Shown piece after piece: positions 1 through 64,000 of a stretch of DNA of 64,000 nucleotides. Every line of letters begins with the position of its first letter. Position 1 is the stretch's first letter. The stretch lies in IMG/VR virus record IMGVR_UViG_3300030117_006323, positions 27,171 through 91,170 of that record. The stretch is one strand, 5' to 3'. Source of the stretch: a virus. Both the position numbers and the translations under genes were made by a program. The notes beneath the pieces are model-generated. The model was given only the letters and a program-made list of their open reading frames with translations. It searched no databases and was not told the origin of the DNA.

Positions 1-38
1 TCAATCAGTAATCTTTTGGCTCGATTTACGATGGGCAT
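1..38 (-). CDS. 5' fragment of the next tail-module gene (MPIVNRAKRLLI...), runs off the window edge
   Basis: ATG at 38-36 overlaps the TAA of the upstream gene (TAATG coupling); frame is open to position 1. Confidence 0.5.
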   Translation of the reverse strand, partial: MPIVNRAKRLLI

Positions 39-1756
39 TACGCAATACCTCCTTGTTTGACATTTATTGATTTAGATGACCCAATCTCTTCTGCTATTGT
101 GTTGAGGCCATGTGGCTTAGTTGGGATGGAGCATTGGAATCCTGAACCTCCAGAAGGGGATACAGCATGTTGAGTTAGATTGGCACCTAAAGTGTAGAGC
201 GTACCAGCGACAGTAATTACTGCTTTCTCAACTGCACCGGAGCCATCCACATCTTTCACTTTGACTTGCATTTTAGTGGAACTAGAGGCGGCGTTTGTCA
301 ATGTGATAACATCATTTACAGAATAACCAGACCCACCTGCTGTGATTGTAATTAAACCACAACCGCCTTCGGGTGGTGTTGCTATGTAGATATTTTTCCT
401 CCCGATAACTGACCTTGTGCCACTTCCAATCAATTTCTTCCGATTAGATACTAATCTCCCTGAAGCGAGGATATATACACCAGTAAATATGTTACCGTCG
501 AAAGATAAAACTTCTTGAGAAGTACCTGAAGTCACATCTTCAATTAACTTTTCATCATTAAATACACCATCTTCTATGAATTGATTATACATTTCATGTG
601 TTGAAAAACCATCTGTAATAACAAGGTCTGTTGTCCGGTTTTTTAACTTATGTGTCACTTTAGAGACCATTTTTGTTTGGTTGTTTATTTTAATTAAATC
701 ACCTGCGTTTAGCGATTGGTTGTCTATTGAATTCGTGACTATGACTGATGATTCACTCTTATTATTTTGCGATAAAATTTCTCTACCAATTCGTCGTGCT
801 GATGACATATTTTTGATGGTCGGGTCCACAATAATACCTCCATCTTTTGTCGAAGTAGAGCCATCTCTATTGTATTGATTAACCGGATTGCTAACTGTTG
901 ATTGTACATTGAAATTTAAACCCCTCTGTTTACCTACAATGGTCACACGGTCCATAGAAGGGGTTTTGTGAACTTGCTGTATTCTTGCATCCAAAATGTT
1001 CAAAGTTTTAGGCTCTTCTCCAGATTGAATTTTAGTATATGACAGATTACCAAATTTATCGTGTTTGACCATTCTCTTGTCATGCTTTCCGATAAAACGT
1101 AAAGCCGATATGAGATTGGTTTTGTAAAAATCATGGGCCAAGAAAGTTTGACTGTGGCTAATTTTCTCTTGGATTACAGCGTAAGGTGTTGTTTTACGTG
1201 AGAGATTGATTGAAGTTAAAACGTCATCAATAGCGGTGACTGCTAATTTCATAGCAAGGTCAGTAGTTCTGAGACCTACATCTATCTCATGCCCTAAACG
1301 GACAGAGCCTTCTTCAAAACCAATTGTCTGCAATGTCTGCCCTTTCATATTGGGTAGAGTCAATCGGCTCCCGAGGTTGGTGGATTCGACAGAATCAGCG
1401 ACGATTCTTTCGCTGTAATCTTCAGAACCATACATCACAACAGGCAAAGTGGCACCAGTGCTCAATTTCTCCCCTGCGAAATATACATCGCCTTCATAGA
1501 AATGACCGGGTTTTTGTGTGTGTACTAAGCGGACAGCGCTTTCCTCTTCGACGACTTGATAAGTGCGCTCTGAGGCTACTTGGAATGAATTCTTCGCAGC
1601 AGGTGTAACAGCCATCTTTTGGCTAGAATTACCAGTCGCGTAGATGGCGTGATGTACACAGTTATCTACGAACACGGGAGTGCGGGCTACCTTCATGATA
1701 GTAGGTTGGTCGGCATCCGACCTCCCAGTTCTCCCGTTTGACACTACGTTGCCCAT
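38..1756 (-). CDS. Putative tail tip/baseplate hub-like protein, about 572 aa
   Basis: ORF track gives 38..1918, but the ATG at 1756 (MGNVVS) follows GGAGAGTGA and avoids overlap with the giant gene; end of tail module; C-terminal G/S/T-rich beta segment (ITITAGGSGYSVNDVITL). Confidence 0.5.
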   Translation of the reverse strand: MGNVVSNGRTGRSDADQPTIMKVARTPVFVDNCVHHAIYATGNSSQKMAVTPAAKNSFQVASERTYQVVEEESAVRLVHTQKPGHFYEGDVYFAGEKLSTGATLPVVMYGSEDYSERIVADSVESTNLGSRLTLPNMKGQTLQTIGFEEGSVRLGHEIDVGLRTTDLAMKLAVTAIDDVLTSINLSRKTTPYAVIQEKISHSQTFLAHDFYKTNLISALRFIGKHDKRMVKHDKFGNLSYTKIQSGEEPKTLNILDARIQQVHKTPSMDRVTIVGKQRGLNFNVQSTVSNPVNQYNRDGSTSTKDGGIIVDPTIKNMSSARRIGREILSQNNKSESSVIVTNSIDNQSLNAGDLIKINNQTKMVSKVTHKLKNRTTDLVITDGFSTHEMYNQFIEDGVFNDEKLIEDVTSGTSQEVLSFDGNIFTGVYILASGRLVSNRKKLIGSGTRSVIGRKNIYIATPPEGGCGLITITAGGSGYSVNDVITLTNAASSSTKMQVKVKDVDGSGAVEKAVITVAGTLYTLGANLTQHAVSPSGGSGFQCSIPTKPHGLNTIAEEIGSSKSINVKQGGIA

Positions 1757-1760
1757 TGTA

Positions 1761-4700
1761 TCACTCTCCGCTGTGGTCTCCTGTGTTATAAGATGCAGTC
1801 CCTTCTTCACCCTTAGCGTGTAGAGTTTGGCTGTGTCTAGGTTGAACACTGTAATCTCTACGTGTGATGCTAGAACCATCGGCATCTGTCGAGTAGAATC
1901 GTCGCCGTGGAGCGTCACTACGGAAATGCTCTAGTGTGTTTTCTGTGATAAGAATACGCGCTACTGTTTTGTCAAGAGCCACGCTGTAACCACTCACATC
2001 AGCACCGGGGATATTGGGGCCACTCGATAGACTGAGAGTTGGGGCAGCCGAATCAATTGTGTAAGATGGTGAATAGGGTGGGCTGACTGGTGTAACAGTA
2101 CCTGTGCGAGCATTCGGCATATCATAATTGAACAGACCGTATTTACCACCAGATGTTGAACGATAAGCATCATTCCCATCTTGGGGTGTGCTACTCTTTG
2201 TGACAGAATCAGCCCGGAATATTTCTACGTGTCTGTTGTCTAACACTCGGCTTGGCCTCAATAGGAATCTCACCGTCTTGTCAAAGTAATTCATCTGTGT
2301 CCCAGATACCGCATTGTGTGTACCTGCTGTGCTACTTACTACAGGTCCATCTTGATACGGGTTAGAAGGATTCCATGATTTGAATGTGGATGTGCTGCCA
2401 ATGCCGTATTTTGAAGCAAGATATGCTTCGACTTGTTCAATTTCAGTTGTGGATAGAGCGCGATTGTATTGAATGATTTCAGCCATATCGCCATTCAATT
2501 GATATGACGATGTAGCATTCGTTCCTAATTGCGATGCATCTGCTGTAGATTTGTAGAAGTTGGCGCTTTGTGTACCAACTTGTACGCCATCTACTCTGAA
2601 TAATTGTGTAGCAGATGCGCCAGCCCCATTTCCTCCACTCACTTGACCGACTAGTATGGAAGGTACTCCGCTAGTAGAAGCACTGTCACCACTTGCCGAC
2701 AATGCCTTCCAAGAAGAGTCAGCGCCCACCCAGAATTCCCAATTGTTATTGCCGCCAGTATTTCTCATATCAGCGTAGAAGTTGAAGCCAGAGCGAGTAA
2801 CTGGACTACTACTTCGGCTGTCAATAATTGCTTCAATGGCGTCAGTGTCGGAACTTACGGCTGTAACAATGAAAACAGTGAATTCGTTAGTATTCAAACC
2901 AGCGTCAAAGTTGAGTGCGAGTTTATCTGAACCGTCGAAATTGACTACAGGCTTGCTGTTGAAATCTGAATCAGATGCTACATACGAAGGTTGTAAACTG
3001 CTAGTTGATTGTGTGAAGTGTCTTGAATTGCCGGACAAATCGTCCCATTGTGTCACCGCTGCTCCGCCAGCCAAATCGAGAGAATCAGATTTTAGCCACA
3101 ATGCCAAGCCACTCAACGGCATTTGTTGCCCCCAACCTGAGTCATCGAATGGTTGAGCGTAGTTACGAACTTCCAACACATACGTTCCACCCAGTGGCCA
3201 CATAGCATGCGCGTTGGATAAACGGACAACCGCAGCATCTGGCTGTGTAGCCCATGTAGGAGTGGTGAGGTCGAAGTGAGTCAATGTTGTACTACCTGCA
3301 TTGAATGCTCCTCTTAGCGAGAGTCGTTGCCCGACCTCCTTGTCTGTGTGTAGGCTATGTGCTTGCGTGGACATGGCGATATGGTCAGTTTCTTGGCCAC
3401 CCGAAATCGCTTCAATAGTTTCAACATCCAAACCAATACGAGGGGCGCTTCTAGACATTGGGTCAGCCAATGTGACACCGCCAATAGTGAATGTACCTGA
3501 GACAGTTTCGACCTTTTCGCTAACGTTTGCTTCCGGCTTGAGTAAACCATCTTGGGCTACACCTAATCTAGCGCTGATACCTCTAGGTATTTCTGTTGAT
3601 GCAGGTGCCGAATTAGCAGGTCTGAGATAACCAGTAGTGAAGGGAGGTTCGGCTGTGCTATGTGATAGAACTAGACCTGCTGGTAGTAAATCTTCAGAGA
3701 TGTCATGCAACAAACTCTCATTGAATACAGTTGGCCAACGCATGCCCCGGCCATCACCACGGTCTCCAATACGTTGCGCTCTCTTTGGATTGAACCAATC
3801 AACCCGGGTCATATCTGAATTGTTAGTTGAATTGGTTGTTCCTTCTTGCTCTGTTTTGTAAGAAGCGCCGTCATCATGCCATAAGTCAGTTGCACTTGGT
3901 TTGAGATTAGCATAGGCGTCGTCGGTGTATGCTTCTTCTGGGTCCCAAGCCGGACGAATTCCGAACCCACGTGCAGGGAATCTACGGACATCTTCACCGC
4001 GAGTGTTACCCCACCAATCGACAAGATAGAATCTGTGGGCTTCTGCAATTTCATCAATGCCTAGTCCAGAATCATCGCCGGGATATTTTTTGCGGACAGT
4101 AGATGCATTTCTGACTGTTCTAGTAGGACAACCGAAAGGTCGTGTCATACGCCTACCGTGACTGTATCTCACTTGACGCATTGTCTGGTCATTACCAAGC
4201 ATAGCGGTGGCTTGTGTTTGCCTTTCTAAGATGCCAGCGTTAGTGGCATTCCAAACGATGTCCGCAGCCCCACTTAAGCCAGCGTCTGCGTTTTCTTTCC
4301 AACCACCCGAAGCCTGAGTCCGGCTGTCTTGAGCGACAAACGGGCCATGGGAGTATCCTGTCATATTGTACTCGGCTGAAGAACTGTGCCCGCCTGTGAA
4401 AGAGGTGTGTGTTGTGTTGTCCAATGTTGATACAATGACAGTATTACCCGCAGAACCAGCGACATTTTGAGTGAACGTCAGAGTGCCAGCCCCATCATCA
4501 GCGACTAAGATTTTGCCATTATGACCAGATGCATGTTCAACAGCGCCCTTCAGAGAAGTAGCATTTGCGGCAGCGCCTCCATTGGCGTCGAATTGATTTG
4601 AAGCAAACGCCGCTGTGTTTTTGGCTGTGTATGTTTTGGTCGTCCCGTCTGTTGAGATGAGGATGATTGTTCTGTCTGTAGTCGGGTCACCTGTGAATGT

Positions 4701-7700
4701 GATACTGGCTGTTGCCGCTGTCTCTTCTACTTCATCTATGCCACGAATACCGGGTGACCAACGAGGTCGATTAAAAGGCGGACGGACGGCGAATCTATAA
4801 CCAAAGCAATATTGACGGTCATGCTCTAAAGTGGATAGCAAAGTGTGTGTGCCTGAGAATTGTGTGACAGTAGTGTTGGCCAAGTTAGACACTATCAAAG
4901 ATTGATTCTTTACTTCTGAAGGAGTATCCGTCAAAGTCAATACACCCGAGGCTCTTGTTACATCAATCTCGCCGTTGTGCCCAGAAGCGTGCTTAATTGC
5001 CAATAACAATGATTCGGCGACATCAGCATTGGTGTTATCAACACTAAACTGATTCGATGTTATCGTGGCGCTACCTGATACCGCAGTGTATGTTTTGGTT
5101 GTTTTCGCTGCTGACGTAATTACAATTGTGTTACCAGCACTAGGTTTACTGGCTCCTATGTTAATCGAAGCGAGTAGCAACTGGTCAATACCTCCAGTCG
5201 ATGTATCATACGAATATGGAGTACATTCCATCCCGTAATCATTGTCACCCCAACCTGCCTTGATGTACCCATAGCCATCTAATCTGCTACCAGCAGGGCC
5301 ACCACGACTACCACCGGGCCAGAACCCAACGTATTGCCTTGAGCCATCTCCTTGGTGGTTAGTCAAATCACTAGCATTTTGTGCGGTACCATCGCTTGCA
5401 GGTGCTTGTCCTTTCATATCAAACGAGAATGGCCCCTTACTGATACTGTAAAGGAAATCGTGATAATGGATTGTCTCAAAATGTTCTGGGATGTGATTGA
5501 GCCCTTTCTTATCTTGCGGTGTATCAGCGGCCCCTGTGTTCGTGTAGAAGGTGCGTCCTGTGTCACTGTAGAAAGTGTAAGGACGGCCTAAATTTGGATG
5601 CCAGAGGCACAAGAAAGCATCTGCTTGATGCAAACTGTTAGTGTCTCTGCTACCGTGGTATGTTTGGGGTAGAACACGAGTAATAGCACTGGTTGTAGAT
5701 GCTTGGAAAATTGAACCTGCCGGAGTAGTATCGTAAGGCCGTGAAAGACGTAGGATTTCGGCTGCCGCCAATTTAGTCCAAAACGCAGGAGTCACAGCAA
5801 TGACATTCTCAAATTTAGTCGGACCTACTTCCAATGAATGGCTTTTCGTGCCAGTTCGATGTGTGTAAGTAGCCGTTTGTCGGGACCCTTCGTTGTCAAT
5901 GTATTCTAGAACTTCCCCATAGAAGGAATCTACTGGGAATAATTCGTTATTATCTACGGTGATAGTTCGGTTTGTCGAACTCAAAGACAGTACAACACAA
6001 TGTGGGTTTAGGCTACGGGCACGGAAATGGTTTTCGTAGATGTCAGGATAAATTGAGGGATAGCCCGCCAATGTAATTTGACATCCGACAGCCCCGTAAG
6101 TTGCTCTACAAAATTGATAATAGTCATCTGGCTTATGCCATTCATTGAACACATAACCAGACGCTATACTACTAGTCGGTTTGGAACGATGGAGAATAGC
6201 CCACCATGGCACAGTAAGAGTGTAACCGGGAGTTGCTCTTTCAAATGTTCCCGGTCGATAAGGCAAACTCCGCCTACTGAATGGTGGAGAAGTATTTTCG
6301 TTGACTCCAATTGGATTATACAGACCTAATGTAGGGATGTTTGTGAATTGACTGCCGGGGTCAGGGTCTAAATCTAGCATGACCTCATTGATGAAAATTT
6401 CACATCCTCGCGTATCTGCCATTGTTGCTTCTGCCAACAACAAACCAACAGCCCCTGTCGAACCCGCTGCATCATGCTCTAATCCGATGACCAAATTGAC
6501 TTGTTGCCCGGTCAACTCAACAGCCGAACCATCAGGTAAAGCAGTAGCCGCTCCATTTCGATGGAATCCGCTAAATTGTTGTTTGTGCAAATTAGGCTGT
6601 ATGATAATTTGGTAGGCTCCGACTTCAATGGGGTCAGGGAAATGTGGTTTGAGACTGTAAGTCCCAGCCGCTTCTAGATAGATAATGTGTTTACCAGCCG
6701 CATTGGCAGTACCTGCTGCTCCTTTAGAGGCAGCAATGCCGTATCCATCATAAGCAACTTTTGTCTCTGTGAGTAAGGTAAACGCACCACCGTGAATATC
6801 ACTTGGGCGCAAAGCACTGCTTGGAGTGGAGAACCAAACCAGTGGGTCTCTTACAGGTATGTTTGTAATGGCCAATGAAGTATCATCATCAATTGCTGTT
6901 TTGCTTGAAGAGCGGCAACCATAGTGGAGATTGAATGCTCTCTCATAAGCAGGGTGGGAGAAATGTCCGGGCATAACCATCATACTTGGAGTGACATAAT
7001 GATGGCCCATGCGGGGAATAGGCATTGGTGTAAGTTTTGGTTTAGTCAGAAGAGTCACTGGATTAGTCTCTGTCCAATCTAATCGTTTAGCGTCAGGGCT
7101 GTTTCCTGAAATTTCACTGTGGTCACGTAAACGTCGAGCAGCGAAAAACCGATTAGAGCCCGCTGGAATATACCACGAAGGTTTGATGACTAAGCCTGTT
7201 TTACCGCTGATGAAGGTACTGAAATCTGGGTCGAAAACTACACCTGTGAAATTAGCACTTGAAATATTGGTGTATGAAAATAAAGCACCTTGACCTGTAG
7301 CATCTTCTACTCTAGCGAACCATCTACCATCAGCCGTTTTCTCGCTGTCAATTTTCCAAACAGCCGCATTTGGAGATGAGCCCGCTGTAACCGTGTTAGT
7401 TCCACTGGAAGAGAAGGTTAGTGGGTCGGATACAATAGAGCCAGAAGAAATTGCAGTAGGATTTCTACTTGAGCCAGTATGCCCCATCTTGGTAACATGG
7501 AAGAACAAAGTGCGGTCATGTTGTTCATACGCAGTTTCTAATGGGTTACCATCAGTATGGTCATCCCAACCTTTGCTGTGTTGGTCAGGGAAAGCCAGTC
7601 TTGTTTCACCTGCTGTTAAAGAAGAGTCGTCAGCATCTTGGGAAATATGTTCCCAACCTTTGTTTTCCCAAGTAGGCCATCCTCTCGGTCCTTTAGCCGA

Positions 7701-10700
7701 ATCCGTGAAAGTATCTGTAATACCTTGGACGGGTTGAGCAGGATGCATCATGCCTCCACTGCCTAGAGTTTCATTTTGGTAAGACTGGATTCGGTCAAAC
7801 CCACTACGAACAATGATGTTACCCGGTATTGTATCGGGGTCAGGCAAACGAATTCGCATGTTGGGTGCTAAACCACTGTTAGCCAATGTCGGTGAAAGCC
7901 CTTCTGAAGAACGGTCGCTGACTAATTCAAAATCACGGATAATTGTACCAAACGGAGACCCTCCTTCAATCACATGAATTTGACCTGTGTCGTCCATTAC
8001 TTCTACACTTTCAAATTGAGTTTCTTCATTTGGAATAGTCAATACATTTTGCAACTCACTACCTACGGGTTGCTCTGCCAATTGAGGATGTGACAATTCT
8101 TGGGCTTGAATGATTGGGAACATGGCACTGTTAGTTGATTCAAAGGAGAAGCGGCAATTGCCGTAAATGGTTTCACCCATTGTGTAAGCATTGACACCCG
8201 ACACTCTCGTAGTGAAAGGTACTGCTCCAAGCCCACGAGCATTGCAAGCAGGCATAGTAAGATTTCCACCATCCATACGTTTCCATACAATGTGCTCAAT
8301 CGTGAAGTTACGGGCCGGAGAGCGAGCCGCCCAATAATTCCAAGGCTCCAAATCATCAGGCGGAGTGGCTGTTGTCCCTGATACATTACAATTTACAGAG
8401 AGGCTGTTTTTATCTGCATGTAAGCGATTACTGTAAACGCTGCTTTCATCCCAAAATAAATCGCCTGTCGGTACTGCACAAGATGTCAATAACGACATCT
8501 GGCTCGCTGCTGTGACACGACTGTGCCAATGTGATTCAGTACCTACGTTATTGTAACTAGCCGTGTTGGTGGGTTGTGTTTGCCCTGTGACAATTTGTGC
8601 CTCTACGTTAGGACCGGCGTTAGCAGGGGCCACATAACGGTCTAGGTTGAATACTTGGTCTGCCACTGCAATAGTACCACCAAACTCTTGAGTGTTCGAT
8701 ACACCACTCTTCACTTGTGCTGCATATAACCAATCGCCTACACCCTTGGTACCATCTCTATCTGCTTTAGCAATCAACGCCAACTCTGATTCATACGTGA
8801 CAGCCACTAAATGGCGAGGCGAAAGTCCTTGTGGGCAAACTGAATTGTATGTGTAATTCATAGTGCCTGATTCTCTGGATACAGGGATGACCGAACCTTG
8901 GCAAGTCGATGAAGCACCGTAAGGCGAGAAGCCCAAATATGGATGCCATGCACCCAAACCGGCTGCGTAAACCGCAGTAGATGCATCATCAGGATTTCTG
9001 AGGTCTAAACTGTTGAGGTAAGAATATCGTTCTCCGTGCCAACCGATTGCTCCGACCGCGCGAGTTCGGTCAATTGCATCCATCAATCCATTGAAATGAA
9101 CTTGGCACATGTGATTTTGACTATTTGCTCCACTATTGGTTCTACCATTGTTGAAAATATGGGCACCTGCTTTTGTCCAAATGTAAACAGTTGCCTCAGC
9201 CTTAACCGCATTTACAGTAGAAGCAGTTGCTGCTGTGGCAGTATCTACAACACTTTCCTCCAGTTGTTTTGTGCCACCACGATTAACATCCAATGTCACT
9301 TGGAGATGGCCGGGGTTAGGCACAGTCATAGTATGGTACGGGGCATAAACAGCAGTAGCGCCTACACTATACGAAGCGACTCTTGCGGCACCGGAGCCAT
9401 TGTCATTGCCACCTATTCCTACTCTCAACCAACCATAACGAGGTAATGGGGGTAAATCTGCTCCGTATGGATTCAGAAGGTTCAATCTGTAATTTGTCCC
9501 ACTACCTCCAATCTGTTCATAGAAATCTGGGTTCCCACCTTCGCCAGCCATTTCCATTGCTGTGAATGCCTGCCAACCATAACGGTCTTGTTTGTGCCCT
9601 GTTTGGAAAGATGGTAAAAACGTACCACCGATTGCTTTCAATGGGTCTCGGCCCGGCCATTCGTTGATTGAACAAGATAGAACAGCGGCCAACTCTTCTG
9701 CATTTTGTACTCTTGTGGCGTCTACAATGACGAACTCTTCGGTAGAGTATGCACTTGTTGCACCATAGGAAGCAGCCAACAAACCGCTTACACGGAATGC
9801 ACTAGGGTGTGATTTTGCAGTTCCATTGTGTGTCACTGTCCCGCTGTCTTTGTAATGAGGTGCATTGATGAGTACGTGTCTATCAAGGAAATGCCCACCG
9901 GGATGATACCCTCCATCCATGTGCCAGATAAAACCTGCATGCCGTAGTGAACTACCGATTAAAGAAGTGGGAGCGTAATCAAATGGGTGGGCGTATGGTG
10001 GCGGTGCATAACTGCCACTAGTGAAATGAGAACCGTAATACAATCCATCGTAAGGAGTTTGGTCGTATCCATGCACTGAAGCAGCAGACCGAACATTCGG
10101 TTTTCCTTGTGCAGGTTCCCAATTGTCAACATAATTCCAACCTTTTGCATTTCCAATTTGGAAATTAGCAGAAGGAGGTGTCAAAGTACCACCGCTGTGA
10201 CGCCCATTAACATCACCGCTGGTCAAAGTGTTTGGTGTGAATTCACCAGCAGCACCTGACAATGTCTTAACTGTGTCTTTGCCTAAATTTGGTTGAATTG
10301 CTGCATTGTTGTGAGGGAAGGCTTGACCGGGGCCGAACACAATGTAAGTTGTTTTTCCACTGCTAGATGCATCGTGGCTGTACCTAGAATGAGAATGTGC
10401 AAATCTTAGAATCACAGGGCTGGGTATTGTGACCTTTGTGATATTGGCTCCTGCCCCGTATCCGTAATCAGAGTCCGAAGCCATGCCTGTTGTACCTGTT
10501 CTTGAGTTGTTACCCGCATCTAAATCGGGAGACAGAATACCATCTTGATTGTAGAAAGGTGGATTGTTTTCACCCTTGTGGTTATCGAGATAAGGTGTCC
10601 CGGGGAACATAGCCAACATGGCCGCACAATCTACCAAACAATAGGAAGTAGATTTCTCCCCGATATTTTGTAGCCCCGCGCTACCTGTCGGCCCCTCTGA

Positions 10701-13700
10701 ATACGGATGAGTGTAGAAATCACTGTAATCATTCTGTGTGCCGTCATTGACATCCATAACTACACCACTGAATCCACCACCGAAATAGACAGGGACGCTG
10801 TGGTCAGGGCTATCTCGCCCGCCCCTGAAGTAAACTAGAGGTTCACCGTATGAATTACCGGACCTTCTTATCCCATCGAATGCAATTGTATCTGCAACAG
10901 AGCCGTAAGTCGAAATGACACAATCGTTGTTTGCGGTTTCAAAGGCTTCAATATTCGCCTCAAAGTTATCAGATACAGCACCACCTGTTGCGCGTGATTT
11001 CCACATTAGGAATAATTCCGGGTCTGTGGCATTTCGTGTACTTTCAGCAATAACCCAATCCTTATCGTTTAGCCAATATCTACGGCGCTCACCCCAAGAA
11101 TCAGCATTAGCGGAAGCAGGAATAGCCATGTGCCAAAGATAACCTGTGCCACTGGCTGCTCCAACTTTGATTGTCCGTGGATTAGAACTGGTATCAATTG
11201 TCGTAGAATCGCCGTCAATCAGTGCAGTTCGATTTTCAATCATAGGCAAGATGTAATCTCCGGGCTTGTCCACATAACGTGCTCCTCGTAGATTCTGCCT
11301 CCATGTGGTCACATCAACAGCATTGTTCATCGTATCGACTAAAATGGGTGTGGCTGTATTCGCGTTGGTTCCTCTCGATTTGGTACGGAGGTGTAATACT
11401 GTCTCAGGTAAATACCCACATGCAGTACGCTCACCGGCTGTCAATTGATTAACTGACATAATTGCAGCATTTGTGCTACCACTGATACCCCAGTCTTTGG
11501 ATAGTGAAGATTCAAACAAACAACGCAGTGGTGTAATATCGTGGTTTTGGCTATGTGCGCGCACACGGATGGCACCCGCATCCACGCCCCACTCACCGAG
11601 TGTGCGACCATCTGCTGCTCTCATATTGGTACAATCAAATGTTGTGGCACTATCAGAATTAGGGTCATCCATATTGATAGCGAAATTAACAGCCGCTGCT
11701 ATGACCTCATCTGTAAGTAATGTGGTCCACCCAATCCGAGGGCTGATAATCAAACCACTATCACCGTTCGGTAAAGCAGTATTCCCGGTTACACCGTAGA
11801 ACTTGTGTGTCCCACTTTTACTACTATGAGTACGACCTGTGTAAGAAAACGTCAATCCAGTTTCCGCTGCTGTTCCGGGTTTACTGGTTTGGAAAACACC
11901 GGCATCGGGGAATCCTAGATAGCCCAAAATATCATCGTGGCTGTGGGTGCCACCACTATGATATGGGTCTGGTAATTCGATTGTCACTGTTGTTCCGCTA
12001 ACACTGACGTTATCAATTTCAATTCCTACATTCGGGCAAGGGAATGGTTGCCATTTGTTCCCAACCCAAGTCGCAGTGCCTACCATAGACTCTGTTTCCA
12101 ACAATCGCCCTGTGGCTTCTCCAATGCCCCACATGTGTTTCCCGATTGTGAATCCACCTGACCCACAATCACGGTCATCGAACCAAATACACACTTCTTG
12201 GTCGATTGTAGGAGGTAGTGTACTGTTGTCGTAGGAGAAAGATTCGCCGAATTCAGAATAAATAAAGCGCAATGTGTGGGCTCGCCCAAGATGGTCAGTC
12301 AAACGAAGACCATACAATTGATTGCCAATAGCATCATCTTGTATTTCAGCAGAAGGAACATGTCCTTTCTCCACACCTGTATCATCAGGTGTAGTGTAAT
12401 CTACTTCTGTCAAAGTGCCATTTTTACCATAAGCATGTAAGTATCGAGTATTACCTTCTTTGCCCATGCCCCAAGGTCCTGCTCTAGGGCTAAACCCGGG
12501 CACACCAGAAGCAACTAAACCACCAAAATTGATGCGTGCTTGGGCTCTAGTTCCTAGCCGTAACCCTTGTGTCAACACAGAATCCGGGCTTTGGCTTTCA
12601 TAGGAATCTTGGTAAACAGTGTTCTTGGAATAACCACTAACACCCATGTTGTTCGCATTGGTGATAGCCGCATCTGTTTTTGAGCCATAATTCAGATTGT
12701 TCATGAATACATCTTCTGGCTCTTCTGGAGGTAGATATTCATTGAGAGTTGTAATCGGAGCAAAGGGCCTGCCATCTTTGTTGATAGGCATAGGTGCTGG
12801 ATGCATATTTTCCATTAACACTTCATCCGGTCGGCACCAGAAATTACGGAATCGGCCACCATGTCCAATCAAGAATTTCGGTCGATAGGTACTCTGACCT
12901 TTGGAATTGTCTAACCATAGGCAGAAATTGCGCCCACTAGCACCGGGGACTGTACTATGGATGACAATGCTGAACCCTTCGTTTCCGTTTCCTTCAGCAT
13001 CTTCTACTACACGGCCTAAGTGAGCACGCACATAACCCATGTGTGACCCTCTATCGTGACTAGCAAATGCTTTGTCGATGTCCCAAAATGGAGCAGGGTC
13101 GTGTGTGCTACCCGTAGGAGAGAAATCGGCAGACAAGTGGGGTGCACTTGCATCAATCAAAGAGGGCTTGATGTTATCTCTCGGACCTTGAAGCACTTTG
13201 GAATGGCCGCCATCTTGGAAGATGCCGACTTTTTCTAAGCCCAATCGAGCGCTTTCACTTGGGTATTGGTTGGCAGGTCGGCGTGCATGAGTCCTCCCTT
13301 TAGGTGCTCCCGCTTGATTGATTAGACGGACGACTTCTTGAGCCGCCGCTTGGATGTCCGTCACACCTTCCTTCACGCCAACTTCACCGAGGTCGATGGT
13401 CAGTCTTCGGACAAAATCCATTTGTGTCCAGTGGGATAGATGTTGCAAACGTGCCTCTTTGTGTGAGGTCAAATCTAGTGTTTCAGTTCTCTTGCCTTTG
13501 AGGCACAAGAATGCAGGTATAGCACGAGTCCCCTCCGGTGTATCAAAGAATGTGGCGTATTCTGCTTCGACTGCTTCACCAAGTGCTTGGAAGTGCCGAT
13601 GTTTGAGAACAGCACTAGATGGACAACATGTCTCTTCATGTGTCCTAGGGGGTGAGCCGTCACCTACACAACCCCCTGCTTGAGGATGGTGGCCGTGGTC

Positions 13701-16700
13701 ACCGTGTGCTTCAGTAGCAGCCCGATAATTCCATTCAGAATCATGGCTAAATGCTGCTTCCATAAATTCTGATGCTGCTGTAGGTGCCACGCTTTTATCT
13801 TCTGAAGGTTGGCCATTCTGTACATCTAATTGGGTAGAATGATTCGCACTTGTAGGAGAGCCGTTAAAAGCGGCTGGGCCACTGACAAGATAACTGGCTG
13901 GAGTCCCAAACTTAGGTGTAGCGGGAGAAGATTGTACTTGCATGTGAATATCATGCATAGCGATGAACTCTCTATCATGCGCAGTATCGTAGAGCAAAAC
14001 GCGGGCAAATCCCGCTGTGGCTTGGTACGGGTCAACAAATGCGACAACAGGGGCACTATCATCACGCCCTAATTCTGCCCAATTCAATTCAATTGTTTTG
14101 TTGATGTGTTGTACAAAGTTGGTAGCGGTTTCTAAACAATCATTGCCAATCAAGAAGTTCTCCATTGGGATACTGTCTCTTGGTCTGTTAGCCAACGCTC
14201 CTTCGCCACCATTGAAATGCCGAGCAACTAATGCTTCGTTGAATGTACCTCTGCTCTTGCAGAAGAGTCCTTCAACGGCATGAGGATTAGTGTAGTGCAT
14301 GTTCATCCAAACTGTGTCGCCATCACGCAAACCACCAGCCGCATACGGATGCAGCCAAGATGCATTTAGAGCGACATCTTCTTGCACTTGCGGATAAGCA
14401 CTTGCAGAAATATTCCGGTAATCTTTGATGAACACTTCATCTCCAGCAGCAGGTCCCCAACCGCCAGATTTGGATGAGGCTATAATTGTCAATGTGTTTC
14501 CGTTAATGGTTTCGTATTGAGCGGTTTGTTCAGTGCCTGAAGAATCAATATACGCAACACGATACCGATATTGATAGGTCCCGCCTACTTTGTACAAGTC
14601 ATCCATACCTGTCAGTGGGAAATCAGAAGCATCTGTAAGAAGTAATGATGTACCACTCCAACTAATTACAGTTGAACGTGCTCTTCTGTTCTTCGTGCGT
14701 GGAAGGTGTGGGTTCTCTCTTGGGCCTGCTTTGAATTCTACTGCACTAACGTACTGTCTGAGACCGTAGTCAATGTTACCACCTTGTGTTTGGACATTTG
14801 CCCGGTCATAGTAGTAAGGCCGCCGTCCTTCATAGGCTGCACTCAGAATAGTAGGATGATTGCGGATGGCAGGGAAATTTTCATCGAATACACCGGGCCC
14901 CGGATACAATGCCATACCAACTTCATGTGTAGCCAAGAAATTTTCAGACATGCATTGGTCTAACAAATCATCATCGACAATTAAATCGTTCCCGCTAATC
15001 GAAGAATAGAGAATCCACTCTCCGTTGGGTAAGAATGCCCGTTGGTAAATTACAGCACCCGGTCTAGCACTGGCGGTTGCCCCAGTGTCTGTGTAATTGT
15101 TGAGTGCTGCCGCAGTAGTAGTCGAAGTTTCAAACATCCCTCCTTCTTCTACAGCCAGATAACCATGTGTGTCAATTCTGAAAAGTTGCTTGATATGTGT
15201 TCCTTTTCTCAAAGCGTTTTGGCCCTTGTTATTTGCATGTGCACCGTAAATAGTACGGTCTGTCGGCGTATTGTCATCACAACGTCGCCCCACAGGATTT
15301 GGGGCCCATGTATGAGCAGTGTACGTACAATCAACGTGAATTTTGAGCGAATTGTCAGGACCGGGTGAAATACAGGCTTCTTTGTTTTCAAAGAACAAAT
15401 TTGGGAAAAGTGGTATTTCGACAAGAGCGCGAGTACCAGCATATTGAGTCCCTAATTGGTAATCGTGACTTACACTATCCATACGTTGGAACATACGGTC
15501 ATTGATAGTAGAGCCATCATTACAGACAGAACTCTCGCCAAACTCACCATCAACAAATAACAGAGTACCTGCGACAACACCGTTGTTAGCGACCCAATCG
15601 GCGAAGGTATCTGATTCAGTACCATTTCCATTTAAGAAAGCAGCCGTTCCACCAGCACTAGAGCCACTGAATGTGAATACTGTGCCGCTTTTTGACGCAT
15701 ACAGAGCACTAGCCCCGTTCTCTAGATACACTCGACCGACTTTCGGGAAGCAATACGTGCCCCAAGAAGCCAAATCACTTGAGTCGTTGTTGAGCGGTAT
15801 AACCGTCAGAGTAGTAGAAGCAGTTGCAGATATTTGCACCGCACAATCGCGCCGCGTATTCCATCCTAGGCGCGTGAATGGTGATGGGTCATAAGTCGGC
15901 TTTGTATTGATTGCACCTTGGCCGGGACCACCTAGAGTCACAGTAACAACAGGAGAGCCGGGCATGACCTCTTTGACAACGTGTGAATCAGGGGCCCCTG
16001 AGCCAATGAAATCTACAGTTTTAGAAGAGGCATCTTCTGTAAGACCGACACAAGTCATTACAAGTGAATCTTCTCCATCAGAATCAGAATATGATTGTAC
16101 GCGCATTTTAGAGACCAAATTACTGATACGGAATGTTGTCGATATATCCATTGTAGAGAGATTTTCTCCAACTGGCCATACTTTCAACAATTGCGTTGTT
16201 CTTGAACGGTCTGTTGGTTGGATGACTATTTTACTTGTTTCTTTCAATTTTCTATTCGCCAATGGACCTAATTCACCCGCAATGATGTCGAATGTTTCGT
16301 AAAGGTGGGATGAAATATCAGGGTCAGCAATATCAAAAACACCAGCCCCCGTGTTACTTACAAAGGGCTGAAGATTATACACACCATATTCAGTGCGTTC
16401 CCCATAATTGTTGCCCGAGATTGTATCTGGAGTCATTTCTAGTAAATGGAAAACTGATGTTTTGGTTGAATCAGTGTGTTGAGCGGCAATTACTTGTGGC
16501 CCTCTGTTTGGAGGGTCGGTGGAAGTAAGTGGTGTGTAATTAACAGGTGTACGGCTTTCATCCAATTCATCTTCAAAATCAGAGCCTTCGTGGCCACTTG
16601 ATTCAATGCTTTCTATCAAACCAGCAGGATGATTACCACTATGTATTTCTCTAAATTCTAAAACCCCACCGGGTGAATACAAGAATGTCTCTTTCGCAGC

Positions 16701-18806
16701 ATTGGCTAAATCAGAAGCAACCACATCATACAAACGATTACCAGAGACTGGGAGTGTAATATCAAGAGATGGGACTGTTTTTTCTACAATTAGACATGGG
16801 GCCGTTAAACCCATACTTGCGCCTGTAATATCAATTGCGTTGTAATACACATGAATAAAGGGAGCCATATTATCGTCGGCTAACGTAGGGACAGCCAAAA
16901 CAGCAATGCGGCTTTCGCTAATTGGGCGAAGATGGGACTTTCGGATTGCATCAGTAGTCCCTTTTAAATTTGAAGGATATGGGCCTTTGAGCAAAAATGG
17001 CAAACAATCAAATTCTCTTTCTGTAATGGGTTCGCCCAAAAGTACAGAAGTCAAAACTTTGTCACTAGTAGATAAGCCACCGATGGCTAACATCTCGCGT
17101 CCATTGCCTGCACTCAAACCGTTACTTACCATTTGGAAAGCAAAAGAGCCTGCTGTGAATTTAGCGACGGGAGCATTACATACATGCTGATACATATCAA
17201 CTCGTGATTGCAATGGGACCGATTGTACTTCGGTGCGACTAGAAAAATCATAATAGAATTCTGATAAATCAGCGGAACCATCTGTCGATTGATGGACTAT
17301 TTCTTCATTGGCAGGAGGCAATACAGATAATGCAGAATGCCCTTTCACGGCCATAACACAATGTCTTGCTGTATGACCAATTTGAAAACCTGTATCTAGT
17401 GAAGCAGGCCAAACAGCAGCGAAAGGATTCTTTGGGTCTGTTGCTGTTGTCGCCATGCGTTTTGAATAAACTAAACCGTGTGAACCAATGGCTTCGTTCA
17501 AAACCATTTGACCTGTTCTATCGACAACTTGAGAACCATAATGAGGAGGTTGGTAAGGTTTTCCAGTCCCGCTGTCTAACAGTATATCTCCGACAACCAA
17601 TACAAAATGGTCATCTGTATTTGCTGTCCGGCTGTGTAATACTCCTCTACGTGCGCCACCTATACCAAAATCCAAATGAATACTTTCGACACCAATGACT
17701 CCTGATGTCCCATTTACAGAAAGTAAGCGCAAACGCTCAGGTGGTTTGGCATTTGGTGTTTTGTTCAACGGATTTAGACCATCAGGGTTGAACAAAATAT
17801 TGTACGGAGTATGAGGGATGAGTAAAGTCCCTGCCGTTCCCGGTGTAGACACATAGTCTGCCACTTCATAATTGCCACTAGAGTAGGGACCAGATGTATC
17901 TATCAAATTGATTTGAGAATTCGTAGATGCATCGTATGCCTTCCCAGTAATGCTGGCTAAAATTGCTTGAGCACTAGCAGCAGGAATGGTAATTGTCTTA
18001 GTTGTTCCATCGCTAGCAGCCGAAAAAGCGCCACTTTGGTAAATTGTCTGATGGACATCTACGGGCTCTTCAAAACGATATTGAGCAATTAAATTAGTAG
18101 ATTCAGGCGGGCTGACGGGTGACAGAATGTTATCTGTAAAACGAGAATACAATCTGATTTGCTCAATGGTACCTCTAAATTCTCCTCCTTTACCGCCAAT
18201 ATGGAAATCACCTGCATTATCTCTTAACAACATTCTTGCATCAGCGGCGAATGTTTTTTTGGCGACAAGATTCCCATTGATGTAAATTGCCAACTGTTGA
18301 GATTGCATTACTGCTACAACATGTAATAATTCTCGATGATTGATATTTAGTCCCGTGGCATCGGTTGATGATGTGTATGTGTTGTATGAACCATGGATGT
18401 CAGCCCCATGTCGTGGGAATACAAGCCCCGACCATCGTGTAGGGCTTGCATCTGAGTCTTGAGATGCAGTCGTAAGATGCTCTAAAGTCCCATCAACGGT
18501 TTCGACAACTAATTTGGCAGGACCGGGTTGTTCAACAGAGCCTACTTTAAACTCAAAAACACCATCTTGCGAAAGAATAACACCACCACAATCTGGTCGT
18601 ATCCAAGCGCTAACAACCAATTGCCTGTGTCTTAATTCATGCTGAGATGTTTTGTAACCATGTGCACTTTCACCTACGACAGAAAGCGATGATTTTCCAC
18701 CGGGAACATCTACATAGGTTCGTGTGAAAGAAGCCTTTGGGATAACAATTGAGTCTGTAATTCCGTTAAAATACAACGCATGGTTTGTGTTTTTACGCAA
18801 AGACAA
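1761..18806 (-). CDS. Giant (5681 aa) tail-associated adhesin/structural protein with N- and C-terminal LamG/concanavalin-like domains
   Basis: Uninterrupted 17 kb ORF; N-terminal LamG pattern (HALYFNG..VSAWIRPD..IYINGNL..FRGTIEQIRLY); C-terminal LamG pattern (LALWLKSD..WDDLSGNSRH..VNFDGSD..GDMAEIIQYNRALS); internal duplicated domain; GAGGTG RBS. Confidence 0.7.
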   Translation of the reverse strand: MSLRKNTNHALYFNGITDSIVIPKASFTRTYVDVPGGKSSLSVVGESAHGYKTSQHELRHRQLVVSAWIRPDCGGVILSQDGVFEFKVGSVEQPGPAKLVVETVDGTLEHLTTASQDSDASPTRWSGLVFPRHGADIHGSYNTYTSSTDATGLNINHRELLHVVAVMQSQQLAIYINGNLVAKKTFAADARMLLRDNAGDFHIGGKGGEFRGTIEQIRLYSRFTDNILSPVSPPESTNLIAQYRFEEPVDVHQTIYQSGAFSAASDGTTKTITIPAASAQAILASITGKAYDASTNSQINLIDTSGPYSSGNYEVADYVSTPGTAGTLLIPHTPYNILFNPDGLNPLNKTPNAKPPERLRLLSVNGTSGVIGVESIHLDFGIGGARRGVLHSRTANTDDHFVLVVGDILLDSGTGKPYQPPHYGSQVVDRTGQMVLNEAIGSHGLVYSKRMATTATDPKNPFAAVWPASLDTGFQIGHTARHCVMAVKGHSALSVLPPANEEIVHQSTDGSADLSEFYYDFSSRTEVQSVPLQSRVDMYQHVCNAPVAKFTAGSFAFQMVSNGLSAGNGREMLAIGGLSTSDKVLTSVLLGEPITEREFDCLPFLLKGPYPSNLKGTTDAIRKSHLRPISESRIAVLAVPTLADDNMAPFIHVYYNAIDITGASMGLTAPCLIVEKTVPSLDITLPVSGNRLYDVVASDLANAAKETFLYSPGGVLEFREIHSGNHPAGLIESIESSGHEGSDFEDELDESRTPVNYTPLTSTDPPNRGPQVIAAQHTDSTKTSVFHLLEMTPDTISGNNYGERTEYGVYNLQPFVSNTGAGVFDIADPDISSHLYETFDIIAGELGPLANRKLKETSKIVIQPTDRSRTTQLLKVWPVGENLSTMDISTTFRISNLVSKMRVQSYSDSDGEDSLVMTCVGLTEDASSKTVDFIGSGAPDSHVVKEVMPGSPVVTVTLGGPGQGAINTKPTYDPSPFTRLGWNTRRDCAVQISATASTTLTVIPLNNDSSDLASWGTYCFPKVGRVYLENGASALYASKSGTVFTFSGSSAGGTAAFLNGNGTESDTFADWVANNGVVAGTLLFVDGEFGESSVCNDGSTINDRMFQRMDSVSHDYQLGTQYAGTRALVEIPLFPNLFFENKEACISPGPDNSLKIHVDCTYTAHTWAPNPVGRRCDDNTPTDRTIYGAHANNKGQNALRKGTHIKQLFRIDTHGYLAVEEGGMFETSTTTAAALNNYTDTGATASARPGAVIYQRAFLPNGEWILYSSISGNDLIVDDDLLDQCMSENFLATHEVGMALYPGPGVFDENFPAIRNHPTILSAAYEGRRPYYYDRANVQTQGGNIDYGLRQYVSAVEFKAGPRENPHLPRTKNRRARSTVISWSGTSLLLTDASDFPLTGMDDLYKVGGTYQYRYRVAYIDSSGTEQTAQYETINGNTLTIIASSKSGGWGPAAGDEVFIKDYRNISASAYPQVQEDVALNASWLHPYAAGGLRDGDTVWMNMHYTNPHAVEGLFCKSRGTFNEALVARHFNGGEGALANRPRDSIPMENFLIGNDCLETATNFVQHINKTIELNWAELGRDDSAPVVAFVDPYQATAGFARVLLYDTAHDREFIAMHDIHMQVQSSPATPKFGTPASYLVSGPAAFNGSPTSANHSTQLDVQNGQPSEDKSVAPTAASEFMEAAFSHDSEWNYRAATEAHGDHGHHPQAGGCVGDGSPPRTHEETCCPSSAVLKHRHFQALGEAVEAEYATFFDTPEGTRAIPAFLCLKGKRTETLDLTSHKEARLQHLSHWTQMDFVRRLTIDLGEVGVKEGVTDIQAAAQEVVRLINQAGAPKGRTHARRPANQYPSESARLGLEKVGIFQDGGHSKVLQGPRDNIKPSLIDASAPHLSADFSPTGSTHDPAPFWDIDKAFASHDRGSHMGYVRAHLGRVVEDAEGNGNEGFSIVIHSTVPGASGRNFCLWLDNSKGQSTYRPKFLIGHGGRFRNFWCRPDEVLMENMHPAPMPINKDGRPFAPITTLNEYLPPEEPEDVFMNNLNYGSKTDAAITNANNMGVSGYSKNTVYQDSYESQSPDSVLTQGLRLGTRAQARINFGGLVASGVPGFSPRAGPWGMGKEGNTRYLHAYGKNGTLTEVDYTTPDDTGVEKGHVPSAEIQDDAIGNQLYGLRLTDHLGRAHTLRFIYSEFGESFSYDNSTLPPTIDQEVCIWFDDRDCGSGGFTIGKHMWGIGEATGRLLETESMVGTATWVGNKWQPFPCPNVGIEIDNVSVSGTTVTIELPDPYHSGGTHSHDDILGYLGFPDAGVFQTSKPGTAAETGLTFSYTGRTHSSKSGTHKFYGVTGNTALPNGDSGLIISPRIGWTTLLTDEVIAAAVNFAINMDDPNSDSATTFDCTNMRAADGRTLGEWGVDAGAIRVRAHSQNHDITPLRCLFESSLSKDWGISGSTNAAIMSVNQLTAGERTACGYLPETVLHLRTKSRGTNANTATPILVDTMNNAVDVTTWRQNLRGARYVDKPGDYILPMIENRTALIDGDSTTIDTSSNPRTIKVGAASGTGYLWHMAIPASANADSWGERRRYWLNDKDWVIAESTRNATDPELFLMWKSRATGGAVSDNFEANIEAFETANNDCVISTYGSVADTIAFDGIRRSGNSYGEPLVYFRGGRDSPDHSVPVYFGGGFSGVVMDVNDGTQNDYSDFYTHPYSEGPTGSAGLQNIGEKSTSYCLVDCAAMLAMFPGTPYLDNHKGENNPPFYNQDGILSPDLDAGNNSRTGTTGMASDSDYGYGAGANITKVTIPSPVILRFAHSHSRYSHDASSSGKTTYIVFGPGQAFPHNNAAIQPNLGKDTVKTLSGAAGEFTPNTLTSGDVNGRHSGGTLTPPSANFQIGNAKGWNYVDNWEPAQGKPNVRSAASVHGYDQTPYDGLYYGSHFTSGSYAPPPYAHPFDYAPTSLIGSSLRHAGFIWHMDGGYHPGGHFLDRHVLINAPHYKDSGTVTHNGTAKSHPSAFRVSGLLAASYGATSAYSTEEFVIVDATRVQNAEELAAVLSCSINEWPGRDPLKAIGGTFLPSFQTGHKQDRYGWQAFTAMEMAGEGGNPDFYEQIGGSGTNYRLNLLNPYGADLPPLPRYGWLRVGIGGNDNGSGAARVASYSVGATAVYAPYHTMTVPNPGHLQVTLDVNRGGTKQLEESVVDTATAATASTVNAVKAEATVYIWTKAGAHIFNNGRTNSGANSQNHMCQVHFNGLMDAIDRTRAVGAIGWHGERYSYLNSLDLRNPDDASTAVYAAGLGAWHPYLGFSPYGASSTCQGSVIPVSRESGTMNYTYNSVCPQGLSPRHLVAVTYESELALIAKADRDGTKGVGDWLYAAQVKSGVSNTQEFGGTIAVADQVFNLDRYVAPANAGPNVEAQIVTGQTQPTNTASYNNVGTESHWHSRVTAASQMSLLTSCAVPTGDLFWDESSVYSNRLHADKNSLSVNCNVSGTTATPPDDLEPWNYWAARSPARNFTIEHIVWKRMDGGNLTMPACNARGLGAVPFTTRVSGVNAYTMGETIYGNCRFSFESTNSAMFPIIQAQELSHPQLAEQPVGSELQNVLTIPNEETQFESVEVMDDTGQIHVIEGGSPFGTIIRDFELVSDRSSEGLSPTLANSGLAPNMRIRLPDPDTIPGNIIVRSGFDRIQSYQNETLGSGGMMHPAQPVQGITDTFTDSAKGPRGWPTWENKGWEHISQDADDSSLTAGETRLAFPDQHSKGWDDHTDGNPLETAYEQHDRTLFFHVTKMGHTGSSRNPTAISSGSIVSDPLTFSSSGTNTVTAGSSPNAAVWKIDSEKTADGRWFARVEDATGQGALFSYTNISSANFTGVVFDPDFSTFISGKTGLVIKPSWYIPAGSNRFFAARRLRDHSEISGNSPDAKRLDWTETNPVTLLTKPKLTPMPIPRMGHHYVTPSMMVMPGHFSHPAYERAFNLHYGCRSSSKTAIDDDTSLAITNIPVRDPLVWFSTPSSALRPSDIHGGAFTLLTETKVAYDGYGIAASKGAAGTANAAGKHIIYLEAAGTYSLKPHFPDPIEVGAYQIIIQPNLHKQQFSGFHRNGAATALPDGSAVELTGQQVNLVIGLEHDAAGSTGAVGLLLAEATMADTRGCEIFINEVMLDLDPDPGSQFTNIPTLGLYNPIGVNENTSPPFSRRSLPYRPGTFERATPGYTLTVPWWAILHRSKPTSSIASGYVFNEWHKPDDYYQFCRATYGAVGCQITLAGYPSIYPDIYENHFRARSLNPHCVVLSLSSTNRTITVDNNELFPVDSFYGEVLEYIDNEGSRQTATYTHRTGTKSHSLEVGPTKFENVIAVTPAFWTKLAAAEILRLSRPYDTTPAGSIFQASTTSAITRVLPQTYHGSRDTNSLHQADAFLCLWHPNLGRPYTFYSDTGRTFYTNTGAADTPQDKKGLNHIPEHFETIHYHDFLYSISKGPFSFDMKGQAPASDGTAQNASDLTNHQGDGSRQYVGFWPGGSRGGPAGSRLDGYGYIKAGWGDNDYGMECTPYSYDTSTGGIDQLLLASINIGASKPSAGNTIVITSAAKTTKTYTAVSGSATITSNQFSVDNTNADVAESLLLAIKHASGHNGEIDVTRASGVLTLTDTPSEVKNQSLIVSNLANTTVTQFSGTHTLLSTLEHDRQYCFGYRFAVRPPFNRPRWSPGIRGIDEVEETAATASITFTGDPTTDRTIILISTDGTTKTYTAKNTAAFASNQFDANGGAAANATSLKGAVEHASGHNGKILVADDGAGTLTFTQNVAGSAGNTVIVSTLDNTTHTSFTGGHSSSAEYNMTGYSHGPFVAQDSRTQASGGWKENADAGLSGAADIVWNATNAGILERQTQATAMLGNDQTMRQVRYSHGRRMTRPFGCPTRTVRNASTVRKKYPGDDSGLGIDEIAEAHRFYLVDWWGNTRGEDVRRFPARGFGIRPAWDPEEAYTDDAYANLKPSATDLWHDDGASYKTEQEGTTNSTNNSDMTRVDWFNPKRAQRIGDRGDGRGMRWPTVFNESLLHDISEDLLPAGLVLSHSTAEPPFTTGYLRPANSAPASTEIPRGISARLGVAQDGLLKPEANVSEKVETVSGTFTIGGVTLADPMSRSAPRIGLDVETIEAISGGQETDHIAMSTQAHSLHTDKEVGQRLSLRGAFNAGSTTLTHFDLTTPTWATQPDAAVVRLSNAHAMWPLGGTYVLEVRNYAQPFDDSGWGQQMPLSGLALWLKSDSLDLAGGAAVTQWDDLSGNSRHFTQSTSSLQPSYVASDSDFNSKPVVNFDGSDKLALNFDAGLNTNEFTVFIVTAVSSDTDAIEAIIDSRSSSPVTRSGFNFYADMRNTGGNNNWEFWVGADSSWKALSASGDSASTSGVPSILVGQVSGGNGAGASATQLFRVDGVQVGTQSANFYKSTADASQLGTNATSSYQLNGDMAEIIQYNRALSTTEIEQVEAYLASKYGIGSTSTFKSWNPSNPYQDGPVVSSTAGTHNAVSGTQMNYFDKTVRFLLRPSRVLDNRHVEIFRADSVTKSSTPQDGNDAYRSTSGGKYGLFNYDMPNARTGTVTPVSPPYSPSYTIDSAAPTLSLSSGPNIPGADVSGYSVALDKTVARILITENTLEHFRSDAPRRRFYSTDADGSSITRRDYSVQPRHSQTLHAKGEEGTASYNTGDHSGE

Positions 18807-18815
18807 AATAGCACC

Positions 18816-20369
18816 TCAGACGATAAAATTGATTGGCAAGAACGTAAGTTGGTATCTATACACACTTTCACCAGCATCGTAATTAACAACAAATTGTTTG
18901 ATAGTTCCTTTGATGAAATTAGTGGGCGTAAAGTCAGTAGCATCAATTTCTTTATCGTAAGCAGTGATGTTATTTTCAGGTCGCTTCAAACGGTGAATAT
19001 AGGATGATGCTGAGTTAAAAAACTGCGCAGGATTGCCTGTAGGGGCCAAGAAAGACCTTTGAGTATATTTTTGACCTGATGCTGCTGTTACCATGGATTG
19101 ATATGGAACTTGGATTCCAGTGATATACGAATCAGAATCTTGTCTACTCTGCATGTTATTCATTATGTTCTGAGTTAAAAGAGTCCCTCCTACGCCAGCG
19201 AGCATGCCCAAGCCCGCCATACCCAAACTCAGTGTGAGCATAATTGAGAATGCTGGAGTCGTCGCGAAACGCGCCATAATGTGATTTATAGCAGCCACTG
19301 CCGATGCCGTATCAGCATGACCATCGTTATTCATGTTGTTACACAAAGCCCAAATTTCATACACTTTGTCGCCAGCAGACAAGTCATTACCCCCAGCACC
19401 AGTCGCCGTAACTGGTCTAGGTCCTGAAATAGAAGAGCCGCCGCCAGTAAATGTTGTAATGTCAGGTTCTTGTAATGGGCCGAAAATGCCCGGGGGTCTA
19501 GGATTCAGAATATTTTGCCAAGTGGGTGAGCCTCTACCCCAAGCCCCTGTGTCCTTAAATTCGACATTTAGAATGCCACCGACACCATGGCTACCCTTTG
19601 AAGTTTCATTTGAAGTTGTAGCGACAAAATGACTCCCCGGCCTTTCTGCTTCACTTATTGTACTCGGATGTGTTGTCGAGTTGATAGCAGATGCAATTTT
19701 CGTTGTAATTTGCGCAACTGTTGTAGCACCTTTGATACCGACTAAAATCCACTTTTTACAAAGACCGCCCTGATAGGAAGCGCTGACTGGATAAGTTTTC
19801 ACCGCAGTGCCAATTAAATGGTCATCTGCATGCCCATTTCCATCAGCGTAAATGTAAGCACTTGAGGAAAAATCAACACCAGCCACTAGATGAATAAAAT
19901 GTGTGCCCCCGTTTTTGTCTATAAATCGGAGTCGTTGATGAAAAACATCTTGGCCATTTACCTGTCTCAACACATTGTTGGCAGGATTTGATGCCCCCCA
20001 ATTATTGCCAGTATCAGCCGCGAAATCAAGTGCCGCAGTCTCACCGTTATGCCGAGTGTAATTTGGACTACCAGTCCACCATTCGCCGCCTGATGCCCCA
20101 ATAGAGAAATTGATAGATGCTTTCGCTTTAGGTTCAGCAGCGGCTATAGTTGTAGTCGATGTAGTCGTATCATCGGCAAAAAATCCTTCTATTACCAGTG
20201 CGGCAGTAGCCATGTTCAAATCCATACCAACTCTTGTGTTTTCTGAAAATGGTAAAGGCACACCTCCAACTGTGCGGTCCACGCTCATGACCATTGATTC
20301 ACCCATCAACGGAATTTTATCACCGTTAGATTGTACCAAGTAAATTGGGAAGCCGCTGCCCTGTGTCAT
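18816..20369 (-). CDS. Putative distal tail/baseplate protein
   Basis: Directly follows the tape-measure-like gene; C-terminal beta hairpin KGTIKQFVVNYDAGESVYRYQLTF; one internal hydrophobic stretch; assignment mainly by synteny. Confidence 0.45.
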   Translation of the reverse strand: MTQGSGFPIYLVQSNGDKIPLMGESMVMSVDRTVGGVPLPFSENTRVGMDLNMATAALVIEGFFADDTTTSTTTIAAAEPKAKASINFSIGASGGEWWTGSPNYTRHNGETAALDFAADTGNNWGASNPANNVLRQVNGQDVFHQRLRFIDKNGGTHFIHLVAGVDFSSSAYIYADGNGHADDHLIGTAVKTYPVSASYQGGLCKKWILVGIKGATTVAQITTKIASAINSTTHPSTISEAERPGSHFVATTSNETSKGSHGVGGILNVEFKDTGAWGRGSPTWQNILNPRPPGIFGPLQEPDITTFTGGGSSISGPRPVTATGAGGNDLSAGDKVYEIWALCNNMNNDGHADTASAVAAINHIMARFATTPAFSIMLTLSLGMAGLGMLAGVGGTLLTQNIMNNMQSRQDSDSYITGIQVPYQSMVTAASGQKYTQRSFLAPTGNPAQFFNSASSYIHRLKRPENNITAYDKEIDATDFTPTNFIKGTIKQFVVNYDAGESVYRYQLTFLPINFIV

Positions 20370-20899
20370 ATATACCGACCTCGCGCTTTCCCTGTACCCA
20401 TATTCAAACGAGTCTCTTGCTGGATAAGTCCCGCAATTTCTTTCGCTAGGGCTCTCTTATCCGTTCTATCAGTCATACCGTTAAGATTGAATGTCATGTT
20501 AAACACGCTACCACCACCTCCCATTTTGTGGTTAGGAGTGATAGAACCACTACTACTAGGAGTAAACATTTCTGGTCCTTTTTCACCTACAATGTAAGGC
20601 GTATGAGCAGAAACTGGCCCACCAGCGGCGCGCTTTCCCGGGATTATGCTACTTACACCGCCGGTAAATGCATCCCATTTATCGCCTACTGCATCCTCAA
20701 ATTCTTGCCACTTCTCTTTGAGTGCATCAATTTCATTCCCAATAGAGATAAAAATGTTCTCAATTTCCGCTACAACATTCCCGACGAACGATGTAACCCC
20801 TTCAATTGCACTTTGGATACCTGAAACCATTCCAGCAGCAGCCTCAGCGGCTCCTTGGAAAAAACCAGCAATAGCCGATGCTGCGGCAACAGTGACCAT
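20366..20899 (-). CDS. Short tape-measure-like protein, about 177 aa
   Basis: Amphipathic helical N-half, then the typical TMP C-terminal motif RAAGGPV..YIVGEKGPEMFTP..GSITPN; follows the chaperone genes; ATG at 20899 overlaps the upstream stop (TGATG). Confidence 0.7.
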   Translation of the reverse strand: MVTVAAASAIAGFFQGAAEAAAGMVSGIQSAIEGVTSFVGNVVAEIENIFISIGNEIDALKEKWQEFEDAVGDKWDAFTGGVSSIIPGKRAAGGPVSAHTPYIVGEKGPEMFTPSSSGSITPNHKMGGGGSVFNMTFNLNGMTDRTDKRALAKEIAGLIQQETRLNMGTGKARGRYI

Positions 20900-21099
20900 C
20901 AAATATCCTCTCCTTCAAACCAAGCAGAATAGTCGAGGCTTACAGTCTCTCCGCTTTTCGATGGGGTTGCTTCATCGCGCACTCTTTTTCGTTCATCTTG
21001 GATGGCCGTTACCCATCCGTGTAATTTTTCTACAATATTCGGTGGCATGTTCCATACTTCCATTGGTGAGATGTGAAAATGTTGTGCTATGATAATCAC
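20899..21099 (-). CDS. C-terminal (T-like) part of the tail assembly chaperone, probably reached by -1 frameshift
   Basis: Lies in the -1 frame of 21126..21539; that frame is open from 21213; position just before the TMP gene. Confidence 0.6.
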   Translation of the reverse strand: MIIIAQHFHISPMEVWNMPPNIVEKLHGWVTAIQDERKRVRDEATPSKSGETVSLDYSAWFEGEDI

Positions 21100-21125
21100 T
21101 ATTGATTCAAAGTAAAGTTCAATAT

Positions 21126-21539
21126 TTATTTTGTCTTTTTTGGCTTTACCCGAGAGGAACCTTTTGACCCGGTTTTTGTAGTATCCCGAAACCCCAAGCC
21201 TTCTCCTACCATTTCATCTGGCCTAGGGAGAATATTTGCGATTTGGTCACCAATGTAAGAGTCTAAATTTAACAACTCTTCAATTGTGAGAGAAGGATTA
21301 GTATCGACAATCCAATGTGTAAAAGCGTGCTTCCAGTATGCTTCAAATTGGAAAACGGCTTCTCCTTTGACGAACTGTAGCATTTCTTGCATTGCTCTTT
21401 GAATGTCAAAAAATGTAAGACTCTTCACAGTAACTTCCATTACAACATCAGGGTCATCAGGATTCACCTGAATTTGATGCTTGGTCTTACTCTGTTGATT
21501 CATTATCTGGCTCTTGTCCACTATTCTCCTCTGACTCAC
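21126..21539 (-). CDS. Tail assembly chaperone (G-like)
   Basis: Between tail tube and TMP genes; VTVKSLTFFDIQ..LTIEELLNLD pattern; slippery A AAA AAG near its 3' end. Confidence 0.6.
   Translation of the reverse strand: MSQRRIVDKSQIMNQQSKTKHQIQVNPDDPDVVMEVTVKSLTFFDIQRAMQEMLQFVKGEAVFQFEAYWKHAFTHWIVDTNPSLTIEELLNLDSYIGDQIANILPRPDEMVGEGLGFRDTTKTGSKGSSRVKPKKTK
21135..21141 (-). other. Candidate -1 ribosomal frameshift site A AAA AAG
   Basis: In-frame CCA AAA AAG two codons before the stop; -1 frame continues into 20899..21099. Confidence 0.5.
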
Positions 21540-21894
21540 TTACTGCTGCCTCCTCTAGGGGCGTGTCGGTAACAGCCGCATCAGCGGGGGCTACCTCTTC
21601 TTCATCGGTAGCCGCATCAGCGGGGACCTCTTCAGAAGTTACTGGGTCTGCATCGTCTAAACGCAAACGCTGGATAAGTTCGGCTTTCTTGCCATTCGTA
21701 GATAGATTGCGGTGTTTTAGGGCCGCTTTGAGTTCTACTACAGTCATATCATCATAACCATCATGTTCTACTTGAAAAGGGTTTCTAGACAAAGGATTTT
21801 CAGGATTGAAAATTTCATCTTCAATGGCCTTAGATGCGTACACTCTAGTGTGCACTTCTTTGGCTGCTCCCGGATTCATGTAAGTTCTAGCCAT
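21487..21894 (-). CDS. SAP-domain protein with acidic tail
   Basis: YDDMTVVELKAALKHRNLSTNGKKAELIQRL matches the SAP helix-extension-helix consensus. Confidence 0.7.
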   Translation of the reverse strand: MARTYMNPGAAKEVHTRVYASKAIEDEIFNPENPLSRNPFQVEHDGYDDMTVVELKAALKHRNLSTNGKKAELIQRLRLDDADPVTSEEVPADAATDEEEVAPADAAVTDTPLEEAAVSESEENSGQEPDNESTE

Positions 21895-21903
21895 AGTCTC
21901 ATC

Positions 21904-24189
21904 TCAATATGTAAACATGGCGTCACGGGCCAAAATACGTACATGTTTAGGCATAATTTTCAAAGAAGCACGCAAAACGCCTTTATCTTCAGGAATGGGC
22001 AATGGGGCTTCAGAGATGAAGAAATCATCTACTACAATAGTCATGGCTTCATAGTAAGGTGTACCAGTGAGACCAGTTTTACCTGAACCTTGTTTGACAA
22101 ATTTCAAGACAACGCCGTCAGCATTAGCCCCTGTGGTTGTGTTGAACTCTTCTGCTGTGCGCATGTAATGCCAAAAGATAGGGTCATCAATGAGGATTTC
22201 CATGTTCATATCAAAAGATTGTTTTCCTTCGACAGCGCATCTCGGGTTACGTGTTCCTGCAAAAGGTATCTGTTCTGTTGAAAATGTATGACCTGCTGCT
22301 CCAGACATACCTGTGCTCTGTGGAAGAGGAGCCCCATTGATGACATGGTAATACTCTACTCCAGTGGTTCCGCTCAAAGTAAAGTTTGTCACTTGAGCGA
22401 CTGTAGTCCCTCCGATTGTGATTGTTCCATTGTAGAAGAAATAGGGCTTTTCTCCATATTTGATGATGCCAGATTCTTTTCGCCCTAACTCAGTGTTAGC
22501 CGTGTTTTCAAACATACGGTGCGCTTTGAGCCGGTCACCTCTACTGGCCGCAGTAGCGTGTAAACGACCAGTATCTGTGTAACACATAGCCGCATTAAAA
22601 TTGACAGACAATTTGAGAGCAGCATCTGTATCAGCAGACATTGACCAATTGGTGACTTTACATCCTTTGAAAACTCGCGTCAAAACTTTGGAATCAGTAG
22701 CAGAGCCGGGGACAAAGGTCGCATCTTCTGAACTGTAAGAGCCTGCTTCACGTGTACGTATAGAAGTTTCAAGACAAAAAGAAGGGGTTGTATCTCGGCT
22801 GAAAATAACGTGGTCCACCGCATCTGCCACGTATCTATCGCTCGTAATGTGGGGGCTCATCATTGCGTACAAATCAGTAGGATTGGCTAAATCTACCAAA
22901 GTACCTCCGCCAATTGTGATTGTGTTTGGCCCCGCAGTCGTTGCTGTGACTTTACCAATTCTTGTGCCATCAGATTTGTACAATTCAGTGCCATCTGAAA
23001 TAATCGCAGTTGGGTCTGTGCTAACTGCTATTGTACCCGTGTGTCCCGCTGAAGGAGCGGCGGCTGTGTTAATCCCTGTGTCATAAACCGAATTACGATA
23101 TTCAAGGAAGTGCACTGCTCTACCTGAGTCGTGAGGGAAATCGAGAGGACCATCTAGCCACAATATGTCACTTGCTGTATCGACTGCTACAATACGTCTA
23201 ATTTCAGAACGGACTGTGGCATCAGCATGAGGAGTATCTATCGTGACATTCAATAGAGCACCGGCACTTTTCTTACCGAAATACAAATTGCTACTATCTG
23301 CTACACTCAAATCATCTTCTCTGTGCTGATGCAAAGGCACTAAATTGTCACCAGAAGAGCCCGCTGGCTCTTGGATATACACATAATGACCGGCGGCAAC
23401 TGCACCAGTGTCAAATGTCGTTTTTGAGCCCAATTCAACTAGAATATGTGATTGTCCTGCTGCGGTCTCTGATGATAGCGTACTTTTCATATTCGCGCCT
23501 TTGTGGTAAGATGTGGGTTCGCTTGCCATTTTACCCAAGCAATAGTACAACCAACGAGGACTATGCAGAATTAAATCTATTGACCCGCCTTCATTTGTTA
23601 TTCTACTAGGTGCTTGTACAACTGTATCGCGCCCAATGCCGACCACATGGTATCTTTTGATTTCCATTCTTGTTTCAGGTAAATTTACAGTCCCAGCGAT
23701 TCCTACAAATTGGTCTGTTAAAGTAGATTCTTGTGTGGTTTTAGGGGTAGTATTGAAAATTGTATTTGCGACATCGGCGGATGGTACTAAAAATGGCCCA
23801 ATCGTAATAGAATCACTTGCTCCAGAATTTGTAGAGGCTGCTGTTTTCAAACGAGGGGTTACTGTGATTGTATTCGATGTATTGCCTATAATAGAAAATT
23901 CTCTTTTCGTACTGATGCTATCATCGTCGCCATAATTAGTGCCACCATTGATACGCAATGTCGTTCCGACTAACATATTTTCAGGGACTTTGAGTCGATG
24001 CGATGAGTCAAACAACCAATGAGTCGTTGTGCCTGATACACCTGTGAATGTAAGAATGGATGTATCATCGGTGCTACCATTTGTTACTTGGAATTGCAAA
24101 CCACCAAATGTGCCATGGGGTAGGTATAATGCTGATTCACGGCCAAATGTGACTTCGGCTAAATCGCCCTTGTAAACTGTGGATGGCAT
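21904..24189 (-). CDS. Major tail tube protein with inserted beta-rich domains (761 aa)
   Basis: Tube-like segments (TPSFCLE..TRVFKGCKVTNWSMS..PYFFYNGTITIGG..VTNFTLS); between neck genes and chaperones; GGTGA RBS. Confidence 0.65.
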   Translation of the reverse strand: MPSTVYKGDLAEVTFGRESALYLPHGTFGGLQFQVTNGSTDDTSILTFTGVSGTTTHWLFDSSHRLKVPENMLVGTTLRINGGTNYGDDDSISTKREFSIIGNTSNTITVTPRLKTAASTNSGASDSITIGPFLVPSADVANTIFNTTPKTTQESTLTDQFVGIAGTVNLPETRMEIKRYHVVGIGRDTVVQAPSRITNEGGSIDLILHSPRWLYYCLGKMASEPTSYHKGANMKSTLSSETAAGQSHILVELGSKTTFDTGAVAAGHYVYIQEPAGSSGDNLVPLHQHREDDLSVADSSNLYFGKKSAGALLNVTIDTPHADATVRSEIRRIVAVDTASDILWLDGPLDFPHDSGRAVHFLEYRNSVYDTGINTAAAPSAGHTGTIAVSTDPTAIISDGTELYKSDGTRIGKVTATTAGPNTITIGGGTLVDLANPTDLYAMMSPHITSDRYVADAVDHVIFSRDTTPSFCLETSIRTREAGSYSSEDATFVPGSATDSKVLTRVFKGCKVTNWSMSADTDAALKLSVNFNAAMCYTDTGRLHATAASRGDRLKAHRMFENTANTELGRKESGIIKYGEKPYFFYNGTITIGGTTVAQVTNFTLSGTTGVEYYHVINGAPLPQSTGMSGAAGHTFSTEQIPFAGTRNPRCAVEGKQSFDMNMEILIDDPIFWHYMRTAEEFNTTTGANADGVVLKFVKQGSGKTGLTGTPYYEAMTIVVDDFFISEAPLPIPEDKGVLRASLKIMPKHVRILARDAMFTY

Positions 24190-24199
24190 ATTTTTTCAC

Positions 24200-24649
24200 C
24201 TATGGGATTAATTCTGCGAATGTAATGATTTCGACTTGGAACGTGAAGCGCCACAAGAGTTTGGTCCGGTCACTCAAATCAGTCCGTACTTTGAAAAGTA
24301 ATCGGTCATAATTCACTCCGTCACCTTTGCGCTTCAGGTGGATGACTCTCCTCAATTCATTCTCCATTTTGTAAAGATGCTCACGACTTTTAACCGTGCG
24401 CATATCTACTGTTAGATTGACACGAGTAGTAACAAAATCATAGAATAATTCAGGGGCTTCTTCGTTGTGAGCAGTCTCATAGATAAGAACATAATCGTGC
24501 TTGTTCAAGTCAAGACGCTTACCTCTCTCGCCTGTAATAGATGAAATATCTTGGACAATGGGCTTAATGTTGTCAGTGTTGGCGCGATTCCAATTATCAC
24601 CTATGATGCTTTCCAGCAAGGGAATGGTTTCGGTCCACGTGGCTACCAT
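24200..24649 (-). CDS. Putative tail terminator/neck protein
   Basis: About 150 aa immediately upstream of the tail tube gene; VNLTVDMRT..ELRRVI..WRFTFQVEI alpha/beta pattern; likely start MVATW at 24649. Confidence 0.5.
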   Translation of the reverse strand: MVATWTETIPLLESIIGDNWNRANTDNIKPIVQDISSITGERGKRLDLNKHDYVLIYETAHNEEAPELFYDFVTTRVNLTVDMRTVKSREHLYKMENELRRVIHLKRKGDGVNYDRLLFKVRTDLSDRTKLLWRFTFQVEIITFAELIP

Positions 24650-24650
24650 A

Positions 24651-25067
24651 TTAAGCACGCTCCATTATTGCTTTTTTTGCGTATTCAGGGAATTGGTCTA
24701 ATTGTGGATTGCGGATAACCATCAATTTTCCCACTGTTTTCTCAAGTTGTTTTTTGACTGCGTCTGATGCTTCAGAGCCATCTGCATTTCGGATAGTGTC
24801 TGTCATGTCATCGTAAGACAAACCTGCGGCTTCTGCTTCTATTCTCATGAATCGTTCAAATAAATCATGGGGTTTAGTCCTCAATTCTTTCAAGACATCA
24901 TCCATCATTTCTGCGTTCATGCTAATATCGTATTCTTCACGCCACTCTCCAACAGCCATTTTTTGAGTAGCATCTTCTCTGAGCATTTCTTGTTCCCAAT
25001 CATCAGGGTCAAAATTAGGGTCTAAGCGTTGGCGCTTACCTTTGATGTTGATGTATCTTTTCGACAT
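24651..25067 (-). CDS. Hypothetical neck-region protein
   Basis: Likely start MSKRY at 25067, coupled to the upstream TAA; position only. Confidence 0.45.
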   Translation of the reverse strand: MSKRYINIKGKRQRLDPNFDPDDWEQEMLREDATQKMAVGEWREEYDISMNAEMMDDVLKELRTKPHDLFERFMRIEAEAAGLSYDDMTDTIRNADGSEASDAVKKQLEKTVGKLMVIRNPQLDQFPEYAKKAIMERA

Positions 25068-26896
25068 TAATCGAACACCACCATTTGTCGGTATCGGCCC
25101 AAGGTAGTGTCTATGTCGCGTTGCCACAATTGAATCTTAGAGGTTAAATCTACATTCTGTGTTCCTTCTGGAATGAGTACACTGCGGTCATCTGACATGA
25201 GAAGTTCAATGGCCACCATCTTGGTGCATACATCTTGAATTGCTTTTTCCAAATAACGCTCTCCATAGATGTAAGAGGCTTTGATTGCGTTCCACTCAAA
25301 GAACGGATAGGAATTGTTGAAGAAGATAATACCATCTTGGTGGTCTAACCAAAGGTCACGTAATCGAGCGTGGTCGCCTACACTAGAGCCACCTTGGTAA
25401 TCTATTCTGAGCAAATATTGATACAAAGCCGTGCCGCCTGTATTCAATGTCGTAAGAGGTGAACCAGATTTATTCAGACAACCTGTGAAAGATGTCGCAG
25501 TTTTTCCGGTGTATGACATAACTTCAATATTATTCCCTGTGCCAATCATAACAAGCCCATACGATGCAAATCCATCAGTGCTTGCGACGTTTACGGTATC
25601 ACTGGATACACTTGTGCTTGTTGTAGTTTCTTCTTTGATTTGGCTGATACTGAGATTGGTCAAATCAGTCGATGCAATAGAACAGGTTTCACCTGAATCT
25701 GCGTGTCTCATACTTGTAATTTTGACAATGCCGCCGCCATAATCAGCATTGGCTGTGGCTAAAAATTCGTCACTTACATTCATAGCACGTAACCCTGTAG
25801 ATGATGAAGAATCTTCTAAATCGTATGAAGTGTCTGCCGATTTAGCACTTTTTCCGCTTTGTGCATCTTTATTGATGAGATGGGCCAATTGATAGGCTGT
25901 TGCTACAGCATCGAATTGTGCTATCCAACTACTCATAGCATTTGCACTAGCATACGTAGCGGCTGGTAAAGAGAATATTCCTCCTCCTCCGGGACATAGG
26001 AATATCTGTGAACTACCCAATTGCGAATGGTCAATAATTTTTACACGTGCTTCTGCTGCTCCCACTTCTCTGTAATCGTCACCTTGCCATAATTCTACAC
26101 GGAGCAATTGCTGTGTGTTTTGGAACATCAAAGGTGCAGTCCCCACGTAATCTGTATAGTATCGTCGTCTATATGGCTTGTAGGTATCAAAATTGATGTA
26201 CTCTCCTACAACTAGATAAGGACGCCAAGCATTGTGTGTCTTGTTGTCAATGATGTCCTGAGCACGAAGAATCAATTCTTCGACCTTACCGCGTGTTACC
26301 CCGTGTCCTGTACGATTGGTGAAAGAAGATTGATTCTGAACATAAGTGTTTTTCGCAGTAGTGAGAAACGGAGTGTAAGAGAAAGTCAGTTCTTGGCTAC
26401 TCAAAGCGCCCCCAGTTGTAGATGCTGATAATTCAAATTCATGTTTGGTTGTAATACTCGCTATTGTCGCCCCATCAGGAATACCAGTACCAGAGACTGT
26501 CATACCTACTCTCAAATTTGACGTTTTATCAAATCCAGTTGAAGTGATAGTCGTACTATTGTTGTAAGAAGCAGTCGTAAAAGTGACTACATCGCTAGAA
26601 TGCTCTAATTTGACTCCACTTGAACCACCTTCTGAGATAGCAGTAATTGTATGGGTTCGGCCCATTGCGATGTCGTCACTATAAACGAGAATACTGTCAC
26701 CTGTAGAAAAACCAGAATTACGATAATCGCTACCTGTGACATATACTCCAGTAGATTCAGAGTTCGCAGACACTGCTACGGGCTCAGGATACCCAATTTC
26801 CAAAAGATTGGCTATTTTCTGCGCTGTTGTATATACAACTTCTTCAGGGCGAAGAGGGCGTACTTCGGTTTCACCGGGTGTAAATACTGCTGGCAT
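25067..26896 (-). CDS. Head-tail adaptor (neck) protein with large insertions
   Basis: YTTAQKIANLL..VEELILRAQDIIDNKT..AW and C-terminal IQDVCTKMVAIELL resemble head-completion adaptors; between capsid and tail genes. Confidence 0.55.
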   Translation of the reverse strand: MPAVFTPGETEVRPLRPEEVVYTTAQKIANLLEIGYPEPVAVSANSESTGVYVTGSDYRNSGFSTGDSILVYSDDIAMGRTHTITAISEGGSSGVKLEHSSDVVTFTTASYNNSTTITSTGFDKTSNLRVGMTVSGTGIPDGATIASITTKHEFELSASTTGGALSSQELTFSYTPFLTTAKNTYVQNQSSFTNRTGHGVTRGKVEELILRAQDIIDNKTHNAWRPYLVVGEYINFDTYKPYRRRYYTDYVGTAPLMFQNTQQLLRVELWQGDDYREVGAAEARVKIIDHSQLGSSQIFLCPGGGGIFSLPAATYASANAMSSWIAQFDAVATAYQLAHLINKDAQSGKSAKSADTSYDLEDSSSSTGLRAMNVSDEFLATANADYGGGIVKITSMRHADSGETCSIASTDLTNLSISQIKEETTTSTSVSSDTVNVASTDGFASYGLVMIGTGNNIEVMSYTGKTATSFTGCLNKSGSPLTTLNTGGTALYQYLLRIDYQGGSSVGDHARLRDLWLDHQDGIIFFNNSYPFFEWNAIKASYIYGERYLEKAIQDVCTKMVAIELLMSDDRSVLIPEGTQNVDLTSKIQLWQRDIDTTLGRYRQMVVFD

Positions 26897-26907
26897 GCTT
26901 CAAACCC

Positions 26908-27492
26908 TCACCAACCCAATTTGGCTCTGACTGCTTTCAGCATCATTTCGCCGGGTTGAGGGTCAAAAGAAGTCTTTTTCTCCGATGTGAAATCAAGCAA
27001 AGTTGTTTGCCCGGATGGGACTTCTGAAGTCTGAGCACTTTCAGGTGCCGCTTCAACTTCAGGCTCTTCTTCTACGGGTGTTGGGGCTCCCGGTTGTTTT
27101 AGATTACCTTGTGCATCAAAGAGTTCTGACCCCGGTGCCTCTTCCTCTTTAGGTGCAAACTCCCCTGATAATCCTCCACCTTTGATACGAGGCATTTGGG
27201 GGTCTGCCTCTGGTTCAGGGGCTTCTTCTTCAGGTCCACTGAGAGGAATGGGGTCATCCATGAATGTGATACCGTGACTCTTCCCGGCGTCTGCAATTGC
27301 TTCTTGCATAAGTTGGTCACGCATTGCCTCAAACTCTGGACCAGATGCCATTTTACCTTGTTCTCGTAGCATTGCGGCTGCTTTCTGGTTAGCCCACTTA
27401 TTCAGGCGTATCTCTTTTTCAGAGCCCTCTTCTCCAATGAGAACCTTTTGCCGGTGAGGCTTGACGGGCATTTTGATTAAAATCAAACTCAT
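26908..27492 (-). CDS. Hypothetical acidic, Pro-rich protein
   Basis: Coupled to neighbours; low-complexity E/P-rich centre. Confidence 0.5.
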   Translation of the reverse strand: MSLILIKMPVKPHRQKVLIGEEGSEKEIRLNKWANQKAAAMLREQGKMASGPEFEAMRDQLMQEAIADAGKSHGITFMDDPIPLSGPEEEAPEPEADPQMPRIKGGGLSGEFAPKEEEAPGSELFDAQGNLKQPGAPTPVEEEPEVEAAPESAQTSEVPSGQTTLLDFTSEKKTSFDPQPGEMMLKAVRAKLGW

Positions 27493-27782
27493 AGGCGCGC
27501 CTCCTCATTACGTGTGCCGAGGTTAAAGTTCATAGCCTTACCGCATGCACTGCAAGTTTCGGCCCAACAAAAGTAGAGTAAACCACAATGTGTGCACCGT
27601 GTCCCAGAGCCAATATTGAGAATGTCACGTGCTTCTGCGTTACGCTTTCTCTGACGATGTGTAACACCTTTCAGAGGGCGGTCTGTTTCTGTGACACTAC
27701 TAGCGCCAAGAGATTCAGCCGCACTGAAGCCACGCTTCGATAGACGGAGCATGTCAGTCATATCGAGTTGCATCTTCTCCAT
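27489..27782 (-). CDS. Zn-ribbon protein
   Basis: CTHC..CSAC pair. Confidence 0.55.
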   Translation of the reverse strand: MEKMQLDMTDMLRLSKRGFSAAESLGASSVTETDRPLKGVTHRQRKRNAEARDILNIGSGTRCTHCGLLYFCWAETCSACGKAMNFNLGTRNEEARL

Positions 27783-27791
27783 AGTATCACA

Positions 27792-27989
27792 TCATGGTTT
27801 TTGATAAACGACTAAGTAGACGTTACCTAAAACAACAACTGGTTCTACTGACACAACTTTAGAACCATCGTAACTGTCTAATCCTTCAATATCAGCAGTC
27901 ATAGCGACACTTAGAGTGCCGTTATTGCCAGCACCACTGAAGGCTTGCGGTGAATAAGGACCGATGACTTGGATGTCTTTTGCTGCCAT
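27792..27989 (-). CDS. Small hypothetical virion protein
   Basis: GGGTGA RBS; in operon after MCP. Confidence 0.5.
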   Translation of the reverse strand: MAAKDIQVIGPYSPQAFSGAGNNGTLSVAMTADIEGLDSYDGSKVVSVEPVVVLGNVYLVVYQKP

Positions 27990-28004
27990 AGGGTTTCACC
28001 CCTA

Positions 28005-28292
28005 TCAGCGCTGTCCAATTGCGAAGAACTTACCCGCAGTACCTGCTACATCACCATTGCCGATTGTTTTGAACCGTAGGGTTGTTCCGTCAATTTCAAT
28101 GTTAGGGGTGTGCCTGAAAGCGGTCCCACCTACATCAATTCCTGTAAGGTCTGCGGTTGCATTACAACCTGCAAACATAACATTGCTTAGATGGTCACTC
28201 AAGTCAATGCTCGCATCACTTGCTGCAAATGTTCCTGTAACTACCATCATGTCGCCTGCAACGTGTACTCGTGTATCAAATGTAATTGCCAT
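28005..28292 (-). CDS. Small beta-rich virion protein, possibly capsid decoration
   Basis: GAGTGA RBS; beta-strand composition; downstream of MCP. Confidence 0.45.
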   Translation of the reverse strand: MAITFDTRVHVAGDMMVVTGTFAASDASIDLSDHLSNVMFAGCNATADLTGIDVGGTAFRHTPNIEIDGTTLRFKTIGNGDVAGTAGKFFAIGQR

Positions 28293-28294
28293 TC

Positions 28295-28735
28295 TTAATC
28301 ACTCTCTTGTTCTACTTGAGCGGGGGCCGCCTCTTCAATGTTTTCCTCAATCATAGGTTCATCGGTCACATCTGCTACTTCTTCAATCAAATCTGGGTTC
28401 ATCAAAGTGTTGACGATTACCAATAATTGTGTCTTTGTAGCATACCGACTTGGATTCGCATCGTATTTAGTCAACCAGTTCATGATGTCTTTGCGTGTCC
28501 AACCTGAATCAGGGACACCATCGGCCCCTGCATCAACAGTTTCGACTTCAACGTGTTCATCGCCGTCAATTAACCAATGACTATCAGGTAGAGCCCTACG
28601 CCATTGGTCGAGCCAAGCCTGTGTGACCTCTCTGGGGATTCCACGAAAGAAATCCTCAGAGCGTCCACAAGGTGACCTACGGACGTTATAAGGTCCGAGG
28701 AACTTCACTGTAGGCAGATTAACCACCTCAAACAA
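28295..28735 (-). CDS. Hypothetical protein with a HeH/SAP-like helical motif
   Basis: PDSGWTRKDIMNWL..YATKTQLL motif; acidic C-terminus; true start may lie a few codons downstream. Confidence 0.45.
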   Translation of the reverse strand: MFEVVNLPTVKFLGPYNVRRSPCGRSEDFFRGIPREVTQAWLDQWRRALPDSHWLIDGDEHVEVETVDAGADGVPDSGWTRKDIMNWLTKYDANPSRYATKTQLLVIVNTLMNPDLIEEVADVTDEPMIEENIEEAAPAQVEQESD

Positions 28736-29354
28736 TCAAAAGCATCAATACAACTGATTCTGTGCCGCCACTGACGTTCTTGAGAATTAGTGGTGTACGC
28801 TTGTATAGTTCTGTGTTGTCGTTGCTCTGAAGCGGTGTATTCGCTGTTGTTGTAATCAAGTTTGCTGCTACTGTCTCAACGGTTCCAAGATGGTGACCTT
28901 CAAGATTAGTGATTACATCACCAATGCTGAACTGTGTTGTCGCATCAACTGTATCTACTGCAACTGAACTCTCGCTCGTTAACCAGTGTGAACCATCATT
29001 CACCAATACGCCTGTTGCGACTGATTGCATGATTGTTGGGTCAAGACTACCTGTGTCTCCAAGCCACTGAGAACCAGTGAATAGAATATCAGAACAATCT
29101 CCTGAAAGTGTTAGTGTTGCGTTATCGGTTGAACCAGACCACTTTAGAACAACCAATCGTGGATTGAAAACGTTGCTACCATCGGTCTGTCGTGGTTGGA
29201 ATGCTGTCAAAGCACCGGGGTATCCAGATGCTGCACCAGCAAGCCATACTGTGCTGTCTTGGTCTACGCCACCCTGTAGAGGCAAATCCATCATCATGTG
29301 GACATGTCCTGCGGACGGTGTGTAAGTAATTCCTCTTTGTGTTACTGCTGCCAT
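28728..29354 (-). CDS. Putative capsid decoration/cement protein
   Basis: First gene after MCP, same strong RBS GGAGAGTGA; beta-rich. Confidence 0.45.
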   Translation of the reverse strand: MAAVTQRGITYTPSAGHVHMMMDLPLQGGVDQDSTVWLAGAASGYPGALTAFQPRQTDGSNVFNPRLVVLKWSGSTDNATLTLSGDCSDILFTGSQWLGDTGSLDPTIMQSVATGVLVNDGSHWLTSESSVAVDTVDATTQFSIGDVITNLEGHHLGTVETVAANLITTTANTPLQSNDNTELYKRTPLILKNVSGGTESVVLMLLIV

Positions 29355-29391
29355 AATTTTTCACTCTCCTTGTATATTCCTACCCTAAGCC

Positions 29392-30531
29392 TCAACTGAG
29401 GTCACGAATGCTCCCTTGTGCTCCGAAGAAAGAGCACCACATTTCACCCATAGTTCGGTAAAGACCTTCCTGACCAAGTCGGTTGATACCGAATGGGTCA
29501 CCAGTCTCAATACCACTCTCAAAGTATTGGGTCGGAATTGCTGTGCTGAACCAGACATAGTCTGTGTCCAAGTAGTAGATACGGCTGATACCGTCAGTTG
29601 GCATATCCTTGGTTGGGATGATTGGCACACCGTTGTAGGTTGCGACAATAAATCCTGCCTCGATACCGGGTACGCCCTTTACACCGTTGAAGGTTGGGAC
29701 GACTCGCTTCTCTTCCATGAATCGCTGTTGGCTCTGGAGGAGTTGCTGGATACGCATTAGTGTGTCATAGCCAGTTAGCATAACCTTGGGGTTACCACCA
29801 CGAACCCAAATCTGTTGGAAGAGGGCGTCAAGGTGGTCAAGGCTAAGGGTTCGGTTGGTTCCCTTTGTGCCACTGCTGCTGGTCTCAGCACTGTGGAAGT
29901 CTGCACTACCATCGCGCGTAATGGAATACATATCGTTGTCCGTGGTTGCGCTACAGTAGGAATTACCACTGGTGTGAGTATCTGGGTTCGTAGTGATACG
30001 GTCCAGAGATTCGTAATCGTTGCCCGCAGTTGTGTCGAAGTCCGTTAGGAGCATTCGGTTTACGTGGTCTGCGTGGTGCTTACCCATTTCCTCCTTGAGG
30101 ATTTGGCGGATGTCACCAAGGCCATCGTCCTTGTCAGCAAGGAAAATTGCTGTCTCGGACATGTCAAAGGTGTGAGCCACCGTCTTGGGCTTTGCAGCCA
30201 CGTGTAGGAAGGTAGGCTTGGTGGTGTCTGGCAGGGTTGCGTTTTCAGCAACACCGCCGCCCTTGGTGAACGAAGGCTTGGCGGTAATGATTCTCCAACC
30301 GCTTCGGTCCCATGGCTTCTTGGGTAGAATGCTGAATGCGTTGAATTCTTGGTTCAACTGGCTCCAGACCTTGCGACCATAAATCGCTTGGTATGTGCCG
30401 GCAGTGGTGCTCATCAACGGAGCATCAGCCTTCAATAGTTCAGAGCCACTGTATGAGTAGCCCATTGCGTTACCAGCGCCATAGTAATAGCGCTCTAAAT
30501 CAGTTACTGTTCGGATATAATCTCGTGCCAT
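29392..30531 (-). CDS. Major capsid protein (HK97 fold)
   Basis: 379 aa after protease/scaffold; LPKKPWDRSGWR, GGVAENATLPDT, KPKTVAHTFDMSE, ATYNGVPIIPT, IYYLDTD motifs; strong RBS; visibly biased codon use. Confidence 0.9.
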   Translation of the reverse strand: MARDYIRTVTDLERYYYGAGNAMGYSYSGSELLKADAPLMSTTAGTYQAIYGRKVWSQLNQEFNAFSILPKKPWDRSGWRIITAKPSFTKGGGVAENATLPDTTKPTFLHVAAKPKTVAHTFDMSETAIFLADKDDGLGDIRQILKEEMGKHHADHVNRMLLTDFDTTAGNDYESLDRITTNPDTHTSGNSYCSATTDNDMYSITRDGSADFHSAETSSSGTKGTNRTLSLDHLDALFQQIWVRGGNPKVMLTGYDTLMRIQQLLQSQQRFMEEKRVVPTFNGVKGVPGIEAGFIVATYNGVPIIPTKDMPTDGISRIYYLDTDYVWFSTAIPTQYFESGIETGDPFGINRLGQEGLYRTMGEMWCSFFGAQGSIRDLS

Positions 30532-30536
30532 TTATT

Positions 30537-31904
30537 TCACTCTCCTTGGTGCCAAACTGTTCCGGCGAGGTTGTGCACCTCATTCCAATCCATGTTGGCT
30601 AGTTCTTCAGTTGTTGGGATTGCCACGCTGCTAGATGCAGGCGCGGACTTCTGAAGTGTGGTTCCGGTTTGTCCACCGGATAGGGTGTCAATGCGCTCAT
30701 TGAGTTGCTCGATAGCCTTCATGACTTCTGTCATAGGTCCGCGTGCATCGTATGCATGCTTCTCGGCTTCTGCCTTCTCAACTGCTTGCTCTTGACCCAA
30801 GCGGGCCTCAAAGACATCACCAAGGCTTTCCTTGAACTGCTGCTCAAGTGCTGCTGCCTTGTAAACTTGGTATGCTGCTTCTACATCAGCAGGGTTCACA
30901 GAGTCAGGGTGTAGGAACTCTGACTTGTTCATGGTAGAGGCTTTGCCCTTTCCACCAGTGCCGTAATTGGCCTTGGGTACTTCTGGCTTTCCTTCAACCT
31001 GTGTGTGCCCCTTGGCTTGACCTGTGCGCTGGGTTTCATTACCAGCCAACTGCTCAGGTGTTGAGCCAAGGTTTGCCTTGTTCATCTGGTCGAAGTGGTT
31101 ACGTGCTGCCGCTGTGTCCACACCAGCGCTCTTGACTGTGCTTTCTAGCCAATCAAGATATTCACTGGTGATAACATCTGAATACTGCGATTTCTCCATG
31201 TCATCATCTTCCTTTTCGTCTTTCTTTTCGTCTTTCTTTTCGTCTGAATCTTTGGATTCTTTCTTATCTTCCATGAAAGGAGGCATTTCTCCCTTTTCCA
31301 TGGAATCAATTCTAGTTTCCAAACGGTTCAAAACACTCGATAGTTGGTCGAGTGTATCCATATTACTGCTTTCACTTGTCATTGTTGTGTCCTCCTTTAG
31401 GATTCTGAATTGAGCCTCTGGGTTTATTCCTTTTTCACAAATGGTTACTTCGTGGAGTTCAAGTTTACTGATTTCGGTGTAATCTCCGTGTTCTTTGTCG
31501 CTTTTGTTCATTCTTTTGAATGCTTGACCACCGATACTAAATCCACGTAAATTGCCTTTTCTAATTTCGGCTGCGACTTCACGTGCTTTTTCGATGTCAC
31601 TTCGGAGTTTGACTACTACAAACATCCCGACATCATCAACTTCGCTTTTCCAGACCCTCCCATTGCTATCTGTGTGTTTGCTAACTACTTCTCCAACTTG
31701 TATATTTGAGTGAGCCAATTGAACATTCTGAAATCCGGGGTTTTCCATAAATTTCCCGAATGCGTCTTTCAATGCCTCCTTTGTAATTAAGTCACCTTGT
31801 TTATCGACTAATTCGACGCTAGCATACCCAGCGACGACCAGTTCACTACCCTTGAGGATAGAGATACCCCCACGGGGCAACCGGAGTCTTGGTTCAGCCA
31901 ACAC
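30537..31904 (-). CDS. Prohead protease fused to scaffold domain
   Basis: VVAGYASVELVDKQGD, catalytic-type AH, GFSIGG and ELHEVTICEKGINPEA motifs of HK97-like prohead proteases; charged helical C-terminal half. Confidence 0.9.
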   Translation of the reverse strand: MLAEPRLRLPRGGISILKGSELVVAGYASVELVDKQGDLITKEALKDAFGKFMENPGFQNVQLAHSNIQVGEVVSKHTDSNGRVWKSEVDDVGMFVVVKLRSDIEKAREVAAEIRKGNLRGFSIGGQAFKRMNKSDKEHGDYTEISKLELHEVTICEKGINPEAQFRILKEDTTMTSESSNMDTLDQLSSVLNRLETRIDSMEKGEMPPFMEDKKESKDSDEKKDEKKDEKEDDDMEKSQYSDVITSEYLDWLESTVKSAGVDTAAARNHFDQMNKANLGSTPEQLAGNETQRTGQAKGHTQVEGKPEVPKANYGTGGKGKASTMNKSEFLHPDSVNPADVEAAYQVYKAAALEQQFKESLGDVFEARLGQEQAVEKAEAEKHAYDARGPMTEVMKAIEQLNERIDTLSGGQTGTTLQKSAPASSSVAIPTTEELANMDWNEVHNLAGTVWHQGE

Positions 31905-31930
31905 ACAATCACCATCACATTTGTAGACCT

Positions 31931-31936
31931 ATATAA
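31931..31936 (-). promoter_or_regulatory. TATA box of the capsid operon
   Basis: TTATAT 26 nt upstream of the GTG start at 31904, in a short intergenic gap; GGTGA SD at 31909-31913. Confidence 0.55.
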
Positions 31937-31947
31937 TACCAATAGTT

Positions 31948-34900
31948 TCAGATAACAAGTGAAGCCTCGTCGCTATCGACAGTCAATTGGCCTTCTTCTC
32001 CTTCTTCTGTTTCCAATTTTTCTTCGATTTTATTCTTATCTTTACTGTTTTTGGATTGTTGTTGCCAAGTTTTCTCTGGGTCAGTCATTGGTCGTTCACG
32101 CATATCCCAATCAGGAATAGTAGATTCACTTACCAAATCAGTCGGACCTCGTGGTGAAGAGCCCGGTGTCCCATAATCCATACCCATGCCTCTAGCGCCA
32201 GTCCAAGTTGTACGTTCTTTGCTAATGACTTCTAAAGCACGCAATGCGACTTCTAATGCCTTGGTTACAGTAGGTTTGTGAAATGTATCTTTGATTTTCT
32301 TGGGTTCAATCAAAGGCTCTGCATCCTCACTACTTTCGTGTACCTCTTCTTTTTTCTCGGTATCTTCGTATTCTAATCCTTTCAGCAAGGCTGCTGCTAC
32401 AGGAGACCAAAACGGCCTCACACTTTCTGACAAACGAATAGAATAGGAATTGTCACTCATATCGCCCATGAGCGCTTGAGGTGAATGAATAAGCCATCCT
32501 TCAGGCCACTCATCAATTTTGTAAAGCACTTCATCATTGAGGGCAGGAAGAGTTACAGCAACTTGGTTGCCACGAATAGTAACACCGTGTGGCCATTGGA
32601 TTGGAGCGTAAGATTTTGTCAATAGAGACAGAGTTTCAAGACTCGCTGGGCCTTCACCGAATCCTTCTCCTTCAATATCTTGGGCTTGGATTGTATATAC
32701 ATCGCGCCCGTTACGTGTAGATTGTGTCACACTGTCAATTCCGACATTGACAATATCTCCAATATTGAACGGCTTTTGGCTACGTACAATTGTACCAATA
32801 TCCATGTACGGTTTCTCATCATGGCTCTTGGCTCTGTTCCCTAATCCTTCATTATCAATCAAAGGACCTGCACCTAACCTGTAGGAATAAGGACCCTTGC
32901 CCTTTCTATCCAATACAATAAAGTTCAATTCTTTAGGTGAGCGCAATAGAATCCACTTTGGATGTCTGCGTTCTCCTTTCATGTAGGTAGATTGCGCGTC
33001 ACGTAGCAGATACATAGAATCATTTTCTTGTAAATTCTCTAACGCTTTGGCTAAATTTTCTTCATCTGCTGTGCGTGTATTGTGAGGTGCTGGCAGTTCT
33101 ACATGTTCGTTGCTTGAATAATGAGCGCGCAACAATTTGACTCTTTCATGTGAATTCAAATCACTCACATCATCCTTTTGATGTTTGAGAATATCAAGAA
33201 TTTGGAAATTATCACCAGACAAAATACCGTCGATGACGTAATCATCGTCAGAAATACTCTTGAGAGAACCGGGAAGTCCTGTGTCTAAAGATTTGGTTTT
33301 CCCGTTTTCATCATACACTGTGACTTTACCATCTTCTTTGGAGACAATCAAACGCTCTCCTTGAGGGATTCTTGAAATGACCCAATCACCACTAAAGCCC
33401 TTGAGAGCAGCCAAATCATCTTGGTCAAAGATACGATGCATAGGTCGTATCGGTGGAGCCCAATTTTCTGATGCTTCTTTGAGTAAAATATCAGGATTCA
33501 TCAGACTAGTAATGGGCAAATCTTCTGATGCTGTGAAAATATTCGGGTCATCTAAGGGGTCGCTACCCATTGGAGACATTGTCATGAAATTAGGAGCAGC
33601 CAAATGTAATTCAGAGCCCATGTGTGGTTCCAATTGTGGGAATGCACTCAACAAATATGGCGCAGGGACGCTGTGTAAACGAGTAGGAACAGGTACTGAA
33701 GAACGAGCAATTTGGCTACTACCATCTGTCGCATTAAATCTTGGCCAGAAATCAGGAGCCATCAACCAACCTGATTCTAAACGGCCAGCCTCTAACAAAT
33801 CTAACACTGAATTATGATTAGGTCCAACTGGACCAAGTGGCATTTGAATCCATTGTGCTTTTTGCTGTTCAGGAGGTTGATATTCTGAAGGAGATTCTAC
33901 TTCAGGGTCATGGAGAACAAAAGAGTTCAATCTTTCCATTGCGTCAAGGCGATTGTTGTGTCTTTTGATTGGAGCGCGACCGCTTCCGCCCGTGTTAGGC
34001 ATATCTTTTCTGTCACCATAAGAAGCACCGGGCACCCATGTGAGCCCATGAGCAGAGGCTTCATCGCCTGTGAATCTGAATAAATTATTCAATTGACGCA
34101 AACCACCATGTACGTAAGGGTCATGAGAATTTACCAATTCTTCCATATCCCCGGAAATAGGCTCTACATTGGGTATCATACCTGCATTGTAAATTTCAGA
34201 TGCACGCAAAGCAACTTGTGGTTTCCCGCCCAGTGCATTCAAAATTTCTTGAGCATGTTTTTTCTGCATAGAATCAGAGGAATCCAGTCCTAATTTTTCC
34301 ATAACTTGTTCAGGTGTGTCATCAGGTTGTATAGTCCTACCAGAGGCTAGGCCCTTCGCTCCTCCTGCCATTTGCGCGAAAGGATTGTTTTGGATACGAG
34401 GCATATCTTTGGTCGCTACTTGTTCAACTGGTGCTACATCATAACCTAAACCAGTTTGCCCATGATGCTCATGAGGCATTTCCATCATGTAACGCTGAGC
34501 GAATCTAAACGCTTGCAGAGCATTTGAAAGTAGTCTTTGTGGGTCATCGTCAGGGAATAAATCTGGGTGTTCTTTTGTCCATTGAGGTATGAGTTGTTTG
34601 ACTACATTAGTGATAGCGTCAAAATGACTGCCCATCATTTCATTGTGTTTGTCAGAAAACCAAGTGGCTCTGTCATCTTGTGCAACTCCTGCTCGTGTAG
34701 GCATTGCGTCGAGACTTACTTCTAAATCACGCAAATCTTCATTCATAGCCCTGAAGTGCTCAATTTTATTCTGTGCGCGCTGGCGCATATCATCATCGAC
34801 CCAATTGCCATTTTCATCCGTACCTCTTTGATGAAGATGGGCAATCTCTTCTTCCATGACATTCAATCTGTGTAAAATTTCATCTGCTCGACCGTGCAAA

Positions 34901-37797
34901 GCCTGTTCTTCAGGAGTAGGAACCATTTCAGGCAATTGTTTCATTTGTGCTCTTGTGTTTTGTGTGATTTCTTCTACCTGCGCGACCCAATTTTCGTGTT
35001 GTTCTGTGTATGCATCTTCGGCAACCTTTCTCTCTTCTGCACTTAATTCTTCTAATTGTTTAGGCGTATATTGCATCACAGGTTCTGGTGGGATTAAGCC
35101 CATTTTGTCGGCTACTTTGTGTGGGTCTTGACCATCTAATTGACCAAGTTCTCTCATTGTTCTAACCATGTCAAGAGTTTGGGCATCCATTACCTGCATT
35201 CCTTCCATAGGATAATTGGTCAAACCTTGGTGGTCTGAAAACGCACGAGTGCTCGCGTAAGGAATTTTACTTACATCGACTAAATCTTTCGTGATGTCAC
35301 TAAATTTCAATACCTTGGAACCCATAGGTGAACCCGGAGGGTGCATTCTACCCAGAAGTGCAATCATGCGCTTTTTGAGAACATCGCCCATTCTCGGATT
35401 GATATGTCCTTCTGTTGAAGATTCCATTCTTGTAAATGGGTCGTATGTGTGTAATTGACGGCCACCCATGTAACGATTTGTAGTAACACCCAATTCTTTT
35501 TTCCGTTGCGTGTCATGAATACGCATGGCTTTGTCTGTAAAAACTGGATGACTAGAAGATGCTGTTAGAGTGAAATTGTTTTTGGAAGTTCTAGGCTCTT
35601 CGTGTGGTGTATGGTCCTCTGCGACAGTTGTACCTGATTTGTCCCACATATTGAGAATAGAGGCAAGTCGAGATTCACTACGCGACAAATCATCAGAAGT
35701 GTGAACTCCACTAGGGGGCATAACAGATGCAAAAACACCTAGCATGTCTGGACGAATTTCCAATGATTCTAACTCTCCAGTTACAGGATTGTGTTTCCCA
35801 GTACCGAGGAATGAATGAGACAAGTGGTCCGTCGAACTACCTGTTTTGATTTTTTGGCCATCAACATCTACACCCCCGCTATCTTTAGTGATTCCTGTAG
35901 TAAGGAAATTGTGCATCTTTTCTAGATAAGACATCAAAGAACGATTGGCCCCTCCTTTGGAAAATGCTCTGTGCCAATGAGAAGCAAAAGTATCACTGTG
36001 CCCACCTGTTGTGTCTGTATGGTAAATATCAGGTATGCCCAGTTTTTCAATATCTGCTTTACTAGGCCCACGTGCTCCTCTTTGGGCTAGTGCTGCATTT
36101 CTGATGCTTTTTTCACGATTGTCTAAATCTTCCAATTTCAACGATTCTTTGATTACACCCATGTATTGGTCAGGAGTGAGTAAAGGACCTTCCCAATCTG
36201 GGAACAAAGGATGTTCACCTGCTTCAATGGGGTCACCATCTTCATCGTAACCGGCTAGAAGATTGAATACATGTGCACTCAAAGAAGGAGGAGTGCCCTC
36301 TTTCGTTCTTTGGCGTTTGATTTTGTGTGGTTCGCCATCTTTCCGAGGAATAAGGAAAGGCATTTCTGTGTGTTCTTTGTCATCCTCATAATCCATGTAA
36401 TCGTTAAAACTTTCAAGCAAAAAATCATGTGCGTTTCTGCCATCTAAATCTAAATTTTTCAAAGCCTTGTTCAAATTCCGTTGCCCTCTATATTCTCCTT
36501 TGTACGGTTTCTCAAGAATTTGGTTTTTATTGGGCCCAACCATGTGTGGATAACGATAGTACCACAAATATTCTGGGAACATACGACGCATCATATTCCG
36601 CTTAAAACGACCTATTGACATGTGAGGGCTGTTTTGATTGTAATCTGAGCCATTTTCCATGACATGTGTGAGAAATTCAGTTCGCTGTTGAGGTGTTAAA
36701 AATTCTAAACCACCCATATAACCTAGCCATCCTAATTTAGAAGAATGAGATTTACCCTCGCTATCAATAAAATCCTCACCACTTGTCCATTCTTTGGCCA
36801 TTTCTCTGAAATGCTGCTGCCTAGCATTCCACTCTTCTTCGGCTGTTTTTGCTTTAACATCTGGATTTTCAGACAACCAATTTTGGAAATGGAGATTGTA
36901 AATATCATGTTTATGGGCCCCATGAGCCGCTTCACCTGCACCAAGAAGAGGACCTAAGAACGGTTGTCTTGCACTATCTCTAGTAGGTTCATTTTGGGGA
37001 GTTGCGTCTGCGTGCCAATTTCTATCGGCTACTTCTAAGTCTCTAAAAATTTCGTCATATTCAGAAGCCCCGTCTGCTTGCACAGCATCTGGCTCTTCTG
37101 GTTCTTCTTCCATACCTGTAGCCAATTCTCTTTCTTCTTGGGTGATGTAGCGACCAACTTCAGTTTTTTTTAACGGTTGAGTAATCGGATGGCCACCATG
37201 CATTGTTTCGTATTTTCTTTCCAAAGGCTTTTCTTTTTCCGCTAAGGAAGGAGTATGAGGGTCAGGGCGCAAATAGAAAGCGGCTAATTCTTCTACGAAT
37301 TGAGGCGTACCATATTCTAGCCCTTGTAACAATGGATGAATGTCAGAACTATGAGTATGTTCATTTACAAAATGGTTGTCATCACCGGGTTTTTCTAGAT
37401 GTAACTGGGGCCATTCACCATGAATATGACCTAAGTGTTGTTCTCCACCACCTGTTTGTTTCCCATTTTCATATACGACAGGAGGGCGGAAGGCTCGTAT
37501 TCTACCTTTCCACGGACCACGTGAAAGATTTCCTTCTGTTTCACGAATGCCTTCAAATCCACCGCCACGTGTACTTGTGGATTGACTTGCATCTTCTTTC
37601 AAAATAACATCAGACATTTTTTGGAGCATCCAATCATGTTCGCCCCATGGGGCAATAGCATCATGATGATACAAATTTAGGAGTGAAAAATGGAACTCGG
37701 CGGCAGCATTTTTGAGGTCAATACCATCCATCAAAGATTTTGCGAATTCAAAACGAGCACGCTCGTAAATTTGAATTGGCCCCTCTCTTAGAAGCAT
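31948..37797 (-). CDS. 1949-aa head-module protein with a C-terminal ATP-dependent DNA ligase-like domain, apparently catalytically degenerate
   Basis: Ligase motif order at about 33450-32650 (WVISRIPQGER, VIDGIL, FQILDIL, YLLRD..STYMKGERRHPKWILLR, OB-like region); the motif I lysine is absent. Confidence 0.7.
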   Translation of the reverse strand: MLLREGPIQIYERARFEFAKSLMDGIDLKNAAAEFHFSLLNLYHHDAIAPWGEHDWMLQKMSDVILKEDASQSTSTRGGGFEGIRETEGNLSRGPWKGRIRAFRPPVVYENGKQTGGGEQHLGHIHGEWPQLHLEKPGDDNHFVNEHTHSSDIHPLLQGLEYGTPQFVEELAAFYLRPDPHTPSLAEKEKPLERKYETMHGGHPITQPLKKTEVGRYITQEERELATGMEEEPEEPDAVQADGASEYDEIFRDLEVADRNWHADATPQNEPTRDSARQPFLGPLLGAGEAAHGAHKHDIYNLHFQNWLSENPDVKAKTAEEEWNARQQHFREMAKEWTSGEDFIDSEGKSHSSKLGWLGYMGGLEFLTPQQRTEFLTHVMENGSDYNQNSPHMSIGRFKRNMMRRMFPEYLWYYRYPHMVGPNKNQILEKPYKGEYRGQRNLNKALKNLDLDGRNAHDFLLESFNDYMDYEDDKEHTEMPFLIPRKDGEPHKIKRQRTKEGTPPSLSAHVFNLLAGYDEDGDPIEAGEHPLFPDWEGPLLTPDQYMGVIKESLKLEDLDNREKSIRNAALAQRGARGPSKADIEKLGIPDIYHTDTTGGHSDTFASHWHRAFSKGGANRSLMSYLEKMHNFLTTGITKDSGGVDVDGQKIKTGSSTDHLSHSFLGTGKHNPVTGELESLEIRPDMLGVFASVMPPSGVHTSDDLSRSESRLASILNMWDKSGTTVAEDHTPHEEPRTSKNNFTLTASSSHPVFTDKAMRIHDTQRKKELGVTTNRYMGGRQLHTYDPFTRMESSTEGHINPRMGDVLKKRMIALLGRMHPPGSPMGSKVLKFSDITKDLVDVSKIPYASTRAFSDHQGLTNYPMEGMQVMDAQTLDMVRTMRELGQLDGQDPHKVADKMGLIPPEPVMQYTPKQLEELSAEERKVAEDAYTEQHENWVAQVEEITQNTRAQMKQLPEMVPTPEEQALHGRADEILHRLNVMEEEIAHLHQRGTDENGNWVDDDMRQRAQNKIEHFRAMNEDLRDLEVSLDAMPTRAGVAQDDRATWFSDKHNEMMGSHFDAITNVVKQLIPQWTKEHPDLFPDDDPQRLLSNALQAFRFAQRYMMEMPHEHHGQTGLGYDVAPVEQVATKDMPRIQNNPFAQMAGGAKGLASGRTIQPDDTPEQVMEKLGLDSSDSMQKKHAQEILNALGGKPQVALRASEIYNAGMIPNVEPISGDMEELVNSHDPYVHGGLRQLNNLFRFTGDEASAHGLTWVPGASYGDRKDMPNTGGSGRAPIKRHNNRLDAMERLNSFVLHDPEVESPSEYQPPEQQKAQWIQMPLGPVGPNHNSVLDLLEAGRLESGWLMAPDFWPRFNATDGSSQIARSSVPVPTRLHSVPAPYLLSAFPQLEPHMGSELHLAAPNFMTMSPMGSDPLDDPNIFTASEDLPITSLMNPDILLKEASENWAPPIRPMHRIFDQDDLAALKGFSGDWVISRIPQGERLIVSKEDGKVTVYDENGKTKSLDTGLPGSLKSISDDDYVIDGILSGDNFQILDILKHQKDDVSDLNSHERVKLLRAHYSSNEHVELPAPHNTRTADEENLAKALENLQENDSMYLLRDAQSTYMKGERRHPKWILLRSPKELNFIVLDRKGKGPYSYRLGAGPLIDNEGLGNRAKSHDEKPYMDIGTIVRSQKPFNIGDIVNVGIDSVTQSTRNGRDVYTIQAQDIEGEGFGEGPASLETLSLLTKSYAPIQWPHGVTIRGNQVAVTLPALNDEVLYKIDEWPEGWLIHSPQALMGDMSDNSYSIRLSESVRPFWSPVAAALLKGLEYEDTEKKEEVHESSEDAEPLIEPKKIKDTFHKPTVTKALEVALRALEVISKERTTWTGARGMGMDYGTPGSSPRGPTDLVSESTIPDWDMRERPMTDPEKTWQQQSKNSKDKNKIEEKLETEEGEEGQLTVDSDEASLVI

Positions 37798-37813
37798 GCA
37801 TATCCCTCGCCCT

Positions 37814-38341
37814 TCAACTCAATCGTCGGGCGAGTTCCTCAGTTGCTTCTGTGAGTTCACGCAATCGCAAAGAGTGTCCATCTTGCAATGAGCCAAGGAC
37901 AACATCTTGTGATTTCTTCAAATCAACTGCACCTTCGCCGCCAACTTCATGAGCATACAAAGTAGAGCCACCGGGCCCATAATTTTGAGGAGGAGCCTGC
38001 ATCATCTTGGCCGGGTCCGCCACTGGTGCTATCGCTCCCTTATTGGTAATATCATCAACTTGGATAGTTTGTTGGTTAGTCCAATATTGTGGTCGGTGAG
38101 CAATACGTCCACCAGTTTCAATTTCTAAATGACTAGGTCCGACTTGTGAACCTTCGACAGGAGCGCTATCATAAGGCTGTGCTTTTTGCATACCGTATTT
38201 ACCGATAGCGCAGCATTCTGCTTTTGGCTTTCCACTACCGCAAGGGCACTCGGTGGCTTTACCAATGCGCTCTTCTAGTTCCTTGGCTTTTGCCAACATA
38301 TCTTGTGTTTTAGGATGACACTCTGACCAACGTGGTTTCAT
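37814..38341 (-). CDS. Hypothetical protein with SEC-C metal-binding motif
   Basis: CPCGSGKPKAECC at about 38210-38248. Confidence 0.6.
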   Translation of the reverse strand: MKPRWSECHPKTQDMLAKAKELEERIGKATECPCGSGKPKAECCAIGKYGMQKAQPYDSAPVEGSQVGPSHLEIETGGRIAHRPQYWTNQQTIQVDDITNKGAIAPVADPAKMMQAPPQNYGPGGSTLYAHEVGGEGAVDLKKSQDVVLGSLQDGHSLRLRELTEATEELARRLS

Positions 38342-38718
38342 TCTACATCTCTCCCTGTAATAATTTTGAATGGCTCTTCTACATTACCTGCTGCTTTGGC
38401 TTCATCGGCCATAGCATGGATGTCATCCCAAGAGGTATTGTGGAATTCTGCATTGCTAGTTGGTAGCCCGATTTCATCAGGTCCTTTGAGGATTGCATCT
38501 CCTTCAGTAGGCCGGAAGCCATCTCCCATTACATCGCGTGCCAATGGAGTCATTGTAGATACAAGTCCCATTTTTCTCATCAAAGAAGATGGGTCAGAGA
38601 CCAATTGCTTAAGACGCATATTTTCGGCTTTCAACATGTGAATATCGCTATCCATTGATTCCATTTTAGAAATCAAGACATTCATTAATGTCTCTGCTGA
38701 ATTCTGGTCACCGCTCAT
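38338..38718 (-). CDS. Hypothetical coiled-coil protein; C-terminus resembles the scaffold C-terminus
   Basis: LPTSNAEFHNTSWDDIHAMA resembles IPTTEELANMDWNEVHNLA at the end of the protease/scaffold protein. Confidence 0.55.
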   Translation of the reverse strand: MSGDQNSAETLMNVLISKMESMDSDIHMLKAENMRLKQLVSDPSSLMRKMGLVSTMTPLARDVMGDGFRPTEGDAILKGPDEIGLPTSNAEFHNTSWDDIHAMADEAKAAGNVEEPFKIITGRDVE

Positions 38719-38724
38719 CTGGTA

Positions 38725-39084
38725 TCACACCTTACGCCAAGGTCTCATAATATTGCCTGAGCGAGCAGGCATAATTACACCGGGAAGAACCGAATCTCGA
38801 TTTGCTACATCAAATACACTTTGTGTTTCATTGAATCGCATAATAGGCACTCCGCCAGCGAATGTATTGTTTGGCCCTCCAATCTTTTCAGCCTTAGTCA
38901 CAACTGTGTGAATATCATTAGCCAAGAAATCCGCAACTTTCTGAATTTGAGTAATTCTTGAGCGGGCTTCATTGATATTCCCAGTCTCTACAGCCTTGTG
39001 GAAAGCATCCATTTCTACTTGCAATTTTCGTGCCATTGGGTCCATTTTTGAAAGGTCTACCATTGGTTCACCTACCTTGCGCAT
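38725..39084 (-). CDS. Hypothetical protein downstream of portal
   Basis: ORF in head operon; GGTGA lies just before an alternative start MVDLSK. Confidence 0.5.
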   Translation of the reverse strand: MRKVGEPMVDLSKMDPMARKLQVEMDAFHKAVETGNINEARSRITQIQKVADFLANDIHTVVTKAEKIGGPNNTFAGGVPIMRFNETQSVFDVANRDSVLPGVIMPARSGNIMRPWRKV

Positions 39085-39107
39085 ACATATCCACCCCTTG
39101 AACCTTC

Positions 39108-40892
39108 TTATCGACCACGCGGTCTCCTTGCGTTCATTAACGCATTAGAGGCTTGCCCGGCAGGCCCGGGTTGAGGTCCTCTTTGTTGCATAGTCTGGAC
39201 GGGTGCTCCTGATGTCATGGTGCCTCGCGGTGGAGCGGCTGGACCACGCGGTGTGCGCATGCCGACACCTTCACCGCCGGGTTGCGAAGGAGGCATAGCA
39301 CCGGGCATCATACCGGGCATAGCACCTCTACCGGGCGGGGCACCTCTGACAGGCATTCCACCAGCAGGTCCCATTGGAGGCATTCCTCCTGCCATTGGCA
39401 TACCGGGCATCATACCGGGCATCATACCGGGCATCATACCGGGCATCATACCGGGCATCATACCCGGTTGAGCGGGTGGAGGTTGTTTGTACGTGAAGCG
39501 AATGTCTTTCTCATTCTCATCAATCAATTGTGGTTGGAAGCCAAGCATCAACATACGTTGTGCAATATTGACTTCCATCTCATCGCGTCGGAGGCGAGTA
39601 ACTTCATCCTCTTCCTCAGATGGACGCAAAGTGAGTTTCCAATCTGTAACATCCATGGAGGCTAGCAGTTTGGGGAACAAAAGGTCAGAGTAAATTTTTT
39701 GACCAAATTCAACAGCACGATTGGTAACAACCATTTGCATACCTTCGTTGTTGAGACCTCCTGATTTTCCTGTATCCATCATGAATACATTGGACACACC
39801 ATAGAAAGAAGCGATACGCATACGGATTTCATCGCGAACTGCAATGTATTGCATCTCTTCTAGAGTATCCATGAATTTGACCCAATTCACACCGCCTCGA
39901 CCTGTAGAAGATTCGATGCCAACTCTTGGAACGTAGTGCGGGTCTCTTTCCATTTTTTCATCGACAGACTTCCAGAAAGACTTCATAGATTCCAGATTGT
40001 CTGTTGTCACAGAGATGATACCTTTGGGTGTCCTTCGTTTCTGATATGCTGTGTAGATATAATTGTCCATAGCCGTGAGTGTCATGGCTTGTCTCCACAA
40101 TGTATTCACAGGTGGGCGACCATACAGTTTGGACGGGTGGTATTTTGATACGTGCATGACTTCGCCTTCGATGTAATATTGCGTTTTACCAGAACCTGCT
40201 GTATTGATATGATGTACATCATGCATTTCATTACCGCATACACTACACTTGTCATCTTGACCCGGATAAGCGACTTGGTCTCTATGCAACAAACAAACTT
40301 TGTAACGACCGCCACGTACACCACGCTTATCGGCGACAATACGCATGAATACAGGGTCTCCACGAATAATTTCTTTGATACGGTAAAAAGCAGGCTCGCT
40401 TGTTTCAGGGTCTACGAAGTATTCTTTGACAAGAATCAAGAATGCATCATCGACAATATTGAGGTCTGTTTCAATTTCACCAAGAATCTGCAAAAAATTC
40501 TGTTCCATTGAGTTGTCTTGGTTGAACAACCATTTGGGGTAAAGCAGTTGTTCTGTATCTGGGGTTCGCATGTTGGAACTCTGACAATCAGGGCATACCT
40601 CAACTTCGTGTTGAAATTCAGTACCACAATCGACGCATTTGTGATGGAACTTCTTTTCCCAAAACCAACCTCGACGGAACATTTCTTGCCGAATAGTATT
40701 CAACACTGTCCGCAAAATCAAATTTTCATTGCTTACAGCGTAAAGAGCAGGAATGGTAATACCTTGTGATAGAACAGGCTCTTGAATACCACTTGTCCAA
40801 AGTGGCATTTGTGGCGCAGGTGTCTCTCTACGTTTGAATGGCTTCGCCAATGTCGATAAAAATCGACTAATCCGACTTTCTCCTTCAGCCAT
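39108..40892 (-). CDS. Portal protein with Zn-finger insertions and a Pro/Gly/Met-rich tail
   Basis: DLNIVDDAFLILVK, EVMHVSKYHPSKLYGRPPV, IASFYGVSNVFM portal-like motifs; start MAEGE at 40892 (TAATG overlap, GGAGG RBS). Confidence 0.85.
   Translation of the reverse strand: MAEGESRISRFLSTLAKPFKRRETPAPQMPLWTSGIQEPVLSQGITIPALYAVSNENLILRTVLNTIRQEMFRRGWFWEKKFHHKCVDCGTEFQHEVEVCPDCQSSNMRTPDTEQLLYPKWLFNQDNSMEQNFLQILGEIETDLNIVDDAFLILVKEYFVDPETSEPAFYRIKEIIRGDPVFMRIVADKRGVRGGRYKVCLLHRDQVAYPGQDDKCSVCGNEMHDVHHINTAGSGKTQYYIEGEVMHVSKYHPSKLYGRPPVNTLWRQAMTLTAMDNYIYTAYQKRRTPKGIISVTTDNLESMKSFWKSVDEKMERDPHYVPRVGIESSTGRGGVNWVKFMDTLEEMQYIAVRDEIRMRIASFYGVSNVFMMDTGKSGGLNNEGMQMVVTNRAVEFGQKIYSDLLFPKLLASMDVTDWKLTLRPSEEEDEVTRLRRDEMEVNIAQRMLMLGFQPQLIDENEKDIRFTYKQPPPAQPGMMPGMMPGMMPGMMPGMMPGMPMAGGMPPMGPAGGMPVRGAPPGRGAMPGMMPGAMPPSQPGGEGVGMRTPRGPAAPPRGTMTSGAPVQTMQQRGPQPGPAGQASNALMNARRPRGR
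39399..39467. repeat. 12-bp tandem repeat (CATACCGGGCAT) x5 plus a partial copy, encoding (PGMM)n in the portal tail
   Basis: Five exact copies at 39399-39458 read directly from the sequence. Confidence 0.95.
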
Positions 40893-42250
40893 TAACAAAT
40901 CGCCTCCGACCACTTGTTGATTGACTCTTGGTCAACCCCCCACTCTTGCAGTAGTTCTTGACCTTTTGCAGTATCACGCCAATTTTCGTATTGGACTACG
41001 CGCCTTAATTGGGATTTGCGCTCTATATCAGCATCTAAAAATTCTAGTACGGCTTTCGCCTGTAGATTTTTCATCTGCAAATGTGGTGTGATACCAGTAA
41101 GGAGTTTTCTCATATCATCCTTAGAATAAAATTGTAGGCGATGTTGGCTTCTTTGGCCGTCTTTGTACACTTTTTGGTCTAATTGCAGTACACCACAGCC
41201 CAATGTTTTGTGGAGTTGCTCACAGTGAATCCGCCCGCGTTCTCCTGTTGCGATAAATCCGGCTCTTGGTTCACCACGTTTTGTAATCGTAATGTAACCA
41301 TCAGCATCAAGGAATCCAGCAGCATAAGGCCAAACCTGTGATTCTTTGAGGACAAGAGCATCTTGTTTCAAAAGAATGTATTCTCCTCTTCGACCACCTT
41401 TCATGATGTCAACTTCTTCTCCATAAGTATTGAGAACGCTAGCAAGGCGTCGAGAACTTAGACTCTTTAGGTGATTTTCATGCATTCCTTTCTCAAGCAT
41501 ATTATGTAGAATGTCACTTGCAGTCATAGGGCCTTTTTCACCCAATTCATCAACACTGCATTGTAACCATTCTTTTTCAATTTGGGACAAAGCGTCAGTT
41601 TGGTGTAATGTATTCCTCCACATTTTTTTGGCTTCTTTACGCATTTCCATAGCAGTTAGCCACTCTTCTTTTTGCCCAGAGTCCCATGCATCTTCTACAC
41701 TCTCCAATGTTTTGATGACGCCTGTTGCGTTTTCCCATTGCTCACATGCGCGTAATAGAGAAGAAGAACGCACTTCTCCAAAACGCCGGAAGGCCTTGAG
41801 GTTCCTATCTGACAAACCTAGATTACGCAGAGTTTCAGAGCGGTCGTGTGCCCAACCGTGCATTTTGAGAGTCTCTTCGACTTCTAACGCTTTCAACATC
41901 TGGATATTCCCAATAATTTCATCAATGTCAGTTTTCAATCCTTTGTGGTGACGCCGTGCCTTTCGTAAATCTTTGACAATATCAGCGGCACTTTTGCCTA
42001 ATTTGTGTTCAAACCACCCATCACCATTAGATGGAAAACCATGTCCCTTCTTTTTCATGGGGGCTTCTTCCTTCTTTTTTGGTTTTGAAGATTCAATTTG
42101 AATCACGATACTCATCAATCCTTTCGGCTTATCCTTGAATTTTGGGTGCTCGGCCAAGGCTTTAGTGATTGCCCTCACCATAGGGCTTTCGATGTTTTCA
42201 ATTTCTTCTGGGATGTCGTAATCATCTCCAATTAAACCCGAGCCCCACAT
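40892..42250 (-). CDS. Protein with a C-terminal single-motif LAGLIDADG homing-endonuclease domain
   Basis: YAAGFLDADGYITI..LGCG..HRLQF..ITPHLQMKNLQA; about 300-aa helical N-terminal region. Confidence 0.8.
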   Translation of the reverse strand: MWGSGLIGDDYDIPEEIENIESPMVRAITKALAEHPKFKDKPKGLMSIVIQIESSKPKKKEEAPMKKKGHGFPSNGDGWFEHKLGKSAADIVKDLRKARRHHKGLKTDIDEIIGNIQMLKALEVEETLKMHGWAHDRSETLRNLGLSDRNLKAFRRFGEVRSSSLLRACEQWENATGVIKTLESVEDAWDSGQKEEWLTAMEMRKEAKKMWRNTLHQTDALSQIEKEWLQCSVDELGEKGPMTASDILHNMLEKGMHENHLKSLSSRRLASVLNTYGEEVDIMKGGRRGEYILLKQDALVLKESQVWPYAAGFLDADGYITITKRGEPRAGFIATGERGRIHCEQLHKTLGCGVLQLDQKVYKDGQRSQHRLQFYSKDDMRKLLTGITPHLQMKNLQAKAVLEFLDADIERKSQLRRVVQYENWRDTAKGQELLQEWGVDQESINKWSEAIC

Positions 42251-42254
42251 AATA

Positions 42255-43721
42255 TCACATCACAAACCAATCAGACTTGTTGCCTGTTAATTCACCTTGG
42301 ACCCAATCGCCAAAGCCCGGGAGGAAATCATCCAATAAAACAACACTGCCCTTGAATTCTTTCGTTCCCCAATTTGCCAGAGCCAGTCCCATAGCCAAGT
42401 CATCGTGAACACCTACACTTTCAAGACGGCCTTGTTTGGTCATCCCAAATCGGTTCAACTCAGTCTCTAATTTATGAGTGAACTCTTTGCTCTTTTCATC
42501 ACCGTAAGGTGTACGAATATGACCTTGTTCAAACGCCAACAGTAAAGACATGAACAAACTTTCCTTACGCGCGCGCGTAGTCATGAATGTACGCACAGGA
42601 ATGTCCATATCGCGCAATTCAGTCTCAAACATACGCTGGAAGTTGTTACCTTCAAGTTCAATCAAATCAGGCTGAAAGCGACTATTGAGTAAGATAATGT
42701 GTCTTTTTTGTGCTTCTGAATTCAAACCTTTTTCGTGCACAGAATGAATGACTTGTTTGACGCCAGCCTCTGTGGTACGCATAATGACCATGGCTGTGTA
42801 GTCAGCGTTTTTATCGGAAGCAATCGCAGGGTCCCATCCGATGAAATGTTGCCCGAATACACCAGCACGTTCTCCTTCTTCATCGTACTCGTATTCGGCC
42901 CGTTCCAATAGCCGAAGTTCAGGGTCACGAGCGGCTTCCAGAATATCCATTGGGAACATACTCGCTACGTCATGAATCGGCTCACAGAGATATTCACGAG
43001 CGAACTGAATAGCAGGCATAGACATACGCCGTTGCATCAAAGACTCTTCATCCCAACGACCGGGCCATAAAGCGACACCTTCAGAATCCATAGCAGGGAA
43101 AGTCTCAACAATGAAAGCATCTTTGCTTTCTAACTCAGTGTACAAGTCATTGTAACTGAAAGGTGTTCCGACCATCATCAAACGACCTGTGTGGTGCAGA
43201 ACTGGGAGAAGAACTGAATAAAACCAATCAGCAGTACGTGCCAACTCTGTCGCTGTTGACCCCCATAGAATGTCATCACAGACTACAACATCAGGGTGGA
43301 AACCACGAGTTGCACCACCAACCGACTTTGCCATCAAACGACTGCCGTTGGTGAATTCAAAATACGATTTAGCCCAAGGCATACCTGTAGGCTTGAGATG
43401 ATTCAAGACTGGGTTTGTATCTACGTGACTTCGTATCATACGCATGTGTTCCAAAGTCTGTTCTAGAGAGTGTGAGAAAATCATGATGTGCGTGTTAGGA
43501 GTAAATGCGGCTAGCCACAAAGCATAGGACATAAACAAAGTTGACTTGCCGTGGTCACGAGCCGCTTTTACAACGTAGTATCGGTGATTGGTTAGGCGGT
43601 CAGTCCACTGTTCGTGGTGATGGTTGAAATCATATCCTAGAATATCTGTGAAAAAAAACTCAAATGACTTTGCCGCCATTTCGCGGTCCATCTCAATAAT
43701 GAGTTCATTGACATCGCTCAT
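42255..43721 (-). CDS. terL: Terminase large subunit
   Basis: Walker A ARDHGKST, Walker B VVVCDD, coupling motif GTP, nuclease motifs IGWDPA and HDDLAMGL. Confidence 0.95.
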   Translation of the reverse strand: MSDVNELIIEMDREMAAKSFEFFFTDILGYDFNHHHEQWTDRLTNHRYYVVKAARDHGKSTLFMSYALWLAAFTPNTHIMIFSHSLEQTLEHMRMIRSHVDTNPVLNHLKPTGMPWAKSYFEFTNGSRLMAKSVGGATRGFHPDVVVCDDILWGSTATELARTADWFYSVLLPVLHHTGRLMMVGTPFSYNDLYTELESKDAFIVETFPAMDSEGVALWPGRWDEESLMQRRMSMPAIQFAREYLCEPIHDVASMFPMDILEAARDPELRLLERAEYEYDEEGERAGVFGQHFIGWDPAIASDKNADYTAMVIMRTTEAGVKQVIHSVHEKGLNSEAQKRHIILLNSRFQPDLIELEGNNFQRMFETELRDMDIPVRTFMTTRARKESLFMSLLLAFEQGHIRTPYGDEKSKEFTHKLETELNRFGMTKQGRLESVGVHDDLAMGLALANWGTKEFKGSVVLLDDFLPGFGDWVQGELTGNKSDWFVM

Positions 43722-43725
43722 GTCA

Positions 43726-44799
43726 TCAAACCCCTTGCAGCATGCGCCATGCGAGGTCCATCGGTTCTGCTTTTATGTCGTACTCCTCGACCATGTTACC
43801 AAATCCTGCTGGCGTGAGTGGGCCTTGGTCACCACCTAACGTGCTGCCGGATGCAATACCTCCTGATTGTGGGTCTAAGGTATTCATGGGGTGTTCCACC
43901 TCGTCTGGTAAAGAATTTAGTTTTTGTTCATTTTGTGCCGCATCTGTGACAGCAGTAGCCGTTGGGTCTGTTCCGTGGCTAGCATCCACATTTGTTGGTG
44001 GATTTATCATTTGCTGATTCATCAACAGTTGCTGTACAATTGCCGCCTGCATGTCGCGATTTTGCGCTAGATGAGAGTCGTACCCACTGGCAGTCAACAT
44101 ATCTCCTATCTGTGATGTGTTTTGCTCTGCTTCTGGTGGTGCTGCTGCTGCCTCTTGTTGTGCTTTTTCATGCTCGGCCATTGATTGGTCATAACCACGC
44201 TGTGCATCTTGGATTCTATCAGCATAACCATGCGCAACTCTTGAGCCTAAATTAGTCAAGGCTCTACCTTTCCCATAACCTGCCAAAGTGGCATCCATGG
44301 CACCACCGAAAGACCCACTTTGCTGTCCTTCATTAAATCCTAAAGCGGCCAATGGCAGAGATGCTACCATGCTACCTACATTGGCTGCGTGCCCAACTCC
44401 TCTAGCGGCCAATCCAGCCAAAGAAGCAGGAGTAGCGTCTACTTTACTTTGCAAACCCTGAATGGCATGATTCCAGCCTCTACCTAATGTTCCTTTTGGA
44501 TTCCGAATATGAAGACTTTGGGGTTGAAACATAGCACCCATGCCTCGTGACCATGTGGAATCACCACCTTGTTGTACTTGGTTAGCAGCAAAGCGCCCAA
44601 GTTTAGAACCAAAAGAATCCGTGCGATTTTGTGGTTTTTGCCGATTTCCTCCCATAGCCACTTGATATTGGTCTCCAAAAAATATCTGACCACCGGGACC
44701 AACTACAGCGCCACTGCCGGGTGTTAAAGAAGATTGGTGTTCAGACCCAACAACTGGCTCTTTCAAAATGCGCCAAGCAGTATCTAATGGGTCACTCAT
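43726..44799 (-). CDS. Tagged protein with a Gly/Ala-rich hydrophobic centre, possible ejection/membrane protein
   Basis: N-terminal DPLDTAWRILK and C-terminal EPMDLAWRMLQ tag copies. Confidence 0.6.
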   Translation of the reverse strand: MSDPLDTAWRILKEPVVGSEHQSSLTPGSGAVVGPGGQIFFGDQYQVAMGGNRQKPQNRTDSFGSKLGRFAANQVQQGGDSTWSRGMGAMFQPQSLHIRNPKGTLGRGWNHAIQGLQSKVDATPASLAGLAARGVGHAANVGSMVASLPLAALGFNEGQQSGSFGGAMDATLAGYGKGRALTNLGSRVAHGYADRIQDAQRGYDQSMAEHEKAQQEAAAAPPEAEQNTSQIGDMLTASGYDSHLAQNRDMQAAIVQQLLMNQQMINPPTNVDASHGTDPTATAVTDAAQNEQKLNSLPDEVEHPMNTLDPQSGGIASGSTLGGDQGPLTPAGFGNMVEEYDIKAEPMDLAWRMLQGV

Positions 44800-46961
44800 G
44801 AAAACACCACCTTTACTGCGCCGACAACTGGCGGAGGCACATTAAATACTTCAGCCACACGGTGCCAATCACCTTTCGATACTGCTAAACTACGGATGTC
44901 ATGTTTGGTCAAACCAGTTTTACTCGCCATCAAGGCTACATCTGATTCAACATTTAGATTCAAGTTGGTTTTTCTTGGGACATACTTGAGCACATTGACA
45001 TCTGTTTTTGCATCTTGCAACTGCATTTCTTCCATCGCTTTTTCAATACGGTCAAGCATGTCATGTTGGTCTAAAGAAGTACGAACCCATTGGTCTAAAC
45101 GTGTTTGGGCAGGGTCAGTGAAAAGGCCCATCGCTCTTGGGTCTTGTCGAATTTGCTGCGGAACTCGTAATTCTTCTGCCATTTGTGTTTGTTCACGACC
45201 GGGAGGCAGAGCGCTAAGTTGTTCACGGGCTTCTTGAATAACAGGGTGTAAAGGGCGAGGAGTTGTTATAGGGCGCTCAACAGCAAGACGACTTGCAGCG
45301 GGAGCGGCTCGTGCAGCAGGTTGTTGAATAGGTGCAGGAGGAGGGGCGGGCGCAGGAGGAGGAAGAGGTTCTGGGTCACGTATAGCAGGACCGGGACCGC
45401 CGGGTGGAGTAGGCATTTCTTCTGTAGTCATTGGGGCCATAGTCAATTCTGTGTGGAACCTGTTTTTCCAGTGAGGAGTAACTTCAGTGTTTATGATTTG
45501 GTCCACAAGTTGTGAGCCAACATGGGCTGAAGTTGGTAGATTATCCCAATCAGGCACCCAATCTGGATTATGACCATATCCTACTGCCATCATACTTGCA
45601 ATAGATTCAAACACCGTTCTGTTGTTGGCAATTTTCATCCGGTCCTCGTCAGAAAGATTTGCGACAAAATCTGATTCAACATCGGCCATAGCAGACCGCG
45701 TTGGGTCTTTTTCAGAAGGACCATAGGCCCCTGCGGCTTCAGCGACTTTAGCCGCAAAAGAATGAGGACTTCTTCCTTTTTTTCTTGTTCCTGTGCGCGC
45801 ATGTCCTGCGTGTAAGTCAATACCTTCAACATCCATAATTGGATGCATAATTTTTCGTGTTTTTGTTGCGGTCGCAGGACTACCTGCTCCTGCAAACATA
45901 TACTGCATAACTGGTGCTTTGGCTAATTCATGGATAACAGCCGCCCGCAATTCAGGATTAGGCATTGCTTGTCTCAATGAGATTTGTCTGCCATCAGCAA
46001 GGGAAATAGGTGTGTCAGGAATTTGGTCAAGCATTCCTGCTTGTTCCATTTGCATCATGACTTGATTGATTTCAGCCTCTGCGGCTTCTTTGTTTTTTCT
46101 AGCAGAATACTGTGTCGCAGGGATATGGAACATATCATCAGGTAAATGTTTCACAGTTTCCCAAGTATGTATGTTGCCGTATGCTTGGTCAGCCATAAGA
46201 CCTTTAGGACCATGTCTTTCAAGCACATGACTCGGGACAATCCCATGGGCTTGTAATTCTCCGGCTTTTGTCCGGTAAGTGTGCGGTGAAAGAAGTTCAG
46301 GGCTAATATTTGGGTATTTGACAAACTCTAACTCACCCGCAGCCATGTCTCCTAATCCGGGTGCGATTGCATTCAATTCAGATTGAATTTGTTTATTCAT
46401 TGGTATTGCACCAGATTCAGGGAATAAACCTGCTTCGTGTCCGGGCTTGCTGGAATAATACGTAAATTTCAATCCATCGTTACCTCTAGTACCAATTGCG
46501 TTTTGGCTCCCTTGGTTAATTGGATGAGGGCCTACTACGGCTTTGCGCCATTCTGGAGAATCAAAATCAGCCAAACCATGATTTTTAGTGTGAACGTGGT
46601 CTAAATTAAATCTGTCAATTGCTCTCTGCAATATTTCTGACGCATCCATCGGTTCACCATTTTCGTTTTTGATATTGTTTTTATCCAAAAACGCTTGAAG
46701 ATGCGTAGCCGCACCATCAATAGGATGCATACCACCGTCTAGCAAAGCACCTGTATGTGGGTCCCAAGAGAACAAAGGATGGTCGGGCTTATCGGGATGA
46801 GGATTCAAAGCGTGTTCAGGAGGCCAATACATCTTTTTGTGGCCCTGCGGGCTCATGAAAATAACACCGTCACCTTTTCGCAGTAAAATAGGTTCCACAA
46901 TATTTTCAGTGAAAGATTTCATAATCCGGTCTTGCGGACTAAGAACTCGGATTTGTACCAT
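44796..46961 (-). CDS. Hypothetical 721-aa protein with a Pro-rich linker
   Basis: Long coupled ORF; IMKS, LRKG and IEKA sites; possible C-terminal HTH. Confidence 0.6.
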   Translation of the reverse strand: MVQIRVLSPQDRIMKSFTENIVEPILLRKGDGVIFMSPQGHKKMYWPPEHALNPHPDKPDHPLFSWDPHTGALLDGGMHPIDGAATHLQAFLDKNNIKNENGEPMDASEILQRAIDRFNLDHVHTKNHGLADFDSPEWRKAVVGPHPINQGSQNAIGTRGNDGLKFTYYSSKPGHEAGLFPESGAIPMNKQIQSELNAIAPGLGDMAAGELEFVKYPNISPELLSPHTYRTKAGELQAHGIVPSHVLERHGPKGLMADQAYGNIHTWETVKHLPDDMFHIPATQYSARKNKEAAEAEINQVMMQMEQAGMLDQIPDTPISLADGRQISLRQAMPNPELRAAVIHELAKAPVMQYMFAGAGSPATATKTRKIMHPIMDVEGIDLHAGHARTGTRKKGRSPHSFAAKVAEAAGAYGPSEKDPTRSAMADVESDFVANLSDEDRMKIANNRTVFESIASMMAVGYGHNPDWVPDWDNLPTSAHVGSQLVDQIINTEVTPHWKNRFHTELTMAPMTTEEMPTPPGGPGPAIRDPEPLPPPAPAPPPAPIQQPAARAAPAASRLAVERPITTPRPLHPVIQEAREQLSALPPGREQTQMAEELRVPQQIRQDPRAMGLFTDPAQTRLDQWVRTSLDQHDMLDRIEKAMEEMQLQDAKTDVNVLKYVPRKTNLNLNVESDVALMASKTGLTKHDIRSLAVSKGDWHRVAEVFNVPPPVVGAVKVVFS

Positions 46962-46962
46962 T

Positions 46963-49206
46963 TCAATGCGCTCCTACATGAGCAGAAGGCTCCATACCCC
47001 ATGTTCTAGCGTCATCATGGGGCGGTGTTTCAGTACCTCCTTCATTTTTTGTCGTTTTCCTCGGGCTGTTGGCTGGATAATCTGGCTTATCTTCTCCTGC
47101 CCCAGCCGTGTCTTTGGCCTTTTTCATTCGACCACGCTTGTCTAAAGCCTCTCGGAGTTCTCGTAGCAAGCGTTTGATGTCTTGAGCATGGGCAAAACCA
47201 TACGAGCCGGGGCCCATGATATTCTTCTGAATATCACTTCCTTCAGAAGAATCCTCTGACATCTGAATTGAAGAAGAGGGGAGCCCCACCTGCGCAGGCT
47301 GGGGGAGAGGCGGCGCAGATGGGACTGTTGGGGGTGTCATAGGACTGAAGCCTGTGGGTGGTTTCAGTCTTGGCATTCTAGGTCTAGCCAGTCGGCGTAG
47401 AGATGGAATATTTGCAGCAGCGGCTTGTCCGGGTAATGTTCCACCAAGACGCCCGCCACCAGTAGGACCGGGGTATTGAGTGCGTTCACCAAACAAAGCG
47501 TGAGGCGAATAAGGTAAAGGCACGTTACCCTGAAGTCGTCGTCGCAATTGTTGACCGTAGTATTGTCTGTATGATGCAGGGAATTGTCTCATTGGTTGCT
47601 TAGTTTGCACACCAAGGTGAGACATGTGCACTGCCAGAGGCGCACCCATCAGACCACCTTTGATACTGTGGACTCGATGACGAGGTGACAAAGTCCGGCT
47701 ACGAGCCTTGGCTCTTCGGGATGTACCAGTCCATGGACGGCGTCCACCGGGTGGCCCATGGAACTTTGGTTGGGCCCACTTTTTTGCGTGTTCTTTTCGG
47801 CGTTGAGTAGTTGTTCCGGCTGAACCAATTTCACCAGCGGCCATTGCTCCTTCGCCTTTATCCTTTTTCTTAGACTTCAACAATGACCAAGCAAGGTCCA
47901 TTGGTTCACTTAATTTCAAATTCCCTTCTTCGTCAAACATCTCTTCTTGGAATGCTTGCTGTTCATGGAGATTCGCATCAATAGGTGGCATCTCATATTC
48001 GCCTTTTGGATTCTTTAATCCGTGCTGTGTGTAGTAAGTATCAGAAATTTCTTCTACTCGGTTATCCCAAGTCCCTTGTTCTTTTAGTGCTGCATAAATA
48101 GATTCGCTGGTATAAGGACCATGACCATTAACCCACGCCATTGATTTATCAGGCGTGAGCCAAGTGATGATTGGTTGTTCTGGATTATCATATTTTAACA
48201 ATTCAGACCAAGCGTAATCCATTGGCTCGCCTGTCTGAATATTGTCATCACCAGCATTATCCCATTCGTGAACAGGGACACCTTGTTGCCACAGGTCGTA
48301 ATGTTTTCTGTATGATGGCGGTGCCCACATACCGTCTTGGTGGTATGTATGAATACCTTGTTCTTCAAGTAAGTCTTCATATTTATCTCGTTGTTCATCG
48401 GTTATGTAATTCCAAAAATCAGGGTTATCCCAATCAGTAATTGCCATAGTATCCTCATACCAATGATTATGCAACATTTCAGGTGACATTTCATTCATTA
48501 TGGAAGCATAGTATTCATCATTCTTTTCATTTGCATATTGGATTTGTTCTACTGCTTGTTCCAGCGTTGGGTTGAATAATTCAGGGTGAGATTCCGGTGT
48601 TATTGGTACGAAATCATCATCTTCTTCATCATCCCAATATGGTGATTCACCCGGCCCACCGGGTTGATACATGAACCAATCAGAACTTCCCGGCGTCACA
48701 TCGGCAGGTGCTTTCAGTAATTCCGACCAAGCCTCTTCTAAGAATTGAGAACGATACACACCCTGCGGTCCAAGTAGAGGGGGAATACCACCCATTGCAG
48801 AACCAGTTCCAGTCTTAGCGCCAACCGCTTGGTCAAGTTCAGCACCACGAGAACCACTTGCTCCTGTCAATTGTGACAGTTCTGCCTGCATTTCATCTTT
48901 AGGAGGAGCCTCGCCATCTCCTTCTTGCGTTACTTCTTGACCGGGGGCTAATTCTTCGCCGGGTAAAACAGATTGCATGACATCCTTGTTCTTAATTTTG
49001 ATATGATGGAGGCGTTGGCGATTTTTTGTTTCCTCTTTCTCGCGCTTATCTTTTTCATTCTTAGCAGCGGCAATTTCGGGGTCACCGTAGCCATGAGCAT
49101 AACCAGTCTCATCATCCTCATAACCGAACAGGCGTGTGGATTCTGAACGAGGGTTGTACATACGGGTATCAGACCCGCGACCCATACCACCTGTCCCGCT
49201 AGGCAT
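46963..49206 (-). CDS. Tagged modular polyprotein-like protein (3 tags)
   Basis: EEAWSELLK, GEPMDYAWSELLK and SEPMDLAWSLLK separate acidic modules and a basic R/P-rich module. Confidence 0.65.
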   Translation of the reverse strand: MPSGTGGMGRGSDTRMYNPRSESTRLFGYEDDETGYAHGYGDPEIAAAKNEKDKREKEETKNRQRLHHIKIKNKDVMQSVLPGEELAPGQEVTQEGDGEAPPKDEMQAELSQLTGASGSRGAELDQAVGAKTGTGSAMGGIPPLLGPQGVYRSQFLEEAWSELLKAPADVTPGSSDWFMYQPGGPGESPYWDDEEDDDFVPITPESHPELFNPTLEQAVEQIQYANEKNDEYYASIMNEMSPEMLHNHWYEDTMAITDWDNPDFWNYITDEQRDKYEDLLEEQGIHTYHQDGMWAPPSYRKHYDLWQQGVPVHEWDNAGDDNIQTGEPMDYAWSELLKYDNPEQPIITWLTPDKSMAWVNGHGPYTSESIYAALKEQGTWDNRVEEISDTYYTQHGLKNPKGEYEMPPIDANLHEQQAFQEEMFDEEGNLKLSEPMDLAWSLLKSKKKDKGEGAMAAGEIGSAGTTTQRRKEHAKKWAQPKFHGPPGGRRPWTGTSRRAKARSRTLSPRHRVHSIKGGLMGAPLAVHMSHLGVQTKQPMRQFPASYRQYYGQQLRRRLQGNVPLPYSPHALFGERTQYPGPTGGGRLGGTLPGQAAAANIPSLRRLARPRMPRLKPPTGFSPMTPPTVPSAPPLPQPAQVGLPSSSIQMSEDSSEGSDIQKNIMGPGSYGFAHAQDIKRLLRELREALDKRGRMKKAKDTAGAGEDKPDYPANSPRKTTKNEGGTETPPHDDARTWGMEPSAHVGAH

Positions 49207-49623
49207 TTACTCCTCTCCTGTCAAATACTCAAAAGTCGCCCGAGCACGGCTAGCCAAGTTATGGTAAAAATTCTTGATACGAGGGGGATGCGAAAAACAA
49301 CGAGCCATATCTGAGCATAGATGCTCAAAATCAATCAAGGCGTGATACGTTACATTCCTCAATGCAAAAACATCAGGGCCATCTTCTTCCAACAACTCTA
49401 CAAAGCAGTCATACAAATTTTCGACTGACATGCTGTAACTTTCAATTTCTGGATTTCTGATTTGTTGCTGCAAATAATGTATCCAACGAGATACACATTC
49501 GTGCACGCCATCAAAAAAAGGCTCAATTTCATCATCTTCTAATGGGCCTTCTCCGTGCAAAAGATGCGTGTAAGGAGTACCGTAAGCAAGCAAAATATTC
49601 ATGGGGATGCGTAAACCTCTCAA
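49207..49623 (-). CDS. Hypothetical helical protein
   Basis: ORF coupled to neighbours. Confidence 0.5.
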   Translation of the reverse strand: MRGLRIPMNILLAYGTPYTHLLHGEGPLEDDEIEPFFDGVHECVSRWIHYLQQQIRNPEIESYSMSVENLYDCFVELLEEDGPDVFALRNVTYHALIDFEHLCSDMARCFSHPPRIKNFYHNLASRARATFEYLTGEE

Positions 49624-50309
49624 TCTAACACCTCCACATCTTCATTTTCCAAAAGCCTCTTTTTGACACGCCGCCATACTTCTGGGCTTTCTTGCGCCAA
49701 TTCAACTTTCATGATATTGATTGTTTGATTGACAGTCTGTGCTTCGGGTTCAGTCCACTTCTCTTCAATTTTGAGTAAATCCTTGATACTCTCTCTGACT
49801 TCTTTGTGAAGTGTCACAGCATCGCGAACAAACCCTTCTTCGTGGACACTGCCTTCCGCCATTAATTGCTGAAGTTTATGATTTAGGCCTTCTACATTTT
49901 GTCTCAATGTTTTGACTTCTGTCCCAGCAGACAGTGCGACCTCTAACGCAGCACTCTGGCGAACAAGAGGTTGGAAATGTTCTCTCATGTGGTGGTAAAC
50001 TGTAGATTCTGGAATTTCTGTTTCGTTGGCAATTTCTTCGCTAGAAGTGGTGCCTTCGTAGTATGCCTTCTCAATTTCTGCTCTTTGCGGATGAGAACAA
50101 ACAGGGCAAGATGGATTGGCTCCGTGGATGTAATCGCCCATGTGATTTCGGAAGTGACGGTCTGCTGTATTTGCTCTCCAACCCATTTCTTTGTCAAGGT
50201 CTTTACAAGTTCTCACACCTTGCAAAAGAGATTCTTCTAATTCATCTCTATCGCTGTGTTGACAAAACGCGCAGGAGCGCTTTGTAACTCGCTCTCGCTC
50301 AGCCATCAC
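49620..50309 (-). CDS. Tandem Zn-finger/HTH protein with coiled coil, terminase small subunit candidate
   Basis: Two repeats CxxCxH..R.E.E...G.....H...H, then a coiled coil; first gene of the unit leading to terL. Confidence 0.55.
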   Translation of the reverse strand: MMAERERVTKRSCAFCQHSDRDELEESLLQGVRTCKDLDKEMGWRANTADRHFRNHMGDYIHGANPSCPVCSHPQRAEIEKAYYEGTTSSEEIANETEIPESTVYHHMREHFQPLVRQSAALEVALSAGTEVKTLRQNVEGLNHKLQQLMAEGSVHEEGFVRDAVTLHKEVRESIKDLLKIEEKWTEPEAQTVNQTINIMKVELAQESPEVWRRVKKRLLENEDVEVLD

Positions 50310-50331
50310 TCTCTATGAGAGTGGTACAGTG

Positions 50332-50344
50332 GATAAGCCTTTAG
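50332..50344. promoter_or_regulatory. Divergent promoter region
   Basis: Minus-strand CTTATC 22-25 nt before the GTG/ATG at 50309/50306; plus-strand TTTAG about 25 nt before the ATG at 50370. Confidence 0.45.
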
Positions 50345-50366
50345 GCGAAAGGCGGCCTAGGAGGGG

Positions 50367-50648
50367 GTGATGAGGAGATTATCGAGAGCGCCGAAAATTC
50401 TGGGAGTGCCCATCCGGGCAAAAACTGCAATCGACCTTGCAAAGGCAGCAAAAGACATCACTGCAAGGCGTTTTGTCCCTGAAGAAATCAAGCAACAAAG
50501 AATAGAAATTTGTCGTGGTTGTGACCGTTGGCACGAAAACTCACATCGGTGCCTTGAATGCGGCTGCCAAATGAGAGTCAAAACAGGACTTCAAAGTAGC
50601 AGTTGCCCATTAGGAAAATGGGATTCTTATCGGGCAATCCGAGAATAG
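50367..50648 (+). CDS. Small Cys-rich protein (DUF6171-like)
   Basis: RIEICRGC..RCLECGC..K.....CPLGKW pattern common in marine viruses; GGAGG/GGTG RBS. Confidence 0.7.
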   Translation: MMRRLSRAPKILGVPIRAKTAIDLAKAAKDITARRFVPEEIKQQRIEICRGCDRWHENSHRCLECGCQMRVKTGLQSSSCPLGKWDSYRAIRE

Positions 50649-50881
50649 ACATTTGTGAGCATAAGCATGCTCAAAAACAAACCACCCATTACGAATGTCA
50701 AATCATTTTGACTCAATTTACCGTGGGCAAACGCTAAGACAAAAGCAAACAAAATAATGAGACTCAAAAGTTGCACCATAATCATGTCAATGATTACTTT
50801 TTTCTGTGGATTCAAGACATCCATTGCTGAGCGTTCTAAGCCAAACGGCATAATTGTTCCTTTGTTTTTCATCCTAATCAC
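50627..50881 (-). CDS. Small two-TM membrane protein (holin-like size and topology)
   Basis: Two hydrophobic helices: IMVQLLSLIILFAFVLAFA and FVMGGLFLSMLML. Confidence 0.55.
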   Translation of the reverse strand: MIRMKNKGTIMPFGLERSAMDVLNPQKKVIIDMIMVQLLSLIILFAFVLAFAHGKLSQNDLTFVMGGLFLSMLMLTNVYSRIAR

Positions 50882-51495
50882 TTCATCCCAATAAGTCCTC
50901 TACCGAGCGCTCCTACACCTTGTCCTGCTCTTTGGAGGAAGCCGGGGTCAGCGAGCGCTGAATCTAATGCTGTCCCTAGCATAGATTGCTTGGTAAAATT
51001 GATGATTTGGTCTTGAAGAGCAGAAGCGTCAGTCTTGACCTTTTCAGCATCTGCTCTTACTTTTGCGAATTCGCTCACAATATTTTCACTAGAAATAGTC
51101 TGGAGATTATTGGGAAGAGATGAAGTGTCCAAACTCATGGTTCCTGTATCTTCATCAACAGCGAACTTTGCGTTTTTGAAAAATTCAACTATGACCAATT
51201 CCATCATGCTTGACATCATTTCTACATAGGCTTGGAATCCATGGCCAGAAACCCATCTTTCCATGGGATATGTCGCATTCAACAAAGCGACCATCAATTC
51301 CATTTCAGAAGGAGGAGCAACTGGCTGTTGCACTAAATGCTGCTGCCCAAAAGATGCAGCCAAACCTTGAGTAAACGCACCGCCGACAGGGGCTTGTTGT
51401 GCCCAAGGATTGGTCACTGAAGGTCCAGAAGATACAGTAGTTCCGAGATTCAAAGTAGGCCCAGCGGTGGCAGGTTTAGAGTTGAATAGACCCAT
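50878..51495 (-). CDS. Hypothetical protein with Gly-rich amphipathic C-terminus
   Basis: Likely start MGLFNSK at 51495 after GGAGG. Confidence 0.55.
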   Translation of the reverse strand: MGLFNSKPATAGPTLNLGTTVSSGPSVTNPWAQQAPVGGAFTQGLAASFGQQHLVQQPVAPPSEMELMVALLNATYPMERWVSGHGFQAYVEMMSSMMELVIVEFFKNAKFAVDEDTGTMSLDTSSLPNNLQTISSENIVSEFAKVRADAEKVKTDASALQDQIINFTKQSMLGTALDSALADPGFLQRAGQGVGALGRGLIGMK

Positions 51496-51499
51496 GCTA

Positions 51500-52459
51500 T
51501 CATACCTCCTGTGGGGCCACAGGTTCATTTACCTGTTGGACTTGAGCGGGCACTACCATGCTATTTTGCTGTAACATGCTGTTAAAAGCCTCTTGTGCTT
51601 GTTGCTCCATGGCTTCTAATTCATGTTGAAAAATCCGCAAATCAAAGATTATCATCGTGACATCATTCAATTTAGTTACTGGGTTTTGATAATGCAAGAT
51701 GTCAATACCATTTGTGTTCTTGCTGTCTCTTTCCAATTGAGTGAAGAACTCTGCGTATTTTTGCAACATTGGAGGGGTATTGTCTTTTTTCTTGATAGAA
51801 GAAATAGGTACAGCAACTGTAGAGACTCCTTTTTTGACTCTTTCTCGGATTGATTTAGGATTTTCAAGACGTTCTTTTTCTTCTTCTGCTTCCCATTTGG
51901 TGAGTAAATGGTATAGGTGCAAATGTTCAGGACAATAAGTGCCTCGCATTTTGCGACCGCTAGTTACACCTTCTCTAGCGATAAACGCTTCCGCTTCGCC
52001 AGTAACTGGATTAGTCCAATACATATCCCAAAGACTGCGCCCAGTTTCTTCATCTGTAATACGCATGTAAAGATTATCGTATTGAATCAATTTTTTGACA
52101 TCACAACCATCGACAACACATGTGCCTGTATCTTTACTATGACGATATTTTCCACCAAACCACCAACGACGGGGGGACCACCAAGCGCGCTTAGTAGGCC
52201 TCAAAAGACGATAGGCTTGTTTGATGTCCTGCTTTCTGGCTTTGATTGGGTTGGGGTGTCTACTTGGGTAAAAATTTACCTTGGGTACTTCGATATTCTG
52301 TTCTTTAGATGCGCGTTGCATTTCTGATTGCGCAACTTGTTGTTCCAATAATTCACCGTAAGTCAAATTTTTATTGCCTTGCTGTGATAATGCTAGCAAA
52401 TGTTCTTGGTTCGCAGCAGAAAGAGGCGCTCCTGCCGCTGTTGTTCCTAACAAATTCAT
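51500..52459 (-). CDS. Hypothetical protein with possible Zn site and Trp-rich segment
   Basis: CVVDGC...YCPEH; AWWSPRRWWF; coupled to the upstream gene. Confidence 0.55.
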   Translation of the reverse strand: MNLLGTTAAGAPLSAANQEHLLALSQQGNKNLTYGELLEQQVAQSEMQRASKEQNIEVPKVNFYPSRHPNPIKARKQDIKQAYRLLRPTKRAWWSPRRWWFGGKYRHSKDTGTCVVDGCDVKKLIQYDNLYMRITDEETGRSLWDMYWTNPVTGEAEAFIAREGVTSGRKMRGTYCPEHLHLYHLLTKWEAEEEKERLENPKSIRERVKKGVSTVAVPISSIKKKDNTPPMLQKYAEFFTQLERDSKNTNGIDILHYQNPVTKLNDVTMIIFDLRIFQHELEAMEQQAQEAFNSMLQQNSMVVPAQVQQVNEPVAPQEV

Positions 52460-52644
52460 TAATCTCCCTCCACAGGGTAAGCGACTAGTTTGAAAGAGTC
52501 ACCATTTGGCTTCAATTCCCAGCGAATTTTCTGACCTGCGACCAAGCCTAGTTGCCTGACTGCCCAACGAGGGATTGTGGTTCTCAATGAATCACTTTTG
52601 GCCGAAGTTTTTACAACCAAAGTAGTGTCAATGGGGTAAGCCAT
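52459..52644 (-). CDS. AbrB/MazE/SpoVT-like DNA-binding protein
   Basis: SDSLRTTIPRWAVRQLGLVAGQKIRW swapped-hairpin signature; start MAYP 23 nt after a TATA-like box. Confidence 0.8.
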   Translation of the reverse strand: MAYPIDTTLVVKTSAKSDSLRTTIPRWAVRQLGLVAGQKIRWELKPNGDSFKLVAYPVEGD

Positions 52645-52667
52645 GAACCTCCCACAAGGAAGGACAG

Positions 52668-52679
52668 GATAAAGGTTGC
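52668..52679 (-). promoter_or_regulatory. BRE/TATA promoter GCAACCTTTATC
   Basis: Identical 12-mer also at 55052-55063; 23 nt before ATG 52644. Confidence 0.65.
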
Positions 52680-52698
52680 TCATGGAGGCAATTCAGTC

Positions 52699-53193
52699 TT
52701 ACATCTGCGGGAGTTGAGGTATGCCCATTCCTTGAAGTGATTCAAGAGTGACAGGTGGAGCGCCTCTTACACTTGGGTCCATCGCCGCCGGGCCCCAATG
52801 GGGTTGTGTTGCCCCCGGTTCTCCAAAATAACTTTGTTCTGCACCGTGAAAAACCGGGCCGGTGTGTGTTTCTGCTTGATTATACTTTGGGTTTTCAGGT
52901 TTCAGCCTTCCAGTTAAATCATAATCTTGCGGCATACGTTGGACAGGATTTTCTGTAGGGTGTTGTGCATAAGTCCCTTGTTCGTATTGCATAATTCTAG
53001 GCTGTTTAATTCCTTGCCTTTCCATCATTCCTGTAATGGCAGGATGTAATGCTCCTTCAGGCATAAATCGGCTTGACCTTTCCACCCAATTCGGTCCCCG
53101 AGTCTCGACTAGTCTTGGCCTAACCAATTGCTGCTGTGGGTCTGCTTTTAGTAGTGCCCAAGCGTATTCAAAAGCGCTATTCATATTACTCAC
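52699..53193 (-). CDS. Tagged small protein
   Basis: N-terminal SAFEYAWALLK. Confidence 0.6.
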   Translation of the reverse strand: MSNMNSAFEYAWALLKADPQQQLVRPRLVETRGPNWVERSSRFMPEGALHPAITGMMERQGIKQPRIMQYEQGTYAQHPTENPVQRMPQDYDLTGRLKPENPKYNQAETHTGPVFHGAEQSYFGEPGATQPHWGPAAMDPSVRGAPPVTLESLQGMGIPQLPQM

Positions 53194-53512
53194 TGTCCAT
53201 CATCTCTGGTCGCTTAACACCAATTTTACCTGCGGGCACTCCTTGTGCCATAATATCTGTAGGAGCAGCCTCGGCTTCTGGGCCAGCGGGAGGCATCGGA
53301 GGCATAGCCTCCATACCACGACTTCCAGACATAGCAGCCGTCAATTCTTGCAAAAGACCTTCTGCTTGCTCCCGAAGTGCGGGGTCAGGGCTCTCAATAT
53401 TGGCATTTACGAAAGAGCGCAAACTCTGTAATTCAGCCGGAGTGTACTCTTTTCCAGCAGGAGAAACAGGTCGTGCTTTGAGCAAAGACCACGCCAAATC
53501 GAATGGGCCCAT
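53186..53512 (-). CDS. Tagged small protein
   Basis: N-terminal GPFDLAWSLLK. Confidence 0.6.
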   Translation of the reverse strand: MGPFDLAWSLLKARPVSPAGKEYTPAELQSLRSFVNANIESPDPALREQAEGLLQELTAAMSGSRGMEAMPPMPPAGPEAEAAPTDIMAQGVPAGKIGVKRPEMMDSE

Positions 53513-53515
53513 GCC

Positions 53516-54232
53516 CTACCCAGACAATAGGTCTATCATAGTATTTTCTACTTGCCAACCTATCCGAGTAGCCATAAAAGCCCTGCGTGTAGGGATGCCA
53601 TGTTTTTGCAAACGAATTAAATCTGGGCGAAAAGCATCGAACACTTTGTGTTCACCAATTCTGTCCTGCCCCCACAAAACTGTAGCATTGTCATCCCACC
53701 ATTTATCGGCTTTATTGGCCACAAGAACAATCAATTTTGGAGCATAATTTTTTCCTCTCCACCAAGTAGATAATTTTCGATAGCGGTATTGTCTATTGAC
53801 AAGACAATCGACTAGATATTTGAATCCACCAACGGCTTGGATAGCATCATCGCCGCCTTTCATCGCTCTATCGTCAAACATGAAAACAACTGCTTCCACT
53901 TTACGATTCACCATATCATCAATCCAAAGATTCCAAAATCGCTCTTCTCCCCCTAAATCGGCAGAATATACAACACGCTTCTCGCCCTTCCAACTCAGTC
54001 TTTTCCGAGTAGGTCGGGGTAAAATGTAATGACCCATGATTTTGAAATGGTCGGTTCTATCTTCTTCTGCTATGGGTTCCATTTCACCCGGAGTTGTCAT
54101 GTATCTATCTAGAGTTGTTTTACCCACCATAGATGGACCGTAAATACCCACACGCCTCGGCTTCCAATAATTCCACAACTCTTTAGCCCAAACCATACCG
54201 CCGACAAGGGCAGAACCCGCAATAGCAGACAT
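53516..54232 (-). CDS. Ras-superfamily (Arf-like) small GTPase
   Basis: G1 GPSMVGKTT, G3 DLGG(E), AVVFMFD, G4 ANKAD, G5-like FMAT; N-terminal hydrophobic/amphipathic helix. Confidence 0.85.
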   Translation of the reverse strand: MSAIAGSALVGGMVWAKELWNYWKPRRVGIYGPSMVGKTTLDRYMTTPGEMEPIAEEDRTDHFKIMGHYILPRPTRKRLSWKGEKRVVYSADLGGEERFWNLWIDDMVNRKVEAVVFMFDDRAMKGGDDAIQAVGGFKYLVDCLVNRQYRYRKLSTWWRGKNYAPKLIVLVANKADKWWDDNATVLWGQDRIGEHKVFDAFRPDLIRLQKHGIPTRRAFMATRIGWQVENTMIDLLSG

Positions 54233-54478
54233 CTAGACCAACTTTTCCAATTGCCTAATTGCCCAATCACTCAGCCAATCTCCAGTGCTCTCCCAAAGAT
54301 TCCAATCAGTATAATGTTCAAAAGCAGACACAACGAATACGGCTATTGTCCCGAAAACTAAAACTTTAACCCAGCCCAATACACGTTCATACGCATTGTC
54401 TAATTCGTTGGCAATATGCATAGCCCGTAAAGTGGCTTCCGTAGCATCGTCACTCGGCGTCTTAAACAGCCAACCCAT
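54233..54478 (-). CDS. Single-TM membrane protein
   Basis: VLGWVKVLVFGTIAVFVVSAF. Confidence 0.6.
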   Translation of the reverse strand: MGWLFKTPSDDATEATLRAMHIANELDNAYERVLGWVKVLVFGTIAVFVVSAFEHYTDWNLWESTGDWLSDWAIRQLEKLV

Positions 54479-54487
54479 GAGAATACC

Positions 54488-55027
54488 TCACGACTCTTTC
54501 TTTTTGAATTTACCATCAGCGCCTCTGTTAGGTTCATCATCATCATCGAAAGAAACACCTAATGACATTGCTTCTTGAGCAGAGGCTCTGTGGTCTGGGG
54601 GTGATGGATTGAAAATCTTATCTTCATTTTCTAGTGCCCCCCATGTTGGCGAGCGTCCGGGGTTTTGTTCCATGTATCGTAATTCAGACTCTAATTGTGC
54701 TTCTTGCATTCTCAATTCAAGGTCCTCACGACGCGAATCAAAACCACGCTGCAATTCTCGATAACGATTTTGCCTGCGCCTTTCTGCTTCTTGCAAATGC
54801 ATACGTTCATCCATGTTTTGTTGGAAAAACATCTTAAATACATAATACCCAAGACCTTGCATTGCAAAACCGCCCATTGCGTAGGTGACACCATTCATAA
54901 CTGCGCCATCTAGACGAAGCCATAATTCTGCATCAAAAATTCCTACAGCCACGCCGACAAAAATAGACTGCGCTAAAATTAGACCCATCAAACGAATCTC
55001 GGCTTGTTGTTCAGCATCAGTTGCCAT
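54488..55027 (-). CDS. Two-TM membrane protein with coiled coil
   Basis: Two hydrophobic helices then an E/R/Q-rich coiled coil; start MATDAE 24 nt after the TATA-like box. Confidence 0.6.
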   Translation of the reverse strand: MATDAEQQAEIRLMGLILAQSIFVGVAVGIFDAELWLRLDGAVMNGVTYAMGGFAMQGLGYYVFKMFFQQNMDERMHLQEAERRRQNRYRELQRGFDSRREDLELRMQEAQLESELRYMEQNPGRSPTWGALENEDKIFNPSPPDHRASAQEAMSLGVSFDDDDEPNRGADGKFKKKES

Positions 55028-55051
55028 ATTTGAGGCCACACGAGGAGGCAA

Positions 55052-55063
55052 GATAAAGGTTGC
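55052..55063 (-). promoter_or_regulatory. BRE/TATA promoter GCAACCTTTATC
   Basis: Identical to 52668-52679; 24 nt before ATG 55027. Confidence 0.65.
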
Positions 55064-55068
55064 CTATC

Positions 55069-57909
55069 TCACTGAAGGATGTTTAAAGCCTCGTCTAAGG
55101 GCATTTCTGTCGGCGGTAGAACGCCTACTTGGCTACCGGCCATCCATTGCCAATCAGAACCATGGTCTTTCTCTGCTCTTTCCCTACCTTGCTTTTCGGC
55201 TGTTCTTGCTTGTGAGGCTGTGGGCTGAAATGCACTATGCATTACAGCCACTGGGGCACCATAAGCCCATGCAGCCGCTGTGCTTTTTTCTGGATTTGCT
55301 GTCGCATGCCCTAACCTTTCTTCTGCTGTTTGGCGAATTCGTTCATTGAAAGCATCGTTCAAAAGTTCAATTCTTTGTGCCTCTTGTTCTTGGTGTTCTT
55401 CTTGTTCTTTTTCCCGGCCACTTTGACGCATTGCCATTAATTTTTCTGATAAAGATGGGCCCATACCCAAATCCATCATTTGGTGGTCTGTTTGGGTTAA
55501 GTATGGAATAGCGAGACCAGATGCTCTGTCAAAATGATATTCATCTAAATTAGCCGCTTTATCTCGTTCAGCGAACCATTGTGGTGTAAATCTTTGTCGA
55601 GCGGCCAGTTCATACGCTATACTATTTTCACCACCATATTTTTCTGGGTCAATAAGAGGCTTTTGGGGATATTTACGTCTGAAGCGTTGTCTCAATTGGT
55701 CCAATATCGTGCCAGCAGGAAGAATAATACTGCCACCAAGACCCAATTGTTCAAGCAAACTCACAGGGTCTATTTTCAATAATTCCCAAGCATGGTCAAT
55801 TGGTGTTTCAGATTTACCTACTTGAGTAACTTCATCCCCGGGATACAAAGGTGGTCTGCCTTGTGCCATTCTTTGTTGTTCTTGATGAGCAAGTAAATCC
55901 CAGCCTGTTAAATTAGCAATACGCTCTTCTTCTTTCAATCTTGCTTGCATCGCCGCTTGCTGTTGGTCGTTGTGCACATCCCACGGCTCCATGGCCAATT
56001 CAGGGAATCTTTGTCTTTCTTCTTCCCACAATTTCATCTGCCTGTCTCTGAAAAATTGTGTCGGGTCCTCTTGCATCAAATCCAAAAATCCTTGATTGCT
56101 AATTTCTCGGGCTTGCTGTTCTCTGCCTGCTCCTTGCTCTAATCTTCGCAATAATGAAAATACTTTGGCTCTTGTTTCTGGGTCCAAATCTTCTCGGTGA
56201 CCACCTTCTTCACCGGGAACTCTCAAAATGCGTCTTTGTTCAGCAGGGTCCTCATAGAGTTCTTCAGGCCCACCCATCGCTAAAGTGTGGCCTAACATAT
56301 CCATCAAAGGTTGTGCATAATGACGAATATAGCGATTTCTGATTTCATCAGGTTTTTCCATTGCATTGGCCATATTTCTAAATCTTCTCGCAGCAGCAGT
56401 GTGACCAGAGTCTTGTAATAATTCTGCTTCTGCTCTCAAATCTTCTACACTCACTGACTCTTGATGTGTGTAAGGACGATGTGGCTCTTCGTCTTCTTCA
56501 TCTTCTTTAAGCAAACGGAAAGCAAGGTCCATTGGTTCACCTGTTTGCAGCCATCCTTCCCCAGATGTTAATGGTATGGGGTTTTCTCCCATCCGACTGT
56601 CAGCCATTGCGTCAGTCCAATTAGTCACATAGTTTATTGCAGGTTGAGGGGCTGTCAGATATTGCCTTGGTATATCCCCGTAATGCGCAAATGTATGTGC
56701 ATTCATGACTGGGTCCCATAGCGGTTCAACTGGGTTACCTTGTTCAGCCATATCTCGGAAGAATTGTTCTCTGATGCCAACCATTAGTGGTTTTCTTTGT
56801 GTCCCTTGGTTTGGATTTTCAAAACCTGCTTCTTCTTGCTTTTTACGTTGGGCCATCGCGGCTTCTCGGGCCCCATAATTTGCATAACGCTCGGCTGTCG
56901 AGAGGTCCCCTGTCCCAAACACAGCAGGTGGAATATCTTCATTAACGGTCTCCACAATATCTCCGGGCCTAACCTTTTGCCGTCCTGTTGCGATTTGAAA
57001 TTCACCGGGTGTCAGTCCTTCTGCTTCAATTTGTGGAGCACGAGTATGCCTTGTTCCGTGATAAGCAACGACATCACCTTGTGAAGATGGCCAAAATGGC
57101 ATAAACTCGCCAAGTTCTTGCTGATTCCTCAGCGGCCCTGTTGTATGAGTGCCTGTATAATCCAAGTCTACTTTGAGCAACCGCATGGCGATGTCCATAG
57201 GTTCGCTTGCACGAAAATCAGAAGATGACATTTCTTCATCGAGATTCTGTGGCTCTAGATTACCCGGATTCATATCCGACATGAGTTCATACAGTCGATT
57301 CATGATTTCCTCTTCTGACATTTGTTTGATACGCGCCTCAAGAGTATCTACATCTGGATGTGGACCTACATCTGCTTTAGGATTAGGGACACTGGTTGGT
57401 GCACCGGGGGCCCCTTCAAAGAGAGACCAATCTGGATTCTGTGTATCCTCGTGATAAGCCTCTCTTAATGCTGGGGCCTCATTTTCTTGCAACTTTTGCC
57501 TTCGCTCTAATTCGTGTTGCAGCATAATTACTTCCGCTGTTTCGGGTTGAATGCCAGAAGGAGTCCTTTCGTATAAATCAGCATCAGGGCTGAAAGGATG
57601 GTCATGTCCAAAAGGATGCATGGCATATTCTGGTGATGGCCCAGTAGAGACTCCTTCTGTGACTCTTCTGTTTCTTTCTATGATGAAGGGATTAGCGTCT
57701 TGGGGGAATAGGTTAGCGAACAGATTGGCGTGCTGAATAAGTTCTGCTTCCGTCATGTGCGGAATTTCATCAATCGCCGGAAGTCCAAGGTTTGTAAAAT
57801 GGTCTTGAAGTTCTTGAGGGTCGCTAAAATCAACAGGAGGTGGTACATCTATAGTCGGTGGGCCTTGATATTCATCATCATCTTGTTTGATGATTCTGAC
57901 GATGCCCAT
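55069..57909 (-). CDS. Tagged polyprotein-like protein (946 aa) with an ADP-ribosyltransferase-like module
   Basis: Three internal tags plus a degenerate C-terminal one; module 2 has VVAYHGT..I..EGL..AVFGT.D...A.RYA..DIPRQYL. Confidence 0.65.
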   Translation of the reverse strand: MGIVRIIKQDDDEYQGPPTIDVPPPVDFSDPQELQDHFTNLGLPAIDEIPHMTEAELIQHANLFANLFPQDANPFIIERNRRVTEGVSTGPSPEYAMHPFGHDHPFSPDADLYERTPSGIQPETAEVIMLQHELERRQKLQENEAPALREAYHEDTQNPDWSLFEGAPGAPTSVPNPKADVGPHPDVDTLEARIKQMSEEEIMNRLYELMSDMNPGNLEPQNLDEEMSSSDFRASEPMDIAMRLLKVDLDYTGTHTTGPLRNQQELGEFMPFWPSSQGDVVAYHGTRHTRAPQIEAEGLTPGEFQIATGRQKVRPGDIVETVNEDIPPAVFGTGDLSTAERYANYGAREAAMAQRKKQEEAGFENPNQGTQRKPLMVGIREQFFRDMAEQGNPVEPLWDPVMNAHTFAHYGDIPRQYLTAPQPAINYVTNWTDAMADSRMGENPIPLTSGEGWLQTGEPMDLAFRLLKEDEEDEEPHRPYTHQESVSVEDLRAEAELLQDSGHTAAARRFRNMANAMEKPDEIRNRYIRHYAQPLMDMLGHTLAMGGPEELYEDPAEQRRILRVPGEEGGHREDLDPETRAKVFSLLRRLEQGAGREQQAREISNQGFLDLMQEDPTQFFRDRQMKLWEEERQRFPELAMEPWDVHNDQQQAAMQARLKEEERIANLTGWDLLAHQEQQRMAQGRPPLYPGDEVTQVGKSETPIDHAWELLKIDPVSLLEQLGLGGSIILPAGTILDQLRQRFRRKYPQKPLIDPEKYGGENSIAYELAARQRFTPQWFAERDKAANLDEYHFDRASGLAIPYLTQTDHQMMDLGMGPSLSEKLMAMRQSGREKEQEEHQEQEAQRIELLNDAFNERIRQTAEERLGHATANPEKSTAAAWAYGAPVAVMHSAFQPTASQARTAEKQGRERAEKDHGSDWQWMAGSQVGVLPPTEMPLDEALNILQ

Positions 57910-57996
57910 GGCTATGCCTCATCCGTTGGGACAAAGAGGTAACAAATAGGTTTTCGGTCGTAAACCTGAATACCTTGCTACTTATGCCAGAGGGTA

Positions 57997-58575
57997 ATGA
58001 GCGTCCAGCATGGAAGCATTCTTGTTGTTCCTTCAAAGGAACATATCAGGAAAAACCCTGCATTCAAGAAAGCGCACCCTGCATTACTCGCTGTTTTACC
58101 TATGCTAATATCAGCAGCGGGTAAAGTAGTGGGCGGAGCCATCGGTTCGCCTATGAAAATGGGCAAAAAAATCATGGGAATGAATCAACAATCTGCAAGT
58201 GGAACACAGAACGTATCACAAATGGCAAATGCAGCGGCTGATGCAGATGACCAAATAGTACAACAAACACGACAAGCAGCAACACAACACGCACAAGTCC
58301 AAACAGGTGAATCAATGGATTTGGCTTGGCGTTTATTGAAACGCGCTACTTCTCCTGAAGCATTGCGACACAAAAGAGAATACGATACACAGTACGAATC
58401 TACACCTGAACGTGTAAATTATCGTGAAGAACTCAATGCTGAACGAAGAAAAAGAGGTATCATGGGTCAAGGGGGACCTGATATGAGTCACACTAAGCGA
58501 GGAGTTCTTGTCGCAGAAAGCCCACACGCAAATCGTGCTCGTCATTTCAAAGAGCGTGGGACTCTAAAACCGTAA
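57997..58575 (+). CDS. Tagged protein with a C-terminal basic, degenerate HNH-like module
   Basis: GESMDLAWRLLK then ELNAERRKRG..DMSHTK.G.LV.E....NRARH. Confidence 0.65.
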   Translation: MSVQHGSILVVPSKEHIRKNPAFKKAHPALLAVLPMLISAAGKVVGGAIGSPMKMGKKIMGMNQQSASGTQNVSQMANAAADADDQIVQQTRQAATQHAQVQTGESMDLAWRLLKRATSPEALRHKREYDTQYESTPERVNYREELNAERRKRGIMGQGGPDMSHTKRGVLVAESPHANRARHFKERGTLKP

Positions 58576-58688
58576 AGAAAAGTTCAAGGAGTGAACGTGC
58601 TTCGGCTAATCCGGCTCCCATCGGGTTTTCCGTATTTCTCACCTTCGGTAATCACGGCTTCGGCATCCATCCTCACCCGGTGGGGCCA

Positions 58689-58811
58689 CTACTTTTTCTG
58701 GTGGATGACAAATGCCTTTGATTCTGTGAATAAAGAACGATATTTTCCTAAAAATACTCCTAGAAAAAAACCAAACGCCCAAAGGGAGAAAATAAATGTC
58801 CAATTATCCAT
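58689..58811 (-). CDS. 40-aa single-TM microprotein (not in ORF track)
   Basis: Manual translation MDNWTFIFSLWAFGFFLGVFLGKYRSLFTESKAFVIHQKK; starts 1 nt after the preceding stop. Confidence 0.5.
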   Translation of the reverse strand: MDNWTFIFSLWAFGFFLGVFLGKYRSLFTESKAFVIHQKK

Positions 58812-58812
58812 T

Positions 58813-58908
58813 TTATTCGCCACCAAACATCAATTCAGCAAAAATAATTCCTGCTGTATAGCAAAGAAACCACAAAGCAAGAAAAATTGCTATGTGTTCT
58901 GCGTACAA
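58813..58908 (-). CDS. 31-aa single-TM microprotein (not in ORF track)
   Basis: TTG start directly after the preceding stop; MYAEHIAIFLALWFLCYTAGIIFAELMFGGE. Confidence 0.4.
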   Translation of the reverse strand: MYAEHIAIFLALWFLCYTAGIIFAELMFGGE

Positions 58909-59070
58909 TTAGTCATCCCGCCCATAGCGATGACCTTCGTACATATCGTTCACAAAGTCCTCAACCGAAAATTCCAATTCGATTTCGCCGAAACTTCGGA
59001 GAGCAATCCAAGTGTTCAAGCAAAAAATTCCTATCAAACATACAAGCGCAGCAAATACAACCCACATCAT
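58909..59070 (-). CDS. 53-aa N-terminal TM microprotein (not in ORF track)
   Basis: ATGA overlap with the lyase stop; MMWVVFAALVCLIGIFCLNTWIALRSFGEIELEFSVEDFVNDMYEGHRYGRDD. Confidence 0.5.
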   Translation of the reverse strand: MMWVVFAALVCLIGIFCLNTWIALRSFGEIELEFSVEDFVNDMYEGHRYGRDD

Positions 59071-59930
59071 ACCAATAATCCCCCAATAATACCATTAAGG
59101 AAATTAAGAGGGGCTTCTAAATCTGTCAATTTGATATTACAGTCAATATTATTGCTTTCAGCCCATTCAACCAAATCTTCAGTAGCCAAATTACCACCTG
59201 TGTTAGGCATAAACGGGCAGCCACCAAGCCCGCCAATACTAGAATCAAACTCACAAATACCAAAATCATACGCGATTTTTACATTTTCAAACAAACCTGT
59301 GCGCCCTTTGGGGCCTTCATGCAAATGAAGGGCCAAATTTTCAGGAATATAACCACAAATATTCAGAACGTGACGCAAAAGAGCAGGATAAACGCTACCA
59401 ACTGTATCACAAAGAACTACTGTGTTCCCAATAGATGCTGCCTCTTGGACACAAGTAATCAATTTATCATCAGATATAGGGCCTTCAAAGGGACAACCAA
59501 AGGCACAAGACACGTAAACACGGATATTTTCCTTTGGAATGCCCGAAAAAGCAGTTTGTAACATTTCAACGGCTTCAATTCGGCTTTTTCCGAGATTTCT
59601 TCGGTTAAATTCGTCTGAAGGTGAGAAAAAGGCGTTAAAATGGGTCGCACCTGCCGAAATAGCGCGTTTTAGACCCTTTTCATTAGGAATTAAGGCCCCA
59701 AACTCCATTTTTTTGTCAAAAAAAGGTAAAACTTCACGAAAAACGGCTTCAGAGTCTGCCATAGTGGGCACAAAACGTGGATTCACAAAAGAGCCGATTT
59801 CAATTGAATTTAAGCCACTTTTCGCCAATAAACCGATAAAATGGACTTTTTCGGAGGTCGAAAACCGCTTTTTGAGGTTTTGCAGACCGTCACGGGGGCC
59901 CACTTCGTAGATTTTAATGTCCGAAAGCAC
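59067..59930 (-). CDS. hmgL: Hydroxymethylglutaryl-CoA lyase (DRE-TIM family), auxiliary metabolic gene
   Basis: IYEVGPRDGLQN, IEIGSFVNPRFVPTMAD, YVSCAFGCPFEG, LCDTVG, LHLH, DSSIGGLGGCPF, GNLATED. Confidence 0.92.
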   Translation of the reverse strand: MLSDIKIYEVGPRDGLQNLKKRFSTSEKVHFIGLLAKSGLNSIEIGSFVNPRFVPTMADSEAVFREVLPFFDKKMEFGALIPNEKGLKRAISAGATHFNAFFSPSDEFNRRNLGKSRIEAVEMLQTAFSGIPKENIRVYVSCAFGCPFEGPISDDKLITCVQEAASIGNTVVLCDTVGSVYPALLRHVLNICGYIPENLALHLHEGPKGRTGLFENVKIAYDFGICEFDSSIGGLGGCPFMPNTGGNLATEDLVEWAESNNIDCNIKLTDLEAPLNFLNGIIGGLLV

Positions 59931-59954
59931 GATTTAAGGGAGATTGAAGCAGTC

Positions 59955-59960
59955 CATAAG
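59955..59960 (-). promoter_or_regulatory. TATA-like box CTTATG for hmgL
   Basis: 24 nt before the GTG start at 59930, same spacing as other units. Confidence 0.5.
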
Positions 59961-60007
59961 TGTAGAAGTTACATTAACTACATTAAGTGCACTCAGGTAA
60001 ACTAATG

Positions 60008-61456
60008 TCAGAGTCGCCATTCTGTCGCAGAAGGATTAGGGTCGGTGGACGTACCCATGACAGCGTTATAGGCCGGTTGTGCCGTCGGCGGCGTTGGTAG
60101 AGCGTTGGCCTCGGCGTAGGCTGCACGAATGGCATCGGCTTCGGCTTGAGCAGCGGCACGAGTGCGCTCCATTTGGAGAGCGACATCGTAAGCGTTACGA
60201 TAATCTGCTGGACGTTGTATTGGATTAGTTGTCATATCATGACCTGTTAAATCACCTACATTAAATGCACTTTGCCGTAATTTCATGTCAGCAAAGGCGC
60301 TCAAAGGTGCCGGGCGTGTTACACCCGGCATATTTTGTGGTATTTTAACAGCGACATCGCCCCATGGCATAGGTAAAAATCGACCGTACTTGCTTTCATA
60401 GCCTTTAGCCTGACCTGTTTTTGTGTCAAATTGGGTTTGCTTTGATTTTGGTTCCCAACCCGGTCTAACATTTGGTGACAACCGCCCGGGAGCCACATTA
60501 GGTGGCATCCAAGCAGCACCCTCGACCATAGGCCGCAAACTACCAAACTCTGGTTGTGAAAGGTCTCTTGTGTAAGCAAGCGGTGCGAATCTCATGGTTC
60601 TGTGAGAATCAGACATCTCGCCGATACCCTCATGGTCATCAGCCAATTCATCCATTCTGTTTGCCCACAAGTCGCGACCTCGCTTATCCTTTGGCTCAGA
60701 CATAGTTACACCGCGTGGTAAATTTTTACTGTATTTCATGTGAAATGGCCCAGACATTTCATTTCGGGCATGTGACATTAATGAAGTATTTTCTGGCAAT
60801 GCATTTATCACCGAATTCAATAATTTTTCATACATACCTTGTCTTTGGAATTGAGGGTAAGTTGTACCTTGTTCAATATACACTGTGCTCGGTTTTTTGT
60901 CGCTACCGAGCCTTCTTCGTCCGGGTTGGGGTGGCACCACATCAAAATCAGGGTCTGAACTTCCACTAGTCATGACAGAAGATACAGGGCCGTGTTCCGG
61001 GTGCACTAATCTATACAAGCCCTTATCATGCGTCAAATACAGATTATGTGGGTCAGTGATTTTAATTGGCAGTTTTGTGGTTCCACCTCTTTTTGCCCAT
61101 TTACGATGTCGCGGATTTTCTGGCGTTGTCTGCATTAAACCAGATGAAGTATCGAAATCACCTAACGACATTTGCCTCTTGAGCAATCGCCAAGCGAGGT
61201 TCATTGGTTCACTACGAGTAAAGCCTGTTTCTTCGTTGAAAGGTGTGTCCTTGAATGATGGCTTCCCCAGAAGGGTCTGTGTGGCTACTCCTGTCAAAGG
61301 TCGCTTTAATCTCAATGGATGCACCGCACCTGCTATGCCATGTTCAATGGCCTCTTTCCACTCCGGTGAAAGTTCATCTTCATCTATGTCTTGACCGGGA
61401 TGGAGCATTCTATCTTCATCCTTGAGCAATCGCATAGCGAGGTCCATTGGTTCCAT
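60008..61456 (-). CDS. Tagged protein with a GNAT acetyltransferase-like module
   Basis: Tags MEPMDLAMRLLK and SEPMNLAWRLLK; VYIEQGTTYPQFQRQGMYEKLL resembles GNAT motif A. Confidence 0.65.
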   Translation of the reverse strand: MEPMDLAMRLLKDEDRMLHPGQDIDEDELSPEWKEAIEHGIAGAVHPLRLKRPLTGVATQTLLGKPSFKDTPFNEETGFTRSEPMNLAWRLLKRQMSLGDFDTSSGLMQTTPENPRHRKWAKRGGTTKLPIKITDPHNLYLTHDKGLYRLVHPEHGPVSSVMTSGSSDPDFDVVPPQPGRRRLGSDKKPSTVYIEQGTTYPQFQRQGMYEKLLNSVINALPENTSLMSHARNEMSGPFHMKYSKNLPRGVTMSEPKDKRGRDLWANRMDELADDHEGIGEMSDSHRTMRFAPLAYTRDLSQPEFGSLRPMVEGAAWMPPNVAPGRLSPNVRPGWEPKSKQTQFDTKTGQAKGYESKYGRFLPMPWGDVAVKIPQNMPGVTRPAPLSAFADMKLRQSAFNVGDLTGHDMTTNPIQRPADYRNAYDVALQMERTRAAAQAEADAIRAAYAEANALPTPPTAQPAYNAVMGTSTDPNPSATEWRL

Positions 61457-61457
61457 A

Positions 61458-62882
61458 TTACCACTTGACCTTGTCGGCCCAATATGCAGCGCTCATTGGT
61501 CCTCGTTTGATATTTTTCTGATGTCGGGCTTTGAACGATGCACGCTTTTTTGCTCTCTTACCTTTTGGATTATCTTCTGTAACGGTGTCTGCACCTTGTT
61601 CACCGAACCGAATTGTTTTGACCTTACCGCCTGACCTTGCTACAACCACATGTGATTTCTTTGGATGATTTGGTGTGCGCTTTGGTTTGTTGTAACCACT
61701 TACTCCCGCTGCCTTTAGGCGCGGGTCAGGTTTCTTCTCCTTGAGTAACCCCCAAGCAAGGTCCATGGGTTCGCTTTTCATCTGGTATCCACAAGAAGGA
61801 CAAGTTGATAAATTTGTATCTACAGCAGAGCCGCAACCCATGCACATAGTTTGAGTCGGTTGAGTTGTTTGCTGTTTAGGTGCCCCAATAATCCCTAAAG
61901 CAGCAAGTTGGTCAATTTGGGCTTGCACTTCTGGGCTGACTTGAGCAGCCATAAGAGAACGCTGTCTTTCTTCTTCCTCTTGTTGTAAGCGCTGTCTTTC
62001 TTCTGCGTCTTTTGCTTCTTGCTCTAATCGTAGTTTTCTTTCAGGGCTTGTTTCGACAGTTGAAAAACTCCCTAAAGATTCAAGCAATTTCCGCGCAAGT
62101 TGTTCGTAACGAGGCATTCCGCGCTGTGGCCAATTTTTTTTGGGTACTTTAATTCCCAATGATGCCATCGTATCAGGTGTAATAGTGGCTATATCTGCTT
62201 CGTCAATTATTTGGTCTCGGTAAGCGCGTGTTGATATGTCGGGAATATCTGTGGCTTCTTCTGCTGCAAATTGATTACCCATGTCAAATAATCCGGGTAA
62301 CTCATGATGAATACCTCGATTCTCTAACGCTTGAGGCTTTAGGCTATTCTGTGGCATTACTTTGATAGTAGGCCGAGTCCCCTGACCTTTACCTGTCGTA
62401 CTATCCATTCCGCCAACTACACTTTTGACACCAATTTTACCAGTTTCATCTCTTACTAGAACTGGAGTGTATGTGTGCGCTGTTCTTGTTTGCCCACTGT
62501 CATCTTTGTATTCTTGAGGCTCATCTGTGTGTAAAGCCTCCATAATCATGGAAGGATATTCATTAGGGTTTTCTCCCATAGACAAAGCATCGGATAATTC
62601 AGGATGATTACGTAAAGTCAATTCAGCCATAGCCAAAGCCAATTCTTCAGGGGTATTGTTTTCAAACCCTTTAGGCATATCTTGTTTAGGCGCAAATCTT
62701 TCTTCCAGCCGTTTTTCATAATGCCCTCTGTCTGTGGCTTTTGGGTCAACGAATTCAGTGTGCCCCCATCTCATTTCGTCTAGAATATTTTTCAGAGCAT
62801 CATGATATTTCGGGTCACGAAATTGTGCCGGAAAATGATACGCTTTGAGAAGTAAGTCCCAACTTACTTGCAAAGGACTCAA
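61458..62882 (-). CDS. Tagged protein with Zn ribbon and a basic C-terminal module
   Basis: N-terminal SPLQVSWDLLLK; CMGC..CPSC; SEPMDLAWGLLK; then KTIRFGEQG..RASFKARH..SAAYWADKVKW. Confidence 0.65.
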   Translation of the reverse strand: MSPLQVSWDLLLKAYHFPAQFRDPKYHDALKNILDEMRWGHTEFVDPKATDRGHYEKRLEERFAPKQDMPKGFENNTPEELALAMAELTLRNHPELSDALSMGENPNEYPSMIMEALHTDEPQEYKDDSGQTRTAHTYTPVLVRDETGKIGVKSVVGGMDSTTGKGQGTRPTIKVMPQNSLKPQALENRGIHHELPGLFDMGNQFAAEEATDIPDISTRAYRDQIIDEADIATITPDTMASLGIKVPKKNWPQRGMPRYEQLARKLLESLGSFSTVETSPERKLRLEQEAKDAEERQRLQQEEEERQRSLMAAQVSPEVQAQIDQLAALGIIGAPKQQTTQPTQTMCMGCGSAVDTNLSTCPSCGYQMKSEPMDLAWGLLKEKKPDPRLKAAGVSGYNKPKRTPNHPKKSHVVVARSGGKVKTIRFGEQGADTVTEDNPKGKRAKKRASFKARHQKNIKRGPMSAAYWADKVKW

Positions 62883-63194
62883 TTACTCACCACCGGCTGG
62901 GGCCCGTGGTGCTACAACTGGTACTGGATTGTAAAGCGCATGTGTCAATGTGTTTGGTCCACCCGGTGCATCTTCAGCCCGTGGAGCAATAAATGGCTTC
63001 TTTACATCTGGTAATTTTGGCTTTTGGTTTTGGGGTGGGGGCATTTCAGTTGGCTCATCTGGAACTACTGGCCCTAGCCCTCTTTCAGCAGGTGACATTT
63101 GAGCGCCACTCTGAAGATATGAAAAAGCATCCAATTCAGGTCGGTAACGAGCAGAGTCTTTCAAAATCGTCCAAGCGATGTCAAAAGGCTGCAA
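62883..63194 (-). CDS. Tagged small Pro-rich protein
   Basis: N-terminal QPFDIAWTILK; GAGGTG RBS. Confidence 0.6.
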   Translation of the reverse strand: MQPFDIAWTILKDSARYRPELDAFSYLQSGAQMSPAERGLGPVVPDEPTEMPPPQNQKPKLPDVKKPFIAPRAEDAPGGPNTLTHALYNPVPVVAPRAPAGGE

Positions 63195-63203
63195 AATTAC
63201 ACC

Positions 63204-63542
63204 TCAAACTGGGGGGCGACCTTTCGCTGCTCTCCGAGCCATGAATTCATCTAGTTTCCTTTGATTCCTTACATCTTGAGCCATACGGTTCTCTTGAGTG
63301 TCCATGGCTTGCTCAGAGCGTGCTCTGTCTTTTTGCGAAGTACGTACATCCGGGCTTCCACGTTGCCTTTCACCTATGTCTTCGTAAGGCAGAGGAGGCT
63401 GAGGCTCATCTTCCACAGGCATGAAAACCGACGCATCAGGGTCCATTCCCAATTGCCGACCAGCCTCCATTTCGGCTATTTCTGCTGGGGTTGGTTGCCA
63501 ATTTTTCAATAGCGTCCAAGCAACGTCGATTGGAGCGCGCAT
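63204..63542 (-). CDS. Tagged small protein
   Basis: N-terminal APIDVAWTLLK; TTTATG box 23 nt upstream. Confidence 0.6.
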   Translation of the reverse strand: MRAPIDVAWTLLKNWQPTPAEIAEMEAGRQLGMDPDASVFMPVEDEPQPPLPYEDIGERQRGSPDVRTSQKDRARSEQAMDTQENRMAQDVRNQRKLDEFMARRAAKGRPPV

Positions 63543-63565
63543 GATGGGGCGATAAAACGTAGAAC

Positions 63566-63571
63566 CATAAA
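63566..63571 (-). promoter_or_regulatory. TATA-like box TTTATG heading the tagged-gene operon
   Basis: 23 nt before ATG 63542. Confidence 0.5.
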
Positions 63572-63659
63572 TGTGCCGACAACGGGGTTATTTTTTTGCA
63601 AAATTTTGTAACAGCCTTCCAGTCAAAAATTGTCACAGCGCTGTATGTGGCCAAAAGGA

Positions 63660-63735
63660 GCACAAATGTTAGCACAAATGTGTGCCTCCGGCTAAGGGCC
63701 AGCACAAATGTTGGGCACAAATGTCTGGCACAAGT
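63660..63735 (+). repeat. Direct repeats GCACAAATGT x4 plus one degenerate copy
   Basis: Exact copies at 63660, 63672, 63702, 63715; GCACAAGT at 63728. Confidence 0.9.
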
Positions 63736-63790
63736 CCGCAGTCCATCGTTCTATAACCAAAGGGGCGTTTCCATATAGACCGAGGGTCTT

Positions 63791-63940
63791 GCGCATGTGA
63801 TGAGCGTGACGCTACGTAGTAGCGGCACTCTCATGTGCGTGTACAAGCGGGCTGGCTTCAATCACAAACGGTAGCGTGCGTGCAAGTAAGTCGCCACTTG
63901 CATAGGTCAGCGTCACGCTACTGGCTTACTCAAGCCCGGG
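63791..63940 (+). ncRNA. Candidate structured RNA of unknown family
   Basis: Long hairpin 63791-63840 with G-U pairs; nested stems 63848-53/63933-38, 63871-78/63914-21, 63881-87/63896-902. Confidence 0.4.
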
Positions 63941-64000
63941 TGCGACCAGCACAGCACCATGCTACCCGCCTTGATTTTCCGGGTCGGACAGGCCCACCCA

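Follow-up and report, generated by a model that had tools for sequence, protein, structure and literature searches.

A short helical tag on unrelated magrovirus proteins as a possible address and cut signal for head cargo

Ten ORFs in the 64,000-nucleotide stretch of a 91,170-bp magrovirus genome analyzed here (the window) carry a short tag, predicted to be a self-contained amphipathic helix of about 11 to 15 residues in which an N-capping Gly or Ser is followed by E-P-M-D-x-A-W-x-L-L-K. Judging from its sequence and by analogy with the capsid-targeting sequence (CTS) of phage T4, we tentatively read the tag as a portable address and cut signal on proteins carried inside the virus head, and we put the chance of this reading at just short of even.

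Magroviruses rank with the most abundant archaeal viruses in surface ocean waters and have so far been uncultivable. We scanned all six frames of the window with a position matrix derived from the tag copies it contains. The roughly 18 sites listed by an earlier, sequence-only reading of this DNA were all recovered, with offsets of 0 to 6 bases. Seventeen are strong, at 20 to 38 bits, with matches starting at 43735, 44761, 47875, 48196, 48715, 53146, 53477, 55774, 56506, 57172, 58309 (plus strand), 61178, 61421, 61740, 62847, 63159, and 63504; one, a C-terminal copy at 55072, is weak (9.9 bits). All non-tag matches in the window score 9.9 bits or less, the full 91,170-bp genome has no additional copy above 13.1 bits, and the maximum over 20 shuffled genomes was 16.3 bits. 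The copies follow the consensus phi-x-[TAK]-[GS]-E-P-M-[DE]-x-A-[WMF]-x-L-L-K and are confined to 43.7 to 63.5 kb of the 91-kb genome, spread over 10 ORFs, the number that had been claimed. The matrix also agreed with the earlier reading in finding no copy in the tail genes, terL, hmgL, or the GTPase gene. The sequences after the tags had been called unrelated, and BLASTP among the 20 inter-tag modules gave no significant similarity, the top match having an E value of 0.001 over 28 amino acids. One short peptide is common to otherwise unrelated proteins of one virus, as with a T4-type CTS.

Seven ORFs begin with the tag, as had been reported, two of them with a TTG start codon; all seven lie on the minus strand. 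The gene immediately upstream of terL (43726-44799) is tagged at both ends, with DPLDTAWRILK at the N terminus (aa 3 to 13; 44761..44793, 29.7 bits) and EPMDLAWRMLQ, followed by GV and the stop codon, at the C terminus (43735..43767, 34.1 bits). Single N-terminal tags head ORF 52699-53193 (SAFEYAWALLK, 53146..53178, 26.0 bits), ORF 53186-53512 (GPFDLAWSLLK, 53477..53509, 32.7 bits), ORF 62883-63194 (QPFDIAWTILK, 63159..63191, 30.6 bits), and ORF 63204-63542 (APIDVAWTLLK, 63504..63536, 30.6 bits). The 482-aa ORF at 60008..61456 has an N-terminal tag at 61421-61453 (29.8 bits) and an internal one at 61178-61210 (34.5 bits), and the 474-aa ORF at 61458..62882 has an N-terminal tag at 62844-62879 (20.0 bits) and an internal one at 61740-61772 (aa 371 to 381, 36.7 bits).

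The other three ORFs carry the tag further along the chain. A 747-aa ORF (46963..49206, minus strand) consists of an N-terminal module, a tag, a cassette, a second tag, a second cassette, a third tag, and a basic C-terminal module, its tags lying at 48712-48747, 48193-48228, and 47875-47907. A 946-aa ORF of four modules (55069..57909, minus strand) has tags at 57172-57204, 56506-56538, and 55774-55806 (28.1, 29.8, and 30.0 bits) and the weak C-terminal copy at 55072-55104. The 192-aa ORF at 57997..58575 is on the plus strand, with its tag at 58309-58341 (aa 105 to 115, 34.2 bits). The C-terminal copies had been said to end in LQ instead of LK, which is true of both in this genome; C-terminal copies in relatives mostly read LLK plus 1 to 8 residues, and the idea that LQ marks a copy needing no cleavage is therefore not general.

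The tags fall at the borders of modules. Pfam and PHROGs searches with the tagged ORFs and their modules gave only two families, with all other matches below threshold, and both families begin 1 to 3 residues past a tag Lys. The module after the tag of the 192-aa ORF is phrog_6437 (aa 119 to 187, PHROG E value 1e-17), and the module after the internal tag of the 474-aa ORF is the whole of phrog_7595 (profile positions 3 to 96 of 96 aligned with aa 383 to 474, E value 9e-34). Identical module families occur after tags with differing partners, or alone with an N-terminal tag. The 747-aa ORF is a conserved core gene in relatives, and an alignment of 35 homologues shows conserved N- and C-terminal modules with 0 to 3 cassettes between them; the join is either a single tag or 1 to 3 unrelated tag-bounded cassettes, and insertions occur only between tag copies. 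The same short site thus stands at every border of independently occurring modules, as in a polyprotein with a recurrent site. Most modules lack annotation and appear disordered, and a few have enzyme-like domains (HD_4, SLOG/YAcAr, GNAT); a sequence search of solved structures gave no match for aa 247 to 457 of the 946-aa ORF. In a poor AlphaFold2 model of the 747-aa protein (mean pLDDT of 50), which is mostly unstructured, two of the three tags are isolated helices (aa 154 to 165 and 435 to 448), themselves weakly modeled at a pLDDT of about 50.

A model scan of the genome and its relatives had been suggested. Besides the 17 strong copies here, it found the tag 307 times across 120 related loci, always in frame on the coding strand; about 38% of these copies are at the N terminus, 56% are internal, and 6% are at the C terminus. 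In a library of 1.84 billion proteins, 488 representative proteins have the tag (E value of ≤0.001), with up to 7 tags apiece. The sequence logo ends abruptly at the Lys. At least 259 of the 267 unique contexts have this Lys, as do 400 of the 402 library-set tags, and it is never replaced by Arg. Pro never directly follows it (0 of 253 and 0 of 397), but we rejected this as proof of cleavage because helix geometry accounts for the absence of Pro equally well. The tag is without mention in the magrovirus literature that we searched.

The proposed enzyme is encoded at 30537..31904 (minus strand) and combines an S78 prohead protease domain (aa 23 to 173) with a helical, scaffold-like C-terminal half. 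It matches Pfam PF04586 (E value 7.1e-11, 43 bits against a cutoff of 21) and HK97 gp4 (BLASTP E value 2e-4), is annotated as "head maturation protease" in PHROG, and has the catalytic H65 and S123 of Peptidase S78 invariant across 35 homologues. A sequence search found no match for it among solved structures. Its AlphaFold2 model is poor (mean pLDDT of 48), with only the helical C-terminal half (aa 184 to 452) moderately confident, and is too low in confidence to place FRILK in the fold. This motif closes the protease domain as NPEAQFRILK (aa 161 to 170; 31395..31424, minus strand), after which come EDTT and a variable linker. FRILK/ED is the top non-tag match to the last five residues of the tag (13.5 bits, the next being 9.7, over 28,921 proteome positions), it is invariant in relatives, and the BLASTP homology to HK97 gp4 stops exactly there, with FRILK170 aligned to IAAMK159. 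The conservation of FRILK and of an N-terminal phi-phi-K in the protease may be structural, since both elements belong to the conserved S78 fold.

The HK97-like major capsid protein (MCP; 29392..30531, minus strand; Pfam SU10_MCP E value 4.3e-9, phrog_24667 "major head protein" E value 1.9e-56) has SELLK at aa 30 to 34 (30430..30444, minus strand), followed by ADAP; the tag's 12-residue form, AWSELLK/A, ends identically. By sequence likeness, the tag end x-L-L-K equals both MCP SELLK/AD and protease FRILK/ED. The MCP N terminus is conserved throughout among the close relatives compared, and the SELLK site is therefore not singled out. The HK97 MCP has a Lys at residue 103, the end of its N-terminal scaffolding domain, after which the HK97 protease cuts. 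Phi-phi-K sites in a 1949-aa head protein are not strictly kept and were set aside as uninformative: three of the eight are partly conserved, with Lys replaced by Arg. The matrix scan gave no match above 7 bits to the C-terminal tail of the scaffold, and a co-fold of protease-scaffold, capsid protein, and a 45-aa tag peptide, run without controls, scored 0.00, which counts neither for nor against binding.

The tagged genes also lie among head genes. The terminase large-subunit gene (42255..43721, minus strand; Pfam Terminase_6C and Terminase_6N) marks the start of the head module, which is directly downstream of the tagged cluster, and tagged genes are directly upstream of it on the same strand. 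Small tagged ORFs lie between terL and the portal gene in relatives, and head genes are flanked by and interleaved with tagged genes.

We propose that the tag helix would dock whatever module or modules it is attached to onto some part of the assembling prohead, possibly the scaffold-like half of the protease, the MCP, or a further core protein. Cleavage by the S78 prohead protease after the tag Lys would then remove N-terminal tags and split multi-tag proteins into modules. Because the modules would be separated anyway, cassettes could be inserted between tag copies without harm, so the cargo set would change fast. The sequence-only reading had likewise proposed cargo loading and protease release of effectors delivered with the DNA. 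That reading has partial support from the sequence analysis, namely, a protein-level element exactly at module borders, an invariant terminal Lys, matches in the S78 protease and MCP, and placement among head genes; docking, cleavage, presence in virions, and delivery of effectors into the host are what we infer. Two further points count against the proposal. The virus would be devoting about 20 kb of its 91-kb genome to cargo, a very heavy outlay, and a cut after Lys would leave upstream modules with a C-terminal tag whose fate the model does not explain.

Among the closest known systems is that of T4, in which internal proteins IPI to IPIII and Alt have an N-terminal CTS of 10 to 20 amino acids that is removed by the prohead protease (PMC7411985) and directs proteins to the prohead core (Mullaney and Black 1996, as summarized in PMC7411985). 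In both viruses a short peptide is common to unrelated proteins; in T4 the removal site is of the same kind as in the capsid protein, and the cargo enters the host with the DNA. The T4 CTS, however, occurs only at N termini, shows weak conservation, and is cleaved after Glu by the S77 protease gp21, whereas the magrovirus tag, a predicted helix, is sharply conserved up to its closing Lys, occurs also internally and C-terminally with up to 7 copies per chain, and has an S78 candidate enzyme and an archaeal host. The prohead cut in phiKZ-like phages is likewise after Glu, at an S/A/G-X-E consensus. In SPN3US, phiKZ, and 201phi2-1, the prohead protease processes numerous proteins inside the head at a single consensus, and a prohead-targeting role has been proposed for the propeptides of giant-phage ejection proteins (PMC10052503 and PMC7411985). 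Unlike the magrovirus tag, these propeptides span 20 to 254 residues, share no sequence tag, and do not partition polyproteins into cassettes.

HK97 gp4 and the herpesvirus protease, with its release and maturation sites, have an S78/assemblin-type domain followed by an assembly or targeting region, as in the magrovirus. In those systems the sites are in protease, scaffold, and capsid proteins only, whereas in the magrovirus a site-like tag is on unrelated proteins; we know of no described HK97 or herpesvirus family of unrelated cargo proteins bearing a copy of the site. The tail of HK97 gp4 reportedly targets gp4 into proheads, a finding credited to Duda et al. in 2013. Encapsulin cargo-loading peptides are also short and conserved, sit at either terminus of unrelated cargo, and bind the inside of an HK97-fold shell, but they are extended, Gly/Ser-rich, uncleaved, and not found between modules, where the predicted magrovirus helix also occurs. 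Polyvalent proteins known from phages and conjugative elements (Iyer et al., as cited in PMC7824862), like viral polyproteins with recurrent cleavage sites, also string together many unrelated modules, among them SLOG/YAcAr-, HD-, and GNAT-type domains, and are believed to enter with the DNA and to be processed into separate parts. Polyvalent proteins have embedded peptidase domains and no shared inter-domain tag, whereas the magrovirus has one conserved helix at every border, which also heads single-module proteins.

The tag could instead be a docking helix for a partner outside the capsid, gathering accessory proteins in the infected cell with no need of cleavage; possible partners include the thermosome (chaperonin) that the virus itself encodes, some other viral hub protein, host factors, and membrane surfaces. 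A conserved amphipathic helix found at N termini, at C termini, and internally is more typical of a binding motif than of a cut site alone, and beads-on-a-string proteins with up to 7 tags would provide avidity. Magroviruses encode a thermosome (PMC5434244), and T4 propeptides are said to recruit chaperonins (PMC10052503). We nevertheless consider such docking rather unlikely, since it leaves unexplained why the terminal Lys is kept and is never Arg, why the tag resembles the end of the protease domain and the MCP site, and why tagged genes lie among head genes. In 185,579 prokaryote genomes the strict motif was absent save for one misbinned virus contig and one chance DnaN match, and the tag is therefore no copy of a common host motif; for a membrane surface, such strict sequence conservation would be unusual.

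Less probable still, the tag could be a mere polyprotein processing site and spacer, cut after Lys by the S78 or a host protease to give cytoplasmic products. Its exact position at module borders, the insertion of cassettes between copies, and the invariant terminal Lys would all be expected of such a site. The N-terminal tags on single-module ORFs and the C-terminal tags have nothing to separate, however, at least 11 conserved residues exceed the usual need of a cut site, and, since prohead proteases act inside proheads, cutting by the S78 enzyme would presuppose packaging in any case.

Selection on the tag acts mainly on the protein. Synonymous codons are identical in 44.5% of comparisons against 33.9% expected, a small excess found mainly at Ala GCT and to a lesser extent at Pro and one Leu position, while Asp, Lys, and second-position Leu codons vary as codon usage predicts; DNA-level conservation was thereby ruled out as the main cause. 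An RNA element was ruled out likewise, as there is no RNA structure at the tag (z score of 0.18). That the repeat is mainly a DNA recombination joint, with the peptide as passenger, is very improbable despite this codon excess and the module shuffling at tags, given that the amino acids are kept in relatives at only 70% terL identity and among proteins clustered at 50% identity and that 307 of 307 copies are in frame.

If the address-and-cut reading holds, archaeal viruses would have their first described signal for capsid targeting and release, and no tailed virus would have a clearer sequence-defined one. It is also possible, though we are more doubtful of this, that magroviruses use one sequence-defined helix as a general load-and-release code for capsid cargo. 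Were that true, any protein that gained the tag, whether at a terminus or by lying as a cassette between two tags, would be packed into the head, cut loose by the S78 protease, and carried into the next host, and the injected proteome would be readable directly from sequence, with its turnover by cassette exchange in view. Several hundred tag-bearing protein clusters are visible, and under the address-and-cut reading the virion-delivered proteins of uncultured magroviruses could be listed from metagenomes alone, cassette exchange at tags would explain the fast change of about a fifth of magrovirus genomes, and a simple portable tag could be tried as a means of getting foreign proteins into capsids of the HK97 fold. 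Even with a partner outside the capsid, a helix common to dozens of unrelated viral proteins would point to a central hub of the infection cycle.

The window comes from a tailed virus of archaea, a magrovirus in kind, and forms the final 64 kb of one contig of 91,170 bp. Its terL gene (42255-43721, minus strand) shares 70-86% identity with that of 80 IMG/VR contigs, these up to 110 kb long. The minus strand also carries the tail genes and codes for a portal protein (39108-40913), a head-module protein of 1949 aa (31948-37797), an S78 prohead protease with a helical C-terminal half fused to it (30537-31904), and an HK97-like major capsid protein (29392-30531). The cluster of ORFs bearing the short helix motif, or tag, occupies 43.7-63.5 kb, immediately upstream of terL, and most of it shares the strand of that gene; in relatives, small tagged ORFs also occur between terL and the portal gene. 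The gene found there in the window (40892-42250, minus strand) contains GFLDADGY, which resembles a LAGLIDADG motif, and has a match to phrog_5046 "HNH endonuclease" (E 1.6e-9); it is probably a homing endonuclease residing in the head module. The portal C terminus (39108-39500) has low-complexity MPGMM repeats and a tail, about 130 residues long, that is rich in Pro, Gly, and Met, and downstream of the tail genes lies one open reading frame of 5681 aa (1761-18806, minus strand).

A position matrix derived from the window's own tag copies found all 18 positions named in the sequence-only reading. Of these copies, 17 scored 20-38 bits, and the other, at 55072, is C-terminal and weak (9.9 bits). 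No other match in the window exceeded 9.9 bits with this matrix and no further one in the whole genome exceeded 13.1 bits; the maximum over twenty shuffled genomes was 16.3 bits. The counts of ten tagged ORFs, seven of them starting with the tag, were borne out, as was the claim that the sequences between tags are unrelated (BLASTP found no mutual relationship among 20 inter-tag segments). The small head-module protein just after the portal (ORF 38338-38718, minus strand) has a tag-like N-terminal helix at 38629-38661, ESMDSDIHMLK/AENM (8.2 bits; slashes stand after the terminal Lys), kept as KMESMDSxIxLLK in relatives L001, L013, and L070, which may be a diverged tag or a tag ancestor.

The 120 related loci contain 307 tag copies in 203 reading frames, every one (307/307) on the coding strand, with about 38% N-terminal, 56% internal, and 6% C-terminal. 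Their logo is phi-x-[TAK]-[GS]-E-P-M-[DE]-x-A-[WMF]-[RSQ]-L-L-K, phi being hydrophobic, and a 12-residue form has A-W-S-x-L-L-K. The Gly/Ser, Pro, and Asp positions would suit the N-cap and first turn of a helix, and the remainder an amphipathic face. Conservation stops sharply at the Lys; of 267 unique contexts, at least 259 have Lys as the terminal residue and none has Arg there. Met directly after this Lys is over-represented in the related loci (20/253 contexts, often LLK-MP...), and such residues may be relics of the start codons that genes had before their fusion behind a C-terminal tag. When 1.84 billion proteins were searched with a profile from 81 tag windows, 488 representative proteins had the tag at an E value of ≤0.001, including 195 at 1e-10, and single chains had as many as 7 tags; in the best 150 of the 488, Lys is the last residue of all but 2 of the 402 tags. 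A scan for the exact pattern in 185,579 prokaryote genomes (596 Gb) gave only two matches. One (L121, 3481-3513) is on a contig in a Parvibaculum metagenome-assembled genome that encodes a one-tag homologue of the 747-aa tagged protein (BLASTP E 1e-33), so this contig is misbinned magrovirus DNA. The other (L122, 3043-3075) is inside a bacterial DnaN clamp and is a chance match; the strict motif is thus not a host motif.

Three lines of sequence evidence argue that the tags mark true module borders. First, two PHROG families start just behind the tag Lys: positions 3-96 of 96 of the phrog_7595 profile align with aa 383-474 of ORF 61458-62882, where the tag is aa 371-381, and phrog_6437 aligns with aa 119-187 of ORF 57997-58575, where it is aa 105-115. 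Second, clustering of 404 modules from relatives showed that one module family can stand behind tags with many different upstream partners and can also form an ORF of its own that is headed by a tag. Third, the family of the 747-aa protein (ORF 46963-49206), which belongs to the core of almost every relative, has a conserved N-module ending in a tag and a conserved basic C-module beginning right after a tag, with 0 to 3 unrelated tag-bounded cassettes between them; its shortest homologues have one tag only. The simplest way to understand why foreign modules enter a conserved protein at tags and nowhere else is that the chain is separated there. A 721-aa ORF (44796-46961, minus strand) without a Pfam or PHROG match adjoins the gene of the 747-aa protein and is conserved in that place in all relatives. 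Its one tag-like sequence, GEPMDASEILQ near aa 102, is degenerate, and its C-terminal end is helix-turn-helix-like; the product is possibly a partner or a small-terminase-like protein.

The tagged modules are mostly unannotated, have few hydrophobic residues, and are acidic or strongly basic. Internal head proteins are often very basic, and so are the C-module of the 747-aa protein and the phrog_7595 module. Pfam searches of 124 and 75 tagged proteins of relatives found, in a few, DUF5872, DUF6321, zinc-binding, HD_4, SLOG/YAcAr, GNAT, and DprA-like domains. Replication enzymes do not carry the tag. The module at 56539-57171 (aa 247-457 of ORF 55069-57909), flanked by two tags, has no Pfam or PDB match and 3 homologues only among 5.8 billion proteins; protein-atlas searches gave weak leads to PARP/Arr-type ADP-ribosyltransferases (scores 0.89-0.90). 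The sole plus-strand tagged ORF, 57997-58575, has a hydrophobic, possibly membrane-spanning stretch at about aa 27-50, before its tag, which would be odd for capsid cargo.

The last five tag residues were made into a matrix and scanned over the viral proteome (28,921 positions). The top non-tag match, at 13.5 bits (next best, 9.7), was FRILK/ED at aa 166-170 of the S78 protease. The Pfam S78 match ends at this site, which is invariant in 65 protease homologues and precedes an acidic linker of variable sequence; the BLASTP homology with HK97 gp4 ends exactly here (FRILK170 = IAAMK159). The variable protease N terminus still keeps phi-phi-K, with K18 invariant. The capsid protein has YSGSELLK/ADAP at aa 27-38, the same as the tag form AWSELLK/A(P/D), and its (I/L)LK-AD is kept in 80 relatives. 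The HK97 capsid protein has Lys at residue 103 (TFNK/SLGS), after which it is cut. The HK97 scaffolding domain comprises 103 residues (PMC10275583). These matches suggest a link to the head protease but are not decisive, as the two protease elements belong to a conserved fold, the capsid N terminus is conserved as a whole among the close relatives compared, and conservation of the candidate sites is not strict in the 1949-aa head protein. AlphaFold2 models of the protease and the 747-aa protein both had low confidence.

Our best reading, held tentatively, is that the tag is a combined address-and-cut signal for capsid cargo. Its helix would dock the attached module to some component of the prohead, and the cut after the tag Lys would be made by the S78 protease, removing N-terminal tags and separating polyprotein modules. 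Such a signal would account for the invariant Lys, the border positions, the terminal copies with nothing to separate, the match to protease and capsid sites, and the gene neighbourhood. An amphipathic helix could instead dock to a hub other than the capsid, for example the virus's thermosome, a factor of the host, or a membrane; we think this rather unlikely. A pure processing site would agree with the Lys end and the module borders and is improbable. Selection on the tag acts mainly on the peptide: variation is as expected at Asp and Lys codons and at Leu codons of one of two positions, and no RNA structure was found at the tag site. Identical synonymous codons are in modest excess (44.5% versus 33.9% expected), mostly from Ala GCT and less so at Pro and one Leu position, and a DNA recombination joint is very improbable.

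The magrovirus literature searched makes no mention of such a motif, and nothing relevant on capsid targeting in viruses of archaea came from a full-text search. The closest known system to an address-and-cut signal of this kind is the T4 capsid-targeting sequence, found on IPI-III and Alt (PMC7411985), followed by the propeptides that ejection proteins of giant phages carry (PMC10052503), encapsulin cargo-loading peptides, and the HK97 and herpesvirus protease-scaffold sites. The magrovirus tag differs in its sharp sequence conservation, its Lys end, its use at N termini, at C termini, and between modules, its cassette architecture, and its archaeal host.

Follow-up and report, generated by a model that had tools for sequence, protein, structure and literature searches.

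Why should a tailed virus of archaea carry a small GTPase directly behind two genes for small membrane proteins, and what might this protein do in the infected cell? The locus lies in a stretch of 64,000 nucleotides (positions 27,171 to 91,170 of IMG/VR record IMGVR_UViG_3300030117_006323), referred to here as the window; all features described below are on its minus strand. The players in the egress of tailed archaeal viruses are described as completely uncharacterised in a 2024 review (PMC10791045). The initial annotation regarded the locus as unusual for a tailed virus; this holds, and the GTPase unit is absent from the magrovirus literature that was searched.

The genome of approximately 91 kb is that of a magrovirus, a tailed virus of marine archaea; this assignment is based on a family B DNA polymerase, an RFC-like clamp loader, a thermosome and HK97-type head genes. 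The host is presumed to belong to Poseidoniales. A cellular contaminant can be rejected: 185,579 species genomes yield only three short MAG contigs, each of which carries the whole viral unit.

A divergent small GTPase

The GTPase gene (positions 53516 to 54232) encodes 238 amino acids. It has 476 homologues at E ≤ 1e-3 among 5.8 billion proteins; the open reading frame is therefore not a product of chance. G1 (GPSMVGKT, residues 32-39), G3 (DLGGE, residues 92-96) and G4 (NKAD, residues 173-176) are present as the initial annotation described, together with the strand AVVFMFD. A candidate G2 (R59-T60-x-H62) and a G5 (ATRIG, residues 221-225) complete the set. In an alignment of 153 full-length relatives, G1 to G5 are near-invariant and the G2 Thr is invariant; G32, G37, K38, D92, G95, N173, K174 and W103 are retained in 151-152 members. 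The NKxD motif is a sign of guanine specificity.

In the AF2 model, strands and helices follow the order b1-a1-b2-b3-a2-b4-a3-b5-a4-b6-a5, with moderate confidence (mean pLDDT 61.8). Foldseek matches this model to at least 500 chains of small GTPases (E ≤ 1e-3), the best of which is Rab27B (2e-7). VIA matches to small GTPases reach Z 10-12 across 150-180 residues; the highest are SRbeta (2fh5_B, Z 12.1), Arf6 (12.0) and Sar1 (11.2), and SRbeta shares the top rank with Gs, Arf6 and LokiRagO. An unrelated P-loop family, which the initial annotation named as a possible refutation, is contradicted by NKxD and the small-GTPase fold; a P-loop ATPase of that kind is ruled out. Motifs, homologues, alignment and fold strongly support a divergent Ras-superfamily small GTPase (TRAFAC P-loop) that is encoded by a tailed virus. 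Ras-superfamily GTPases are thereby extended to viruses of prokaryotes.

A tblastn search of the phage collection returns no match to the GTPase. In NCBIfam, apart from a spurious match to a stretch of acyl-CoA dehydrogenase, only TIGR00231 is hit (E 0.065). Some database pipelines already name family members 'GTPase SAR1 family protein'.

The switch II Gln is replaced by Glu in the window copy (Glu96), as first reported. Across the 153 relatives this position is occupied by Q (68), E (58), D (17) or H (4). Since the residue is variable (Q/E/D), GTP hydrolysis may require a partner or may be slow.

Probable membrane attachment of the GTPase

The N-terminus had been described as an amphipathic helix. 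The sequence contradicts this description: residues 2-16 are hydrophobic throughout, with a mean hydrophobicity of 0.64 and a hydrophobic moment of 0.03, whereas the Asgard Arf-like N-termini compared have means of 0.07-0.33 and moments of 0.34-0.70. This hydrophobic anchor is followed by an aromatic/basic segment (residues 17-27). The hydrophobic stretch is retained in 96% of the 153 relatives. The protein begins M-S-A and so has no Gly2 for myristoylation; a C-terminal Cys for prenylation is found in only 1/153 relatives. To judge from its sequence, the short hydrophobic N-terminal segment probably anchors the GTPase at the host cytoplasmic membrane. At about 15 residues it is too short for a canonical transmembrane (TM) helix, and the mode of membrane binding is therefore uncertain.

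The gene unit and its conservation

The GTPase is the third gene of a unit with the order g187 (2-TM coiled-coil), g81 (1-TM), GTPase, variable slot, g319 (Zn-site), g216 ('MGLF') and g84 (2-TM). Predicted TM segments and gene order agree with the earlier reading of a 2-TM coiled-coil protein, a 1-TM protein and then the GTPase. The first gene, g187 (54488 to 55027), is listed as an ORF of 187 amino acids; a probable ATG at 55027 gives 179. Counted from this ATG, its TM segments lie at about residues 13-31 and 46-66; a charged coiled-coil region comes next, and the C-terminal tail is basic. It is present in 80/80 loci (23 sequences were aligned) and belongs to no Pfam or PHROG family. The second gene, g81 (54233 to 54478; 81 amino acids), is likewise present in 80/80 loci. 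Its aligned relatives share the N-terminal consensus MGRIFKTPxDDSVEETLRAMH, and the C-terminus is Trp-rich and acidic. The spacer between g187 and g81 is 9 nt; that between g81 and the GTPase gene is 0 nt, with the stop codon of the one abutting the start codon of the other.

A promoter-like element, GCAACCTTTATC (55052 to 55063), contains the TATA-like box CTTTATC, placed approximately 27 nt before the ATG at 55027. With a loose pattern, TATA-like boxes are found upstream of the first gene in 35/82 related loci, against 1/87 upstream of the GTPase gene. These sequence patterns suit the single promoter of the initial annotation, which is plausible but not proven.

Downstream of the slot, g319 (51500 to 52459) encodes a soluble protein whose alignment shows a conserved Cys114/Cys119/Cys176/His179 site and a basic segment near the N-terminus. 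No other partner of the GTPase is as well conserved, and homology of g319 is detected across clades (hhalign probability 94.5, E 7.7e-8). Its AF2 model (mean pLDDT 77.5) has no informative fold match: Foldseek hits in the PDB have E > 1, the ESM Atlas gives no usable match and the best VIA hit, a connexin helical bundle at Z 5.9, is within noise. The next gene, g216 (50878 to 51495), is present in 80/80 loci. Its start is probably MGLFNSK (Met12 of the listed ORF); the N-terminal part is of low complexity and the C-terminal part helical. The counterparts in distant clades also begin with MG(L/V)FG, and the 5-nt spacer of g216 equals the median of the other loci. The sixth gene, g84 (50627 to 50851), is assigned from predicted TM segments and position and encodes a 2-TM protein of approximately 74 amino acids. 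A small 2-TM ORF lies directly 3' of g216 in 71/76 loci; the sixth gene is counted as adjacent in 74.

The co-occurrence of the neighbours in other genomes, a check proposed at the outset, is confirmed. The first five genes are found in order in 80/80 related viral contigs. The order is also kept in two distant clades: in L089, at 38% GTPase identity, and in the P0148 clade (140 contigs), at 32%. Median spacers within the unit are 5-12 nt. The unit is single-copy in 3/3 near-complete genomes, which were chosen via TerL rather than the GTPase. In the P0148 clade, the equivalent of g84 is missing at its position, and hhalign detects no homology of the 2-TM and 1-TM proteins to g187 and g81; these match in position and topology alone. 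Searches for related loci return nothing for P0204 and P0128 (viral contigs) or P0200 (metagenome contigs).

The six-gene unit shares a strand with TerL, portal and MCP and lies approximately 7 kb upstream of TerL; its position in the P0148 clade is two genes past MCP. Genes neighbouring the unit are marked by an EPMDxAWxLLK tag, and tag-bearing genes are putatively capsid-loaded. None of the six unit proteins has this tag, which suggests that they are not packaged. None of nine proteins from the region falls into a PHROGs family, and no unit protein matches a holin, lysin, PHROG or Pfam family.

Relationship to Arf-like and other cellular GTPases

The description of the GTPase as Arf-like is borne out in part. 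The viral GTPase resembles Arf, Sar1 and SRbeta in its G-domain fold and in switch II, where DxGG is accompanied by an invariant Trp at +11; D92, G94, G95 and W103 vary little or not at all across the viral family. This combination is found in 3/3 canonical Asgard Arf-like proteins and 0/12 Ras-like proteins. Like these GTPases, the viral protein has an N-terminal membrane-binding segment and no C-terminal prenylation Cys; SRbeta also has an N-terminal anchor. The VIA ranking, headed by SRbeta, Arf6 and Sar1, points the same way. When 15 diverse family members are compared with Pfam Arf (PF00025), nine match weakly and only the basal P0204 passes (36.5 bits; cut-off 22.3). A Heimdallarchaeial relative is also above this cut-off.

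Other results weigh, to varying degrees, against a specific Arf/Sar assignment. The window GTPase matches no Pfam family at E ≤ 1, and hence not PF00025. SRbeta (PF09439) is matched weakly by 3/15 diverse members (best E 0.067), and no SRX-like partner is identified. In hhalign comparisons with Asgard sets, the viral family matches Ras-like proteins (E 4.5e-12) as well as or better than Arf-like proteins (E 2.6e-10). In a maximum-likelihood tree with references from a single Asgard genome and no eukaryotic Arf, Sar, SRbeta or Rag, the viral GTPases fall outside the Asgard Arf-like sequences; together with a Heimdallarchaeial GTPase they form a separate clade (starred in the tree; 99/93), which is sister to the Ras-like set at 92/83. 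In contrast to Arf, the viral GTPase lacks Gly2, has a hydrophobic rather than amphipathic N-terminus and carries Glu, Gln or Asp at the catalytic Gln position. Against Arf1 numbering, it presumably contains inserts of approximately 17 amino acids between G1 and G3 and 22 between G3 and G4.

The closest cellular relative found is a Heimdallarchaeial family of small GTPases of 213-216 amino acids (61 members; example L115:1489-2139), named variously as Rab family, Arf-like or 50S ribosome-binding GTPase. It matches the viral family over 139 columns (hhalign probability 97.2, E 4.5e-11) and scores 51 bits against the family profile. Both have a long a3 insert and, counted from the G3 Asp, Trp at +8 and +11, features that link the viral family to this archaeal one. 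The Heimdallarchaeial protein differs in having neither the N-terminal hydrophobic segment nor membrane-protein neighbours; its gene has a cellular context, adjoining 2-oxoacid:ferredoxin oxidoreductase, and its source is Asgard archaea rather than the presumed Poseidoniales host.

Possible functions of the unit

Analogy and gene position are what suggest the role in remodelling, egress or vesicle formation proposed by the initial annotation. In the reading that is tentatively preferred here, at somewhat below even confidence, the unit is an operon for a membrane-anchored GTPase switch that acts on the host membrane for virion release. The GTPase is probably produced from one operon with the 2-TM coiled-coil and 1-TM proteins; in most relatives this operon continues into the Zn-site, MGLF and second 2-TM proteins. 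The GTPase would serve as a nucleotide-dependent switch or timer for the small membrane proteins, controlling their assembly or activation at a late stage of infection; g319 and g216 may be its regulators or effectors. The likeliest outcome would be permeabilisation or disruption of the host membrane, allowing virions to leave. An egress role is suggested by gene position and by the membrane proteins, which are holin-like in size and topology. The late, morphogenesis-linked position on the strand of TerL, portal and MCP counts for release; the position near head genes suits a role in assembly equally well.

A narrower version, in which the virus-specific membrane-anchored GTPase gates three small membrane proteins as a timed lysis or egress machine, is doubtful. 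The unit resembles holin-type lysis cassettes of phages in having several small 1-2-TM proteins with charged tails, co-oriented beside late morphogenesis genes, and the topology predicted from the sequences of g84, g81 and g187 fits holins. It differs from such cassettes in matching no holin family (PHROGs, Pfam), in lacking an endolysin and in containing a GTPase; we know of no described lysis cassette with one. If GTPase-timed egress is correct, it would provide the first molecular account of how a tailed archaeal virus leaves its host and the first lysis system under a Ras-superfamily switch. The unit is, in any case, a single-copy core module across deeply diverged magrovirus clades with no counterpart in known phage lysis cassettes. 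It is a previously undescribed candidate for how magroviruses act on or break the host membrane, and its five or six small genes form a concrete, clonable set.

It is less likely that the unit is a remodelling or vesicle module like Arf/Sar1 or ArvA, in which the GTP-bound GTPase bends or buds the host membrane (as vesicles or a membrane-bound assembly site) and g319 acts like a GAP, as proposed for ArvC. ArvA of the ArvA-ArvB-ArvC (OapABC) operon drives membrane vesiculation experimentally in Haloferax (PMC10927574). The viral unit resembles arvABC in combining an archaeal-world small GTPase and an N-terminal membrane-active helix with an operon-encoded Zn-binding protein; g319 follows the GTPase as ArvC does in arvABC (PMC10927574). 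The DxGG motif with Trp at +11, absent from the Ras-like proteins, the best VIA matches and the Pfam Arf score of P0204 also favour such a module. Against this, the one Asgard ArvA sequence compared (genome G001, found via OapB) aligns with the viral GTPase over only 44 columns (hhalign probability 56.8, E 1e-4) and so ranks below Arf-like and Ras-like proteins (90-95); it has DxPG where the viral protein has DxGG. OapB (ArvB; DUF2073, PF09846) and OapC (ArvC; DUF2072) have no Pfam match at E ≤ 1 in any unit protein; g319, despite its Cys/His site, shows no detectable similarity to these families. The three viral TM proteins are absent from arvABC. In addition, the viral N-terminus is a constitutive hydrophobic anchor rather than a switchable amphipathic helix, and tailed viruses have no envelope, leaving budding without an obvious use.

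Two further roles are improbable, each to a similar degree. Firstly, the module could organise the assembly of heads, the loading of cargo or the packaging of DNA at the membrane without acting on the membrane itself. In favour of this, the P0148-clade unit lies between MCP and further large genes of the morphogenesis region, and the unit in the present genome is surrounded by genes that bear the tag and are putatively capsid-loaded, two of them inside the variable slot. However, three dedicated small TM proteins are unexpected for the assembly of a tailed-virus head, the unit proteins themselves lack the tag and, to our knowledge, there is no precedent. Secondly, the module could serve host takeover or superinfection exclusion, altering the host envelope, division or transport with no part in release. 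Exclusion systems typically include small membrane proteins, and the variable slot takes accessory genes, but the unit is co-oriented with late genes, is a single-copy core in all near-complete genomes tested and is retained across deeply diverged clades; such conservation is more in keeping with an essential than with an accessory function.

A pseudo-GTPase, in which a non-cycling scaffold needs only to bind nucleotide, is the least probable reading: the catalytic Gln position does vary (Q/E/D/H, with Glu in the window copy), but no variation is seen in the motifs that bind nucleotide and Mg or in the G2 Thr, Gln is still the commonest residue (68/153) and an acidic residue could still position water.

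The variable slot

The spacing between the GTPase gene and g319 ranges from 7 to 685 nt in other loci. In the window the slot holds three genes. The first, g108 (53186 to 53512), lies outside the conserved unit, is found in 3/80 loci and starts with an EPMDxAWxLLK-type tag. The second, g164 (52699 to 53193), also has an N-terminal tag and is found in 1/80 loci. The third, g74 (52459 to 52683), is present in 25/80 loci and encodes a small AbrB/MazE-like protein; its match to Pfam MazE_antitoxin (E 0.011) is below the cut-off. A second copy of GCAACCTTTATC is located at 52668-52679, approximately 26 nt before an internal ATG of g74 at 52644.

Genome context

The window covers bases 27171-91170 of one 91,170-bp contig, whose left arm carries genes for a family B DNA polymerase, an RFC-like clamp loader, a PD-(D/E)XK nuclease and a thermosome (group II chaperonin). 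Large terminase, portal, S78 prohead protease and HK97/SU10-type major capsid protein are encoded on the minus strand of the window, as are a tail tube protein and a 5,681-aa ORF. This gene content fits the published account of magroviruses: tailed viruses that infect marine group II archaea, have linear genomes of ~100 kb and, in groups A and D, encode a thermosome (PMC5434244). No GTPase is mentioned in the magrovirus papers searched.

In each near-complete genome (G000 and G002-G004; 91-106 kb) 6-10 kb separate the GTPase gene from one end, which suggests that its distance to the genome terminus is fixed. Exactly one copy is present in each of three near-complete genomes picked by terminase.

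Gene unit

The GTPase (53516-54232, minus strand; 238 aa) belongs to a minus-strand unit with the order g187, g81, GTPase, variable slot, g319, g216 and g84. The initial annotation described a 2-TM coiled-coil protein, a 1-TM protein and then the GTPase; this order is confirmed, and the unit extends beyond these three genes to g319, g216 and g84. g187 encodes two TM segments and a coiled coil (true start probably the ATG at 55027), g81 one TM segment and g84 two. g319 has a Zn site (Cys114/Cys119/Cys176/His179), and g216 probably starts at MGLFNSK.

The first five genes occur in the same order in all 80 of 80 IMG/VR loci; the sixth is adjacent in 74. Median spacers are 12.5, 5 and 5 nt, and the gap from GTPase to g319 is 7-685 nt in other loci. 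In the window genome this slot spans 1,056 nt and holds g108 and g164, which both carry the tag described below, and the small AbrB/MazE-like g74.

Unit order is also retained in the L089 clade (GTPase identity 38%) and, without the sixth gene, in the 140-contig P0148 clade (32%), where the unit is located two genes downstream of the major capsid protein gene. g319 is homologous between clades (hhalign probability 94.5); for the two TM proteins, the match between clades is limited to position and topology. In the P0148 clade (L132:3689-6274 and relatives), the genes immediately before the unit are those for the major capsid protein, a SAP-domain protein (PF02037, E 4.4e-10) and a 98-aa ORF; it is unusual for a DNA-binding SAP domain to be encoded beside head genes.

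Among 185,579 prokaryote species genomes, the gene was found on just three short MAG contigs. Each carries the whole viral unit and is therefore probably mis-binned virus. These contigs (L083, L084 and L085; 8-16 kb) are binned in Maricaulis, Promethearchaeati (Asgard) and Parvibaculum MAGs; they are most likely magrovirus DNA and not evidence on hosts.

The N-terminus is Met-Gly-(hydrophobic)-Phe in two unit proteins, g216 (MGLFNSK, 51495) and g81 (MGWLFK, 54478). An MGLFG or MGVFG start is found in distant clades (L089:9534, L132:8413), and conservation of this N-terminus extends across clades. The sequence is similar to an N-acylation-type motif; to our knowledge, archaea are not expected to carry such motifs.

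Transcription signals

The TATA-like sequence CTTTATC, part of GCAACCTTTATC (55052-55063, minus strand), lies ~27 nt upstream of the g187 ATG at 55027. In related loci, similar boxes recur before the first unit gene and seldom precede internal genes, which have GGAGG- or GGTGA-like motifs instead. The gap between the GTPase and g319 is too short to hold a promoter in most relatives, and so the unit looks like a single operon. The single promoter proposed for the 2-TM, 1-TM and GTPase genes agrees with these signals, as a reading of sequence only. A second copy of the 12-mer (52668-52679, minus strand), ~26 nt before an internal ATG at 52644 (Met14 of g74), may act in the window genome as a separate promoter for the distal half of the unit. 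The paired copies suggest a repeated leaderless-type promoter; g74 would then be shorter (61 aa).

GTPase motifs, fold and N-terminus

The G1 (GPSMVGKT), G3 (DLGGE) and G4 (NKAD) motifs reported initially are all present, together with a G2 candidate (R59-T60-x-H62) and G5 (ATRIG). At E<=1e-3 there are 476 homologues; nucleotide-binding residues are conserved in 151-152 of 153 full-length relatives. The reported replacement of the switch II Gln by Glu is correct for the window genome. Across the family this residue varies between Q (68), E (58), D (17) and H (4), and Glu is one of its states.

The AF2 model is of moderate confidence (mean pLDDT 61.8, pTM 0.66) and has the strand and helix order of a canonical small G domain. 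Foldseek matched it to at least 500 small-GTPase chains at E<=1e-3, the best being Rab27B, KRas and Rab33.

Residues 2-16 are hydrophobic throughout (mean hydrophobicity 0.64, moment 0.03) and are followed by the aromatic/basic KELWNYWKPRR. Asgard Arf-like N-termini, scored identically, have hydrophobicities of 0.07-0.33 and moments of 0.34-0.70, which argues against the amphipathic helix first proposed. The stretch is present in 96% of relatives; the window GTPase has neither Gly2 nor a C-terminal Cys. The N-terminus is read as a putative constitutive membrane anchor (short TM or monotopic) and not a switchable amphipathic helix.

Classification

Several features indicate affinity with the Arf/Sar/SRbeta side. 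DxGG with an invariant Trp at +11 is common to the family and three canonical Asgard Arf-like proteins, and is found in 0 of 12 Ras-like proteins. Pfam Arf is the commonest weak match in diverse members (9 of 15), and the basal member P0204 passes the Pfam cut-off. In a VIA-align search of 48,161 chains, Z scores were 12.1 for SRbeta, 12.0 for Gs-alpha, Arf6 and an Asgard RagA-like protein, and 11.2 for Sar1; Ras and Rab proteins (~10.2) were 1-2 Z units lower. The nearest named ESM Atlas neighbours are Arf-labelled clusters, a lead only.

Other results speak against Arf membership. The window GTPase has no Pfam match at E<=1. Of 1.84 billion representatives, only 85 proteins matched the family profile, none of them a canonical GTPase. 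With reference sets from one Asgard genome, hhalign gave E 2.6e-10 for Arf-like and 4.5e-12 for Ras-like proteins. In the ML tree, the viral family, four far members and a Heimdallarchaeial 216-aa GTPase form one starred clade (99/93), outside the Arf-like sequences and beside the Ras-like clade (92/83). The original Arf-like label is partly supported; the GTPase is judged to belong to a separate, virus-dominated Ras-superfamily family with Arf/Sar-type switch II features.

The nearest cellular relative found is the Heimdallarchaeial family of L115:1489-2139 (Asgard MAG G001, contig C76; 61 members, 213-216 aa), whose names are inconsistent (Rab, Arf-like or 50S ribosome-binding GTPase). It shares with the viral family a long insert before G4 and two Trp after G3.

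Possible function

Strict matches to [DE]xA[WFMY]x[LIM]LK (consensus EPMDLAWxLLK), a tag read as capsid-loading-type, number eleven against 0.02 expected by shuffling. They lie on both strands at 47875-63527, all within the rightmost 16 kb of the genome; in small ORFs they are N-terminal, in long ones interdomain, and g946 has three. The tag is absent from all six unit proteins, although the unit occupies the middle of this region.

This absence amid tagged genes points toward a late, membrane-directed role, as do the anchored GTPase with three small TM proteins of holin-like size and topology, the co-orientation and proximity of the unit to morphogenesis genes, and its core, single-copy status. 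How tailed archaeal viruses lyse their hosts is not known (PMC10791045). On these grounds GTPase-gated membrane disruption, in which the anchored GTPase would gate disruption of the host membrane, is tentatively ranked first.

Arf/ArvA-like membrane remodelling would fit the Arf/Sar-type switch II features and is ranked lower, as rather unlikely: alignment with ArvA, the archaeal vesiculating GTPase, spans only 44 columns, and no OapB/OapC match was found for any unit protein. Slightly less probable still, and equally so, are a role in assembly, to which the nearby morphogenesis genes could also point, and one in exclusion or takeover.

The GTPase fold and switch are already known. No description of the family, of its viral host range or of the six-gene membrane unit was found in the literature searched; some automatic annotations already name family members 'GTPase SAR1 family protein'.

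In the gap between g84 and an HTH gene, on the strand opposite to the main transcription, is a putative 93-aa ORF (50367-50648, plus strand) with two Cys pairs (CRGC ... CLECGC ... SSCP).
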